DNA of 64,000 nucleotides from Promethearchaeota archaeon (GTDB lineage: Archaea; Asgardarchaeota; Lokiarchaeia; Sigyniarchaeales; SOKP01), in contig JAHPZE010000022.1 in NCBI GenBank assembly GCA_019058365.1, forward strand, positions 1 to 64,000, given 5' to 3'. The translations under genes and the position numbers were made by a program. The notes under the pieces are model-generated. The model ran no database searches and was not told where the DNA came from. It was given only the letters and a program-made list of their open reading frames with translations. Shown here piece after piece: positions 1 to 64,000 of this stretch; within the stretch, counting starts at the first letter, position 1; each line of letters opens with the position of its first letter.

Positions 1-34
1 GCAATTTTATAAGAAACCAAGATACCGAAATATT

Positions 35-56
35 TAAAACCCATCACTGGGTTTTA
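35..56. repeat. Perfect 9-bp inverted repeat (TAAAACCCA-tcac-TGGGTTTTA)
   Basis: Read directly: arms at 35-43 and 48-56, 4-nt loop. Function unknown. Confidence 0.6.
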
Positions 57-730
57 TAACTACCCAAAATATGGAATTTTTATCCCCAAAAAGGTAATTT
101 TTGCACACGATAGAAAATTCATTTGGGGTAAAAAATCTGATCAATTCATATTAAAAGGAAAAAATTTTAACTTATTTCTTTGCACCACTCCACGAATCTG
201 TGGACACCCCCAACGCGAACATTTAAATAAGAAGATAGTAAATATATTTAATATCTGAGGTTTTATGCCCACAGGTTTCAGATGATAAATATAAGGATAA
301 AATTTCATGTGTATCATGTTAAATAACGTATCTACTATAAAGTACGATTAACATAAAGATAGATTATAAATGAATAAAATTTATAGTAAAAAAGTTAAAG
401 AATTTAATTTGGAAAATACAGAACAAGAATTCATAAGTCTTTTATTAGTAATTGCTAGGATGAGTGTTAAATGATGGCATTAAGTAGGGATATTAGAGGT
501 GATTGCGATCATGATTTGTTACTTGATATCAAGTATCCTCTAAGGGCGGACCAAGTTCTTTGTGATATCGAGAAAAAAATATTAAAATGCGATTTTAATA
601 CATTGCTTCCCATTCAGCGCCGTCAGGTGGCTTCTCTTTTTAAGCGTTTAAAATTTCAGCCTCGCCTACGCCTTGTGTATATAAAGCTTATAAATATTAT
701 AATTTTAGATAATAAGTTGTTTCAAAACCT

Positions 731-756
731 AAGTATTTATTATATATTTAATAAAA
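731..756 (+). promoter_or_regulatory. Possible archaeal TATA-box region for the giant gene
   Basis: AAGTATTTATTATATATTTAATAAAA lies ~16-40 nt upstream of ATG 772, compatible with a leaderless or short-leader transcript. The AT-rich background makes this weak. Confidence 0.3.
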
Positions 757-759
757 AGC

Positions 760-3700
760 GTGAGCAAGAAAATGAGTAAAATGAAACAAAGATCTATAGA
801 AATGAGATCGAAATTGGATAAATACTTGCCAAAAAGTCCAGAATATTCTGAATCGGATTATGAGAAAGATTTTCGATTAGATGAGGATATAGAATTTATG
901 AACTGTATTAAACGCCATGGGATAGAACCGGCAGTGATCAATAGACAAGGGGATGAGATAAAGAGATTAAAGGAGATCGCAATGTACGAATATTTTGGTC
1001 GAGATATCACAAGAGGTCAGGAGATTTTTATAGATAAAATCAAAAATAGATCAGTGCAACCTAAAAGAAGGAGTTGCAAAGTAGGCTCTCGAGATTTCGC
1101 CAAGGTTGCTGGGCCAGAGGATATAGATTTTAAACTCAAAGTAGACTACAATCTTAAGAATTATAGCACAAAAGAAATTGATGAGGAAATCTTTAAAAAT
1201 ACTCCTTCAGGATTAGAATGTTGTATACTTGAGATAGAAGAGAATTCATCTGAATCTGGTGAATCCATTAATAGGAGTGAGGAAATATGTATGGATGTAA
1301 GCAATTCTACCGCCAGTGATAATGGCGCCACCCTAAAAGTAAAACAAGGTGCCTCCCAAAAGTTTCTAAAGTGCTTAAGAATATATCTCCTGTTTATACT
1401 CTTCAGAAATTATCTATGTTTAGTTGCTTTCGCTTCAATCCCTATTTTATTAGCTTTTTTCACTTTTGGACTATACTTCAGTTCATTCTTCTTTTTGTTT
1501 AATATACTTTTCCCGATTCTAGTGGTTTTAGCTGTATGTATATGTCTTATAGTGCCGTATTATTATTTTTACTCCATAAAACCATTTAGAAAGAGAATTA
1601 AGGAGAAGAAGGTCCCTAGTAAGATTTTTTCCTACTCTTATAAAATTATGAGAGGGATTATCATTTCATTGATTTCATTTTTATATCCCTTCTTATATGG
1701 TATCTATTTTACAGTGTCAATGCCTTCAATATTCACGGTATACCTTATCACTTTGGATTTTCTCCTCTATGGATATTGTCTTGTAAAATATATCATTAAA
1801 GGTAATGTCTCATCGCCATTAAGGCTAATTTTCACCGAGATAAGCATCGCATTTCTCTCTCTTTCCGGCATTATTCTTATTGCTAAGGGTCTTATTCAAA
1901 CGCTTTTATATATTATACCCATTTTTATCCTAATATCATATATGGTATATGTACGCCCAATAAAGAATAGAAATATTGAGGATATAATCAATAGAGATCT
2001 TAATCAGAAAATTAAGAACTCTGTTGCCAAAAATCCATTCTTTACAATAATAAAATTTTCTCTTATTTTATGTTGTATTGGTGTTATTTTTTCTCTATTA
2101 CCATTAAACTCAACAGCTTCTGCATTTATGCTTACTTTTTATACAGGAATGATTATTTTTATGGCAGCGCTATGTGGGGTTTTTCTGATAGGTTCCCTTG
2201 TTGAGAACATGAAGAGAAAAAAAGGAAATTTGTGGTGGTCCTTGTTCTTTTTGATAATAGGAGTGATAATTTGTAATTATCTCTTTTTTACGCCTCTTCA
2301 ACTCTTATTAATTCCGATATCAATCGTATTTATCTCTATTTTATTATATACGTGGAATGCCCAAAAAAGTGATAGGAAGGCTCGCCCTGTTTCGCTTATC
2401 AGCTTTTTTCTAATATTCATGACTTTGTTTTTGGCAATACCCTCAATAGTAGATATTACCTCTCCTACCTATGGGTTTGCCCAAGTTCAAAACGCAGACA
2501 GGATTGAAAGATCGGTCAATATTGAGTATTTAGAATACTATTCTTCTTTAGAAGATTTTGAGCTTACCATTAACGATAAATTTGTGGCTAAAAGTGCAAT
2601 AACTCCAAATCTAGGTACCGCATCTACCATGAGAGTGAGGATTACACCAGTAGATGTCCCCTATATAGAGGGGTATCAGATAGAGCGTTATCATGATTTT
2701 ACTTCTGAATCTGTACCTAATTATGATTATACCTATATACATCATTATGATCTTTTTACCTCTGTACCTCTGGACACAGTAGAATTGCTTCCTGGAGAAT
2801 ATGAAATAAAATTATACTACTCCGAGCTAACCTTATCGGGAGTTAGAGACGCTGACCCCGAAATATATACGATTACCCTTGATAAAGATGATCTTGAATC
2901 TCTTCCTTATGAAGATTTTAAGTTAGGAATAGAATATGGGTCAGTCTATACAATTAGAAGAAATAACTCATGGAATATAATTTATAATGGGAAAATCGTG
3001 AATTCGTTACATGAATCCGTGCCGGTAAAGAACGTAAACCTGTATTTTGAGAATTTTGATAAATGGGAAAAAGTAGCTACCGTAGATACTGATCATAATG
3101 GACGGTTTTATTTTAATTATACAAAATTTGGCGATATTGAGGAAAATCCACTCGTAAAGGTGGAATGGAATGGTCAAGATGATGTATTAGGAAGTCTCTA
3201 TCATCCCTTAGAGCATATTGAATATGCGGGGATAGAATGGAATACAGATGATAAATGGTACTTTACTGATGAAGATGGTAATGGGTATCCTCAATGGCCA
3301 TTTACACTTTATGATTTACTTCGTGTCCTCCCGAGTTATGCTGAATCCCCTCTTTCTTCTTCATTGGAGTTTATGGCTGAATTTAATGAAAATTCTGGAT
3401 CAAGTACGTATGACCGCATTCATAACCTCGAAGGTATGTTAGAGGGTAATACATCGTGGACAACTGGGAAACGGGATGGAGGCCTTGGATTTGATGGAGA
3501 GGGTATTGTAAGCGAAGGTGAGTCAATTGGGTCTATAATCTATAATGCTTATGCCAACGTTTCTTATGAATATGGGAGTGGAGGAGGCGGTGTGAGCAAT
3601 TGGCACGCTGAATCAGATTCAGAGCAATCAATTACAAGTTCAAGTTATGCTGAGAAGCATACTTTAGATTTTACTGCTCCTAATCAAGGAGATTATTTAA

Positions 3701-6700
3701 TCATTGTGAGCTGTGAGACTGCTCCCGCTTCAACAAGTTATTCTGTAGGTGTGCGAACGCAGTTAGATGATACAACTACGATTATGGAAGCTTTATACGA
3801 AGGAGTTAATTCTAATAAAGATTTAGAGTATAGATCCGAATCTACTATTTATCTAGCAGAGAGTTTAGCTAGTGGTTCGCACTCAATTGATATTGACGCT
3901 TTACGAGAAGGAGGCACTGCATATATTAGATATGCCCGCATTATAGTTTTGCGACTCGATGATTGGCTTTCCACTTCTGGGATGTATAAATATGGAGCAA
4001 ATGAAGGCGCAATTTCACTTGCAGGTGCAGAGGCATCCTATAGTGATGCCGTATCTATTACTTTTACTCCTGATATTGCCGGAGATTATTTAGTATTAGC
4101 AAGCATGGAGATGTATTGCGGTTATACTAGTGATTCTATTAGTGGTCGAATTAATTATGATAGTGCTTCTGAATATCTTCCAGTAGATAATACTGAAGAA
4201 TCATATGAAAATTATGTTACATATGAATCTAAAGACACAACAGATTGGGAATCGTTTGCATGGGGTGGTATTGTAAATATGCCTACAAGTTCTAAGACAA
4301 TTAAAGTGGAAGCGTGCAGAACTGGGGGAAGCAACGGTAATGCCGACGTAAGACGGAGAAGAATCATTGCCATCCGTATAGATGCCATGAGTGAAGATAC
4401 CGAATCTACGGAAGATGCATCACGCACATCAACGACAAGCCAATGGGCAGATAAATCAACATTAATGTTTACCCCTTCATCTCAGCAAGATTATTTTATC
4501 TTAGGCGGAATTGTTATAAAACCAGATTCAACCAGTTATCCTTCTCATGCAGAATTGACTCATACTGCGGGTACAAGTCCGGAGACTATAAGTTTAATGA
4601 ACGCGGACTCTAAAGATTCTTCAAGTCCAGCAGATTGCATTCCAATGATTGGTATCGCTATTAAAGAATTAAACGCAGAATCTCAAACAATTAAGACCAG
4701 ATATGGATATGCGAATAGTGGAGGAAATACCTATGGCAAGGGCAGCTTTATTATTGCTGTTCCGCTGGGAGGCGAGGGAGGTACTACCCAAGCTGATGGC
4801 ATTGTACGTCCTGATGGTGACGTATCTGCTGAATGGAACGTCTCTCAAGTTAACGATCATTATACTCTTATCGATGAGGTCATATTAGATACAAATGATT
4901 ATATTTACACTTCCAGTAGCGCGAGTGGTACTATTACAGATGAGTTTACTATGGGATACCTTGATATTAGCAGTGGTACAGTCACTCAAATAGCGATAGA
5001 AGTATATGGTGAAGAAATTTCCATTGATTCAACTATAGATGTATATTGCGGGAGTTGGCTAGGTAGCAAACAGTTGGATATGAGTACCGAAGGATTTTAT
5101 ACGTACACCTGGTCTGGGCTTAGTCTATCGCAGACAGATTTAAATGGGTTAAAGATCAAATTTGAATCAGAAGCTCCTCAGGGGCAAGAATCTATTTATG
5201 AAGATTTTGATTATGTTGATTTTGGAGATATTCTAGATAATACACTTGGTACTTCCAATAATGAATTTGTGATTACGGGCTGGATTCATCCTACCCTCTT
5301 CTTATCGAATATATCTGATAATGGTATTCAAAACTGCTTCTTTTCTAAAAATGGAAATATAGAAATAGGAGTTAATGAGTCCGGTTATTTAAATCTCTAT
5401 ATTAAGACAGATACTACAGAAGCAATAGCCTCTTATGGTGTTCCAGGCGCGGTTGCTTTGCATACATGGACATATGTAGCTGTACTTTACAATGATTCTA
5501 ATGTTGATGTGTTTATCGAGGATTTCTTTTATAGATCTGCACTTGGGGGTATTGCAGAACCATGGAGTGGAAGTAGCAATCTTGTAACAGGTGGGGATCT
5601 CATAATAGGGGCGGAATTAAACTCCTATTCATGCTTTACTGGGAAATTAGATGATATCTCAGTGTTTAATTCTTCTATCTCGGATGCAGAGATTGAGAGT
5701 CATGCGGGAGGTCCTACATTAGCAATTGATACCCAAATCTCAAAAGAAGATGGCGAGGGAGGATGGATTCCTATAGTTGAATCTGGGGAGATAATTGAGG
5801 GGTATATTAATTTTGAATGTAATAGCACGGGGAAGCCGATAGAAACCTTAAAATTGTACTTATCTGGAGCCCAACCCGATTTGCAGAATCCCACTCCAAA
5901 TGAATGGAATTTGCTCACTACGTTTAATTATGACGATACATATTATTCTTATCTTGTCAATAGCTATGATCTTCCTAATAGTGACAGTTGGTACTTTATC
6001 TGTAAAGCAACTGATGATATTAATAATGTGGTATACGATTCTTATAGTGTCTATTTTACCACTAATCATACATCTGAAATGATTAATTTTACCTATATAG
6101 ATACAGATGGAAGGATTAATCATAATTCTCAGATCGGTGTAAATGTTTTAGAAGACCTTGAATGGCATATTTCCTCTTTAGATCTATTTATCAATTATTC
6201 CGGCGATATTGAGTACCTTACAAATGTAACCTATAACGATCTTTGTTCAAGCTATTGGTTGATATATTTAGATTCTTTGTCCGATTGGGTTTTTAATAAG
6301 GAATTAGATCCTGATGAGTACACCATCAATTTTATTGTAGAAGTAAACCTCACGTACGATTCCGGATTTTCCAATTATCTTTATAATTATACTTTACCAC
6401 AAGTTACATTGGATATTAAAGCTCCAGATATGGTGCTTGTATCCGGAGATCCATATACCCTTTCATTAGGCTATACTTATGATATTGTTGATAACAACAT
6501 AATAACCATGGCTATTAATTCCACAGATTTTCATTTCACTCATGTTCAACTAGAGTATAAATATAATACCCCTCAAGACGCAGTTTGGAGGACATATAAT
6601 ACCTTTTATGCAGATGGTAATTCACTTGCAGAAGTATCTTTTGATATCATAAATTTACGGGATGACAATATCTCAATTCGATTTAGAGGATATGATGATC

Positions 6701-9700
6701 TTTCTAATAATGAATTGTTTTATGAATCTAATTTTTGGTTTGTGAAAGATTTCAATAATCATTTAGAATTTGTGGTTGAAGGGTTATACAATAATTTTCT
6801 CTATGGGCTTGATCAAGATGATATGGTAGATTTAGAATTACAAATTTTACCTTTCGATAACGATATTTCCAAAGTAGTTATAAGTACAAGCTATGAGACA
6901 TTTACCCTTACAACAATATTTAATGAGTACGATTATATATATTTTGAAGATGTTGGTGCTGAAGAGATAAAGTTAAATGCAACATTTTATAATATCATAG
7001 GGACAGAATTTTCCTACATTCCGATTGAGGTAAAATTGTATCAAGAAACCACTTTGATAACATCAAAGCAGATAATAATTACGGTTACTGATACCATATT
7101 TACAGACCCCGTTCAGATCTCAAATATTGAAGTTGAGACGGGGTATCTATATCCAGCGACCTATAATTTTCAAGAAGATGAAGTAGGTACGAATGGAACA
7201 TCTATAGGATTTGTAAATTCCACAAGTTCTTTAGGTTTAGCAGAGATTACTTCAGCGAAAAATGGTCATAAAAATGTCCTCCATACTCAAGGAGATACTT
7301 CTATTATTGTTTATCATCTATTTGGTTCAGCAAAATATTCTGGAATAATTGAGTTCTGGTTATATTCAAACCTTCCGACTATAGGATGGGATGTTCAATT
7401 TAAGCTTTACAGTGATATAGATGATATCGGTTATTTATTTATTGATCACAACACCGGAATGCTCCGATGGTATGACTTTTCAACATCTATAGATATTTCT
7501 TTGGGAGATATAACAAGACAGTGGAACCATATAAAAATTGAATGGGACGGAAATTCTGTTATAATATATTTGAATGGTGAAAGCGGAGTAAGTGTCAATT
7601 TTGAAAGTGGAAAAAATTCTCCTACAAAGATTGCATTATGTAATTTTGATAGTTTTGAAGCATGGTGGGATGCTTTTGGTTTTAGTTGGGACTCTGAATA
7701 TTATATTGGAACTAATGTCTATCATACAAACCTTCTTGATATTTCAAGTGGATTTGAAAATGAAGATTGGGGTACTTCTGGAACAACTGTAGGATTTATA
7801 GATAATTTAGGGACTGCTGCTAATTGCGATTCAGAAATTGTTCCTGAATTTAATGATCATAAAAAGGTCTGGCGTTTGTATGATAATAATGGAGCAGGTC
7901 AAATATGGACATGTAATTATATAGGTTCGAAAACAAGTGGTACTATTGAATATTGGATGAAAAGTTCAGATGCTGCTAACTTAGCTCTTACTCAATTAGC
8001 AAATACAGGTTGGACAAAATATGCAATTCAAGTTGGAATCGATACTGACGCATTTGTTTATCATAGTAGGATATCAGGCTGGCAGAATATTCCAAATGCC
8101 CCAACACCTCAAGATGATACATGGTATCATATTAAAATTCAGTTTGATTGTAGTACTTATAAATTTCGTATATGGGTTGATAATATTTATTCTGGAGAAC
8201 TTGATTTTTCCAATACTGCGGACGATGCATATTTCTTTGTAATGAGAACAGAGACCGCAGATAGTGGATATTATGCATATTGGGATGCTGTAGGTTATTC
8301 CTGGGATGAAGATTATTGTCTTGGAAGCAATTTAAGAGTAGAACCAGCTAATATATTCATTAGCTTTGAAAATAATCTATATGCCTACAATAATTCTCAT
8401 AGTATACCATTTATTGTAAATAACCACCCTCCAGTTATTAAACTCTATGATTCAAATAATTATCTTTTAGGTATTGCCCAACTACGACCAAATTGTGATA
8501 CATACGGAATGGAATTATATAATACTGAAACAATTGAGATTCTTGATAATCATTTTATTGTATCGCTTCCCATTCCTGGAATCGGAGAAGTTTGCTCTAT
8601 TGAAAAAGTATGGGTGATTGGAACGCAATACGATTTTTCATATTTAATAAATAGTGACGGAGATCTGTTCATCCAACTTATTACTCCAAATAAATTAGAT
8701 GGTATATATGGGGCAGCCTATCCAATAGAAGTGGAGTATGGTATTTCAACGTCATTTAAATCCACAAATCAGTTTGCTGGTAACTTTGATTTTGCCTCAT
8801 TACCACAAGATACCTACACTATCATTTTTGAGTTTTATGACATCTCTGGAGTTACTTCTACATTTGAATTAAATGAGAGTATTTTTATTGATTTTGAAGG
8901 GCCTTATATCTACAATCAATTTCCAGGATCTTCTACTTCCATAAATCCTGATTCTGATTCCATCTCATTCATTATAAATGATATGTCCCCTATTGTAGAT
9001 TATTACTTTAATAATTCCATTAATGGATTTTGGCAAGTAATCGGAGATACTTACACCTTTTATTTCAATGATACTTCAATATCAGAGGGACTAAATTCAA
9101 TTCTCTTTAATTGTGAAGATTCTCTTGGATATACATCTACAAGTTATTTTACTTTACTTATTGATAGAACCGCTCCTGACATCACCTTACTCTCAAAGAA
9201 CTTTGATGAAATCATTACTAAATTATGTTCCTTTGATGTTCTCATTGATGATAACTCCAATTATGACATATCCTTGAAGGTTGTAGATTCCAATACTAGT
9301 GTTGTGTTTAATAATTTAGAATTCATTACGATAGAGAATCCTTCAGATACATGGCAAATTCTTTTTGATACAGGACAACTCCCAGATGGTTATTATGACA
9401 TTTACATATGTGTTACCGATTCTGTAGGGAATTATGCTGAATTACTTATTGATCCCTATTTTGATAACACTCCACCCATAATTGATACACTCATAGAACA
9501 AATCTCTGTGGATGATCAAAATATCTATAATAATACTATTACTGATTCTCTCTATTTCAATGACGAAGAATATCTCTATTTATCCGCTTCTGATATTACT
9601 TCAGATGGTTTTGATTGGGGTAGCATTAGCCCGCTATTAGGAGACCAAAGAGGTGTTCAAAATGTTACAATGTATTATACTATCCCATTAGAATGGTATC

Positions 9701-12700
9701 CCCTCTCAATCTCAGGGAGTTTGGATTATGAGACACTAATTTATGAAATTACGGGTTATGGAGATCCATTGAAGGGCGATCTGACCAAAATCAAGTCCAT
9801 TCAGAACTTGAAAATAGGAGGATATACTGTTGATAAATTCAATATTATTTTGGATGGTACTTCTTTATTGCTCTCTATTGATCCTCAATATCGATACTTA
9901 TTATCCTCAGCTTTTACAGACCAGATTTACGCTCAGTTCTTTGAAGCGGTTGCTGATCCAATTAACTTATCATATAATAGTAATACTCAAAATTGGGAAT
10001 TAATATCTTTAGAAAGAAATTACTTTAACATTTCAGATTATTTGTCTCTTACTGAGGGAAACCAATTTCTTCTTTGGTTCGAATTAAAAGATGGGTTAGA
10101 AAACGAGTTAATTTCTCGTAAATATAATGGCTTTTATGATAATTATATAGGACAAGATCCTCAAGGAGCAGAATCATTTTCATGGTATTTGGGGGCTAAT
10201 TCGAGTGGAGCAGGAATTATTATTTTTGGCTCGGATAATTATCCTGATTCCACGATTCAATTCAATATCTCTTCCATAGAGCTAACTGCTTTAGGAGAAC
10301 AAGATATCCATCGCATAATGATTTATGGTTCAGTTGATTCACAAAATTGGATCTATATTGGAAGAGCGTATTATTCTGGTGAGGAAAATTTATGGAATTA
10401 CTTCTGGGACGGGGATCGATTGGATCCAGTACCACCTCAAAATTATAACCTTAAAGGTCTTTTATTTGATATAGCGGGAAATTATCTTACCCAAACTCAT
10501 TCAATTAAGATTTATGATTATACCCAGATTAATTTGATTACAGATTTAGTGTTTGGGTCGGTATTTGAATTCAATTATACCGCCTATTCAAATATTCAAA
10601 ATATCGGAGGTATGATTGAAAATTATTTTGGCTCCAATAATATATGGGATGTAATTGCTCAGTTTTATTCACCATCGGAACACACATGGATCCCACTTTT
10701 TACAAATCCAACCACAATTCATACCAACGGTTCATATGAAATAACATGGGACATTTCCCAAGATCACGGTTTTCTAGATAATATGTACAACTTTTCTTAT
10801 GGTTATTTGCCATTACAAGTCGCTTCTGCTACATCTTCTGATTTGTGGGGATCATGGGGCACTTTTGGAGATACAATCTGGAAGCCCATAATTATTTCAG
10901 ATGCAAATGGTAATATCAATATTACTATATACCTATTTAATAATGAGACAGGATGGACCGTTGATAGCTCTTTAAGTTCTGAAATAACGATTCCTAACCT
11001 TAGCAATCAGGTATTTAAATTATTTGATATCAATAAAGATAACTCTTATGAAATTCTTAGAGTCTCTCCTGCTCAAATTGACGTGTTGTTCCTCAATCAG
11101 ACCACTTCTCAATGGGAAGTACAATTAGATGTTACACACCTTTCAGGCTATGAATACCAAGCATTTGATATCTCATACGATAGAAGTTCCTCAGATACGT
11201 TTTTATTCGTTACTCAAAAAGAGACCAGTTCAAATCATTTATCCCTCTGGAAATATCAATTTACTAATCAGTATAGCCTTACCCTCATAAAATCTGTGGA
11301 ATGCCCCGAAAATTTCGAACCTTATGCTATAAAATACAGTAATTATTTCTCTGGTTCTGACCGAAAAGCTCTAATTGTAGGGGGCTTGATTACAGACTCA
11401 TACTATTCACAACTCATCGAATTTGATTCGAATCTGAACGTGAAAAATATCATTATTGATGCCATTCTGGGAAAGATATCTCTCATTGAATATGATGATA
11501 TCGGAGGGCTTGATACGATTGTACTAGGAGTGAAGAGAGTGCTCATAGGGAAAATGGATGCGGTTATCACTCTACATAGGACATCCGGAACAGAAGAGTG
11601 GGTTGAATTTGAATTATCTAATTTCGATGAAGTTAGGTTTGAAATTTTTGATCTTTTAACAATTTCTGAAGATTGTATGAAAAAATTAATTATCTCATCT
11701 AATACAGGGCTTTTTGAGACGAAAATTACCTCATTTAAAGATGAATTATCAATAACCAGTCCTATATGTTTTTATTCTGAAACATTTACTATAGGAGAGT
11801 TAGCCCCCAGTTATTATCCTGAAATTATACCAGAAAAGACTCCTTTAAGTGCCGTCAATAAAATTACCTATAAACTCTCAAGCAGTAGTGAATGGAAGGT
11901 ATTAAGTCTTAATAAATATCTAGCTTCTCCATATAAGGTAAAGATGGATTTAACTTCTATATGGACTAATTTAGAATATGTGAAAATCGCATACTCGTTC
12001 AAATCATTTGTCGCAACGGTTCGAACTTCCGTTGATCCTTCATTTAACAATAAAACAGGAGCCTCAGATACGCAATACATATCAGCTTCGGGCACCTTTT
12101 TCGATAACCTCCCCTTAAACTTCCAATGGTTAAACCCGGCAACAAGATATATCGACCCTTATGCCAACTGGATTACTTTACCAAGCTCACTTTCCTATCA
12201 GTATCAACCGGTAATTTCTGGATTAGGAAATACCGTATTTTATCCCGAAGTGTATTATGGAGCGGATAATGGATATCTCCTTGCTCCCGAATTAGAGAAT
12301 TATTTAATAGATTATGGAGATTCGTATGATTCAGGACAGCTATCGCAATATCTAAGCGGACAAGACGATTATTATACTAATATGTTTGACGGTAATTTCG
12401 AAGGGAATTATATAGATTATGTAGCTATGTCCAATCCTTACATTTCAGACAATTACAACTTTGCTGATATGTATTATCCTGAAATTCAAGGCTCCGAAGG
12501 GGTTTATAATTCTTATGGTGATGGTCAATACGTCCTTGTGCGTAATAACCTTATAGACCTTGAACCATATAACTCTAGTGTCAGTATCATATATGATTCT
12601 GGAACTCTTCCTGTGGAACTCACAGCTCATTATTTACGAGAGTTAAAAGATGATGAGCCAGACTCTGATTATACTTATGGAACAGAAGGTGTTGAAGATG

Positions 12701-27700: not shown

Positions 27701-30700
27701 TTCAGGATTCTCAAGGAAACGATATTCCCATTGATATAGTTCCTATTAGTTCACTGGGACTATTTGAATATGAAGAAACATTAAAAATTGGAAGCTCCCT
27801 CTCGATACCTCTTGGCGGAGGAACTCGACTCGTTCACCTAGCACTAAGTTACCTTCCTACCTCATTATATAATAAATCAGCCGATCAATTAATAGATATT
27901 ACGGGTAAATATGAAGGAGAAAATGGCAATAAAATATATCCATATGTGGAGAGTAATAAATGGACAAAACCATTTACAGTTGTTACTGTCCCCGATAAAG
28001 CAAAACTTATCATGGTTGATGATATTACTCAGGATGCAGTTATTCAGCAAGAATTTGATGGAGAACGAGATTATATTTTCAATTATAATCCGATGGAAGC
28101 GTTAGAAGAAGGCGAAGAATATACTAAAGTAATGATTGATGTACTTACCAAAGAAAATTATACTTTCACCTTCCAGCATCTTAGTTATGAAGATGAGCTC
28201 GGTTCCCAAAAACCGATAAACAACAGTATAGTATGGCTCCACGTAGGTCTTATGCCTAAATCTGAGACCAAGTTCATAAATGATCGCACAATTATTGAAG
28301 AATATGGGATGCCCATGTATTTTGAATCATTGGGAACTCATCCTATAACTTTTGCAGGTCCAGGAACAAGTTCATTAGGGGCAAATAAAATGTTTGGAAG
28401 AGCCCTTATTTATGAATCGGGTAATCAATATTCAAATTATAGTGCCTATGGTCCGTTTATTTGGACATACGGAATAACTGATGAGTCGGGATGTGTCTCG
28501 TTTGAAGTAAATCTTGATCATGATTTTATCTCTGATTTCCTTGAAATTTGGGGCTCTATGGAAGGGTTCAATTCAGTGGAAGATATCGTATTATATATAA
28601 GAGCTTTCACCATAAGCGATTTCATATGGGATGACATGGCAATCGACTCTCCCGATCAATACCTCTGTTCAAAAGACGGGACGGTATTTGATGGAACCTC
28701 AAATATTGAAAATTATGACTTCACTCCATCAAAACTTCGAGATAACACCTATGTTGAAGGTCTTATACGCTTCCATAAGAATTATATAGCGGTAGGCTCA
28801 AATGATCACTACACATATAATTTGCCAGATCCAGATGACCCAATCGTTAACAAATTCGAAGATCTTACAGTGCATATTTATGCCACCAGAGCGAATCCTT
28901 TCCCTGACGGAACGATTCACACACTTGAATCCATCACCAAAGACTATTCAAATACAGAATTAGAGCCAACCGATGAATCAATTTTTGAAGATAACTATCG
29001 ATATTATGCCAATATTGAATTTATTAATCCTTCAGGCAATGTTGTAGAAACTCTCTATAAAGAAATTCACGAGGCGGATAATAGCGGGTACTTCACCATC
29101 GATAATGAAACAATGGCAGATATTGTTTTCAATTTAGGACCCGGTATTTCTAGCTTGAGAATTACTGTTGATGAAACAGAATATTATCGTGAATCGGCAC
29201 CCGTAATGGTACCCATCGAGATTTTGCCACCCTATTATACCACATTCGGTAAGAAAAACGTTGAGATTGATTTAATCGATCCGTTTATTAATGCCTATGG
29301 AAATGCGTTTGACCCCGATTATATGCCTTTTGAAAGTAATTATCCTCATTTGATTGGAACGTTATGGGTAGAACCATTCTTTAACGCCACTGGTGCAGAA
29401 AAATCAATTCAAGATTATGTGGAAATTAATTTAATATGTACTATTATCGGAGATGAAGGAGAGCAAGATCCATTCCCCTTACGTGAAGGAATTATGCTTC
29501 GCCCCGGCAACCATGATGGTCTTATGAAGTTCGATATCGGTTTGGGTCCTGAAGACGCATGGCTACTTGGTGATCATTGCAAGCTCAACTTATCATTCGA
29601 TATTTCTTATAATGCATATAAAATCTATGAAGATGATCGGGATGTTATTATCTACCTTCTCGATTTGCGTTTGGAAGAGAATCCTTCCAGCAGCACCCCT
29701 GCAACAAATTGGTCATTATATTATGATACTTTAGATTTTGATCAGGAATTAATCACAATTTCAGAAAAGCCTGATACGATAGATGATACGAAAACAGGAG
29801 CCGTTTCATTAGGAGGTGTGGTAAATGAAGAAACATATGGTATCGAGGTTGAATTTACTTATGATCCTGAAACTTCCCTCTATTCCATTGATAATTCGAG
29901 TGAATTATATTACTTATTAGATCTCTATTCTATTGAACCCCTTGAAATTCGAAATGAATCAGGCGAATTAGTAGCCGATTGGGAGCAAGCATATCAAAGC
30001 TCTCCTCATAAGAAGGAGCAAGCAATAGTTCGACTGGGAGAAAATGCAAATATTCAGGATTCTACATCTTTTACCGTAATTTATCGATTTTACTTCGATT
30101 TTGATGGATATTATGCTCAAATTACTTTGGGTCCAAATGAAGGAAATCATATTAATATGAGTTGGATTGAGATTGAGTTAGCTGACGGCTTTTTGCCTGA
30201 AAGTGAGGATAGCACATCCTTTATGTTTACCAGATTCAACCAAACTTGTGTTGGTGATGATGAAACTACTGAATTTTATTTAGATTATACTAAAGAGGAT
30301 GCCGAAAAATCTGATTTTATAATATATAATTATAAAGAATTGGATGCATTAGATACAGAGCAGAATGACGATTCAGTTAGTCTATCTATTGAAGGTAATT
30401 GTTTAGAAATTTCATTTGATGAGCCTATAGGTTCCGATGTGAAATTTGCTGTAGAGTACGGCGTAAAATCTCAATATTTATTAGGATATGGATTCCAAAA
30501 GTTTAATGAAACCTATAGTGATTCTGTACGATTGTTATCTAAAGATTCTAATGAAGACATGATTAAGGAGAGTGGAGAAACTCTCGAAGCGTATAACGTT
30601 GAAGATCCTTCCTTGTATATTGGTTTAGATAATTCCCTTGACGAGACCATTTTAGAGCTGTATAATATGCCCCTGCTTTATGGCCCAGAAATTAACTGCA

Positions 30701-33700
30701 CCTTTATTTTAGATTCCATAGTAGTTGATTGGATTAAAAGCTTTAAAGCACAAGATAATAATACCTTAACTATTGACTTTTATTTTGTAGCAGGTGGCGG
30801 GTACGGTTCTTATTATATGGATTCGGTTGACCTTTCTCTTGATTGGTATACCATAAAAGATGATTTAGTGTCAGGGTCATATATACTTCAATACAGTAAA
30901 GATCTTCAAGGTATTTATGATACGTATGGAGCAAGCTCACTTGATATTTATATCAGTATTTCTCAACAAGGTACTAGCGCTAACTTTATTCCCTACATCA
31001 TTCTTGAACAATTTGATTACCTCTGTGATGATCATTATGTGGAAATGTATGCTCGAATGCCGGTAAACGAAGATGAAATCCTTGATGTTGATGCAGTTAT
31101 CAACACCCCTCATTATTATCAGATTTTATCCCGACCATTCTTAGATTGCGCCTATGGAGAATCTGATTTTGATTTAATTGACGGTTCAGAAGTTACAGTT
31201 GGAATTGATGGGTTAATGTATTCAAGCTTAGTCGCATTAGATGGAACACGAGGAGATTATAACTTCACTTATTTAGGTACCCAAGAAACTCTTCCAGTGA
31301 ATTCAGAAAATTATTATATGATTCCTAATCTAGCACTTTTTACTGATGCATATAATACTGATGAGGTCATCTATCAAGACGGTTTTGTAAACCTTTATTA
31401 TGGAAGTGGTACTGATGTTCGAGGAGAATATGATTACAATAAAAGGATTTACATGGATTATTCTGGTGCTGGAGTGGATGATTATGAGTCGTATCTTAAC
31501 AATGGAGCCCCGACATCATGGGAAGCCACCTTTAATATAACCGATCAATTTTTAACCACTCAGGAAATTTCAGTCTCAGGTACAGTTCTATACCATCAAT
31601 TATTCGATTTAGGCTCCGATATTATAGATAATAGTGAATTAATTGAGATTTTACCTGATATTGAAGGGATGTTTTTCGGAATTGAACTTCCTACTGATGT
31701 AAGCATCGCGCATATTAGAACCATCGGAACTCCATACGAGTACGATTTAAGCGCTCAAGGATTTCCAATAGATCCCAATGATTATGACCAAGGTACTTAC
31801 TGTAAATTTGATGATGGTAAATCTTACACCATGAATTTTGATACGCGGGCAGAACATAGTATTATGAACTCTACCATATTTTATTCGCTTGAATTTGCGT
31901 CTAACGGCAGCAAGTATATCGTGTTTTACAAAAATTATACCACCGTACAATCCTATGCAATAGATAACTTTATTATGGTAGATTACTGGGCATATTATAC
32001 TTTTACTCAAGGGTTTGATTATAATATTGTGGAAGATCCTATCGATCCTTTTGTGTCTACGATTGTGTGGGAATTTACCGTAGATTCTATCGATTCATAT
32101 TCAATACATCCTGACTTTGCTTTCAATAGTTCCTCTTTTACCATTGATTATTCTTCGTTAGAATGGAATTTAGCAGATAATCGAAATGGGTATATCAAGG
32201 ATGGAAATGATCAGTTTACATTCCAACCTGAGATTACCACCAATATTTCGGTAGTGTACTATGGAGATGATAATGAATCATTTTCACTATTAAATATCGT
32301 TCCTGATAACCAATTCAACGACTCCCAGATATTCAAAGAAGTATATGTACAATTCTGGGATGGAGAAGACTTATCATCAGTAGATATATTCCGCATACCA
32401 GATGACATTATTATACATGACTACATATATCAAGATGTAAGCACCAGTTTCTATTATTGGATAAATTTCACTAAATGTGAGCAACGCGTACAAGATTTCT
32501 ATCCAAATTATACACTTGTACCCGATTCATATGCATTTGTTGAAATTCAATTTATTTCAGATCAATTAAAATATCCATTGACTCATACTCCATTTAATTA
32601 TGAAATGGTGCAAAGTCAACACACAACATATCATATTACGCTAAATATCGAAGGAAAAGATCCGATCTATAGTTATGAATCAGAATTTGAAAAATATGTG
32701 CTAAAAATCGAAAATAATTATATCTATTTCAACGATAAACTATACGGAGAAGAGGGTTATATCTCCAATAAAACGCAAATCTCTCTTTCCTATAAGTTTA
32801 AACTTCAGCCAGGTCTTTTAGACCAAGAACATTTCTTTATGGTGATATACCCTTGGACTAACGTATTTGATACCACAATAGATATAGATGACCCCGACTA
32901 TTATCGTGAAAAATACAGAAAACTTTCAGGAGGGTCAATTATTTCACCATTTGAATATTCTCTTTCCATTAATGATACTTATTCGCTCTATTTAAGCTAC
33001 CGTTTGAACTTAAGAGAATCTTATGACGTGAAATGTGAGATCGACTATGCTTCTGGAGAGTTGGACTTTTCCTACTTGCAAAATGGGCTTGATACTTATA
33101 TTAAAGAGTATGTGAATGATGAGGAAGCTGCAGTACGGGTGTATTATTTCGATACTGATGGAACCAAGAGACCCTTACAACAATGGCATTATACCGTAGA
33201 TCCCGTAGAGCATAAAGTAATTTTAAAAGATAATGGAAATATTATAACCACTCCAAATGAAATTTCAGAATTTTATATTACTATTATTCCTGAATCCCGT
33301 GATTATACTCTTGCTACGTATGAATATACTTATAATCCTTCCTTGAATATGTCAGATACACTTGCATTAACTCATTGGGAAGTCACCAATGGAGAACAAT
33401 TTGACGTGATCCCCAATTTCAATGCTCTGTATTATGTAAATGAACAAGAAAGCACGTTTACTCGTAGTTTATGCTATGCAACTCAAATATCCTCTTTCTT
33501 AGAGATTGGCGAAGAATTAGTATTTAATATAATCGATGAATTGCCAGAGGATGTAGTTGCTGATATTGCTTCGGGAGACTATGGCAGCCTATTCATTAAT
33601 ACAATTATGGATAATTATGAAGCGTTAGACACGCTCGTTGTTGAATTACATAGCTCATCAGCAAAGATAGGTGAACAAATATTCTCAAGAGAAGAATTAC

Positions 33701-36700
33701 TTGCGTGTGATTTCAAGCTCCAGATTGATCTTGCTGGTGCGAACGCCTTACACCATTTAATATTCAAGCCCGAATTCAGAACTGATAACGAGTATAGCGA
33801 TGATAATGTCGTCGGTATACCTTATTTTGAATTTATAGAGTGGGATGAGGCGCTTACCACCACTGATGAGGATGGAAATCTTGTAATGATGCATATTCTT
33901 GAAAAAGATCTTTTCACCAAAGATAGTCCTCTAGAAATTGCTTATATGTTTAATGATAAACTACAATGGCTAAAATTACCCGAAGATATAGCATTCAATT
34001 GGGAAATTGAAGTAGATGCTTTCAAGAGAAATATCTCTTATCTGTTGCTTCCGAGTGCGTATATAAATCCCGATGATAGTTCTGAAGTAACTTCCTTTGA
34101 AGATGGCGACTTGATTATTCTACGATATAATACACCTGTAGATAAAGCCATCCAAATTGGAGTTGAAAAAATGTATTTGAATAAGAAGCCCGCTAATCCA
34201 TCCCTTCCTTTTGCCGAAGTTATGCTTATAAACACGAATAATTCCATTGATTACAGCACATTTTCAGATCCTTACAGTTATACTTTACCCTTAAATCTTA
34301 CGCCATTCAATACGGAATATTTAGGCACTTACATGGATATTTTAGTTGATATTAACTTAACAACTCTGGAAGAATTTGCAGAAAACGGGTATCTTGACTT
34401 CTCTCATTTAGTGGTTTCTGTTCCAGACCCCGCCTATGAACTCACCTTACATGAAATTGCGATAGTACAAGAATATCAAGACGGCTTAGAGTATTCTGAA
34501 GAATTTTATAGTAGAATATGGCAATTTACAGAACGAGACAACTTTACCTCGACCGATGATCCTGAACATGACCAATATCACTTTACCTACAACAAAACTC
34601 CCCTCTACTATAACGATCCAGACAATGGTAAATGGCTCGAATATCTAAAGATCTATGATGAGAATTACAATTATTATTCCGCAGGTCTTTCCGGTGATGA
34701 GTATCAACTTTTATGGGATCCCGATTCTGGAAACTTCACATGGAATAAAGGTTTTGGTGTGTTCCAAGATTACTGGGGTATGCAAATTGAGCTTCCCGCG
34801 ATGATAGAACCTAATACCACCCTTTATTTCGAATATTGCTATAATGAGTCTTGGAATTCGCCAATTGTGATGCAATATGAAAATATTCTTTTTGAATCCA
34901 TTGATTTGGTCTATAATTGGGATTATTTGCTTACGCCCCGATATGAAATGTGGTATGGAGAAATTTATGATAATACCAATAACGGTTATGATTATGAAGT
35001 AGAACAGTATTATTCCGAAGCATTTTCGGTATATGATGATTCTTCAATCTATTCATATACATTTGAAGCAGATTACAACTTTACTACCGATTTCCTTAAT
35101 ATGTCTTTGTTTAAAGTTATCGGAGTCTATGCCAACTTTACGGAAACCGAGCTTGTAGATGATAATACTAACTATGATATTGATTTTGATATTGACAACA
35201 AAGAAATAACTATTTCGGACCTTATTTCTGGTGATGGCCTTCTCAATCAATTTGATCTGATTACTGTTATTGTAAACTTCACTTCAGGTCCAATTTCCCA
35301 GAGAACCGTTATAACCTTTTCAAATACTTTTAATGAAACCTATCTTTCTGATATTGAATCATCGTTTTATGATTATATTAGCTGCTCTTTTGATTATTCA
35401 GTCAATCAACCATCCTTTCTATTTGCAGAATCCGCTTATCACATAATTTCCGATTCTACCTCATTTATTCCGATTAATTATTCCAAAAATACGGATTTAA
35501 GCTTTGATTTCGGGATTGAAGATTATGATACAAATACCATCTATGAAAAATTTGAAATTCACGAAGACAAATATAATACGATCTATGTAGCTGATTTAGA
35601 TTTTGATGGTGAAGTGGACTATAAACAGGAAATTGATATAGATAAGAATGATAGAATAGACATCACACGCTACGGGATCGATGATCCCGAAAATCCGGGA
35701 GAAATTATTTGGTATCGTATAATACAAGATTTTGAGACTGAAGAAAAAATAATTAATAAACAGCAAGATGAAGAATTAAGAACTAATTGGTTCAAAATAG
35801 CAGATCTTGGAGTCTGGGCACAGCGTTCTGTACAAGAACAATCAAGTACCGTTCAGTTTACAGACACTAAATTCTACAGTGTAAAATTAGATGTTGATCT
35901 CGATGGCTATGCTGATAGCCAGATGACCTATCACCGAGTTACAGATACAGTTATTCATGAAAATATAGTAAATGAATGGACGGCGATAGTTAGTGCTGAA
36001 GCAGATGAATATATGACTATATATATAACTGCAGAAATAATTAACCATCTAACGATAGAATTAATTGAATCATTTGATTATGAAGTATTAAAACAATATT
36101 TAGATTATTCCCAATTTTTAGTTCTAAAAGGCTCCTATACCAAATTTAGAGAAACTTCTATTCTTTCTCACACAGAACAGACCATTCAAGAAGTACTTAC
36201 ATATATAGATTGGGAAGAAGGAGAAGTCACGAGTACTCGATCCTATGTAAATATGTTTTCAGAAGGACTTTCAGAGCTCTCATATAGAAACTTAAAGTCA
36301 GATGTATTTAGCACATTGTCAGTATATAATGAAGACACAGACCAAACACAAGAAATTAGCGGACTTCCTTTTTTCATCGCAAATTTCTCCCAGATCGATT
36401 GGCATACCGAAGTATGGGGTCCTGATGCTGTACCAATACAATTTGATACTCTTTATAGTAGCTATGGTGAAGATGAGAATACAGTTAAAAACTATTATGA
36501 AGGTACCTATTGTATAAACTTTCGCAATCGTTTTAGTCTTTATCACGACTATCAAAAAGATCTTTCTGATGATGTTATAGGCTCAACATTATTTAATGTG
36601 GAAGGTATTTTCATAACTCCCGTAGATGGGAAAGTGTATTTTACATCAACGAAAGCTGCATATCAATCTTCTGACCGTACAATGGCTAAAACTTACGGAC

Positions 36701-39700
36701 ATTATCTTTATTATGACAGCGACAAAAATGGCTTCTACGAAACCGTTTATGTATTAGCTCCTGATGAAGATGAGGATGGAGTATATGATGTTATTTCAAT
36801 TATCTATAATTATGACGGAGACCATGCAATTACGCCATATGAGATAATTAGCACCGAAGAATCATTTACTGGTAATTATATTTCCCGAAAAGTTCTTGGA
36901 ATAGATTTTCACGGTATAATAATTAATGAATTTGGAGGGTCAGTTAATAATCTTAAGGATTGGTTAGATGAGTGGTACGGAGAAATCCATGATGGGTTTA
37001 TTACCAAAGATAATGTGTTTGAGATTTATAAGCTTTTGCCGATAGAAAACGTTAATGAGTTCGCTCCTGCGTTATTTTACGAGGCATATTTAGGAGCTTA
37101 TGGTGATGCATGGAATATGTATCAAGACCAGCTTTGGGATGACGTATGGGAACAAGTTGGAATGATGGCCACTGCGGGATATATATCAGGAGGGGCCTCT
37201 ATAGCGTTAATAGCACTTGGGGCTTCAAATCCAGTGACTGCTCTCATCGGAGGTCTTATTTTCGCCGTTATATACTGCAGTTTAACATTGAGTTCTCAAG
37301 ATGCAAAGCGTCGAGAGCAGCAGAATAAAGTTTCCGCGCAAACCTATTATTCACTTGATTCGGACAATAATCAGCCAACTAATATAAACCAGAAACAATT
37401 GAACGGAGGCACTTGGGAGCATTATTCCGAGCATCCCAGTCCGAAATATATGCCCATATCTACAGGTGAAATAAACCCTCAATATGACGCAAAAGCAATT
37501 GTAACACCACCTGACAGCCTCAGAATCACTGGACGCATGGGCGATTCCAATTTTACGTTCTTCGGTATTGAAGAAAAAGAACTAAACTGGTGGGATAAGT
37601 TTTGGATGAATGTATTTGAGGCTTTAGCTGGAGGTGGCGACGCAATGGCACCAGGTTCTGGTATTAATTTCCCTGAATTTACTGATGCGGAGGAGGAAAA
37701 CATTAGAGATATGCTAAGAGCTGCTTCACATGCCTATACAAATCTGGACTACTTACTTATAACAAGCGAATTGCCATCATATAATATCATTGAATATTAT
37801 GAGTTCGATCATGGAACGGAAGATTATCGCACTATTGCATATGATAATTATAAAAGTAATACGTTAGGATTTTTAGAGCAAACCATGATTCCCGCTTCAA
37901 ATGGAAAGTATAATGCAATAAGACCGATGTGTATTAATGGTCGCCCCGCATACATGTATATTAACAGCAATGATGAGTTCAATCAGCGTATCCAACCACT
38001 TTCACCGTTATATCAACCCGTTGTCATTAGTAATGAGCGATATGGAGTGCTTTTTCCAGACGATACCATCCCAGACTCTACGATTTCAGTTGATATCCAA
38101 AGCGGATTGTTAAACGATTCCTATACTTCAGGTATTGACTCTAATAATCTTACAATTTATGAATATAAGCGAGGGTATAAAGCAAAAATTCCACTCTATA
38201 GCGATGAATTTAACTATCCAATTAGTTTGATCACGGTTGAAGTTATTACTTCAGGTGTAAGTTCAGGTCTATTATCCAGTACTTATTTTGCCACCTATGT
38301 TTCGGAAATCGAGCTTACGTCCAGTCAATATACTCTCGAAGGAGGTAATTTATACTTTTGCGAAACTTTTGATGAGATTATTCTTTCAGCTTTTAATTTT
38401 AAAGTATTGCAAGACGAGTTTCTAGAATTAACTCAGAATTGGGAGGAAGGGACCCTCTTTTATAAAGTTCATATCCACATTCCGCAAGTGATTGCAGATA
38501 CATCTACGACCGCAGGAGTTATCGATACGATATCCAGTGATGCTGGCAGAAGTGCGTTAGCTCAGACCACTCAGTATTTAATTAGTGATTTCTTTAACGT
38601 ATTCACCTTAGCAAAATCATTTGCCGAAGGTGAAGCACAAAAAGATTATACCGTACAAGTTACAGCAATTTCCACCCTGATATCTTCTTTAGCCCTTCTG
38701 CCCGTTGTTTTCGCCTCCGCTGGAGTATCGGGTTTTATTAAAGGTGCGGTTGGCAGGACTATAGGAACAACTGTAGCAAAATATGTTGCGTCGTTGCCAG
38801 TTCAGGTACTACAAGAAGTATATGAAGAGCTTTATATTGACTCATTTATAGAAGAAACATTACAGCATTTGGGCGACTCTACCGGTATCTGGGGCGTTAT
38901 TGTCACTTCATTACGGGAAGCTATACTCGGGCCAGCAGCCGAATTCCTAGGAAGCCTCAGAGGATCTTCAAACGTAGATGTAAATACCCAGATGACCGCT
39001 CAAGAAGTTCAATTACAACAAACAAGTAATATCTTACAATCATTTTTATGGACTGGTCATCATGTTATGCAAGAGGCAACATTAGATAATGCCATCTCTT
39101 CGGACGTATCAACTGAAGCTCAATTATTAAGTAATAATATAAATAAGATTCAAGCCCAACTTGCAGAACTGGGACTTACTCGACAGAAGAATAAAATAAA
39201 GGCAAAATCTATATTCGGCACGGAATTCATAATTCAAGGAATCTTCTCCCTTCCTGGACTCTTCTTTGGCGGGTTCAATTTAGGCGCGATGGGAACGCTT
39301 CTTGACCTGTCAATCGATTATATGTTTGATGTCCAATTATCTCGCCACATGATCGACAATAAAATCCAAGCGGTAACTCAAACGAAGCACAGATTAGACC
39401 TTGAAGCAAAGTATTTAGGATTAGTACGCGATGCACAAACCGTTTCTAATATCCCTCAAGTCAAGTTCGTACTTGCCATGGCACAAGGGATTGCCACCAT
39501 CAACCCAAGCCAATACAGCGCCTCCGAATTCCAAACTCAAGTACAACTGCAAATAAATCAACTCGATGCATTCGGCACAATTATAAGGTCTGTGAAAGAG
39601 AAACAGCAAAAAATCAAAGAAAGGCAGAATCAATTGGAGGTTCTAGGTAGTTCTAAAGAAAATGTCGAGAGTATAGAGCAGAAATTTCAGAATAATCCTA

Positions 39701-42700
39701 ATCCGATACAGCTACATCTCAATCTCGAATTTCTGCCTGGAATGATTGCGTTTGAGCCTCACAGGCAAGCTCTTCGCGTCTGGAGTGAGGAAAATCCAGA
39801 AGGCATCAACCTTAACCCCCCTTCCGATTTAACACTTCCCGAATTTGAGCTCTACATAAAGAATAAATTAGGATTAGATCGAAGCCAAGAAGTTTTTCTT
39901 GCGTTAACCCTAGTTGATGAGAGTACCAATGAGATAATCCAAATCAGAGTTGATGAGAAGATTGGTGATTTAGAGATTGACGATCAAACCACCATTGGTG
40001 AGATTTCCAATGCTATGAATGGATATAATTTATATATAATGCCTCTGACTGCGGGCGCTTGGGGTGGTATTAATTATGATCCAAATTATATTGTACCTAT
40101 TTATGATTGGTTGTTTGAACCCCCTTCTGTAAAGATTATAAGAGAAAAGATGGGAACACTATTTGATTCTGAAATTATATCCAAATATTTTAGTGATCCT
40201 GTATTACAAGAGCAACTTATAAACATATATTACCAAGTTATCACCCCTACAGCTAGAGCTTATTTGGATAAGATTTCTACAGGAACAGTAGGATCCGTTT
40301 TTGGAGCCAATTCTATATTTAGTGGGAAAAATTCGTTTGAATGGATTTCCAGAACTGCAGAATTTTATTATTTGTTACAGTTAGAAAATTCTCCTCAATA
40401 TAAAAATATGAATCTAAAACTAAAGAATGCAAAAATTAAAGAATTCAAAGCATATATCAGTGAAATAATCGAATTTGTATTGAAGCCTCGATTCGAGAAC
40501 ACATTTGATGATGCTAATAAAGGCTTAGATTTTATTAAATCTTTATTAGAAGAGAGTGCCCGATATGCAATTATGGAAATGATTTTGTTACAAATTACAG
40601 ATGGAGGTAAAACTAAATTAGAAGGATCTGAGTTAGCTTCCAAATTAGAAAACTTTTTAGCTAGTTATGACAAGAATAAGTTCATTAAAGAGTTTAATAA
40701 AAAAGGTACTAAATTTGTGCAACTCCGTTTCATGGAGAGCATGCTTACAGGTGAGTGGGATACACAGATGCGCTTTGATTACACTCCATATGAAATTGGC
40801 TGGTACCGTGAGACTTTTTCATTTATGTTCCTTATTAGTGATTCTCTTATTAAATTGTTTTTTGATGATGAGTTTGACTTAATGGCGGGGTATGATAGTA
40901 GTGCAGATAAGCATACAAGAATTCAATTTTATCAGACAATTTCGTATAATCCAAAATATGTTCACAAAGATTTTAAAGATTTTATTGATACCGATCTTGA
41001 AGCCGTTTATAAAAAGTTAAATAATGGGTTAGCTGAAACTTTTGGAAATTTAAAGAAGCAGAATTTCAGAATCACTGACCTCTTCCAGATGTATATTAAG
41101 GGACTAGCATATATCAATTATGCCATCAAGAATTCTAGGACCTCTGATAACGAACTAATGCTTAATAATATCGCAATGGATACTTTAAGCACTATTTTTG
41201 GTGCGTTCTTTAAAAAAATATCTGATAAAGGTACAGCAGCTGAGATTGAGAAACAAATAGAAGTATTAGTAGTTGCTAGTAAGGTTGGAGAGATTGCTCC
41301 TATTGGTAAGATTATTAATACTATAGTAGAGACGCATAAATTAAGTCAGCTCCATCAAGCGGGAAAAGAAGATGGTTTTTGGGTAGAGGGTGAAGGAACA
41401 GGTAAAGGTCCTGACCAAATGGAATTCTATATTACTATAGCAGATAAAATAAATGAGAAGTTAAAATCAGAGTCTATTGATAGATCCGATATTAATAAAG
41501 TTGTAAAGAAAATTCAATCTTATTTAAAAGATGTGGATTTCAAAGATGAAATTAAAGATATAGCTAAAGATATTTTAGGAGCAGCCTATAAAGATATGGC
41601 GGTCAGTGAGATTTATAATATTGTTAATAAAGAGTTCATAGGGGGTAATCTGAAGAGAATACTTAAACAAGATGATCAGGGTAACTATCAACTTGAGTGG
41701 GATATAACAATAAATGTATATAAACGTACTGATATTGATATTGACGAGGCAAAATTAGCGAATTCAGGACTTTTCTTTGTTATAAAAGATAGAAGTGGAA
41801 AATTAGCTAAGATGACTTATTCCCAAGTTAAGCAAATGTATCCTAAATTTGATTTTAAACAAGCATGGATAGCCGTAAAGGATAGGAATAGTGGCAATGG
41901 ATTAATGTCAGCAACAGAGAAGATCAATGATTTACCAGATTCATTGGAGAATGATATTTCAGATAAGTTTGGGGATATTGAAGGAGTCTATATAACAGAC
42001 CATAGTGGAAAACTCTTACTCGGAAGGATATTTCTTGACAAAGATTTCTATGAATTTGCTGTTATGGAGGATGCAGAGATTTCTCAGCTCTTAAGAGAAA
42101 GTATAGAGCATATTAAGAATTATGATTTCCCCGGCGCTGATAGGATCAATGAATTTTTCCATCTTACATATTTACGTTCGATTTCTTGGAAGACGGGAGG
42201 GAGAATTAGCTCAATTATTCAAGATGTTGATTCAGCAATCATCCCTACAGGACCTCATAAATCAATTTTTTCCATAGAGAGAGCAGCAGTTATTCTAGGG
42301 AAAGAACATGTGATACTCAATCCAGACCGAAATAAAATTACTGAATTGAAAGGGGAATTATCTGCATTATTGAATGTTATTAATCAACTAGGTGGACTGT
42401 ATACTTCCCACGAATTATATAAAGAGAGTGAAATAACTCCTAAGATATTTCCAACTAAAGATTTTGCCAATTTACATTCAAAAGAGAAGATATTTGGAAT
42501 TAATGAATTTAGAACAATGTTAGAAAAAGTGGTGCCAAAGCAAGGAGGGTGGCTGCACAATAAAGATCCTTCCAACCCGTTACTTTCAGATTATTGGTAT
42601 GAACATCTTGCACGATTTTCTGAATATTCTTATAATAATAAGCTAACAAAGGAACAATTTTATAAGAATTGGCTTTTAATAATTCAGAATGATTTAGAGA

Positions 42701-44406: not shown

Positions 44407-44423
44407 TTCTTTCTTTTTTATTC
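44407..44423 (+). terminator. T-rich 17-bp spacer; probable archaeal oligo(T) terminator of the giant gene
   Basis: TTCTTTCTTTTTTATTC lies directly after the TAA, between convergent genes. Confidence 0.4.
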
Positions 44424-46046
44424 TTATCCATATTTACTTGTGTGAACCGTCCATTTGCCAAACTTTGTTTTTAGCCACTCAATTTCGGATTCACTAATTT
44501 CTGTTCCTTCTATATAAAGGCTTTGTAGAGATTTAAGGTTAATAGTTGTTGGCGGTAAACTTCGTATAGGATTATCACTAATGGAAATTATTTCCAGCTT
44601 ATCTAATTCTCCAATACAAGGAGGTAATTCTGAAATATTATTATTTCGAATTCTTAAATCTTTCAATGTTTTTAGTTTACATATTGATTCAGGCAATCTT
44701 TCTATTTGATTTTCTCCACATTCGAGATTTACTAGTGAAGTCAATTTACCAATAGAAGAAGGAAGTGTTGATATTTTATTACTGTCTACATCAAGCCATG
44801 TAAGAGTTTTAAGATCTCCTATTGATATAGGTATTTCTTCTAGAAGGTTTTTACTTAGAGTGAGAGTTTGTATCGATTTAAGGTTCCCAATAGAATCCGG
44901 AAGTTGCTTTATCTGATTATTATAAAGGTCTGCATATCTGAGAGAATTTAAATTCCCAAAAGATTTTGGAAGAGTCATTAATTTATTATCGCGTAAATCT
45001 AGTCTCTTTAAAGAAAGAAGATTTCCGAATGATTCTGGTAAAGTTTCAAGTTCATTATCAAATAAATTTAAGTTTTCTAATCTTTTCAAATTCCCAAATG
45101 ATTCAGGTAATTTTATTAGTTTATTGTTGCTAAGATTTAACTTTTTTAGAGAAGTCAATTTTCCAAACGATTCAGGAAGCATCCTTAATTGATTCGAAGA
45201 AATTCTTAATTCTTCTAATGATTTAAGATTTCCAAATGATTCAGGTAATTTTTCCAAATTTACAAATATCCTAAGTTTTTTTACAGATTTCAATTCCCCA
45301 ATCCAATCGGGAAGACTTTTCAATTGGTCGCTTGAAATACGTAATATAACTAAGTTTTTCAAGTTTTTTATTATTTCAGGTAATTCTTCTATATAACACC
45401 TTGCAAGATTAAGTTCCTTCACTATTCCTTCTTCCAATAGAAAGCTCTGATCATAGCGAGAGTCTTTCGAATCTAAATAGAATTCTTTTTCTGTTAATCT
45501 TTCTAGTTCCTTTATAGCGTTCTCTTCTTCTACTAATTTGAACAGGCTATATTTTTCTTCTCCTGTTATCAACTTCATATATTTTTCTTGGAGCAAGAAT
45601 TTTTGGACGTTCTTCGTCCCGTTAAAGAATCGAGAAATTATTTCTTCTTTAAATCTTTGTTTTGCTTTTAAATCTCCGACTTCAGTCAGTCTTTTTAATA
45701 AGGGGAATGAAAGGTTGCTGTGAAGGAGTCGGGTATCATAATTATGTTCTGCCCATGCTTGAATATTTGAGCAATGAACCAAGAATCTCACATGAGGTGG
45801 AATATCTATTACTTCCACTTCAAAATTATCCTCATACATATGGTAAGGAGCATTAGCCACTTCATCTACAGACAATTCTGTTAATTCATCAATAGAATCA
45901 ATTTGTTGAAGCTCTTTTAATCTGTCAGCTTGTCTATTTAGTAAAATGATTGAGCAATGTTCGAACAATTCTCCATTTACATAAAGATTTGTCTTCTCAT
46001 CTTCAAGTTTCAAAGTAATAAATTCATTTATTTTATATTCAACCAT
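44424..46046 (-). CDS. Leucine-rich repeat protein with Lokiarchaeia-type N-terminal domain
   Basis: About 13-14 repeats of 23 aa (LxxLxLxxNxLxxLPESFGNLxx). The N-domain Y/FKINEFITLKLE...HCSNIQAWAEHNYDTRLLHSNLSFPLLKRL is one I recognise from expanded Loki LRR families. No signal peptide or TM segment. Confidence 0.93.
   Translation of the reverse strand: MVEYKINEFITLKLEDEKTNLYVNGELFEHCSIILLNRQADRLKELQQIDSIDELTELSVDEVANAPYHMYEDNFEVEVIDIPPHVRFLVHCSNIQAWAEHNYDTRLLHSNLSFPLLKRLTEVGDLKAKQRFKEEIISRFFNGTKNVQKFLLQEKYMKLITGEEKYSLFKLVEEENAIKELERLTEKEFYLDSKDSRYDQSFLLEEGIVKELNLARCYIEELPEIIKNLKNLVILRISSDQLKSLPDWIGELKSVKKLRIFVNLEKLPESFGNLKSLEELRISSNQLRMLPESFGKLTSLKKLNLSNNKLIKLPESFGNLKRLENLNLFDNELETLPESFGNLLSLKRLDLRDNKLMTLPKSFGNLNSLRYADLYNNQIKQLPDSIGNLKSIQTLTLSKNLLEEIPISIGDLKTLTWLDVDSNKISTLPSSIGKLTSLVNLECGENQIERLPESICKLKTLKDLRIRNNNISELPPCIGELDKLEIISISDNPIRSLPPTTINLKSLQSLYIEGTEISESEIEWLKTKFGKWTVHTSKYG
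44490..45422 (-). repeat. 69-bp-period LRR array
   Basis: Recurrent LPES codons (e.g. TGATTCAGGTAATTTT on the + strand near 45099 and 45237). Confidence 0.85.
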
Positions 46047-46574
46047 CTGAATAAAACATATTTTCTTTTTATTTCAAGTTAAATAGTTTATTTTTAAATA
46101 TGAAGGGAAAATGTGAGTTATTTAATAGAATAAAAGAAAGCAAAAATATTTAAATTTTAAGAGATAGTTTAATTTCTGACTTTAAAAGTTATCATCACAT
46201 ACCTTTCTTTTTGAATCTGGGTTAATATTTTCATAGTATAGATTGTAACCCTCTTGATTCTTGAAATAAGGCATAAGAGCTAGGAACTTATAAAATTCTA
46301 TATTTTTTGTAATAAAAGATTCCAAAAATACTTTTCTAAATTAAAAAATCTGTAGTTATATTAATTATAGGTATAAAATTTTACACTTTTAACAATGACA
46401 AAAGCAGAAATTATTGAACTTTTTTCATTTTAATTTATTTTAATGAAAAAGAGATTGACTATTTTGTAAAAAGATTTAATATATATATTGAAATTAATAA
46501 AAAGTTTCACAAAATCTATAGTTAAAACAAAAGATCCCTTGCAATTCACTTTTGAAAGTAATTAAAAAAAAATA

Positions 46575-48032
46575 TTATAAATCTTTAGTTACTCGCTTTT
46601 TATCATACATTTCAAGTAGAGCTGGCATGAAAATTCTACTTAACTTTTTATAAACTTTTAAATTTTCTTTCTGTGGAACCTTAGTATCAAAAAATCTAAC
46701 CATATTTTCAATAGCTTTTTCAAAATTAGAAAATCTTTTGCATCCATAAAATCCTAAGATTGCTGCTCCTAAAGCGGCTCCATCTTTTTCTTCTGGAATT
46801 AAAATTGTTTTATTTGTAATATCAGCAAAAATTTGAGCCCAAAAAGAACTGTTCATCCCGCCTCCATCAACTCTAATTTCACCTAATTTATAGCGAGCCA
46901 TTCCTTCTAAGATATTTATGTACATTTGAGCACTTAAAGCAGCACATTCCATTATTGCTCGAATCATATGACCTCGAGTATGATTCCAACTTAATCCATG
47001 AATTGTTCCTTTTCTAAACATCTGTAATGGAAGAAATAGAACTCCTTCACTCCCGGGTGTAATAAGTTGCGCTTCAGTAGTTAGAACTTCATAAACGTTA
47101 AGATTTTTTTCTTCACACTCTTTAATTTGCATTTGTGAAAAATTATCTTTAAACCATTTCAAAACACTACCTGTTCCTGGTACCGCACCCTCAATCATCC
47201 ATTTTCCTTTAATAACATGCGGTAGCGAAAAAATAGGAAAATCTCCAGCTGGGGGGATTGGCTCGTCTACAATATAATCAACAAAGGTACCTGTACCTGT
47301 TGTTATTTTTGCCTGTCCCTTTTTTATCACACCTAAACCTAAAGCAGCACACTGTTGATCCGCTCCGCCTTGAACAACTGGAATATTTTTTTTTAGTCCT
47401 AATGCTTCTGCCGCATCGGAAGTTAATTCACCAATAATATCACCTGGAGTATGTATTTCCGGCCAAAGATTCAATGGTATCTCTGCTTGTCTAGACAACT
47501 CTTCATCCCAATTTAGGGTTTTCATATTAAGTATTCCCCAAATTCCGTTTGTAGGATCTGTGACATGTCGATTGCATAATTTAAAATTTATATAAGAATC
47601 TGGTGTGATAATTTTATATGCTTTATTAAACAGTTCTGGTTTATTATTTTTAAGCCATAACAATTTAGCGATTAATCTCCTTAATCCACCTTCTTCTAAC
47701 ATTGCCCGACCACTACTAAGTTCTCTTTCATCTAACCAAGTTAACGCGGGGTGTAGAATATTACCATTTTGATCAATAATTGTTGTAGTAGATCGGAAGA
47801 ATGAACTTGATATTCCAATTATATTATCAGGATTAATACGTTTTATAGCATTATTACATGTATTTTTAATTGCATTCCACCACATAATAGGATCATGTTC
47901 TGAGATACCTGCTGGTTGTTTAACAAGAGGATACTCTTCATAGGCTTTAGCAATTTCTTTACCGTTTATGTCAAAAAATATTGTTCTTGCCCCTGTAGTT
48001 CCAACATCAAATACACACATCAAATCGCTCAT
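46575..48032 (-). CDS. FGGY-family carbohydrate kinase (xylulokinase/glycerol kinase-like; substrate unknown)
   Basis: DVGTTGAR phosphate-1 motif, GGADQQCAALG, TGTG, DGGG..S..WAQIFAD, ALGAAILG. Confidence 0.9.
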   Translation of the reverse strand: MSDLMCVFDVGTTGARTIFFDINGKEIAKAYEEYPLVKQPAGISEHDPIMWWNAIKNTCNNAIKRINPDNIIGISSSFFRSTTTIIDQNGNILHPALTWLDERELSSGRAMLEEGGLRRLIAKLLWLKNNKPELFNKAYKIITPDSYINFKLCNRHVTDPTNGIWGILNMKTLNWDEELSRQAEIPLNLWPEIHTPGDIIGELTSDAAEALGLKKNIPVVQGGADQQCAALGLGVIKKGQAKITTGTGTFVDYIVDEPIPPAGDFPIFSLPHVIKGKWMIEGAVPGTGSVLKWFKDNFSQMQIKECEEKNLNVYEVLTTEAQLITPGSEGVLFLPLQMFRKGTIHGLSWNHTRGHMIRAIMECAALSAQMYINILEGMARYKLGEIRVDGGGMNSSFWAQIFADITNKTILIPEEKDGAALGAAILGFYGCKRFSNFEKAIENMVRFFDTKVPQKENLKVYKKLSRIFMPALLEMYDKKRVTKDL

Positions 48033-48084
48033 ATAATCACATCTCTTTTTCTCATTTAATTAAATTTAAAATTTAAAAATTTAT

Positions 48085-49359
48085 TTAGATTACTTTTATT
48101 ATTAATTCAGATATATCTAGTATTTTATATTTTTCTTTTTCAGTTTCTTCAATTCCATATGCTAATCCTAGTTCACAAAGAGGACAAGCAGAAATGAAGA
48201 TCTTTACTCCTGTTTCCTTTAATTCACTAATTCTATTCCGGGCTTCCCTAACTGCTAAATCTTTATCTGCCCAGTGAGCGGTACCACTCCAACCGCAACA
48301 ATGTACATATTCTTTGTTATAAATTGGTTCAATCACTTCTAAATCTGGAATCTTGTTAAGAATTTCTCGAATAGATTCAATATCATTTAGATTTCTTGCA
48401 ATTAAACAAGGATCATGAACTGTAATTTTTTTATAATCTTTAGGAATGTTATTTGTAAGATGCAATTTTCCATCATTTATTAATTTCTTAAAATATTGAG
48501 TAGTATGTAGGATTTTTCTTTCAAGCTTGATTCCCGCCTTTTCATACCTATTAGTTAGAGTTAAAACACAACCAGGACAGTCTGATATAACGATGTTAGC
48601 ACCAGTTGATTCAATAAGTACTTTATTTTTCTCAGCAAATTCTTTAGCTGTTTTCAAATCCCTTATATTAAATGCTGGACCTCCACAGCATACTTTTTTA
48701 TCAAGATTGGTTGAAAATTTGATACCCGCTTTTTTTAAAATTTGAATATTCGCTTTTATTACTTCAGGAAATTTCATTGATTCGCATCCTATATAGTAGA
48801 AAACTTCATCATTGCCATCAGTTTCTATATTTTCTATTCCTTTTTCTTTATAAGTTTCATATATATTGTATTCTTCTATAGTATTAGTCTTGTTCAACTT
48901 ATCAATCTGCTGTTTACAGTAATCTGGCATCATTCCTTTATCATTTAAATCATCTCTGACAGTTTCTAAAAGTGATACGACAGAAAATTCAAAAGGGCAC
49001 CAAACCTTACAGTTTTCCTCATTTGTGCATTTGTACATCAAATCGATAAAAGCCTTATTTTCTTTTTTCATTGGATCTATCTTACCTGTTGTTAAATAAT
49101 ATCCAATTCTAGCTTTATAAGCAGGACTCATTGTTTCGGTTAGTGATGCTTGTAGAGTTCCACAATCAAACCTACACATATTTGGACAAAGCATGCATTT
49201 AATTAAATTCTCTACATCAGCTTTATATTCTCCTTCTGGAAAAAAATTAGCCTTTTTTTGCCTAAAGTTTTTCATTATCAATGATCTTGTTACTCTATCA
49301 GCGTTTTGAATAAGCGGTAAAATCCAACTGTACTTGTTTAATGTTTCTTCGACACCCAT
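48085..49359 (-). CDS. Fe-S oxidoreductase, GlpC/GlcF/HdrD-like, with ferredoxin-type Cys motifs and two CCG domains
   Basis: CMLCPNMCRFDC, CTNEENCKVWCP, YYIGC, CCGG, DCPGC, HDPC, CCGW, ACPLC. Confidence 0.9.
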   Translation of the reverse strand: MGVEETLNKYSWILPLIQNADRVTRSLIMKNFRQKKANFFPEGEYKADVENLIKCMLCPNMCRFDCGTLQASLTETMSPAYKARIGYYLTTGKIDPMKKENKAFIDLMYKCTNEENCKVWCPFEFSVVSLLETVRDDLNDKGMMPDYCKQQIDKLNKTNTIEEYNIYETYKEKGIENIETDGNDEVFYYIGCESMKFPEVIKANIQILKKAGIKFSTNLDKKVCCGGPAFNIRDLKTAKEFAEKNKVLIESTGANIVISDCPGCVLTLTNRYEKAGIKLERKILHTTQYFKKLINDGKLHLTNNIPKDYKKITVHDPCLIARNLNDIESIREILNKIPDLEVIEPIYNKEYVHCCGWSGTAHWADKDLAVREARNRISELKETGVKIFISACPLCELGLAYGIEETEKEKYKILDISELIIKVI

Positions 49360-50838
49360 TTATTTTTCACCTCCTTTCCAGATATCTACATAAACTTTCC
49401 CAGGATTAAGAATATCATTTGGATCAAGCAATTTTTTGATTCTTCTTAATGTATTCATAGATCTGCCCAATTCAGTTTCCATCCAATGAGCTCTATTAAT
49501 TCCTATTCCATGATGATGAGCAATTGAGCCATTAGCATCTATTACTGCCTTAATTATTGTATCCCAACATTTTTGGTAATATTCCAAATCTGTTTGTCCT
49601 TTTCCGGGGGCTCCACCAAAAGTGAAATAAATTCCTACACCATTTGGATAAAAATGTGAGACATGAGCAGTAATCATTATAACACCCTGCAATTTCTTCA
49701 TTGATTCCAAAACAGAATAATAAACTCTTGATGCATCTTCCCATAGAGATGCAACTTCAATAGTATCAAATACTATTTTGTACGGAGGCATTGCTGAAGT
49801 TTCTGTTACTCTAAATCTAGTCTCAAACCAATGTTCTACTGGATGCACTCCACAGTCTACGCCTGAATTTTTCTCAGATTTTTCTTTAGTGATCAATTCT
49901 TCTAATTCAACTAGCTTTGAATTACCTTCGCAGACAAAAACAACCATTACTTTATCTTTCGCTTTCTCAATATCTGGAAAATGCCTTGAAGTCTCAAAAG
50001 AGTCATATATTCTAATCACTGCTGGATAAATCTGCTCTCTTAAGATTTGTCTAACTGCCTTAAATGAGTCTTCGATTGAAGGAAATGCATATGATATTAA
50101 AGTTCTTTTAGCGGGATAAGGCCAAATTTTTAGTGTTGCTTTAGTGACAATTCCGAGAGTACCCCCTCCTCCTATAAATAATTTATCAAGTTGAGGCCCT
50201 GTTGAAGCTCTTGGAATGGTTTTAAAATTAATAATTTCACCTTGAGGTAATACCGCTTCCATCCCTAATAAAATATCCTCAATTTTCCCATATTTAGTGC
50301 TAAATTGTCCTGCGGCTCTGTGGGCAATCCATCCACCTAAAGAAGATATGTAAAGGGATTGTGGTATATGTCCAGTAGTATATCCTTTAGAGTTTAAATG
50401 ACGTTCTAAATTCATTCCATTTATACCAGTCTGAGCTGTAACTGTTAAATTTTTGTCATTAATTTCAAGAACTTTATTAAATTTTTTCATATCAATAATA
50501 ATTCCCCCCTGAACGGGTATTGCTCCACCAACAACTCCAGATCCTTCACCATAAGGTATAACTGGAACTTTCTCTTGATTTGCAAACTTTAAAATGTTGG
50601 AAATTTGTTCTACATTTTCCGGCCATGTAACAAAATCTGGTAATCCAGCTATTTGACCCTGAAGTGTCCAATTGAACCCTATAAGCGATGTGTCCTTTGT
50701 ATACGCTAAAATATCAATGTCTTTTGTTGAAACATTATTATCGCCTACAATTTCTTTTAATTTCGATTCTATCTTCTGTTTATCTTTAATTTCACAGCGA
50801 TTTTCTTTATAAATTAATTCAAAGTCTTTAAAGTCCAT
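49360..50838 (-). CDS. FAD-linked oxidase (VAO/PCMH family), alkyl-dihydroxyacetone-phosphate synthase-like
   Basis: PYGEGSGVVGG, GHIPQS...SSLGGWIAHRAAGQFSTKYGKIED, GTLGIVT, HVSHFY, HHHGIG, DPNDILNPGK. Abuts the next gene with a 0-bp gap. Confidence 0.88.
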   Translation of the reverse strand: MDFKDFELIYKENRCEIKDKQKIESKLKEIVGDNNVSTKDIDILAYTKDTSLIGFNWTLQGQIAGLPDFVTWPENVEQISNILKFANQEKVPVIPYGEGSGVVGGAIPVQGGIIIDMKKFNKVLEINDKNLTVTAQTGINGMNLERHLNSKGYTTGHIPQSLYISSLGGWIAHRAAGQFSTKYGKIEDILLGMEAVLPQGEIINFKTIPRASTGPQLDKLFIGGGGTLGIVTKATLKIWPYPAKRTLISYAFPSIEDSFKAVRQILREQIYPAVIRIYDSFETSRHFPDIEKAKDKVMVVFVCEGNSKLVELEELITKEKSEKNSGVDCGVHPVEHWFETRFRVTETSAMPPYKIVFDTIEVASLWEDASRVYYSVLESMKKLQGVIMITAHVSHFYPNGVGIYFTFGGAPGKGQTDLEYYQKCWDTIIKAVIDANGSIAHHHGIGINRAHWMETELGRSMNTLRRIKKLLDPNDILNPGKVYVDIWKGGEK

Positions 50839-51461
50839 AAGTACCAGTAGGTTTTTTTATTAACTTATTAAAATGATTACGATTAATTTATAATTTTAGT
50901 CAATATATTGATAAATAATAAATTCCTTAAAAGAGAGACGGAATAAGATAATCTGATTTAATAAATTGTTTCTCCTGTAATCTTATTCACTTTTAAATGC
51001 CTAAATTTTGCTTTTTTTCTAATAGGCTCTCTGCTAGCTGAAATTATTTAATAAATTTTCTGTGGTAAAAGATACTTTGCTGATTATTTTATCATTTCCT
51101 TCGTTTCTATAGAATTAAATAGTTTTAAGTTTTCAATTGAATAAAATAATTAGCTCATTAAATCATATTTGTATCAACAGAAAAATCAAGAAATTCTAAC
51201 TTTCTATAAATTCGAGATATTGTATTTTTTTAAAAAATCAAAATCCTTTAGGTTATCAACGGAATTATTTCTCTTAAAACAAGTAAAACAAATATATATA
51301 CAACTAAATTTAATTTGTTCATAGACTTTCCTTAAATTTTATTATATCTAATTGTCGCGAATTCCATAAATTAAATATAAAAAGTAAAAAACCTTCTAAA
51401 TCTCATAACTAGATTCTGTTGCATTCATTAAAAAACAAAAATTATACATAAAAAAGAAATA

Positions 51462-52880
51462 ATGCCAAATTCAATCTTTGGAACATCGGGTATTAGGAGG
51501 GTATTTAAAAACTATTCTGAATCAGATCTTATGTTCACTCCTGTCATGAGTCTTGAAGTTGGTTTAGCATTGGGCACTTATTTAAAAGGTGGTATTGTAG
51601 TTATTGGAAAAGATATTCGTATTTCCGCTCTACCAATAGAATATGCCTTAATTTCTGGACTTGTTAGTTGTGGATGCAATGTTAAAACATTAGGAATCGT
51701 TACTACACCTACTCTTGCAGCATCATTGCACTCTTTAGATGCAGATGCTGGTGTTGCTATTACCGCTTCGCATAATACTCCAGAATATATTGGATTGAAA
51801 TTATGGAATCAGTCGGGTGTAGGATTTTCACCAGAACAAGAAGAAGAGATATCACGTATTTATGATGAAAAGGATTTTATTAAAATTGAATATGACCAAA
51901 TAGGGAAAGTAACAGAAATTAATGATATAAATGATATTCATATTTCAAATGTAACAGATCGAATTAAATTTGATGGACGTGAATTAAATGTCATTGTTGA
52001 TCCAGGTAATGGTTCTGCCTGTGATATTGTACCCAAGCTTCTCTCAACTTATAATGTTAATATTATGACTATAAATAGTCAAATGGATGGAAAATTCCCA
52101 GGACGTCATTCAGAACCAAGTAAAGAAAACTTAATTCAAATTTCTAAGTTTTTAAAAATCTCCCAGCAAAAAGATATTGGTATTGCTCTTGATGGAGATG
52201 CTGATAGAGTTATTTTTTTAGACGAAATTGGTGAGATTATTGATCCAATTCGATTATTGGCCTTGATGGCAAAAAATTGTATTAAAGAGAATACATTATC
52301 TAAAAATGAAATGAAAGTTGTTACTCCAATTAATTCATCAAGCTTAATAGAAGATGTTTTACATCCTCTTGGTTGTGAAGTTATAAGAACTGAAGTTGGA
52401 GATATTAAGGTAGCACTTGCTTTACAAAAATATGGAGGTTTCTTAGGAGGTGAGACCTCAGGTACATATATTTGGCCCAAATTTCATTATGGTCCAGATT
52501 CAATTGTAACAATTGCCACCATTCTCCAAATGATAACAAAATCTAAGAAAAGCTTGATAGAATTATTAAAAAATATTCCAAAATACCCATACTATGCAGA
52601 GAGATTTAAATTATTAGAAGATATTCCATTTACCGAAGAAATTCATCAAAATATTATAAATATAATGAAAGTTTGTTTTGACAATTTAGGAAAAGAAAAG
52701 GTGAGTATCAATAGAATGGATGGATGTAGATTCGATTTTGAAGATGGGTGGCTTTTGATTAGACGATCTGGAACAAGTCCGTTTCTAAGGATATCAGGTG
52801 AATCTACAATAGATATAAATCATTCAATAGAATTAAATAATATTGCAATGAAAAAAATGCAAGAATTGAATTTAATTTGA
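51462..52880 (+). CDS. glmM: Phosphoglucosamine mutase / alpha-D-phosphohexomutase
   Basis: FGTSGIR, catalytic ITASHN, metal loop DGDADR, GGETSG, IRRSGT. Neighbours glmS and glmU. Confidence 0.85.
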   Translation: MPNSIFGTSGIRRVFKNYSESDLMFTPVMSLEVGLALGTYLKGGIVVIGKDIRISALPIEYALISGLVSCGCNVKTLGIVTTPTLAASLHSLDADAGVAITASHNTPEYIGLKLWNQSGVGFSPEQEEEISRIYDEKDFIKIEYDQIGKVTEINDINDIHISNVTDRIKFDGRELNVIVDPGNGSACDIVPKLLSTYNVNIMTINSQMDGKFPGRHSEPSKENLIQISKFLKISQQKDIGIALDGDADRVIFLDEIGEIIDPIRLLALMAKNCIKENTLSKNEMKVVTPINSSSLIEDVLHPLGCEVIRTEVGDIKVALALQKYGGFLGGETSGTYIWPKFHYGPDSIVTIATILQMITKSKKSLIELLKNIPKYPYYAERFKLLEDIPFTEEIHQNIINIMKVCFDNLGKEKVSINRMDGCRFDFEDGWLLIRRSGTSPFLRISGESTIDINHSIELNNIAMKKMQELNLI

Positions 52881-52906
52881 ATTTTTTTTTAATATTAATC
52901 TTCTTG

Positions 52907-54019
52907 TTAAATTCCCATTACTTTTGATAAAAATTTTGGTGTATCGCAATTTATACCATATACTCGAGATATTTCTAAAGTTAATAATTGGATTGCTAAA
53001 ATCATTAAGATAGGTTGTAAATCTGAAACTGTGTTTGGAACTTCAATTCCATAAGATATTGGCTCTGGAGTATTTTCATTATCAATAAATTCATATATTC
53101 CTAAGATAAAAGCTTGTCTTTCTTTTAAACGTTTTAGGAGGTTGAGCAAATTTTGTTTTCTTTGATCATTTTCATACGGTATTATAGCTAAAATGCCAGT
53201 ATTTGAATCCGCGAGAGTTATGGGACCATGGGGAAACTCTGCGGTAGAATACGCTTGTCCGAATATTCTAGCTCCTTCTTTTAATTTTAACGCAGCTTCC
53301 ATTGCTGTAGCATATTCGGGACCACTACCAAGAATAAAGCAATAATTAATTTTTTTGAAATATATAGAATAACTCTTTATTTTATCATGGAGTAAGGGTA
53401 GTATTGAATAAATTCTATCCGGAATTCTTACTAGCTCAACCCAAATTTCATTATATTCTTCATTTATAATCGTCTTGTTCTCTATCGCGATCTCAAGCGA
53501 AAGCATAGCTAATATAGCTAAACTTGCTACGTATGTTTTAGTAGCTAATACAGATTGTTCTTCTTTACACTTTAACCCAAGATTGAAATCACATAATTTT
53601 GCCAGATCCGAATGTAAATTATTAGTTATACCAATTGTTAAGCAACCATTTTTTTTTGAGATCTGTATTGAATTAATAGTATCCTTTGTTGCTCCACTTT
53701 GAGAAATAGCTATAACACAATCTTCTCTTTTTAGTATTGGTTTAATCAAATACAAGAATTCCATTGAAAATTCTGTAAAAGTAGGAATTTTAGTTAGTCT
53801 ATTAAACATATACGACATTGCATATCCAGCATGATAAGAACTACCCGCTCCAATAAGATAAATATGATGTGTTTTTCTTTTAATAATTTCTATAGCTACT
53901 TTAGAAATTAAATCCTTCTGTTGGAGAACTCTCTTTAGGCACTGAGGGATTTCAAATATTTCACTTTGAGTATATTTTCCTAAATTTTCATTATTTATTT
54001 TAGATTTCTCTTGGTTCAT
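52907..54019 (-). CDS. Double-SIS-domain sugar-phosphate isomerase/deaminase (GlmS isomerase half only; GlmD-like)
   Basis: GAGSSYHA, AISQSGAT, ATKTY, EAALKLKE, EFPHGP, LSKV. No glutaminase domain. Confidence 0.85.
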   Translation of the reverse strand: MNQEKSKINNENLGKYTQSEIFEIPQCLKRVLQQKDLISKVAIEIIKRKTHHIYLIGAGSSYHAGYAMSYMFNRLTKIPTFTEFSMEFLYLIKPILKREDCVIAISQSGATKDTINSIQISKKNGCLTIGITNNLHSDLAKLCDFNLGLKCKEEQSVLATKTYVASLAILAMLSLEIAIENKTIINEEYNEIWVELVRIPDRIYSILPLLHDKIKSYSIYFKKINYCFILGSGPEYATAMEAALKLKEGARIFGQAYSTAEFPHGPITLADSNTGILAIIPYENDQRKQNLLNLLKRLKERQAFILGIYEFIDNENTPEPISYGIEVPNTVSDLQPILMILAIQLLTLEISRVYGINCDTPKFLSKVMGI

Positions 54020-54133
54020 TTAAAATTAACACCTTATATTATATTATATTAACAATATTATCCTAAATTCAATAATCTTAAAATACTTTTTAAAATATCT
54101 TTATCATGATAACACAGAATTTAAAACGGTAAA

Positions 54134-55990
54134 ATGTGTGGTATATTTGGAATAGTCTCAAATCAAAAAAGTATTAATATTGGTAAAATAGCTTTAGAAA
54201 GTATTAGACGTTTAGAGTATCGTGGTTATGATTCATGCGGGATTCTCTCTCAATATAATTCAAAACTGTTTGTGAAGAAGGACGCGGGAAAAATTGATGA
54301 TATTCATAAAAAATTAAAGCTAGATGAGTTTCCAAATGGTTCTAAGCTAGCATTAGCTCACACTCGATGGGCGACTCATGGGTCTCCGACAAAAATAAAT
54401 AGTCATCCTCATTTGGATTGCGAGGATAAAATAGCAGTTATTCATAACGGAATTATTGAAAATTTTATTGAACTTAAAAAAGAATTGTTATCTAAAGGTC
54501 ATTTTTTTAAATCAGAAACTGATACGGAAATTATACCTCATTTAATTGAGGAAAACATGAAAACTAATAAAAATTTAAAAGAAGCAGTGGCAAATGCCAT
54601 AAAAAAGTGTAAAGGTGCATATGGGTTAGCAATTTGCCATGCGGATTACCCAGATACCATAATTGTTGTTCGAAGGGAATCACCCCTCATAGTTGGAATA
54701 GAAGAAGGAAAAACAACTTATTGTGCTTCGGATATTCCCGCATTTCTTCCATATACACGCAATTGCTACATTCTAGAAGATAATGAGATGGCAATTCTGA
54801 AAGCTGGGACAGCAGAATTTTATGATATTAATGATTGTGATAATCCTAAACAAAAAGAAATTCAGCTCATTAAATGGAGTATTGATGCTGCAGAAAAGGG
54901 GGGTTATGAGCATTTCATGCTAAAAGAAATCTATGAAGAACCCTCTGCTTTAAGAAGAACATTAAAAATCCCTAATGATTCTTTAAATAAGTTTGCCGAA
55001 ATCATATTATCAGCAGAAAGAATATATATTACTGCTGCTGGAACATCATTTTATGCAGCTCTAGCTGGAAAGTTTATAATTACTAAGTTTTTGGGAAAAT
55101 ATATTGAGGCTATAGAATGTTCTGAATTTAAAACACAGTTAATAAATTCATTAGAAGAAAATTCAATAATTATTGCAATATCTCAATCTGGAGAAACTAT
55201 CGATTTAATTGAAGCAGTTCGATGGGCAAAAGAATATCGACCAAGTGCAAAAATTATCTCAATAACAAATATAGTAGGATCTACTCTTACTAGACATTCT
55301 GATAATATAATAATAACACAAGCAGGTCCCGAAATTGGTGTTGCAGCAACAAAAACATATGTTACTCAAGTATTAACTTTTGCTTTAATTGCACTGGAGA
55401 TTGCAAAGTTAACTAAAAATGAATCACAAGAAGAAATCCAGAAATATTATAATGCACTGTATTCTACACCTGAAATTATTGAAAAATTCTTTGAAAAAAA
55501 TGTTGAATTGATTAAATACATTGTAAGAAACTTAGAAAAAAACTTAAATTTTTTCTTTCTTGCACGTGGAATATCAATCGCAACTGCTAAAGAAGGGGGT
55601 TTAAAGTTAAAGGAAGTTGCTTGCAGATTTGTAGAGGGATATTCAGCCGCACATGCGAAACATGGGCCAATATCATTAATAAGAGAAGGATACCCAATTA
55701 TATTCATTGCACCTCCTGATGAGACTTATGAACGATTGATTGGAAATTTAATGGAATTCAAGTCGAGAGGTGGTACAATTATCTCATTAGTAGTAGAAGA
55801 TGATGATAAAATTACTAATTTAAGTGATACAACAATTCGAATTCCACAACCGGGAGATAAATATCATAACCTGTTTAGTCCAATAACCTTTATTCCCGCT
55901 CTTCAGCTTTTAGCATATTATGCTGCATTAGAACATAATCTTGATCCTGATAAACCGCTAAATCTAGCTAAAACAGTTACAGTTCATTAA
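54134..55990 (+). CDS. glmS: Glutamine--fructose-6-phosphate transaminase (isomerizing)
   Basis: N-terminal MCGIFG nucleophile, LEYRGYDS, HTRWATHG, HNGIIEN, SETDTE, SQSGET, GPEIGVAATKT, LKLKE, DKPLNLAKTVTV. Confidence 0.97.
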   Translation: MCGIFGIVSNQKSINIGKIALESIRRLEYRGYDSCGILSQYNSKLFVKKDAGKIDDIHKKLKLDEFPNGSKLALAHTRWATHGSPTKINSHPHLDCEDKIAVIHNGIIENFIELKKELLSKGHFFKSETDTEIIPHLIEENMKTNKNLKEAVANAIKKCKGAYGLAICHADYPDTIIVVRRESPLIVGIEEGKTTYCASDIPAFLPYTRNCYILEDNEMAILKAGTAEFYDINDCDNPKQKEIQLIKWSIDAAEKGGYEHFMLKEIYEEPSALRRTLKIPNDSLNKFAEIILSAERIYITAAGTSFYAALAGKFIITKFLGKYIEAIECSEFKTQLINSLEENSIIIAISQSGETIDLIEAVRWAKEYRPSAKIISITNIVGSTLTRHSDNIIITQAGPEIGVAATKTYVTQVLTFALIALEIAKLTKNESQEEIQKYYNALYSTPEIIEKFFEKNVELIKYIVRNLEKNLNFFFLARGISIATAKEGGLKLKEVACRFVEGYSAAHAKHGPISLIREGYPIIFIAPPDETYERLIGNLMEFKSRGGTIISLVVEDDDKITNLSDTTIRIPQPGDKYHNLFSPITFIPALQLLAYYAALEHNLDPDKPLNLAKTVTVH

Positions 55991-55993
55991 TTT

Positions 55994-57298
55994 TTAATAA
56001 AAAGGGTTAATCTTCTTTTTAATACCTTTAAACGGATCATAATAATAGAGTGTATTGGGAGGTACATCTTCCACAACTAATGTATGTGCTCCTATTACAG
56101 AATTTTCATTTATTTTCTTACCACACATTATACTTGTATTAATACCTGTTTGAACATTAGGACCGATTATTGATCCTAATTTTCTACGACCCGAGTCTAT
56201 CTGTTCACCTTTTATAGATACCCATATGCTCTTATTATCAAAACGTAAATTTGAAACTTTTGAACCTGCACCTAAATTTACATTTTCACATATGACTGAA
56301 TCTCCAATATAATTAAAATGTGGAATATTTGAATCAGAAAATATAATTGAATTCTTGATTTCACTGATACCTATGTGGCAATTATCTCCGATAGAACTAT
56401 ATGGCCTTATAAAAGCATTTGGACCAATTAAAGTATTTTCTCCAATATAGCATGGTCCTTGAATATATGAACCAGATTTAATGGTGCTTCCTTCCCCGAT
56501 ATATACATTACCTGAAATTTGAACATTTGCTTCAATCTTGCCCAATATATTCTTCTCAATTTTATTTAATATATGTTTATTGGCATCTAATAATTGCCAA
56601 GGTAATCCTATATCACTCCAGAAATAATTTTTTATTTTATAACCTAAAATCTTACCTTCAAATAGGTTTATTAGGATTTCCATAGAATCTGTAAATTCAT
56701 ATTCCCCCCGAATTGATTTTTCAGTCTTTTCAATTGCTTTAAAAATAAAAGAATCGAATATGAAAACTCCTGCATTTGCTAGATTTCCTACATTCATCTC
56801 TGGTGTGGGTTTTTCGATAATTTTTTGAACGAAACCATTAGTATTTAACGAGACAATGCCAAATTCTTCGGGATTATTCACTTCCATTAACAAAATTATA
56901 CCTTCTACTTTATTATCTTTAAATTGTTGAATAATTTCTTGATAAACCTTAGGATCGATTAATAGATCACCATACATAAATAGTACAGGTTCATTGTTCG
57001 CGAAAGTTTTACCATATCCAAAAGCATGAGCTGTTCCCAATTGCTCCGTTTGTGTGATATATTCAATTTTTAAATTAAATTTCTTTTTTCCATCCCCAAA
57101 ATATTCTTTAATTAAATTTTCTTTATATCCAACAACAAGTAAAATCTCATTTATTCCTGATTTTTTTAATCCTAATATTATATGCTCTAATAATGGCTTT
57201 CCAGCAATTGGAATTAAAGTTTTTGGCCGTGTAGAAGTAATTGGTCTTAATCTTTTTCCTTCACCCGCGGCAATGATAATAGCTTTCATATAAAGCAT
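55994..57298 (-). CDS. glmU: Archaeal-type bifunctional sugar-1-phosphate nucleotidyltransferase/acetyltransferase
   Basis: AAGEGKRLRPITSTRPK, EQLGTAHA, RGEYEFTD, WSDIGLPWQLL, hexapeptide left-handed beta-helix, HFNYIGDS, GRRKLG. Probable start is ATG 57289 (MKAII). Confidence 0.9.
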   Translation of the reverse strand: MLYMKAIIIAAGEGKRLRPITSTRPKTLIPIAGKPLLEHIILGLKKSGINEILLVVGYKENLIKEYFGDGKKKFNLKIEYITQTEQLGTAHAFGYGKTFANNEPVLFMYGDLLIDPKVYQEIIQQFKDNKVEGIILLMEVNNPEEFGIVSLNTNGFVQKIIEKPTPEMNVGNLANAGVFIFDSFIFKAIEKTEKSIRGEYEFTDSMEILINLFEGKILGYKIKNYFWSDIGLPWQLLDANKHILNKIEKNILGKIEANVQISGNVYIGEGSTIKSGSYIQGPCYIGENTLIGPNAFIRPYSSIGDNCHIGISEIKNSIIFSDSNIPHFNYIGDSVICENVNLGAGSKVSNLRFDNKSIWVSIKGEQIDSGRRKLGSIIGPNVQTGINTSIMCGKKINENSVIGAHTLVVEDVPPNTLYYYDPFKGIKKKINPFY

Positions 57299-57344
57299 TA
57301 GGTTATTATTCTATTAAAAATTTCTTACAAATTTAAAAAAATAT

Positions 57345-58835
57345 CTAATCATTTTTCTTAATGTTAAAAATATAACCGTTCCATGCATTTAGTTCTATAT
57401 ACAATCCATACTTATACAAATCTTTTCCATTATAACTATAGGATTTCTGAGAAAGTAAATCTGTGAAAGTCCATTCATGTGTATCAAAATGGAAGGGTTT
57501 TATTCTTACATGAGCTTTTGAGGGAATTGGACTATAATTAACCACAATAAGTCTATAATTATTATTTATCCACCATAAATATGAAAGAATGTTCGAAAAT
57601 GAAGTATCACTAGAATTGAATGGTTCTATTTCACAAAGCGCCCAACTAGCACTCCCAAATTCTCGTCCTGGTATTGATTTTAATAAATTTTTATAGAAAT
57701 CAATGAGTAATTTGTTGTCTTCTTCAAATGGGTTTCTTCCTAATTGAACTGGTATTTTGATTTTATGACCTCGAGTTTGACCCTCATAAATTAACCTCGC
57801 ACCGGGTAAAGTTAGTGCTATAAACGCTGCTGCTTGTGATTTTTCTACTCCAAACTTTTCTACGGCTCTTAATTCATCATGATTCTCAATAAATCTTACA
57901 AGCTTGCTTTGATAAGACCAATCCGCTTTTAGATGGTCTCTAATTGGACTTGCATTCCCATAGGCTAATCTTTCATATAACCTTTTATCATAGCAGAAAT
58001 CAAAACCCTGCTGTTGAAGCTCCCATTCCATATCCCAATATACTTCTGCTATAAATAAAAAATTTGGATATATTTCTTTGACAGCTGATATTATTTCTTC
58101 CCAGAATTCTTTATCAGGAATAGATCCTGCTTTTTCACCCCAAGTTCTATTAAAAACTTTATTAGTCATCAACATTGCCATATCACAACGAACTCCATCA
58201 CAGATTTCAGCAATAGCTAAAAGAGTCTTGATAGCTTTTTCACGAGCTTTAGGTGAAAAAGCATTAATCTGAATCACATCAGTCCATGGAGGAAAGTTAG
58301 GATCTCGACCGTAAGCATAAATAGATTCGTCAATAGAAAAGTAATCATAAGGATGAGCCATTAAATCATCCAAAGTCCCTTCAATAAATAAATCTGATTC
58401 AAATGTCCATAAAGAATCGACTGAGACGTGGTTAGGAACGTAATCTAATATTAATCGAACATCTCTCTCAGCTAATCTTTTTCTGATATTTTTTAAACCA
58501 TCAATGCCTCCAATATGGTTGTCTACATGATAGTAATACACGGCATATGGGGATCCTACAACGTCTTCATCCTTAAAATCATATAATGCTTTATGGTATT
58601 CACTTTGTAATCCAGGATGCTCAAGGGCAATTTTTTTACTTGCAGGACTTCTTTCCCACACTCCCATAAACCACACAGCATCAAAAAATCTTATCTCTCC
58701 ATTAAGAATTTTATCAGGAATACTGTTCAAAGTAATAGGGTTATTGAAAGATTCAGATAATGTATTAAGCCAAGGCCATGTATTGATCTCATAGATTTTA
58801 GGATTTTTAGGCCATTCCTTATTTCCAAATGACAT
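57345..58835 (-). CDS. GH13 alpha-amylase-family glycosidase
   Basis: LDYVPNH, DGVRCDMA (nucleophile), IAEVYW (acid/base), ENHDE. Confidence 0.92.
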   Translation of the reverse strand: MSFGNKEWPKNPKIYEINTWPWLNTLSESFNNPITLNSIPDKILNGEIRFFDAVWFMGVWERSPASKKIALEHPGLQSEYHKALYDFKDEDVVGSPYAVYYYHVDNHIGGIDGLKNIRKRLAERDVRLILDYVPNHVSVDSLWTFESDLFIEGTLDDLMAHPYDYFSIDESIYAYGRDPNFPPWTDVIQINAFSPKAREKAIKTLLAIAEICDGVRCDMAMLMTNKVFNRTWGEKAGSIPDKEFWEEIISAVKEIYPNFLFIAEVYWDMEWELQQQGFDFCYDKRLYERLAYGNASPIRDHLKADWSYQSKLVRFIENHDELRAVEKFGVEKSQAAAFIALTLPGARLIYEGQTRGHKIKIPVQLGRNPFEEDNKLLIDFYKNLLKSIPGREFGSASWALCEIEPFNSSDTSFSNILSYLWWINNNYRLIVVNYSPIPSKAHVRIKPFHFDTHEWTFTDLLSQKSYSYNGKDLYKYGLYIELNAWNGYIFNIKKND

Positions 58836-59145
58836 TATTATACCAAATTTTCAATTTTATAATTGAAATGATAAATTAAATTTGGATTTCTTTGCTTATA
58901 AAATAAATACCTTTTAAAATATCTCATTAGACCCTCGATTTATTCAACCTTAATAATTACTCACTTAGAAATATATGCATGGTATTAGCTTAGGCAAAAA
59001 AAAGGGAAGATAATAAGTTTGTAGGTGTTTTAAATACTTAATAGAAGAGATTGCTTTCTTATCAAGCTTTTTAAGATAGAATAGCATAAATATAAATTAG
59101 TAAAGAATTATAATTATTATTAGAAAAAACATAATGTGAATATTA

Positions 59146-59721
59146 ATGAGTGAAGAGAAAGAAGCGTTACGTAAATTAATTATGCTAATTTCAGACTTAA
59201 GAGCTAAGGATGAAGAACGTTATGAAGCTCATGTTAATTTTATGAACGAAACAATCAAAATGATTAGTGCAATTGAATCTCAGATGAATAAACATTGGAG
59301 TACTGTATTAGATTCTTTAAAAGAATTAAATGACAGCATAAGCGCCAATTTAGATTCATTATTAACAGGAATTAATCCTAAGGGATTACGAGAAACATCA
59401 AAATCGCTAAAAGAAATAATGGATACAATGAATAAAAGTGTGCAATCTATGAATCTGGAGAAAGTATTAAGCGAATTAAAAGTTTTAAAAGCGGGAGGCA
59501 TTACTTATGTACCAGCAGCACCAGTAGCAGTGGGGCAACAACCAGAATCAATATCAGCTGGTATTAATTTAAAACCAACCGGTTTAAAGACTCCTGTAGG
59601 AGCTGCTGCGAAAGCATCAAGTGGAGAACCAGAATGGGTAGATCCCCATGAAAAAGCAAAAAAGGAGAAAGAAGAAGAAGATCAACATTTACTTAAACCA
59701 TCTGACTTTTTTGGTATGTAA
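59146..59721 (+). CDS. Hypothetical coiled-coil protein with low-complexity linker and short C-terminal motif
   Basis: Heptad-like helical first ~115 aa, P/A/G-rich linker, charged tail ending HLLKPSDFFGM. Confidence 0.8.
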   Translation: MSEEKEALRKLIMLISDLRAKDEERYEAHVNFMNETIKMISAIESQMNKHWSTVLDSLKELNDSISANLDSLLTGINPKGLRETSKSLKEIMDTMNKSVQSMNLEKVLSELKVLKAGGITYVPAAPVAVGQQPESISAGINLKPTGLKTPVGAAAKASSGEPEWVDPHEKAKKEKEEEDQHLLKPSDFFGM

Positions 59722-59732
59722 AATTTCTTAAT

Positions 59733-61088
59733 TTATCCAAATAATTCCATAAAGGGTACTAATTTAGATTTTACCGTTTCAATATTATCTCCTATTTTCT
59801 TAAAATTGATTCCAATTGATGGGATTTTAAGTTCAGTTCTAATTTTATTTTTCAATAAATCATAACAACTAAAATTTATATTACAGTCAGCTAGTTGGTT
59901 AATAATCAGACCATCCACTTTTACTTTTTTTACATACTTTAGATAAGAATTGGTTAATGTCACACATTCATCTAAGCATGATAATCCTTTTTTTGAGGAA
60001 TTCAAAAGGAAACGGGCATATTCTTCAATTGGATTAGAATCTTTCGAAACGGGAATTTCTTCTAATAATCCTAGTATATCCCAATCTGAATAAACAACTT
60101 TCCCTCCTAATTCATAAATGATTTCTTGAGTTGCTGGTTCCCAACCATTAAATATCGGAGTCAATAATATTCTCGGCCGATTAGAAACATCCATCCCAAC
60201 ACCTCTTTTTATACGTTCTCTCATTTCATTTACCAATTGGCTAATATTTTCTAAATATCTCTGTGGATTGGAATTGTAATCTTGGAATGATATTGTTAAT
60301 AACGCCAAGATTTCTGCAAATGTAGCAGGATTGCATGGATAGAAATCTGAGGTGCTTATATCATATAAAATTGTTTTATAATATCTTTTAACTTGATTTC
60401 CAATACGAAATTGTTTTTTCAAACTATTATCGGTAACAATATTACCTGTATTATGTTCTAATTCTTTAATCGCATTTTGTAGGTTGTCAATCATAATTTC
60501 TAAGGCATTAACCTCATTTTGTTTATCAACAGGAGGAATATCTACCCATATTTGGTTTGGAATTATTGCTCTTAGTGATTTCAGATAATCATTATATTTT
60601 TTACATCTTATTGTAAAATTTAAACTACAATCACAATTATTAGATTCTGATATATGCATTCCATAAAGAGATTTAACACCGAAACAAAAATTTGGCGACA
60701 CATTCTTTTGAATAGCTAAATCGTACAATAAATTATATCTTGCATTAATATTGCTAATAACGTCATTTAAAACATTATCTACAATTTTTAAAAAATCTAT
60801 TTGTCGCGCTATTCCTAATAATTTAGTAGTAAGATCCCAACCAAATAAACTTGTAGCTGAGTTTAAAGCAAGTAAATATAAATTAAGTTTAAATTTTTCC
60901 ATACGAATAGGAAATACAGGAATAGAATCTGCGGCAAATACTAAATCAGGAAAACCAGAGGCTATAGAAACTAAGGTTTTTCGTTCTTTTGATTTCTTTT
61001 TTTGTAAATAATCTCTACCAGTTAAAAAATTGTAAGCAATTTTTAGAACAGATGTAAAGTTTACGACATCATCAGCATATATACTCAT
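59733..61088 (-). CDS. 2-hydroxyacyl-CoA dehydratase / benzoyl-CoA reductase subunit family (HgdB/FldB-like)
   Basis: Conserved-Cys pattern FCFGVK, RC; ELEHNTGNIVTDNSL, RPRILLT, VDGLI..QLADC, ELKIPSIGI. Confidence 0.75.
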   Translation of the reverse strand: MSIYADDVVNFTSVLKIAYNFLTGRDYLQKKKSKERKTLVSIASGFPDLVFAADSIPVFPIRMEKFKLNLYLLALNSATSLFGWDLTTKLLGIARQIDFLKIVDNVLNDVISNINARYNLLYDLAIQKNVSPNFCFGVKSLYGMHISESNNCDCSLNFTIRCKKYNDYLKSLRAIIPNQIWVDIPPVDKQNEVNALEIMIDNLQNAIKELEHNTGNIVTDNSLKKQFRIGNQVKRYYKTILYDISTSDFYPCNPATFAEILALLTISFQDYNSNPQRYLENISQLVNEMRERIKRGVGMDVSNRPRILLTPIFNGWEPATQEIIYELGGKVVYSDWDILGLLEEIPVSKDSNPIEEYARFLLNSSKKGLSCLDECVTLTNSYLKYVKKVKVDGLIINQLADCNINFSCYDLLKNKIRTELKIPSIGINFKKIGDNIETVKSKLVPFMELFG

Positions 61089-61216
61089 TTTATTATAACT
61101 CTTTTAAATTAAATGTGATCTTGATTTTTCAGAATCTACATTTTAAATTTAATCATAAGACTATTTTAAGATTTATGAGGTAATCCTTATAAACTTAGAA
61201 TCATAAAAAAGTTGAT

Positions 61217-61696
61217 ATGAAATTAAAGAAAAAAAAAAAAAAGATAGAGTGGAAAGAAAGTGCTGTTAAAAGTGTAATTTATAGATCAATATCATTGGTT
61301 TTAGGAACTCTAACGGTATATTTAATTACAGGAAGCATTGCTATAGCTACTGGAGCCGCTCTTTTAACTGAAGCTGTTCAATCTGTGAATTATTTCGTAT
61401 ATGAATTAACATGGAGTAATATTTCTAGAAGAAAATTGGAGAAAAAAATAATTGACCGAATTAAACGAAGGGAAATTAACTTAAAATTAGATTTTTCTTC
61501 AATCAAAGAACTCGCTTATCAATTGTCTCAAATAGATACATTTGTTCCTAAATTATACATATCCACAAAAAGAATTTTTAATAATATGTTGGAAAATGAA
61601 GAATTAAAAGAAATTCATGATGATATCAAAACTTATAAAGAATCTTTTGAAGCAGCTCATTCAGGAAGAAAATTATTTTTTCCAAAAGAAAAATAA
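61217..61696 (+). CDS. DUF2061-like small membrane protein with soluble C-terminal extension
   Basis: SAVKSVIYRSISLVLGTLTVYLITGSIAIA...YFVYELTW matches the DUF2061 pattern (KT..WR....YY.HER.W). Confidence 0.7.
   Translation: MKLKKKKKKIEWKESAVKSVIYRSISLVLGTLTVYLITGSIAIATGAALLTEAVQSVNYFVYELTWSNISRRKLEKKIIDRIKRREINLKLDFSSIKELAYQLSQIDTFVPKLYISTKRIFNNMLENEELKEIHDDIKTYKESFEAAHSGRKLFFPKEK
61229..61242 (+). repeat. A14 homopolymer in the 5' end of the CDS
   Basis: ATGAAATTAAAG-A14-G read directly. Confidence 0.9.
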
Positions 61697-62170
61697 TCTA
61701 GGATTAAGAAAAATATTATTAATTTTCAAGCGATTTGTAGATACTATTTAGAAAAATTATCAGAATTAATAAAGCTCTCTATTTGTGAATATTATAATGT
61801 TATATACCGTTTTTTATGATATCGAACAAAGTACACTGTTACACTTTTTTTTAACTACAATTTTCTCACTAAAACTTGTTTTGATGCATGAATTTCCCAT
61901 TATCTCAGGCATTATAAATTGATATCTAAACCTTATAGAAATAGAAATTACAAATACCTTCAAAAATTTTTATTTTTGTGGTACTTTACTAATAGTTTTA
62001 CAGTACCATTCTTTACTGTTTAATGCTTGAAAAATTACAGTTAAGCTTAACGTAAGTAATATGCTTCATGGCAATAAGTCGAATTGTAATTCTAACGTTA
62101 TTATAATTATGGAATTATCTTTCTGATAGATTCAGTAATAAATCTGTATTAAGTATTTTATATTTAAAAA

Positions 62171-62614
62171 TTATTGATTTATTTGAATTTTATTATCTTC
62201 CAAGATGCTTTCAATGACATCTTCTGCCTCTTCTTCACCAATTTCTTCAATTTCGTCTTGAAATTCAGCTTCTTCCTCTCTTTTAATGCTTCCATCAATT
62301 TCTGAGAAAGATATATCATTTTCTAAAATTCCTAGTTCACCATGAGATCCAATTATATAGATTATAAATCCAATAAAACTAGTCAATAAAATTAAAAAAA
62401 ATACGATACGGCGTTCTAAATTTCTTTTTTTCATATCTTTTTTAACCCAATATGCTAAAATTAATCCAATGCTAAACCAAATCAGAAGTGAGATTAGGGC
62501 TATAATAACTTCCGTTTGAGGTGAACTTCTATTTTGTAGTGTTGAAATTGCAACTTCTGATGTATATTCATGGATTAATCTTCTATCGAAAACAATTAAT
62601 ATAAATTTCCACAT
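62171..62614 (-). CDS. Hypothetical two-TM membrane protein with acidic C-terminal tail
   Basis: TM-WVKKDMKKR-TM hairpin followed by an E/D-rich tail. Start codon uncertain. Confidence 0.7.
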   Translation of the reverse strand: MWKFILIVFDRRLIHEYTSEVAISTLQNRSSPQTEVIIALISLLIWFSIGLILAYWVKKDMKKRNLERRIVFFLILLTSFIGFIIYIIGSHGELGILENDISFSEIDGSIKREEEAEFQDEIEEIGEEEAEDVIESILEDNKIQINQ

Positions 62615-62769
62615 AGTTATTGTTAGTTTTAAATTGATAATTTTATTGTAAAATCAGGCAATTCTATATATATTCCTTACTCTAATAAATTAAAAAAATT
62701 TTAACGTGGCTTTATTATTTTTTTAGTTAAATTATCAATAATGACTTTAAATTAGAAGATTAATTTTTC

Positions 62770-63885
62770 CTAAATATCATTTTTAAGAAACTTCAAAGAC
62801 GTTGAAATATCCTCTTCTCCTATATAACCAATGATATTATTTTGATTACTATCAATGACAACTACTATATGTGGTCTATCTCTCATTTGAGCTAATTTCA
62901 TTAATACATCTTTTCCTGTGTTGTTTTCGTTCACTATTGGAAATTGTGATATTTTTTTCATTAAATATCCAACAATAATATCATTCCTCTTATTGATTGG
63001 AACTTTTTTTATATCTTCAAGATGTATAATTCCAACTACATTTCTTCCTTGTATAACCGGAAAATATACTTTTTTATAGACAATAAAATAATTCGAAATG
63101 GCTTCACTTACTGTTTTATTAAATGGAATTGCAACATTTGCAATTCTTGTTAATTCTTTAGCACTTAGTTTAGATAAAGTAAGTTCGTTTAAAGTTTGAA
63201 AATATGCATGTCTTGACTGGTTATTTAAAAATGAAGCAATTATTATCAACCATAAACTATTAAAAAATCCGAGAAAAAACATCGAGATAAATCCATAAGC
63301 CATTAATCCATAAGCAATATAACTTCCAACTTTGGATGCTGTTTTTGTAGCAGAAAGCATATCATGTCTTTTATTCCACAATAATGCTCTGAGGGCTCTT
63401 CCACCATCAATAGGATATGCAGGAATTAAATTAAATATTCCTAATCCAACATTAGATATTCCAGAATAGAAAAGAGTAACACTAAGAATAGGAGGAATAC
63501 TGAAGGGAACTAAATATAAAACAGCTAAAAAAATAGCACCAATCAATAAGCTAGAGATCGGGCCAAAAATAGAAATTATTAACTCACTTCTTGGATTATT
63601 AGGCTCTTGTTCTATTTTAGAAACTCCACCAAAGAGATATAACTCAATTTCTGAAACTTTTAAACCATATCTTTGAGCAATTAAAGAATGAGTCAACTCA
63701 TGAATTAAAACTGAAAATAATATGATTAGACCATTAATTAAACCAACTATAAATAAATCAAAAATACTACTTCCGGGAACTAGATTGGCATAAAGATCAG
63801 CAGCATAAAAACCTACTAATCCTATAATAAGTAATGTGCTAATATGTAAAGAAATTACAATTCCTTTTATCTTACCAATTTTCAT
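62770..63885 (-). CDS. Site-2 protease (peptidase M50) with C-terminal CBS pair
   Basis: HELTH zinc motif, FGGVS, GPISS, NLIPAYPIDGGR, multiple TMs, CBS-like C-terminus. Confidence 0.95.
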   Translation of the reverse strand: MKIGKIKGIVISLHISTLLIIGLVGFYAADLYANLVPGSSIFDLFIVGLINGLIILFSVLIHELTHSLIAQRYGLKVSEIELYLFGGVSKIEQEPNNPRSELIISIFGPISSLLIGAIFLAVLYLVPFSIPPILSVTLFYSGISNVGLGIFNLIPAYPIDGGRALRALLWNKRHDMLSATKTASKVGSYIAYGLMAYGFISMFFLGFFNSLWLIIIASFLNNQSRHAYFQTLNELTLSKLSAKELTRIANVAIPFNKTVSEAISNYFIVYKKVYFPVIQGRNVVGIIHLEDIKKVPINKRNDIIVGYLMKKISQFPIVNENNTGKDVLMKLAQMRDRPHIVVVIDSNQNNIIGYIGEEDISTSLKFLKNDI

Positions 63886-64000
63886 TTAAAATCACCATTC
63901 GATTAAGGATTAATTATTCGAATTTAGGTAAATATTAGAAATATAAATTTTACTTTTTCAATTATATTAATCCTTCAATTATGAAATTTATCTTACAATT

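Follow-up and report, generated by a model that had tools for sequence, protein, structure and literature searches.

A candidate polymorphic toxin system carried by giant membrane-anchored glycoproteins of Promethearchaeota

A giant protein of a Promethearchaeota archaeon, encoded by one open reading frame of 14,548 codons, belongs to a family which we take, with a probability of about 0.75, to be a contact-dependent polymorphic toxin system with its own archaeal carrier. Judged from its sequences, this family has the genomic features that define a polymorphic toxin system, while toxicity, translocation, cleavage, and neutralisation in cells are putative. The earlier note, which was made from the DNA of this locus alone, had proposed a contact-dependent weapon; that proposal holds at the level of the family, where swappable tips, orphan cassettes, co-varying partners, and unglycosylated export speak for it, and is less secure for the giant's own tip, which has about even chances of being toxic.

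The giant ORF occupies positions 760–44,406 of the forward strand of the window (the whole stretch of 64,000 nucleotides analysed here) when read from GTG 760, and is uninterrupted by a stop codon or N. Its translation probably starts at ATG 772 (14,544 aa), because the same MSK.K start is found again in the relatives G003 and G024. The giant is collinear with relatives of 11,800–20,600 aa (aa ~500–12,800 with three giants of other species), a tip related to its own is also carried by related bodies elsewhere, and positions 28,000–47,500 are spanned by one 48.9-kb contig with flat 77x coverage and zero differences, from a run that is probably the source of the assembly. A chimeric assembly, about which the earlier note had been cautious, is therefore ruled out, and the single chain is real. 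The abrupt change to a Lys-rich C-terminal region is also borne out, the Lys content being 2–4% up to aa 13,000 and 8–10% beyond.

The chain begins with a polytopic membrane anchor (1,414–2,451, +; aa 219–564) of 11 predicted transmembrane helices, corresponding to 11 hydrophobic segments and possibly a 12th. The positive-inside pattern is consistent with this topology, and the stalk is placed outside the cell on this basis. The anchor matched no family in Pfam or NCBIfam, and the number of helices ranges from ~5 to 13 in homologs. The acidic, sequon-bearing stalk (2,467–35,559, +; aa ~570–11,600; net charge −36 to −75 per 500 aa) contains a LamG/ConA-like lectin domain (5,212–5,694, +; PF13385, E 2e-15), besides internal repeats of ~200 aa and weak matches to Ig and CBM domains; it is collinear with, and 40–60% identical to, the stalks of other giants, with modules gained and lost. 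An N-terminal anchoring region and a central adhesion region, as in polymorphic toxins, are therefore present and are kept in homologs. Four DxDxDG-type loops (aa 11,612–12,013) accompanied by long predicted strands (35,593–36,828, +) may bind metal. Three Gly/Ala-rich hydrophobic blocks follow, namely a hairpin at aa 12,133–12,180 (37,156–37,299, +), within or beside a family-wide sequon-poor zone, and the blocks at aa 12,634–12,652 and 12,823–12,856. The conserved pre-toxin helical domain (38,530–38,955, +; aa 12,591–12,732), a marker of the family, contains a marginally hydrophobic helix (judged with Hessa hydrophobicity values), and from this domain to the C-terminus sequons disappear. The anchor, the acidic stalk, the Ca-type loops (as motifs), and the Gly/Ala-rich segments are thus all found as first described from the sequence.

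An exchangeable cassette (39,625–40,068, +; aa 12,956–13,103) ends in PLTAG and has recombination breakpoints at both ends, so that the giant appears in sequence comparison as a two-breakpoint mosaic. When the giant is aligned with two orphan cassettes, the sequences diverge right behind PLTAG, which is where polymorphism had been expected. A putative beta-grasp domain lies in this cassette at aa ~13,002–13,086; its model, of low pLDDT, matched only UBL, RA, FERM, PB1, TBCE, and MCU-N chains (Z 4.1–5.0, rmsd 3.1–4.0, 63–89 residues aligned). The Atlas leads on this segment all scored <0.9, Pfam gave no match, and hhalign gave no significant score against the ThiS and ubiquitin proteins of the genome. 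The equivalent slot of a relative gave a ThiS match above the cut-off, and the slot of other members holds ThiS-like or S26-peptidase modules. The genome's own two ubiquitin-like proteins terminate in IPASTAG, which resembles PLTAG, and JAB protease genes are present. The Gly motif is not universal, being not evident in many long-tip members. Of the ubiquitin-like segment with a Gly end that had been claimed, the PLTAG end stands and the fold label is weak.

The tip of the giant consists of two modules, which are shuffled independently in homologs. Module A (40,069–42,309, +; aa 13,104–13,850) carries a PD-(D/E)xK-like motif (E13326, D13440, [E]xK13457) in which the giant has Ala13455 (GCC, 41,122–41,124), and thus AIK, at a site occupied by Glu (ExK) in all 11 aligned homologs; this Glu is also absent in ~11 of 28 module-A homologs (roughly a third), while the majority keep the motif. 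Neither structure searches nor profile searches supported a nuclease fold for module A. Module B (42,310–44,406, +; aa 13,851–14,548), the last ~700 aa, was modelled confidently (pLDDT 83, pTM 0.83) and matched no known fold. Pfam, NCBIfam, the Atlas feature search, PDB profiles, and the Foldseek, VIA, and Atlas fold searches assigned neither module; because the models searched were multi-domain, these blanks do not show new folds. Since the nuclease motif is degenerate, any toxicity of this tip would probably rest on module B.

Of 134 genomes from one Promethearchaeota family, 51 (at least 38%) encode such proteins, as polytopic-anchored glycoproteins of 9,000–20,600 aa. Among 42 pairs whose bodies share at least 55% identity, 33 show no BLAST similarity in the last 300 aa (~4 of these seem distantly related), including a pair of 95%-identical bodies inside one genome, and >30 tip clusters were distinguished among ~90 tails; the body tree is a quick version for descriptive use. 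The polymorphism expected of homologs is thus evident, and an invariant C-terminus is ruled out by unrelated tips on near-identical bodies. In relatives, 26 orphan tip cassettes are dispersed behind unrelated genes; none was found in the giant's own genome. One tip family is homologous (E 3e-6) to the bacterial CdiA-CT 7M5F, a BECR-fold RNase (PMC8616854), others matched GIY-YIG, LAGLIDADG, and PBECR1 in Pfam, and HNH and PD-(D/E)xK motifs were recognised in some by inspection; most short tips are nuclease-type. For another three tip clusters, PDB profile searches gave no significant match (RecB nuclease at E 0.29).

The gene beyond the giant (44,424–46,046, −) lies tail-to-tail with it, 17 bp from its stop, as had been noted, and encodes a candidate immunity protein of 540 aa with an N-terminal domain followed by LRRs and no detected hydrophobic signal. 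The N-terminal domain is common to 8 other genes here, making a family of 9 members in the genome. An LRR-type gene is close to nearly all long-tip loci, and 49 of 86 partners are LRR-type, as against 21 LRR ORFs among 4,159 in the host genome; the LRR-N partners fall outside any single clade. The two genes are convergent and not co-transcribed, as is the orientation of 20 of the 86 family partners, and some relatives precede apparently ordinary genes (a small GTPase in G024). The co-occurrence of the giant's LRR with its tip fits vertical inheritance equally well. Where related tips are carried by distant bodies, the non-LRR partners are related in 17 of 22 pairs; the figure is 3 of 28 where unrelated tips are carried by close bodies, and 19 of 603 in the background, the pairs not being independent; for these partners the predicted co-variation with the tip rather than the body was observed. 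The complex of one relative's tip with its partner was predicted with a score of 0.83 (best control 0.01), above a mark reached by 58 of 80 solved pairs and by 2 of the 110 that were mismatched. Runs share at least 87% of contacts, the partner pLDDT is at least 83, and the modelled interface covers the invariant His. The comparable solved complex is 7M5F, to whose CdiI this partner has no sequence match.

Tips of the family contain 4 NxS/T sequons against 538 expected, while their cytosolic partners contain 184 against 199; the ratio is 0.01 for tips and 0.92 for the cytosolic background. The reversed motif occurs 512 times in tips (538 expected) and the non-glycosylatable NP[ST] is enriched (44 against 16). 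The giant's own tail has 0 sequons against 12.6 expected, and 87 of 91 tips are sequon-free, compared with 5 of 194 long cytosolic proteins. The genome encodes the oligosaccharyltransferase AglB. Because the tips are nearly sequon-free and the cytosolic partners are normal, the tips are most likely exported but kept unglycosylated.

This export counts against the alternative offered in the earlier note, in which the C-terminal helices cross the producer's own membrane and the giant is a receptor with a cleavable cytoplasmic domain. The sequons do end near the hydrophobic helix at aa 12,634–12,652, and the same region is TM-like in G003, G014, and G024; however, a cytosolic domain never reaches AglB and should show the background ratio, as the partners do, the tips are far below that ratio and enriched in NP[ST], and the helix is only marginally hydrophobic across homologs. 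The depletion strongly disfavours such a receptor, which we consider most improbable, and the sequon counts rule out a cytoplasmic tail of the giant. We give very little credit to an adhesin whose tip is an extracellular enzyme, degrading eDNA or acting against viruses, with homing-type nucleases collecting at a tolerant C-terminus. While the GIY-YIG, LAGLIDADG, and HNH tips are of types typical of mobile endonucleases, large extracellular proteins elsewhere in this genome are rich in sequons (1.5–2.1 times the expected number), a tip-specific partner in the cytosol would serve no purpose, and the partner of a CdiA-type RNase tip is predicted to cover its active site.

The sequon result points to export and threading but leaves the membrane that is crossed unspecified, so that the tip might be re-imported into the producer after contact with a virus or predator, leading to dormancy or death, with the partner as antitoxin. 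We judge this improbable, because a constitutive cognate inhibitor would stop the effect, and dispersed orphan tip-partner pairs and quick tip swaps in close strains fit competition between cells. It is unlikely, though less so, that long tips like the giant's, which often have a dead nuclease motif, are exported and translocated in the same way but are non-lethal signals, as of kin recognition, read by the LRRs of the recipient, or that the giant is a decayed toxin. The loss of the catalytic Glu in the giant and in part of the module-A homologs, the lack of a fold match for module B, the membership of the convergent partner in a generic multi-copy LRR family, and the finding that CDI also serves cooperative behaviour (PMC8616854) would all agree with this, but most module-A homologs retain the motif, and the short tips are mostly nuclease-type, one being homologous to a CdiA toxin.

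In a contact-dependent toxin system of this kind, the chain past the anchor would be exported beyond AglB, and the glycosylated stalk would hold the C-terminal part far out from the producer cell, where the stalk's lectin and Ig modules may attach to a neighbour. Once they have done so, the Gly/Ala-rich helices would enter the membrane of that cell, through which the last ~2,000 aa, free of sequons, would be threaded to reach the cytoplasm. The beta-grasp module may be a release site for a JAMM-type protease of the target or a handle for an unfoldase, the S26-type peptidase filling this slot in other members. The tip, usually a nuclease, would act within the target, and the cytosolic partner would shield siblings. 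More tentatively, and with some doubt on our part, a Promethearchaeota injection system may be envisaged, in which one glycoprotein of 10,000–20,000 residues threads unglycosylated cargo through the target's membrane and uses the eukaryote-like ubiquitin machinery of the target (a Ubl handle and JAMM cleavage) to draw the cargo in and free it, LRRs being intracellular sensors or antidotes.

If the toxin reading is true, a cell-to-cell weapon is widespread in archaeal kin of eukaryotes, with a carrier unlike every bacterial delivery route; some Asgard LRR proteins would have a role in immunity or sensing, and ubiquitin-like domains would be tied to cargo release. Near-total sequon loss may also be a simple genomic marker for archaeal proteins that cross membranes.

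Teneurins are membrane-tethered giants with a toxin-like tip, and MARTX toxins carry several shuffled effector modules. The usual toxin carriers, none of which was visible to the first reading either, were not detected in the giant: Pfam and NCBIfam gave no match to YD/RHS, FHA, RTX, or Hint anywhere along the chain, sequence profiles none to the Rhs/teneurin YD/RHS shell (stalk structure lying outside their scope), and Pfam and NCBIfam none to MARTX/RTX repeats or the CPD protease. A published description of the family was not found in the literature searched, which covered a minority of subscription papers.

The giants share the anchor, adhesive stalk, pre-toxin or release slot, variable C-terminal nuclease, adjacent putative immunity gene, and standalone cassettes with the polymorphic toxins, including those with Imm-LRR, of Zhang et al. 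(2012), but have a giant carrier without TpsA, FilH, RHS, PAAR, LXG/WXG, or PVC signature. Beta-grasp or S26-type modules occupy their release slot, whereas HINT, ZU5, PrsW, caspase, and MCF1-SHE are listed for bacterial systems (PMC3482391); in addition, their orphans are scattered, the partner is convergent in 20 of 86 cases, and LRRs predominate. Polymorphic toxin systems were called rare in archaea (PMC3482391). As in CdiA/CdiI of S. marcescens BWH57 (PDB 7M5F; PMC8616854), the toxin is on a long tethered stalk, but the giants are 3–5 times longer, belong to a single-membrane host, and lack CdiB and haemagglutinin repeats; Pfam and NCBIfam detected neither these repeats nor a TpsA domain in the giant, and the window has no cdiB-like neighbour. 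The Aloposon giants Otus and Ephialtes and other Asgard giants (Wu et al., 2022; PMC8813620) are likewise without known function, and that work proposed no toxin role (PMC8813620); compared by description, those giants are tandem proteins of 3,000–6,000 aa in tRNA-integrating elements with a ParA-like gene, whereas the present giant is single and without such neighbours. Archaeal polymorphic toxin systems were predicted by Makarova (2019), as cited in PMC8416519. VARTIG of Thermococcales (PMC8416519) resembles the giants in being a large archaeal protein with Ig domains whose C-terminus is hypervariable and whose downstream genes vary as well; likened by description, it differs in lineage and in ending with a variable Ig domain where the giants end with an enzyme.

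The giant ORF (760-44406, + strand; 14,548 stop-free codons) is by far the longest in the host genome, and it is real. Three other species encode giants of 12,736, over 11,797 and 20,619 aa, which align collinearly with it across aa ~500-12,800 (identity mostly 30-65%) and likewise begin with a multi-TM anchor. Positions 28,000-47,500 are covered by one 48.9-kb contig, at a flat 77x and with zero differences; the run behind it is probably the source, and near-identical pieces are present in two other samples of that study. The collinear giants and this evenly covered contig rule out a chimeric assembly. Because an MSK start recurs in two homologs, ATG 772 is probably the start codon; a 102-aa ORF overlapping the giant's start (471-779, +) lacks an NCBIfam match and may not be a gene. 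The anchor's 11 hydrophobic segments (aa 219-564) show a consistent positive-inside pattern, which places the chain after them outside. The presumed cytosolic N-terminal 210 aa (772-1389) contain five N-glycosylation sequons (N-x-S/T) against 1.2 expected, either by chance or owing to a 12th helix putting the N-terminus outside. The acidic stalk contains a LamG domain and internal repeats and gives weak Ig matches. The features described in the earlier note were all confirmed: the loops (DxDxDG-type), the hydrophobic blocks rich in Gly and Ala (three of them) and the change to a Lys-rich end. In line with its statement that none of the usual carriers is visible, profile searches of the giant find no YD/RHS, haemagglutinin, RTX or Hint domain.

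The conserved pre-toxin helical domain (aa 12,591-12,732) served as family marker, and its profile matches 51/134 genomes from the host's family and 3/~265 from the rest of the phylum; 23 of the matches lie in frames of at least 9,000 aa. The ~90 complete tails fall into >30 tip clusters. Where two bodies share at least 55% identity, the last 300 aa show no detectable similarity in 33/42 pairs (about four of the 33 are distant kin), among them pairs with bodies 85-95% identical inside single genomes, which bears out the proposal of polymorphic tips on a conserved body. Orphan cassettes, located behind unrelated genes, supply 26 tails. An identical orphan (LAGLIDADG and CdiA-like tip plus partner) occurs behind two different genes of one relative, G126 (L113 2032-5781 and L114 3553-7302), and is a recent duplication. 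A second, orphan tip-partner cassette lies 5-7 kb downstream of the full-length giants L063 2-14485 and L083 2-18960. Judged by sequence, the window's giant is mosaic: as far as aa ~12,955 the body shares 69-80% DNA identity with a giant of the relative G005 and an orphan of G061, the cassette (aa 12,956-13,103) shares 78% with an orphan found in G005, and the tip is mostly 20-40% identical to relatives' tips. The break expected after the PLTAG motif was found, the G005 orphan diverging right past PLTAGAWGG.

Among the relatives, one tip family is similar to the CdiA toxin in PDB entry 7M5F (E 3e-6), a BECR-fold RNase (PMC8616854), and other tips match GIY-YIG, LAGLIDADG and PBECR1 (Pfam). HNH and PD-(D/E)xK motifs were seen by inspection in many more tips, most of them below every profile threshold. 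The window tip consists of modules A (aa 13,104-13,850) and B (aa 13,851-14,548), which are shuffled independently of each other. Homologs of module A conserve an E...D...ExK pattern; the window has Ala13455 where 11/11 aligned homologs have Glu, and the pattern is degenerate in roughly a third of the wider module-A set too. Structure and profile searches did not confirm a nuclease fold for module A, and the good model of module B (pLDDT 83) gave zero fold matches. At locus L062 (3-10474), a long tip (A and B) is extended by a CdiA-like domain; the next gene is the partner of this domain, and a convergent LRR-N gene comes after it, as though partners were kept module by module. In the 20,619-aa member (G024 C13:86445-148304) the tip looks papain-like (Cys, His and Asp by inspection); the neighbouring gene encodes a small GTPase and is no obvious immunity gene.

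Downstream genes lie mostly within 120 bp of the tip gene. These partners are LRR-type in 49/86 cases, against 21 LRR ORFs among 4,159 in the host genome, and convergent in 20/86. The tail-to-tail LRR gene noted earlier was confirmed (44424-46046, -; 540 aa, 17 bp past the giant ORF). Co-variation of the downstream gene with the tip holds for non-LRR partners, which are related in 17/22 pairs whose tips are related although their bodies are distant, but in 3/28 where close bodies carry unrelated tips and 19/603 otherwise (pairs not independent); the case for the window LRR as a cognate partner is weaker. An LRR-type gene almost always adjoins window-type long tips; such genes form no single clade, and the window LRR family has nine members in the host genome. 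Complex prediction for the CdiA-like tip of one relative with its partner scored 0.83 (best control 0.01), passing a mark reached by 58/80 solved and 2/110 mismatched pairs; the contacts agree between runs to at least 87%, the partner has a pLDDT of at least 83, and the predicted interface covers the invariant His. A similar complex has been solved, but the relative's partner protein has zero sequence matches in PDB. Two host ORFs (C9:97310-97501 and C16:361918-363000) match two relatives' partner families, lack a cognate tip and are possible orphan immunity genes. Elsewhere in the window, an FGGY kinase, CCG/Fe-S protein and FAD-linked oxidase cluster (46575-50838, -) is ordinary metabolism, and intergenic 46210-46349 and 46744-47014, matching other contigs at ~85-90%, may be small dispersed repeats. 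At a distance of 5-11 kb from the giant are amino-sugar precursor genes (glmM, SIS, glmS, glmU-like; 51462-57298); the giant of G005, too, has a glmU-like gene ~2.5 kb past it (L021 6776-8068).

On composition, the tips should contain 538 sequons; they have four. N-x-C is scarce too (1 vs 18), N-P-S/T, which cannot be glycosylated, exceeds expectation (44 vs 16), and reversed and shifted motif controls occur at normal frequency. Partners have a normal number of sequons (184 vs 199), as do cytosolic proteins (observed/expected 0.92), but the counts are 8 vs 171 in metagenomic homologs and 0 vs 138 in orphans. The window chain has none past aa 12,465 (aa 12,656-14,548: 0 vs 12.6, Poisson P 3e-6). 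The host encodes the oligosaccharyltransferase AglB. Because a cytosolic domain would escape such selection and the host's other surface proteins are sequon-rich, the tips most likely encounter AglB and have to avoid glycosylation, in keeping with a chain that threads through a membrane, the identity of which we infer.

The ubiquitin-like segment claimed directly before the tip is weakly supported: it has the Gly-containing PLTAG end, and its model (aa ~13,002-13,086) matched beta-grasp domains only, but weakly (Z 4.1-5.0), with Atlas leads likewise beta-grasp and sub-threshold. PLTAG resembles the IPASTAG end of two host ubiquitin-like proteins, and the host encodes seven JAB-type matches. 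Near-identical ubiquitin-like genes of the host (C34:128717-129049 and C16:301117-301449) end in TAG (PASTAG) instead of GG, the C34 copy 2.3 kb from a JAB-like gene. In relatives, the tip is preceded by a ThiS-like domain (above the Pfam cut-off in one) or, in six tails (L031, L063, L096, L107, L117 and L118), by an S24/S26 signal-peptidase-like domain with Ser and His kept, which is not among described releasing peptidases. Because many long-tip members have no clear Gly end, we treat cleavage there as a hypothesis, and a role as unfoldase handle is as plausible. Asp-Pro, a possible self-cleavage site, stands just ahead of the slot in many long-tip homologs; the window has Glu-Pro (~39754-39759).

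Asgard giant proteins were reported without function (PMC8813620), and our literature search found zero papers describing this family. Where PMC8416519 treats them, archaeal polymorphic toxins were predictions without tests as of 2021. We consider the giant family a novel form of polymorphic toxin system, with a probability of roughly 0.75 for the family-level mechanism; that the window copy is toxic is about an even bet. The giants show every genomic trait testable here by which Zhang et al. 2012 (PMC3482391) define polymorphic toxins, but they belong to none of CdiA, Rhs/teneurin or MARTX. They differ from described systems in their carrier, in their release modules, in the dispersal of their orphans and in the dominance of LRR proteins among their partners.

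What the first reader, a model, noticed from the sequence alone, without database searches (positions are those of the whole stretch)
760..44406. Exceptional size: an intact 43.6-kb archaeal gene
At 14,548 aa it is much longer than halomucin (9,159 aa), the classic giant archaeal protein. It is also largely non-repetitive at DNA level, which argues against an assembly-inflated repeat. Staying stop-free in AT-rich DNA implies purifying selection on the full length.
Basis: partly seen in the sequence, partly recalled or inferred. Interest (0 to 1): 0.7.

Follow-up and report, generated by a model that had tools for sequence, protein, structure and literature searches.

The report
Giant Asgard surface protein gene
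A real, uninterrupted 43.6-kb gene of a Loki-type Asgard archaeon encodes a 14,548-residue membrane-anchored surface protein; its size is typical of a family of 11,000-20,600-residue proteins whose exchangeable ends, free of sugar-attachment sites, travel with a matching partner gene, as in bacterial cell-to-cell toxin systems.

Summary
Window 760-44406(+) is one stop-free ORF of 14,548 aa in 34%-GC, essentially non-repetitive DNA, in an archaeal (Promethearchaeota, Loki-type Asgard) genome.

"Exceptional" holds only in part. In species-representative genomes of the same GTDB family I found 22 other open frames longer than halomucin. All are single frames. Two are longer than this one, up to 20,619 aa in the same genus. 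Surveys already report >10,000-aa proteins in Asgard archaea.

Architecture:
- a cytoplasmic N-terminus and about 11 TM helices;
- a roughly 11,560-aa acidic ectodomain with at least 6 ConA/LamG-like domains;
- a conserved module with a hydrophobic helical hairpin and a ubiquitin-like domain ending in GG;
- a 1,445-aa tail of unknown fold.

Tails differ between orthologs. They almost never contain N-X-S/T sequons (2 observed against 158 expected in 16 orthologs). The gene at their 3' end co-varies with tail type; here it is a cytoplasmic LRR protein. Relatives carry orphan module+tail cassettes.

My best reading (about 0.5) is a polymorphic-toxin-like contact-delivery system. No toxin domain was found, and nothing is shown experimentally.

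The scan has noted the same family and the same reading in other genomes.

The parts
760..44406 (+). Giant ORF, 14,548 aa plus stop
   Evidence: collinear single-frame orthologues
760..1395 (+). N-terminal ~212 aa, charged, no signal peptide; inferred cytoplasmic
   Evidence: sequence; positive-inside reasoning (inference)
1396..2451 (+). Polytopic membrane anchor, aa 213-564. The hydropathy scan helices. I read 11, because aa 495-531 holds two, giving N-in/C-out. K/R-rich loops alternate, and one sequon (N450) lies in an inferred outside loop.
   Evidence: topology is inference. Orthologues also begin with a charged region followed by TM helices.
2452..37155 (+). Ectodomain of ~11,560 aa. Acidic (per 500 aa, D+E 58-102 against K+R 11-33), Tyr/Ser/Thr/Asn-rich. 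145 N-X-S/T sequons (128 expected). Almost no internal repeats.
5212..5694 (+). Laminin_G_3 (ConA-like lectin) domain, aa 1485-1645
   Evidence: Pfam PF13385, E 2.3e-15, 57.5 bits
7150..8334 (+). Two tandem ~195-aa ConA/LamG-like cassettes (aa 2131-2326, 2332-2525)
   Evidence: 3 of 5 cassettes hit Laminin_G_3 below threshold, best 1.4e-6
21559..22749 (+). Two further tandem cassettes of the same kind (aa 6934-7130, 7133-7330)
25606..26259 (+). Fifth cassette (aa 8283-8500)
24190..25587 (+). Best-conserved body block (aa 7811-8276), used as the family probe A1
37057..40068 (+). Conserved pre-tail module (aa 12,100-13,103). Also found in ORFs of 1-3.5 kaa and in other giants, in 44 of 135 genomes of the family.
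37156..37293 (+). Gly/Ala-rich hydrophobic helical hairpin (aa 12,133-12,178)
   Evidence: The AF2 model has helices at residues 3-53 and 58-95 with pLDDT 76-87.
37747..38499 (+). Alpha/beta domain of unknown fold (aa ~12,330-12,580)
   Evidence: AF2 pLDDT 75-93. No PDB match was listed for this part, but the search lists were filled by the Ubl domain.
38659..38715 (+). Second hydrophobic helix (aa 12,634-12,652), lying within long helices
39217..39309 (+). Third hydrophobic block (aa ~12,820-12,850). Homology with same-genus orthologues ends about here.
   Evidence: sequence; homology ends at aa 12,788-12,841
39691..40068 (+). Ubiquitin-like beta-grasp domain (aa ~12,977-13,103) ending in Gly-Gly at the tail junction
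   Evidence: AF2. VIA-align Z 6.4-7.5, 83-98 residues aligned, to LC3/Atg8/GABARAP and USP Ubl domains, over model range 878-1004. Foldseek E 0.05-0.4. GG is aligned in one homologue, P0007.
40069..42339 (+). Tail module A (aa 13,104-13,860), Lys-rich, no sequon, no known family
42280..44403 (+). Tail module B (aa 13,841-14,548), mixed alpha/beta, no known fold
   Evidence: AF2 pLDDT 75, pTM 0.75; Foldseek best E 0.88; VIA wide best Z 4.5
44424..46046 (-). Partner gene: 540-aa LRR protein with a conserved non-LRR N-domain and no signal peptide. Convergent, 17 nt from the giant gene's stop.
   Evidence: Pfam LRR_8/LRR_14. Orthologues abut the 3' end of related tails at 9 other loci.

Best explanation
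SHOWN. This is a genuine single gene of a Promethearchaeota (Loki-type Asgard) archaeon. It belongs to a family of 11,000-20,600-aa proteins confined almost entirely to one GTDB family.

INFERRED from sequence. The protein starts in the cytoplasm and is held in the cell's own membrane by about 11 TM helices. It extends a ~11,560-aa acidic, lectin- and Ig-domain-bearing, probably N-glycosylated stalk outside a cell that, in cultured relatives, has no S-layer.

SHOWN by comparison. Beyond the stalk lies a module conserved across many proteins: a hydrophobic helical hairpin, an alpha/beta domain, long helices and a ubiquitin-like domain ending in GG. After it comes a C-terminal tail of 800-2,000 aa. 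The tail differs between close orthologues, is almost wholly free of N-glycosylation sequons, and is always flanked at its 3' end by a gene whose family follows the tail type. Here that gene is a cytoplasmic LRR protein.

INFERRED mechanism (about 0.5). The system is polymorphic-toxin-like and contact-dependent. The stalk reaches a neighbouring cell, and the hydrophobic helices insert into the target membrane. The unglycosylated tail is passed across, perhaps released at the GG, and acts inside. Kin are protected by the cognate LRR (or other) partner.

What the tail does biochemically is unknown.
For: - Gene reality.
- Orthologues as single giant frames. They are 40-60% identical and collinear over aa ~430-12,800.
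- Tails of four same-genus orthologues share no detectable similarity with one another (one 137-aa exception), while the bodies align. Across 16 orthologues the tails fall into a few mosaic types.
- Sequons in own gene: 145 in the ectodomain (128 expected) but 0 in the last 2,085 aa (14.6 +/- 3.4 expected).
- Sequons elsewhere: 2 against 158 expected in the C-parts of 16 orthologues, and 7 against 206 in 34 tail homologues.
- Sequon control: none of 77 other long ORFs of this genome with at least 8 expected sequons has one or none; the lowest ratio is 0.29.
- Partner co-variation, LRR type: an LRR protein with a shared N-domain lies next to own and 9 other loci that encode a tail or a tail-bearing gene (7 show blastp similarity to own tail): G101, G057 x2, G065, G064, G092a, G121b, G102.
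- Partner co-variation, small-protein type: a 115-190-aa protein family lies on the same strand, sometimes in tandem, next to the G003-type tails of G003, G080, G113b and G092b.
- Orphan cassettes: stand-alone genes begin inside the module at G101:C8 and G120:C64. G137:C185 shows the series giant gene, small ORF, fragment 40% identical to the giant's last 160 aa, paralogue of the small ORF, orphan module+tail, LRR gene.
- LRR immunity proteins (Imm-LRR) are a recognised class (PMC3482391).
- Loki cells lack an ordered S-layer and carry complex protruding surface proteins (PMC9834061).
Against: - No toxin or enzyme domain was found in own tail (Pfam, PDB sequences, ESM Atlas, AF2 with Foldseek and VIA). 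None was found in the last 480-800 aa of 15 orthologues either.
- The tails are 5-10 times longer than typical toxin domains.
- In this window the LRR gene is convergent, not co-transcribed.
- The same LRR family has 8 further paralogues in this genome that are not next to any module copy.
- This genome has no orphan cassette.
- Topology after aa 12,133 is unresolved, and the stand-alone homologues have no signal peptide. A ubiquitin-like domain, LRR partners and an Arf-like partner would also fit a cytoplasmic tail.
- The AF2 model of the module is of middling confidence (pLDDT 61).
- There are no expression, protein or toxicity data.
- Related genomes are not independent samples.
Confidence: 0.5

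Rival explanations
1. Structural or adhesive envelope protein with a cytoplasmic signalling tail. The stalk mediates cell-cell or cell-substrate contact, or stands in for an S-layer. The chain re-enters the membrane at aa ~12,133-12,652. The C-terminal ~1,900 aa, including the ubiquitin-like domain, sits in the cytoplasm, where it binds LRR or small-GTPase partners to couple outside contacts to the cytoskeleton or to membrane remodelling.
For: - LamG and Ig-like domains and an acidic glycoprotein-like body.
- Hydrophobic helices before the tail.
- The LRR partner lacks a signal peptide.
- An Arf-family GTPase lies next to G024's tail.
- Ubiquitin-like folds are normally cytoplasmic.
- Stand-alone module+tail genes lack signal peptides.
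- The LRR family has 8 other paralogues in the genome.
- Loki cells display many surface proteins (PMC9834061).
Against: - A permanently cytoplasmic tail gives no reason for near-total loss of N-X-S/T sequons (ratios 0.01-0.03), while other proteins of the genome average 1.09.
- Tails unrelated between same-genus orthologues, arrays of orphan cassettes and fragment-plus-paralogue series are hallmarks of conflict systems, not of housekeeping signalling.
Confidence: 0.3
2. Cargo of a mobile element, like the giant 'Otus/Ephialtes' genes of Heimdallarchaeial aloposons. On this reading its size and patchy distribution reflect selfish spread rather than a host function.
For: - Patchy distribution: 20 of 135 genomes in the family, 6 of 53 in the genus, and 1-3 or more copies per genome.
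- One strong hit in a different family, G227.
- No flank synteny with G003, G014 or G024.
- GC3 of 0.273 against 0.194 in ten neighbouring genes.
- Giant genes on Asgard mobile elements are known (PMC8813620).
Against: - No relative in 2.9 million viral contigs.
- No integrase, tRNA or repeat boundary in the window. The neighbours are ordinary metabolic genes.
- The contig starts 759 nt upstream of the gene, so the 5' flank is unseen.
- Mobility would not exclude either function above.
Confidence: 0.08
3. Assembly chimera, or a dead, unexpressed relic frame.
For: - The genome is a 54-contig assembly with 6.6% estimated contamination.
- The contig begins just upstream of the gene.
- There is a sharp compositional change at nt ~40,070.
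Against: - The chance of an open frame is 10^-489.
- Collinear single-frame orthologues exist in many independent assemblies.
- Homologues span the compositional break.
- Coding periodicity holds in 14 of 15 blocks of 1,000 codons.
- There are no repeats to collapse or inflate.
Confidence: 0.02

Closest known systems
Giant (>10,000 aa) uncharacterised proteins of Asgard archaea noted in surveys (West-Roberts et al. 2023, bioRxiv 10.1101/2023.11.21.568195; PMC11573180; Extended Data Fig. 7 of PMC8813620)
   Same: Asgard origin. Length above 10,000 aa. One Laminin_G_3 domain near the N-terminus with otherwise no Pfam domains. Annotated 'hypothetical protein' in databases.
   Different: Those papers count and list such proteins. 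They describe no architecture, variable tail, sequon pattern or partner gene. This gene is a further member, not one of the proteins they discuss by name.
Bacterial polymorphic toxin systems (CdiA/CdiI, Rhs, MafB; Zhang et al. 2012, PMC3482391), including the Imm-LRR immunity class
   Same: A long surface stalk. A conserved pre-toxin-like region. C-termini that differ between orthologues. An adjacent gene that follows the C-terminal type. Orphan cassettes that start inside the conserved region.
   Different: - No TPS, FHA, RHS, VENN or HINT element and no recognised toxin domain.
- The anchor is an N-terminal polytopic TM domain rather than a secretion system.
- The stalk is about 11,500 aa and non-repetitive.
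- Tails are 800-2,000 aa.
- The junction is a ubiquitin-like domain ending in GG.
- The host is an archaeon with N-glycosylation, and the tails avoid sequons.
Halomucin (Hmu) of Haloquadratum walsbyi, 9,159 aa
   Same: A very large secreted or surface archaeal protein. It is the usual size benchmark.
   Different: Halomucin is described as mucin-like and protective (PMC11573180 mentions protection from desiccation). This protein is 1.6 times longer, membrane-anchored by TM helices, non-repetitive and from another phylum. I did not compare the two sequences directly.
Giant bacterial repeat adhesins (e.g. SiiE of Salmonella, PMC6272769)
   Same: Extended surface proteins with lectin or Ig-like domains that bridge to another surface.
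   Different: Those adhesins are built from dozens of near-identical tandem repeats and are exported by type I secretion. Here only about 7% of the chain repeats, at 25-33% identity.
Aloposon giant genes Otus/Ephialtes of Heimdallarchaeia (PMC8813620)
   Same: Giant genes of Asgard archaea with patchy distribution.
   Different: Those are tandem pairs of 3,000-6,000 aa on tRNA-integrated elements with a ParA-like gene set. None of that is seen here.

Membership tests
Giant LamG-type 'huge proteins' of Asgard archaea (survey class, PMC11573180 and bioRxiv 10.1101/2023.11.21.568195) | Length above 10,000 aa in one open frame | tested here: met
   14,548 aa, no stop
Giant LamG-type 'huge proteins' of Asgard archaea (survey class, PMC11573180 and bioRxiv 10.1101/2023.11.21.568195) | Archaeal, Asgard host | tested here: met
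   Archaeal SSU rRNA in the same assembly. Orthologues occur only in Promethearchaeota/Promethearchaeia MAGs.
Giant LamG-type 'huge proteins' of Asgard archaea (survey class, PMC11573180 and bioRxiv 10.1101/2023.11.21.568195) | One Laminin_G_3 domain near the N-terminus and little else recognisable | tested here: met
   PF13385 at aa 1485-1645, E 2.3e-15. Only weak Big_3_3/Big_13 hits besides, and nothing in the other 9,548 aa.
Polymorphic toxin systems (Zhang et al. 2012, PMC3482391) | N-terminal export or anchoring determinant followed by a long extracellular stalk | tested here: inconclusive
   TM helices at aa 213-564 and a positive-inside pattern put the stalk outside. This is inference only. 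The stalk is not made of RHS or FHA-type repeats.
Polymorphic toxin systems (Zhang et al. 2012, PMC3482391) | C-terminal region varies between orthologues whose upstream parts are conserved | tested here: met
   Bodies are 40-60% identical. The tails of own, G003 and G024 show no similarity to one another, and G003 and the truncated G014 share only 137 aa. A few mosaic types occur among 16 orthologues.
Polymorphic toxin systems (Zhang et al. 2012, PMC3482391) | Adjacent immunity gene specific to the C-terminal type | tested here: inconclusive
   The family of the neighbouring gene follows tail type at about 20 loci. Protection was not tested. In this window the LRR gene is convergent, and 8 paralogues lie elsewhere in the genome.
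Polymorphic toxin systems (Zhang et al. 2012, PMC3482391) | Stand-alone (orphan) cassettes that can replace the C-terminus | tested here: met
   Seen in relatives: G101:C8, G120:C64 and the array in G137:C185. None in this genome.
Polymorphic toxin systems (Zhang et al. 2012, PMC3482391) | A C-terminal domain with toxin activity or a recognised toxin fold | tested here: inconclusive
   No Pfam, PDB-sequence or Atlas match for own tail. The tail B model has no fold match. Tail A was not folded. No Pfam family in the tips of 15 orthologues. Activity was not testable.
Polymorphic toxin systems (Zhang et al. 2012, PMC3482391) | Pre-toxin motif or releasing peptidase at the junction | tested here: inconclusive
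   No known pre-toxin or HINT domain by Pfam. Instead a ubiquitin-like fold ending in GG sits exactly at the junction. Cleavage was not tested.
CdiA / two-partner secretion toxins | TPS domain, FHA repeats, VENN motif, CdiB partner | tested here: not met
   No such Pfam family anywhere in the protein or among ten neighbouring genes.
Halomucin-like proteins | Sequence relatedness to halomucin | not tested
   No halomucin sequence was fetched. The comparison is by length only.

The most novel reading that the evidence does not exclude
Loki-type Asgard archaea use half-micrometre-scale, membrane-anchored stalk proteins to push a large unglycosylated effector into neighbouring cells. The effector is fused behind a ubiquitin-like domain and is freed at its Gly-Gly by a ubiquitin-type protease. 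Cytoplasmic LRR or small-GTPase-type partners decide whether the recipient is harmed. This would be an archaeal contact-dependent delivery system built from eukaryote-like parts, in the lineage whose cell-cell contacts are invoked for eukaryogenesis.
Probability: 0.2. Interest if true: 0.85.

Novelty: new variant of a known kind. Interest (0 to 1): 0.5.

Why it matters
As a size record it matters little. Proteins of this size are a recurring feature of one Loki family, and a 20,619-aa relative exists in the same genus.

The organisation matters more. The lineage closest to eukaryotes, which lacks an S-layer and lives in obligate cell-cell partnerships, invests about 1% of its genome in one surface protein. 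The exchangeable, sequon-free end of that protein and its matching partner gene look like a contact-dependent conflict or recognition system, and polymorphic toxin systems are regarded as rare in archaea (PMC3482391).

The sequon pattern gives a simple sequence-only marker for protein segments that are exported yet must stay unglycosylated. The tail/LRR pair gives a directly testable hypothesis.

Tried and rejected
- Pfam on the whole protein in three pieces gave only Laminin_G_3 and weak Big domains.
- phmmer of all three pieces against PDB sequences found nothing. A profile of the five cassettes against PDB gave nothing below E 0.03.
- ESM Atlas gave no usable hit for the tail or for the N-terminal 620 aa.
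- HMMER of tail aa 13,104-14,303 against 1.84 billion representatives gave only 34 hits, all without Pfam domains among the five long ones scanned.
- The AF2 model of tail B was searched with Foldseek/PDB (best E 0.88) and VIA-align wide (best Z 4.5, helical hairpins only). No fold assignment resulted.
- The global MAFFT alignment A2 of tail homologues was poor and I dropped it.
- Flank synteny with three orthologous loci: none.
- Viral contigs: no relative.
- tRNA and Rfam scans of the window: nothing.
- The search for homologous proteins returned only 'hypothetical protein' fragments of 800-7,400 aa, so it could not be used to rank lengths.
- Pfam on the last 480-800 aa of 15 orthologous tips found no nuclease or other family. 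I therefore could not reproduce on these loci the nuclease tips that other notes of this scan report for other genomes.
- dN/dS was not attempted, because divergence is too high.
- A full ranking against all archaeal proteins in GTDB was not possible with these tools.
Full report
**1. The observation.**
The ORF listing returns one ORF at 760..44406 (+) of 14,548 aa starting with GTG. The frame runs 14,557 codons stop-to-stop from nt 733. The frame has no stop, and the other five frames of the same DNA carry 879-1,853 stops. With this base composition a stop is expected every 13.4 codons, so a chance open frame has probability about 10^-489.

The window has no N. GC1>GC2>GC3 holds in 14 of the 15 blocks of 1,000 codons; the final 548-codon block is the exception, with GC3 0.318 above GC2 0.296. 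TRF finds one trivial 34-nt array, and the repeat finder finds only four short imperfect families. The claim that the DNA is largely non-repetitive is therefore right.

At protein level a windowed self-BLAST finds five ~195-aa cassettes, 25-33% identical, at aa 2131-2326, 2332-2525, 6934-7130, 7133-7330 and 8283-8500. It also finds two short pairs. Together these make about 7% of the chain.

The next-longest frame in the 4.74-Mb, 54-contig genome is 3,293 aa.

**2. The organism.**
The window is G000:C47:1-64000. The assembly holds an SSU rRNA that scores 1,451 bits on the archaeal model, the best of its clan. All nine loci in species-representative genomes that encode a relative of a conserved body block are titled Promethearchaeota or Promethearchaeia MAGs. 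These are Loki-type Asgard archaea. Metagenome hits include the LAZR01 and LCGC14 marine-sediment records.

**3. Is the size exceptional?**
I used a profile of the block aa 7811-8276 (alignment A1). Of the 135 genomes in the same GTDB family, 20 have a match, spread over 7 of 13 genera. Of 265 further genomes of the phylum, one has a match.

- The matches lie in open frames of 11,241-14,833 aa as a rule, with 20,619 aa in G024, which is in the same genus.
- Shorter frames occur mostly on short contigs.
- Counting frames longer than 9,159 aa gives 22 besides this one. Two of them are longer.
- G121 has three such frames (13,906, 13,858 and 14,552 aa).

I fetched three same-genus loci. G003 is a complete frame of 12,745 aa, G024 a complete frame of 20,619 aa, and G014 at least 11,803 aa, cut by the contig end. 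All are collinear with this protein at 40-60% identity from aa ~430 to ~12,800.

The conservation of one frame over more than 12,000 codons in many species is the evidence for selection. dN/dS would be saturated at this divergence.

The literature already covers the general point:
- archaeal proteins above 10,000 aa are few and are mostly in Asgard archaea (bioRxiv 10.1101/2023.11.21.568195);
- the commonest archaeal huge-protein architecture is one N-terminal Laminin_G_3 domain with unknown function, and 12 huge proteins were counted in Lokiarchaeota (PMC11573180);
- many unrelated giant genes exist across Asgard archaea (PMC8813620).

The gene is real, and it is large for an archaeon. It is an ordinary member of its family.

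**4. Anatomy.**
*N-terminus and anchor.* The first 212 aa are charged and have no signal peptide. Residues 213-564 hold hydrophobic helices separated by short K/R-rich loops. I read aa 495-531 as two helices, which gives 11 TM helices with the N-terminus inside and the following chain outside. The only sequon in this part that lies in a loop (N450) falls in an inferred outside loop. This topology is inference. Orthologues have the same kind of start.

*Ectodomain.* The next ~11,560 aa are strongly acidic; the whole protein has 2,218 D+E against 899 K+R. They are rich in Y, S, T, N and I, and they carry 145 N-X-S/T sequons against 128 expected. Pfam sees Laminin_G_3 at aa 1485-1645 and weak Big_3_3 and Big_13 hits near aa 2840-2920. 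Three of the five cassettes hit Laminin_G_3 below threshold, so they are ConA-like domains too. I did not fold any part of the body. That it is a chain of beta-rich domains is an inference.

*Pre-tail module.* From aa ~12,100 the character changes. An AF2 model of aa 12,100-13,103 was built on 29 homologues and has mean pLDDT 61. It shows:
- a long helical hairpin that contains the Gly/Ala-rich hydrophobic stretch aa 12,133-12,178 (pLDDT 76-87);
- an alpha/beta domain at aa ~12,330-12,580 (pLDDT 75-93);
- long helices that include a second hydrophobic stretch at aa 12,634-12,652;
- a poorly predicted helical region;
- a beta-grasp domain at aa ~12,977-13,103.

VIA-align places the beta-grasp domain on LC3/Atg8/GABARAP and USP ubiquitin-like domains at Z 6.4-7.5, with 83-98 aligned residues. 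The alignments end at the Gly-Gly of aa 13,102-13,103. Foldseek E-values for the same hits are only 0.05-0.4. The fold assignment is therefore moderate.

*Tail.* The last 1,445 aa are Lys-rich with near-neutral charge. They have no Pfam, PDB-sequence or Atlas match. Only 34 relatives turn up among 1.84 billion representative proteins. Those relatives show that the tail is two modules, A (to aa ~13,860) and B, which also occur apart. Module B folds with pLDDT 75 and pTM 0.75 into a mixed alpha/beta structure with no convincing PDB neighbour.

**5. Comparative evidence on function.**

(a) *Variable tails.* Homology with the same-genus orthologues stops at aa 12,788-12,841. Their tails of 1,000-1,900 aa match neither this tail nor each other, apart from 137 aa shared by G003 and G014. 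Across 16 orthologues the C-terminal parts fall into a few divergent, mosaic types. Own tail groups with those of G102, G121b and G065.

(b) *Conserved module.* The module aa 12,100-13,103 is far more widespread than the giant body. It occurs in 44 of 135 genomes, often in many copies, in frames of 1,000-3,500 aa as well as in giants. Two of these are bounded stand-alone genes that begin inside the module: G101:C8:79142-85003 (1,954 aa) and G120:C64 from nt 23418 (2,318 aa).

(c) *Sequons.* The last 2,085 aa of this protein have no N-X-S/T, against 14.6 +/- 3.4 expected from shuffles.
- C-terminal parts of 16 orthologues, whatever their type: 2 observed, 158 expected.
- The 34 tail homologues: 7 observed, 206 expected.
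- Bodies: 1.13-1.31 times expectation.
- Genome-wide, ORFs of at least 400 aa: 1.09 times expectation. None of 77 ORFs with at least 8 expected sequons has fewer than 0.29 of expectation.

Such depletion needs selection. The simplest reason is that the tails pass the outer face of the membrane, where N-glycosylation acts, and must stay glycan-free.

(d) *Neighbouring genes.* The gene abutting the 3' end follows tail type.
- In this window it is a 540-aa LRR protein (44424-46046, minus strand, 17 nt away).
- Its orthologues share a non-LRR N-domain at 36-44% identity and have no signal peptide. They abut the tail-encoding 3' ends in G101, G057 (two loci), G065, G064, G092a, G121b and G102.
- G003, G080, G113b and G092b share another tail type. 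They are followed on the same strand by members of a small 115-190-aa family, in tandem in G113b.
- Other tails are followed by other LRR proteins. G024's tail is followed by an Arf-family GTPase.
- This genome has about 25 LRR genes in 4.74 Mb, nine of them with this N-domain. Repeated adjacency is therefore not chance, although related genomes are not independent.

(e) *An orphan array.* In G137:C185 the giant gene is followed, in order, by:
- a 156-aa ORF;
- a 185-aa ORF that is 40% identical to the giant's own last 160 aa;
- paralogues of the 156-aa ORF;
- a 1,283-aa orphan module+tail;
- an LRR gene that overlaps the orphan's stop.

This is the layout of orphan toxin/immunity arrays in bacteria, and LRR immunity proteins are a named class there (Imm-LRR; PMC3482391).

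**6. Mechanism.**
I commit to a polymorphic-toxin-like, contact-dependent system with probability about 0.5. The stalk is anchored in the producer's membrane. The C-terminal ~2,400 aa are the working end, with hydrophobic helices for insertion into a target membrane. A sequon-free tail is transferred. The Gly-Gly of the ubiquitin-like domain is a possible release point. The cytoplasmic neighbour acts as cognate protector.

Shown are the gene, the family, the variable tails, the sequon pattern, the neighbour co-variation and the orphans. Inferred are the topology, export of the tail, transfer, release and any toxicity.

The evidence against this reading:
- no toxin domain in this tail or in 15 orthologous tips;
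- very long tails;
- a convergent partner gene in this window;
- eight unlinked paralogues of the partner;
- no signal peptide on the stand-alone forms.

The main rival (0.3) is an adhesive or structural envelope protein whose C-terminal part is cytoplasmic and signals through LRR or GTPase partners. It fits the eukaryote-like parts. It explains neither the sequon loss nor the cassette arrays. Cultured Lokiarchaeia lack an ordered S-layer and show complex protruding surface proteins (PMC9834061), which suits either reading.

**7. Other points.**
- The flanks are not syntenic with three orthologous loci.
- No relative occurs in viral contigs.
- The gene's GC3 (0.273) is higher than that of ten neighbouring genes (0.194).
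- The contig begins only 759 nt upstream, so the 5' context is unknown.

**8. Relation to earlier notes of this scan.**
After I had reached the reading above I looked up other notes. The scan has reported the same family in several other genomes with the same interpretation: swappable tips, LRR partner, no sequons. Some of those notes report nuclease tips. I could not reproduce nuclease tips by Pfam on the loci I fetched. These notes are AI notes and not independent evidence.

**9. Verdict.**
"Exceptional" is only partly supported. The gene is a new member of a known but uncharacterised class of giant Asgard proteins. Its most likely mode of action is a new variant of polymorphic toxin systems.

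Noticed in passing
window 37,150-44,403 (aa 12,464-14,548), and the C-terminal parts of 16 orthologues (loci L014, L018, L068-L080): Near-total absence of N-X-S/T sequons in the tails. Own tail has 0 against 14.6 expected, 16 orthologues have 2 against 158, and 34 homologues have 7 against 206. The bodies and the rest of the genome sit at or above expectation.
   Followed up: yes
window 44424-46046 (-): A 540-aa LRR protein with a conserved ~190-aa non-LRR N-domain and no signal peptide. Orthologues sit at the 3' end of related tails at 9 other loci. Eight further paralogues lie elsewhere in this genome (C35, C49, C48, C16, C40, C30, C11, C39).
   Followed up: yes
L068 (G137:C185:36001-50000): An array downstream of a 12,291-aa orthologue: small ORFs with paralogues, a fragment 40% identical to the giant's last 160 aa, then a 1,283-aa orphan module+tail followed by an LRR gene.
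   Followed up: partly
window 39,691-40,068: A predicted ubiquitin-like beta-grasp domain ending in Gly-Gly exactly where the variable tail begins. The best structural neighbours are LC3/Atg8 and USP Ubl domains (Z 6.4-7.5).
   Followed up: partly
window 51462-57298: A cluster that looks like UDP-GlcNAc synthesis: a PGM/PMM-family mutase (51462-52880), a SIS-domain protein (52907-54019), a GlmS-like amidotransferase (54134-55990) and a GlmU-like nucleotidyltransferase with hexapeptide repeats (55994-57298). It might supply N-glycan precursors, but I found no link to the giant gene.
   Followed up: no
window 46575-50838 (-): A three-gene run: an FGGY sugar kinase, a CCG/4Fe-4S protein and an FAD-linked oxidase (GlcD/GlcF-like).
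   Followed up: no
window 760-44403 compared with 44424-61088: GC3 of the giant gene is 0.273, while ten neighbouring genes together have 0.194. This may reflect different codon usage or a different history.
   Followed up: no
window 471-779 (+): A 102-aa ORF that overlaps the start of the giant gene by 20 nt. It has no Pfam match, and its status is unknown.
   Followed up: partly
G227:C57:14703-16097 (another GTDB family of the phylum): The only strong match to the body block outside the home family (676 bits, frame of 11,809 aa). It could be a transfer or a mis-binned contig.
   Followed up: no
L018:18365-19219 (G024:C13:148365-149219): An Arf-family small GTPase gene directly downstream of the 20,619-aa orthologue, in the position where other loci have LRR or small partner genes.
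   Followed up: no
L008:1215-1316 (G000:C35): A 102-nt tRNA match next to the 16S rRNA gene. It is longer than a standard tRNA, so it may contain an intron.
   Followed up: no

Follow-up and report, generated by a model that had tools for sequence, protein, structure and literature searches.

In colicin-type pore domains a ten-helix globular bundle buries one hydrophobic hairpin, RTX toxins have, besides their calcium-binding repeats, a type I secretion signal at the C-terminus which is served by a dedicated ABC exporter, type III translocators possess a coiled coil and drive a hydrophobic hairpin into the membrane of the target cell, and class I viral fusion proteins bring a fusion peptide, two heptad-repeat helices and a membrane anchor together in a trimeric hairpin. 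In CdiA, a dedicated region is reported (Ruhe et al. 2018) to insert into the envelope of the target cell ahead of toxin entry. CdiA, Rhs and related proteins form the group of polymorphic toxin and contact-dependent inhibition proteins (Zhang et al. 2012, PMC3482391), which, like the giant protein studied here, are huge surface filaments with a conserved region in front of the cargo. Two traits of these systems recur in the giant-protein family: a sharp boundary between the constant region and a variable C-terminal part, and orphan C-terminal cassettes, at least one with its own partner gene. Two members, moreover, have a putative toxin-type deaminase-like end that scores below the Pfam cut-off. 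However, the family has no sequence relationship to the bacterial systems. The archaeal cell has a single membrane without two-partner or type VI secretion, about 12 N-terminal membrane helices hold the giant protein in place, and its constant module consists of helical hairpins. In addition, the partner gene comes from a single leucine-rich-repeat (LRR) family, where the bacterial systems use small immunity genes unrelated to one another, a ubiquitin-like domain (Ubl) stands in front of the cargo, and the avoidance of glycosylation sequons (N-x-S/T) has no bacterial counterpart.

On paper the module also resembles the colicin pore, the diphtheria T domain, the delivery region of large clostridial toxins and IpaB/YopB, with which it shares marginal, small-residue-rich hairpins flanked by amphipathic helices and conserved acidic residues beside the hairpin, directly upstream of the cargo. 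It differs from these insertion domains in lacking any Pfam, PDB-sequence or fold match to them, in its much larger size (about 850 aa) including a glycosylatable globular domain, and in being part of a membrane-anchored protein of 14.5 kaa.

The window, a stretch of 64,000 nucleotides, encodes in one open frame of 14,548 aa a surface protein of a Loki-type Asgard archaeon. Its strongly hydrophobic N-terminal membrane helices (aa ~207-565) are followed by an acidic ectodomain of ~11,570 aa and then by the C-terminal module, the Ubl and the tail. The Gln content is 8.5-14% in the module and 2-4% in the ectodomain, and the tail is Lys-rich, like cytoplasmic proteins. The region 37156-39700 (aa ~12133-12980, near the C-terminal end) had been described in an earlier note as Gly/Ala-rich hydrophobic hairpins resembling a translocation or pore module, a reading which the present analysis partly supports. 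We see about an even chance that this stretch serves the giant surface proteins of one Lokiarchaeial family as their constant C-terminal module for membrane insertion (delivery). The features are:

760-44406, plus strand: whole giant open reading frame, N-terminal cytoplasmic part first, then membrane helices
37120-37290, plus strand: first helical hairpin (model helices 2-33 and 38-75, pLDDT ~80)
37291-37641, plus strand: conserved linker after H2 (aa 12178-12294), from model and homologues
37729-38526, plus strand: globular alpha/beta domain (aa ~12324-12589), fold model with pLDDT above 90
38536-38742, plus strand: pre-H3 helix (ALAQTTQYLISDFFNVF...) ending in H3, with Gly/Ala-rich turn
38542-44406, plus strand: zone without N-x-S/T sequons (aa 12595-14548, family map), also Cys-poor
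38749-38871, plus strand: return helix of the H3 hairpin, moderately hydrophobic H3b and then an acidic stripe
38878-38958, plus strand: H4 amphipathic helix with invariant FW..(L)xTSxRE motif
39124-39210, plus strand: amphipathic Gln-rich helix LLSNNINKIQAQLAELG, then basic cluster TRQKNKIKAKS
39208-39327, plus strand: H5, Gly-rich and hydrophobic over 40 residues, carrying the motif (I/L)PS(F/L)FFGGxG seen throughout the family
39457-39564, plus strand: H6 and conserved INPSQYSASEF..QVQL block
39589-39729, plus strand: Gln/Lys-rich helix VKEKQQKIKERQNQLEVL and NNPNPIQLHL motif, site of the constant-to-variable junction
44424-46046, minus strand: LRR partner gene, adjoining the giant frame

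The hydrophobic segments within the module, all on the plus strand, are:

aa 12134-12156: H1, sequence GMMATAGYISGGASIALIALGAS
aa 12159-12177: H2
aa 12632-12661: H3, core aa 12634-12652 (nt 38659-38715)
aa 12707-12733: H4
aa 12817-12856: H5, containing ..IFSLPGLFFGGFNLGAMG..
aa 12900-12915: H6

The first hairpin is composed of an amphipathic lead-in helix running into H1 (aa 12121-12156), an NP turn and H2, and shows the family motif D(I/V)xEQVxM..TA..S ... YxxxYxLxTKF. In the linker a basic stretch (KRREQQNK), a beta-hairpin with the family motif GHPGGYY..SPPN and a Trp-rich amphipathic helix follow one another. A topology in which H1/H2 forms a single span and the linker is cytoplasmic was rejected for the giant protein because no return helix precedes the globular domain. 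In the homologue G169, however, a long hydrophobic insert rich in Gly and Ala lies exactly at that position before the globular domain.

While the segments lie where they had been placed before, the 270-aa globular domain between the first hairpin and H3 had been overlooked; it begins at a conserved NLDY(F/L)L motif. The pre-H3 helix is 53 residues long, the acidic stripe on the return helix is invariant (E12686, E12689, E12690, D12694, E12698), and the residues of the H4 motif are T12716, S12717, R12719 and E12720. The term hairpin agrees with the fold models, in which H1 and H2 form a helical hairpin and H3 is the tip of a long antiparallel helical hairpin (pLDDT 84-95). H5 is poorly predicted (pLDDT below 50).

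Segments H1-H6 contain 25.8% G+A and 43.9% I/L/F/V/M, compared with 7.4% and 60.5% in the twelve N-terminal membrane helices. Hydrophobicity was summed over 19 residues on the biological scale, with approximate values after Hessa 2005; on this approximate scale H2 scores -0.8, H3 +1.5, H1 +2.5 and H5 +5.4, while the N-terminal helices range from -2.6 to +2. Family medians, equally approximate, are +3.3 for H3 and +3.25 for H5, against +0.75 for the N-terminal helices (112 helices of 12 full-length homologues). Throughout the family the segments are marginally hydrophobic and G/A-rich, and the distinction in kind from the I/L/F-rich anchors, drawn before from the single protein, holds family-wide. 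The amphipathic Gln-rich helices said to be interleaved with them also exist: LSNNINKIQAQLAELG (aa 12790-12805) and VKEKQQKIKERQNQLEVL (aa 12945-12962) have hydrophobic moments of 0.41 and 0.53, versus 0.05-0.10 for H1 and H2.

The charges flanking H3 (acidic N-side, basic C-side; N-out/C-in) obey the positive-inside rule for an out-to-in anchor and speak against delivery. They would suit an ordinary C-terminal anchor with a cytoplasmic tail, as in a receptor or adhesin: H3 or H5 would be a constitutive single-pass helix, the ectodomain a loop held in the producer's membrane at both ends, and the tail would signal or bind the LRR partner. In the main subfamily H5 is indeed a clean hydrophobic stretch of 19-21 residues followed by a very basic segment, and the Lys-rich tail, the Ubl and the signal-less LRR neighbour, which belong to cytoplasmic biology, equally fit a tail in the producer's cytoplasm. 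However, the flank charges of H5 run in the opposite sense (N-in/C-out), and H3 as the tip of a hairpin would make no net crossing. The flanks of H3 and H5 conflict and H3 is modelled as a hairpin; a confident topology with the C-terminus in the producer's cytoplasm, which had been named as the observation favouring a receptor, was therefore not obtained. We regard the anchor with a cytoplasmic tail as unlikely, also in view of the family comparison and the sequon counts given below.

The module has 108 representative homologues (35 below 1e-30). Of 400 genomes from the phylum 43 carry it, as do 40 of the 134 from the host's own family, in open frames reaching 20,619 aa. A word-indexed homologue search for longer proteins returned one match, which carries no Pfam information. 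The module is the last constant part before the variable tail. Between the giant protein and its relatives in G224 and G177 the identity is 60-90% up to aa ~12950 and 12-26% thereafter, and an independent close pair (G213 and G193) falls from 80-95% to about 20%. This sharp junction lies inside the VKEKQQKIKERQNQLEVL helix, and the variable part, made up of the Ubl-like domain and the tail, starts right after the module elements. The module is kept across homologues with different C-termini, the comparison proposed in the earlier note. It is the last conserved block and lies upstream of the payload as stated there, but the junction precedes the Ubl by about 50 residues. The tails of the homologues fall into several families (dozens of unrelated tail families).

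Two of 33 homologues match PF14424 (Toxin-deaminase), the best with an E-value of 6e-6 and 26.8 bits versus a Pfam cut-off of 29.6. The proteins P0024 and P0075 share this deaminase-like end (E 6e-7), and both have divergent modules. The toxin signal is weak, being confined to two of ~42 homologues scanned and below the curated cut-off; in Pfam scans no toxin family matched the giant protein's own tail, and the tails of the other homologues scanned matched no Pfam family. P0057 shows an H-S-E...C-S-F-C pattern by eye, but was not counted as a further deaminase because it has no Pfam match and reaches only E 0.32 to P0024. The swapping of tails at a sharp junction, with two of them ending in a toxin-type deaminase-like domain, is not what a receptor with a cytoplasmic tail would lead one to expect.

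In the last 3,468 aa (aa 11081-14548) a Pfam scan detected no family with an E-value of 0.1 or lower. PDB searches with the single sequence and with a profile gave nothing significant, the profile search nothing below E 0.1 (AopB, at E 2.8, is noise). For the colicin-type pore-forming domain (PF01024) there was no profile match in the Pfam scan of aa 11081-14548 or the PDB profile search. The Gly/Asp-rich nonapeptide calcium-binding repeats of RTX proteins (PF00353) had no Pfam match and none are visible in aa 12101-13100, and type III translocators of the IpaB/SipB/YopB class had no Pfam match and only noise in the PDB profile search. A long helical hairpin with a hydrophobic tip, a translocator-like trait, is predicted by the model, without a structural match.

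Both models were searched with Foldseek against the PDB and with VIA-align wide, the first model also with Foldseek against BFVD. Only generic helical hairpins were returned (Z<=8, none above noise), also where pore-forming and translocation domains had been suggested as targets, and there was no match to colicin, diphtheria T-domain, ClyA-family, type III translocator or fusion proteins; these negatives carry little weight, since helical models tend to score low and the model of H5 is poor. In the comparison with the colicin fold, made with two models, no colicin match was found, and the H5 region has a pLDDT below 50. The H3 hairpin (model residues 33-108) aligned best with hairpins of the ATP synthase c-subunit type (Z 7.0-7.8, 73-75 residues, rmsd 4.3-5.0), which is noise level for helical proteins, and shape alone, two antiparallel helices with a tight turn, is shared. 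The colicin, RTX or type III translocator relationship proposed in the earlier note thus finds no Pfam, PDB-sequence or fold support, and the lack of homology or significant fold similarity to known pore-forming or translocation domains counts against delivery.

The same searches bear on a fusogen-like module, in which, by analogy with class I viral fusion proteins, the Gly/Ala-rich segments would be fusion peptides and the Gln-rich helices a coiled coil folding back to merge cell with cell or vesicle with cell. H5 and H1 are fusion-peptide-like in composition and flanked by long helices, and tight refolding would need glycan-free membrane-proximal helices; but since PDB and BFVD yielded no structural match to a fusion protein, nothing was seen that suggests a trimer or a cleavage site, and a sequon-free, swappable 1,500-aa tail with a partner gene would be left unexplained, we consider a fusogen highly improbable.

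The family map places the beginning of the sequon-free zone at aa ~12595, the start of the pre-H3 helix. In the giant protein the last sequon is at aa 12463, and aa 12653-14548 contain none versus 12.7 expected, a value reached in 0 of 2000 shuffles. We counted two sequons versus 392 expected in 48 homologues and, from the pre-H3 helix to the C-terminus, seven versus 603 in 83 family members (82,125 aa), pooled counts which overstate independence because the homologues share ancestry. In the same 83 sequences the reversed motif S/T-x-N occurs 527 times versus 603 expected, D-x-S/T and Q-x-S/T have ratios of 0.86 and 1.09, the non-glycosylatable N-P-S/T is kept 44 times, and N-x-C is absent (10.5 expected). 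According to a passage in PMC8342417, archaeal AglB excludes Pro at the middle sequon position. Composition as the cause of the loss was rejected because of the shuffles and the controls with reversed and other motifs.

Outside this region sequons are not lost. The N-terminal cytoplasmic parts of 12 full-length homologues have 28 (30.4 expected), twelve neighbouring genes 42 (36.7 expected), and all ORFs of 250 aa or more in the genome 7002 (6653 expected), among which no second comparably depleted stretch was found. The 11,500-aa ectodomain of the giant protein has sequons at or above chance. In the globular domain they occur at about half the chance rate, from which we read this domain as lying outside the cell, while the linker after H2 has none in the homologues (30.5 expected). 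That this linker and the H3-H5 loop are also sequon-free is not explained by a simple rule covering the cargo only, and counts against delivery.

The purge of sequons, strong and specific, is confined to the C-terminal part of this family. Since N-x-S/T is lost while control motifs are normal and nothing comparable is seen elsewhere, the region from the pre-H3 helix to the C-terminus is very probably exposed to the oligosaccharyltransferase, with glycosylation selected against; an STT3/AglB gene is present in the genome. From H3 to the C-terminus Cys amounts to 0-0.24% versus 1.17% genome-wide, a five-fold depletion, and together with the sequon loss from aa ~12595 to the end it argues for exposure outside. 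The sequon pattern speaks for an exported delivery module with its cargo more than for a simple anchor whose tail is cytoplasmic. Under the latter, a near-total, motif-specific loss with N-P-S/T kept would have no cause, because a cytoplasmic tail never meets the oligosaccharyltransferase; such an anchor is likewise at odds with the Cys depletion and with the unaffected sequon numbers in the N-terminal cytoplasmic portions of these proteins and elsewhere in the genome.

Sequon and Cys avoidance would also suit a tail which is exported and works outside the cell without translocation, with the hairpins as re-entrant anchors and the tail as a glycan-intolerant extracellular enzyme or binding domain, and an even number of crossings or hairpins would put the tail there. 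However, the ectodomain tolerates sequons, the intolerance of dozens of unrelated tail families would be unexplained, and the Ubl, the deaminase-like ends and the abundance of Lys suggest intracellular action; in our view this makes an extracellular tail very unlikely.

The delivery reading builds on the observed anatomy, conservation and junction and on the sequon and Cys statistics; tail export, membrane insertion, translocation and toxicity are inferred. Under this reading, the chain from aa ~12595 to the end would reach the outer face of the membrane, the marginal hairpins being no firm stop-transfer anchors and making at most reversible dips into the producer's membrane. There it would be within reach of the oligosaccharyltransferase, and selection would have removed every N-x-S/T, since the following step could not proceed with a glycan attached. 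The ectodomain would contact a neighbouring cell, the hairpins would then insert into its membrane, perhaps with pore formation, and the unglycosylated, Cys-poor cargo would be threaded across, released at the Ubl and act, possibly as a toxin, in the neighbour's cytoplasm.

A more far-reaching proposal, which we put forward tentatively and with more doubt than confidence, is that Lokiarchaeia possess a self-contained device, not described before, for delivering protein from cell to cell, which consists of a giant tethered protein, a hairpin module and a glycan-free, Ubl-tagged, exchangeable cargo. The module would be the first candidate machine in these archaea for putting protein into another cell, built of parts without known relatives and coupled to a ubiquitin-like tag. 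If such a device exists, complete avoidance of sequons could be a general signature of those proteins of glycosylating organisms which, once exported, have to pass through a second membrane. The signature is a parameter-free marker, read from sequence only, of a glycosylation-exposed part that has to remain free of glycans; any archaeal or eukaryotic proteome can be screened for it, and it makes the choice between anchor and delivery domain directly testable by experiment.

An LRR homologue is the first downstream gene, in either orientation, in 10 of 16 loci examined, and other loci have a small zinc-ribbon-like ORF instead. The LRR protein has no signal sequence and its family is divergent (35-49% identity across loci). 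In the delivery reading it would likely be the protective partner of the cargo. The orphan cassettes begin at the globular domain, at the NLDY(F/L)L motif. In G177:C2 such a cassette is a frame of 2,283 aa with this same start point, and in G265:C185 it is a 1,255-aa ORF (beginning at query position 205) which starts 4.9 kb past the stop of the main gene and is followed by its own LRR gene.

One uninterrupted reading frame of 14,548 codons (760..44406, + strand) contains the whole region under study; the genome carrying the window comprises 4.74 Mb in 54 contigs. The encoded protein, whose residue numbers are used throughout, is organized as listed below, with H1 to H6 denoting the hydrophobic segments of the region.

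Layout of the giant protein and its 3' neighbour
aa 1-200, + strand: charged N-terminal part
aa ~207-565, + strand: about 12 strongly hydrophobic membrane helices rich in I/L/F, the last one oriented in-to-out according to the basic loops
~11,570 aa, + strand: ectodomain, acidic, Asn/Ser/Thr/Tyr-rich, Lys-poor, without any hydrophobic segment
aa ~12133-12980, + strand: region under study, between the ectodomain and the ubiquitin-like domain (Ubl)
aa 12134-12156, + strand: H1
aa 12159-12177, + strand: H2
aa 12632-12661, + strand: H3
aa 12707-12733, + strand: H4
aa 12817-12856, + strand: H5
aa 12900-12915, + strand: H6
C-terminal end, + strand: ubiquitin-like stretch, then Lys-rich tail
window 44424-46046, - strand: leucine-rich-repeat (LRR) gene, a homologue of which recurs at other loci

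The hydrophobic segments were thus found where the earlier note had placed them. Gly and Ala make up 25.8% of these segments versus 7.4% of the N-terminal helices, while I/L/F/V/M account for 43.9% versus 60.5%. When the biological hydrophobicity scale was summed over 19 residues, with literature scale values and approximate numbers throughout, H2 scored -0.8, H3 +1.5, H1 +2.5 and H5 +5.4, compared to -2.6 to +2 for the N-terminal helices. The family medians on this approximate scale are +3.3 (H3) and +3.25 (H5) versus +0.75 for the N-terminal helices (112, from 12 full-length homologues). The segments of the family are even more marginal than those of the window protein, and the contrast with the N-terminal helices, which had been noticed in the window only, is therefore a family trait. 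The two interleaved helices quoted in the same note are indeed amphipathic (hydrophobic moments 0.41 and 0.53 versus 0.05-0.10 for H1 and H2) and lie in Gln-rich surroundings (8.5-14%). Absent from that description is a globular domain of 270 aa, which the fold model places between H2 and H3.

An exhaustive phmmer search with aa 12120-13090 against 1.84 billion representatives returned 108 proteins (E<=1e-3), among which 35 fall below 1e-30. The module core is present in 43 of 400 genomes of the phylum, 40 of which belong to the 134 genomes of the window's own family, with up to five copies per genome and one in the window's own. Open frames bearing the core mostly have 11,000-14,800 codons; in the longest (genome G206, contig C13, around 141282-142460) the module sits in a frame of 20,619 codons, versus 14,548 in the window. 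Conserved in the family are the H1/H2 hairpin with its lead-in helix, a linker with a GHPGGYY..SPPN beta-hairpin, the globular domain beginning at NLDY(F/L)L, the helix ALAQAT.Y.I.DYFNQYT.A leading up to H3 (T.WSTLIS...), the helix FW.S..TSxRE along with an acidic stripe that is invariant (E..EE...D...E) and, after another 90-170 residues, H5 with the motif (I/L)PS(F/L)FFGGxG. Two of the 33 family members in alignment A2 match PF14528 (LAGLIDADG_3), which may represent an intein or a homing-endonuclease domain; Peptidase_S24 is matched by one. The homologue at locus L023 (G169:C21) has, in place of the linker's Trp-rich amphipathic helix, a long hydrophobic stretch rich in Gly and Ala (AAGIIAFLGANIGASMVSLFPIVIGTLANWIASIVGG; fetched frame, residues ~1285-1325), pointing to a location at or in the membrane for this portion of the linker after H2.

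An AlphaFold2 model of aa 12120-12990 (57-sequence alignment, mean pLDDT 69) folds H1/H2 into a long hairpin of two helices (2-33 and 38-75, pLDDT ~80), followed by the globular alpha/beta domain (pLDDT above 90) and long helices; H5 and its surroundings stay below pLDDT 50. In a second model (aa 12589-12999, 52 sequences) H3 ends a 53-residue helix, which is followed by a Gly/Ala-rich loop and a 41-residue return helix bearing the acidic stripe (pLDDT 84-95). This model therefore predicts that H3 forms the hydrophobic tip of a long hairpin with antiparallel helices rather than a lone crossing helix. Neither model resembled a known fold: Foldseek searches of PDB and BFVD gave no match at E<=1e-3, VIA-align returned generic helical hairpins only, the best matches to the H3 hairpin being ATP-synthase c-subunits with Z 7.0-7.8 (under the meaningful level for helical proteins), and Pfam and PDB sequence searches were empty. 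Membership in the colicin, RTX and type III translocator families is therefore unsupported, and the proposed likeness to their helices is one of character. A fusogen-like module, to which only the composition of the segments points, is very improbable.

The window protein and its two closest relatives (in genomes G224 and G177) are 60-90% identical up to aa ~12950 and then, abruptly, 12-26% over the last 1,600 residues. In an independent close pair (G213/G193) the break lies 220-260 residues past the acidic stripe, at an INxNPK..NKFN motif; the window protein has NNPNPIQLHL at aa 12979, near the junction. The module is thus kept among homologues with different C-termini. The break falls at window nt ~39,607-39,729 (aa ~12950-12990), about 50 residues ahead of the Ubl and not past it at nt ~40,070, which assigns the Ubl-like domain to the variable part. 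The Ubl-like stretch of the two relatives has diverged and lacks the GAWGG ending. The module lies just before the swappable part. The tails form several families with mosaic sharing and almost no Pfam matches. P0024 (residues 1183-1402) and P0075 (residues 927-1095), homologous proteins whose modules are only about 19% identical, share a C-terminal domain (E 6e-7). Its match to PF14424 Toxin-deaminase (E 6e-6) falls just below the curated cut-off, and the shared ends suggest a shuffled toxin domain.

In 10 of 16 loci (L013, L014, L017, L019, L020, L022, L023, L025, L027, L028) an LRR homologue is the first gene 3' of the giant gene, in either orientation. These homologues have a common N-terminal domain (EFWAHCSN.Q.WAE.NYDTRL) and are 35-49% identical to each other, whereas the matching tails either share 20-32% identity or are unrelated. 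L014 (G265:C185) also harbours an orphan cassette (13719-17486), a 1,255-aa ORF beginning exactly at the NLDY motif of the globular domain, 4.9 kb downstream of the 12,291-aa main gene with four small co-directional ORFs between, and followed by its own LRR gene (17557-18396). A constant/variable junction and orphan cassettes characterise contact-dependent delivery systems of the polymorphic kind (Zhang et al. 2012, PMC3482391), which the family resembles in its constant module, junction, variable tails and orphan cassette; the deaminase-like ends and the LRR neighbour may be further likenesses. By this analogy the tails are candidate toxins and the LRR protein a candidate immunity protein. 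At loci without an adjacent LRR gene a small ORF takes the first 3' position; these ORFs are homologous and show a zinc-ribbon-like pattern, CxxCG...CxxCY (L016 7717-8274; L018 8511-8957; L026 8577-8918 and 8965-9306).

Averaged over about 80 homologues, the K+R/D+E flanks of H3 (N-side 0.8/2.2, C-side 1.5/0.9) indicate out-to-in and those of H5 (2.7/1.1 and 1.15/1.5) in-to-out. Whether an H1/H2 hairpin is combined with single H3 and H5 crossings, or all are hairpins as in the fold model, the crossing number is even, so the tail would end outside; a cytoplasmic tail is reached only under mixed assumptions. Flank charges and crossing counts thus gave no constitutive topology that would confidently put the C-terminus into the cytoplasm of the producer, the outcome that the earlier note had set against delivery, although this is a soft result.

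N-glycosylation sequons (N-x-S/T) were counted as a topology marker. The window protein has 155, at or above chance in the ectodomain, and its final three lie at aa 12264, 12452 and 12463; aa 12653-14548 contain none versus 12.7±3.2 expected (zero reached in 0 of 2000 shuffles). After H3, 48 homologues have 2 versus 392 expected. From the pre-H3 helix to the C-terminus, 83 pooled sequences (82,125 residues) have 7 versus 603, a statistic which overstates independence as homologues share ancestry, although the representatives are at most 50% identical and the tails come from different families. Of these seven, three fall within seven residues of the C-terminus and three at the globular domain edge. 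In the same 83 sequences reversed S/T-x-N motifs are near expectation (527 versus 603), as are D-x-S/T (ratio 0.86), Q-x-S/T (1.09) and K-x-S/T (0.89); N-P-S/T, described as not usable by oligosaccharyltransferase (PMC8342417), is kept (44 occurrences), and the rare alternative sequon N-x-C is missing (0 versus 10.5).

Family map of sequons
linker after H2: 0 observed, 30.5 expected
globular domain: 61 observed, 132 expected
pre-H3 helix to TSxRE: 0 observed, 51 expected; the sequon-free zone continues to the C-terminus

The avoidance is family-wide, motif-specific and begins inside the module at the pre-H3 helix. Sequons are close to expectation in the N-terminal cytoplasmic parts of 12 full-length homologues (28 versus 30.4), in the twelve genes neighbouring the giant ORF (42 versus 36.7) and in all ORFs of at least 250 aa in the window's genome (7002 versus 6653), among which no other stretch is as depleted. 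The loss is demonstrably not caused by cytoplasmic location alone. The genome encodes an STT3/AglB enzyme. The simplest reading is that from aa ~12595 on the chain is exposed and accessible to oligosaccharyltransferase, and that glycosylation there is very harmful. Cys is absent from the helical module and scarce in the tails (0.21-0.24%) versus 1.17% genome-wide; Cys exclusion is typical of exported prokaryotic proteins.

The Lys-rich tail, the Ubl and the LRR neighbour would suit an ordinary anchor whose tail signals in the cytoplasm, but this model leaves the purge without a cause and seems unlikely. Less probable still is an exported tail acting outside the cell, which agrees with the even crossing number but does not account for why only this part must be glycan-free. 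We put the chances at about even that the region is the family's constant membrane-insertion or delivery module, given its anatomy, its conservation, its place just before the swappable part and the sequon and Cys signatures. The marginal hairpins would keep no more than a reversible hold on the C-terminal part, or would allow it to pass with the ectodomain to the outer face; before delivery the tail may rest outside or be arrested in the cytoplasm as in CdiA. Upon contact of the ectodomain with a neighbour, H1/H2, the H3 tip and H5 would insert into the neighbour's membrane, across which the bare, Cys-poor cargo would be threaded. Its release would take place at the Ubl, and in kin the LRR partner would neutralise it. 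Delivery leaves unexplained the purged linker after H2, the half-depleted globular domain and the role of the invariant acidic stripe and TSxRE.

Elsewhere in the window protein, sequons are enriched in the presumably cytoplasmic aa 1-200 (window 760-1359; 5 versus 1.2 expected) and in the last quarter of the ectodomain (aa 9000-11600, window 27757-35559), with 44 versus 23.7 expected, a number reached in 0 of 2000 shuffles.
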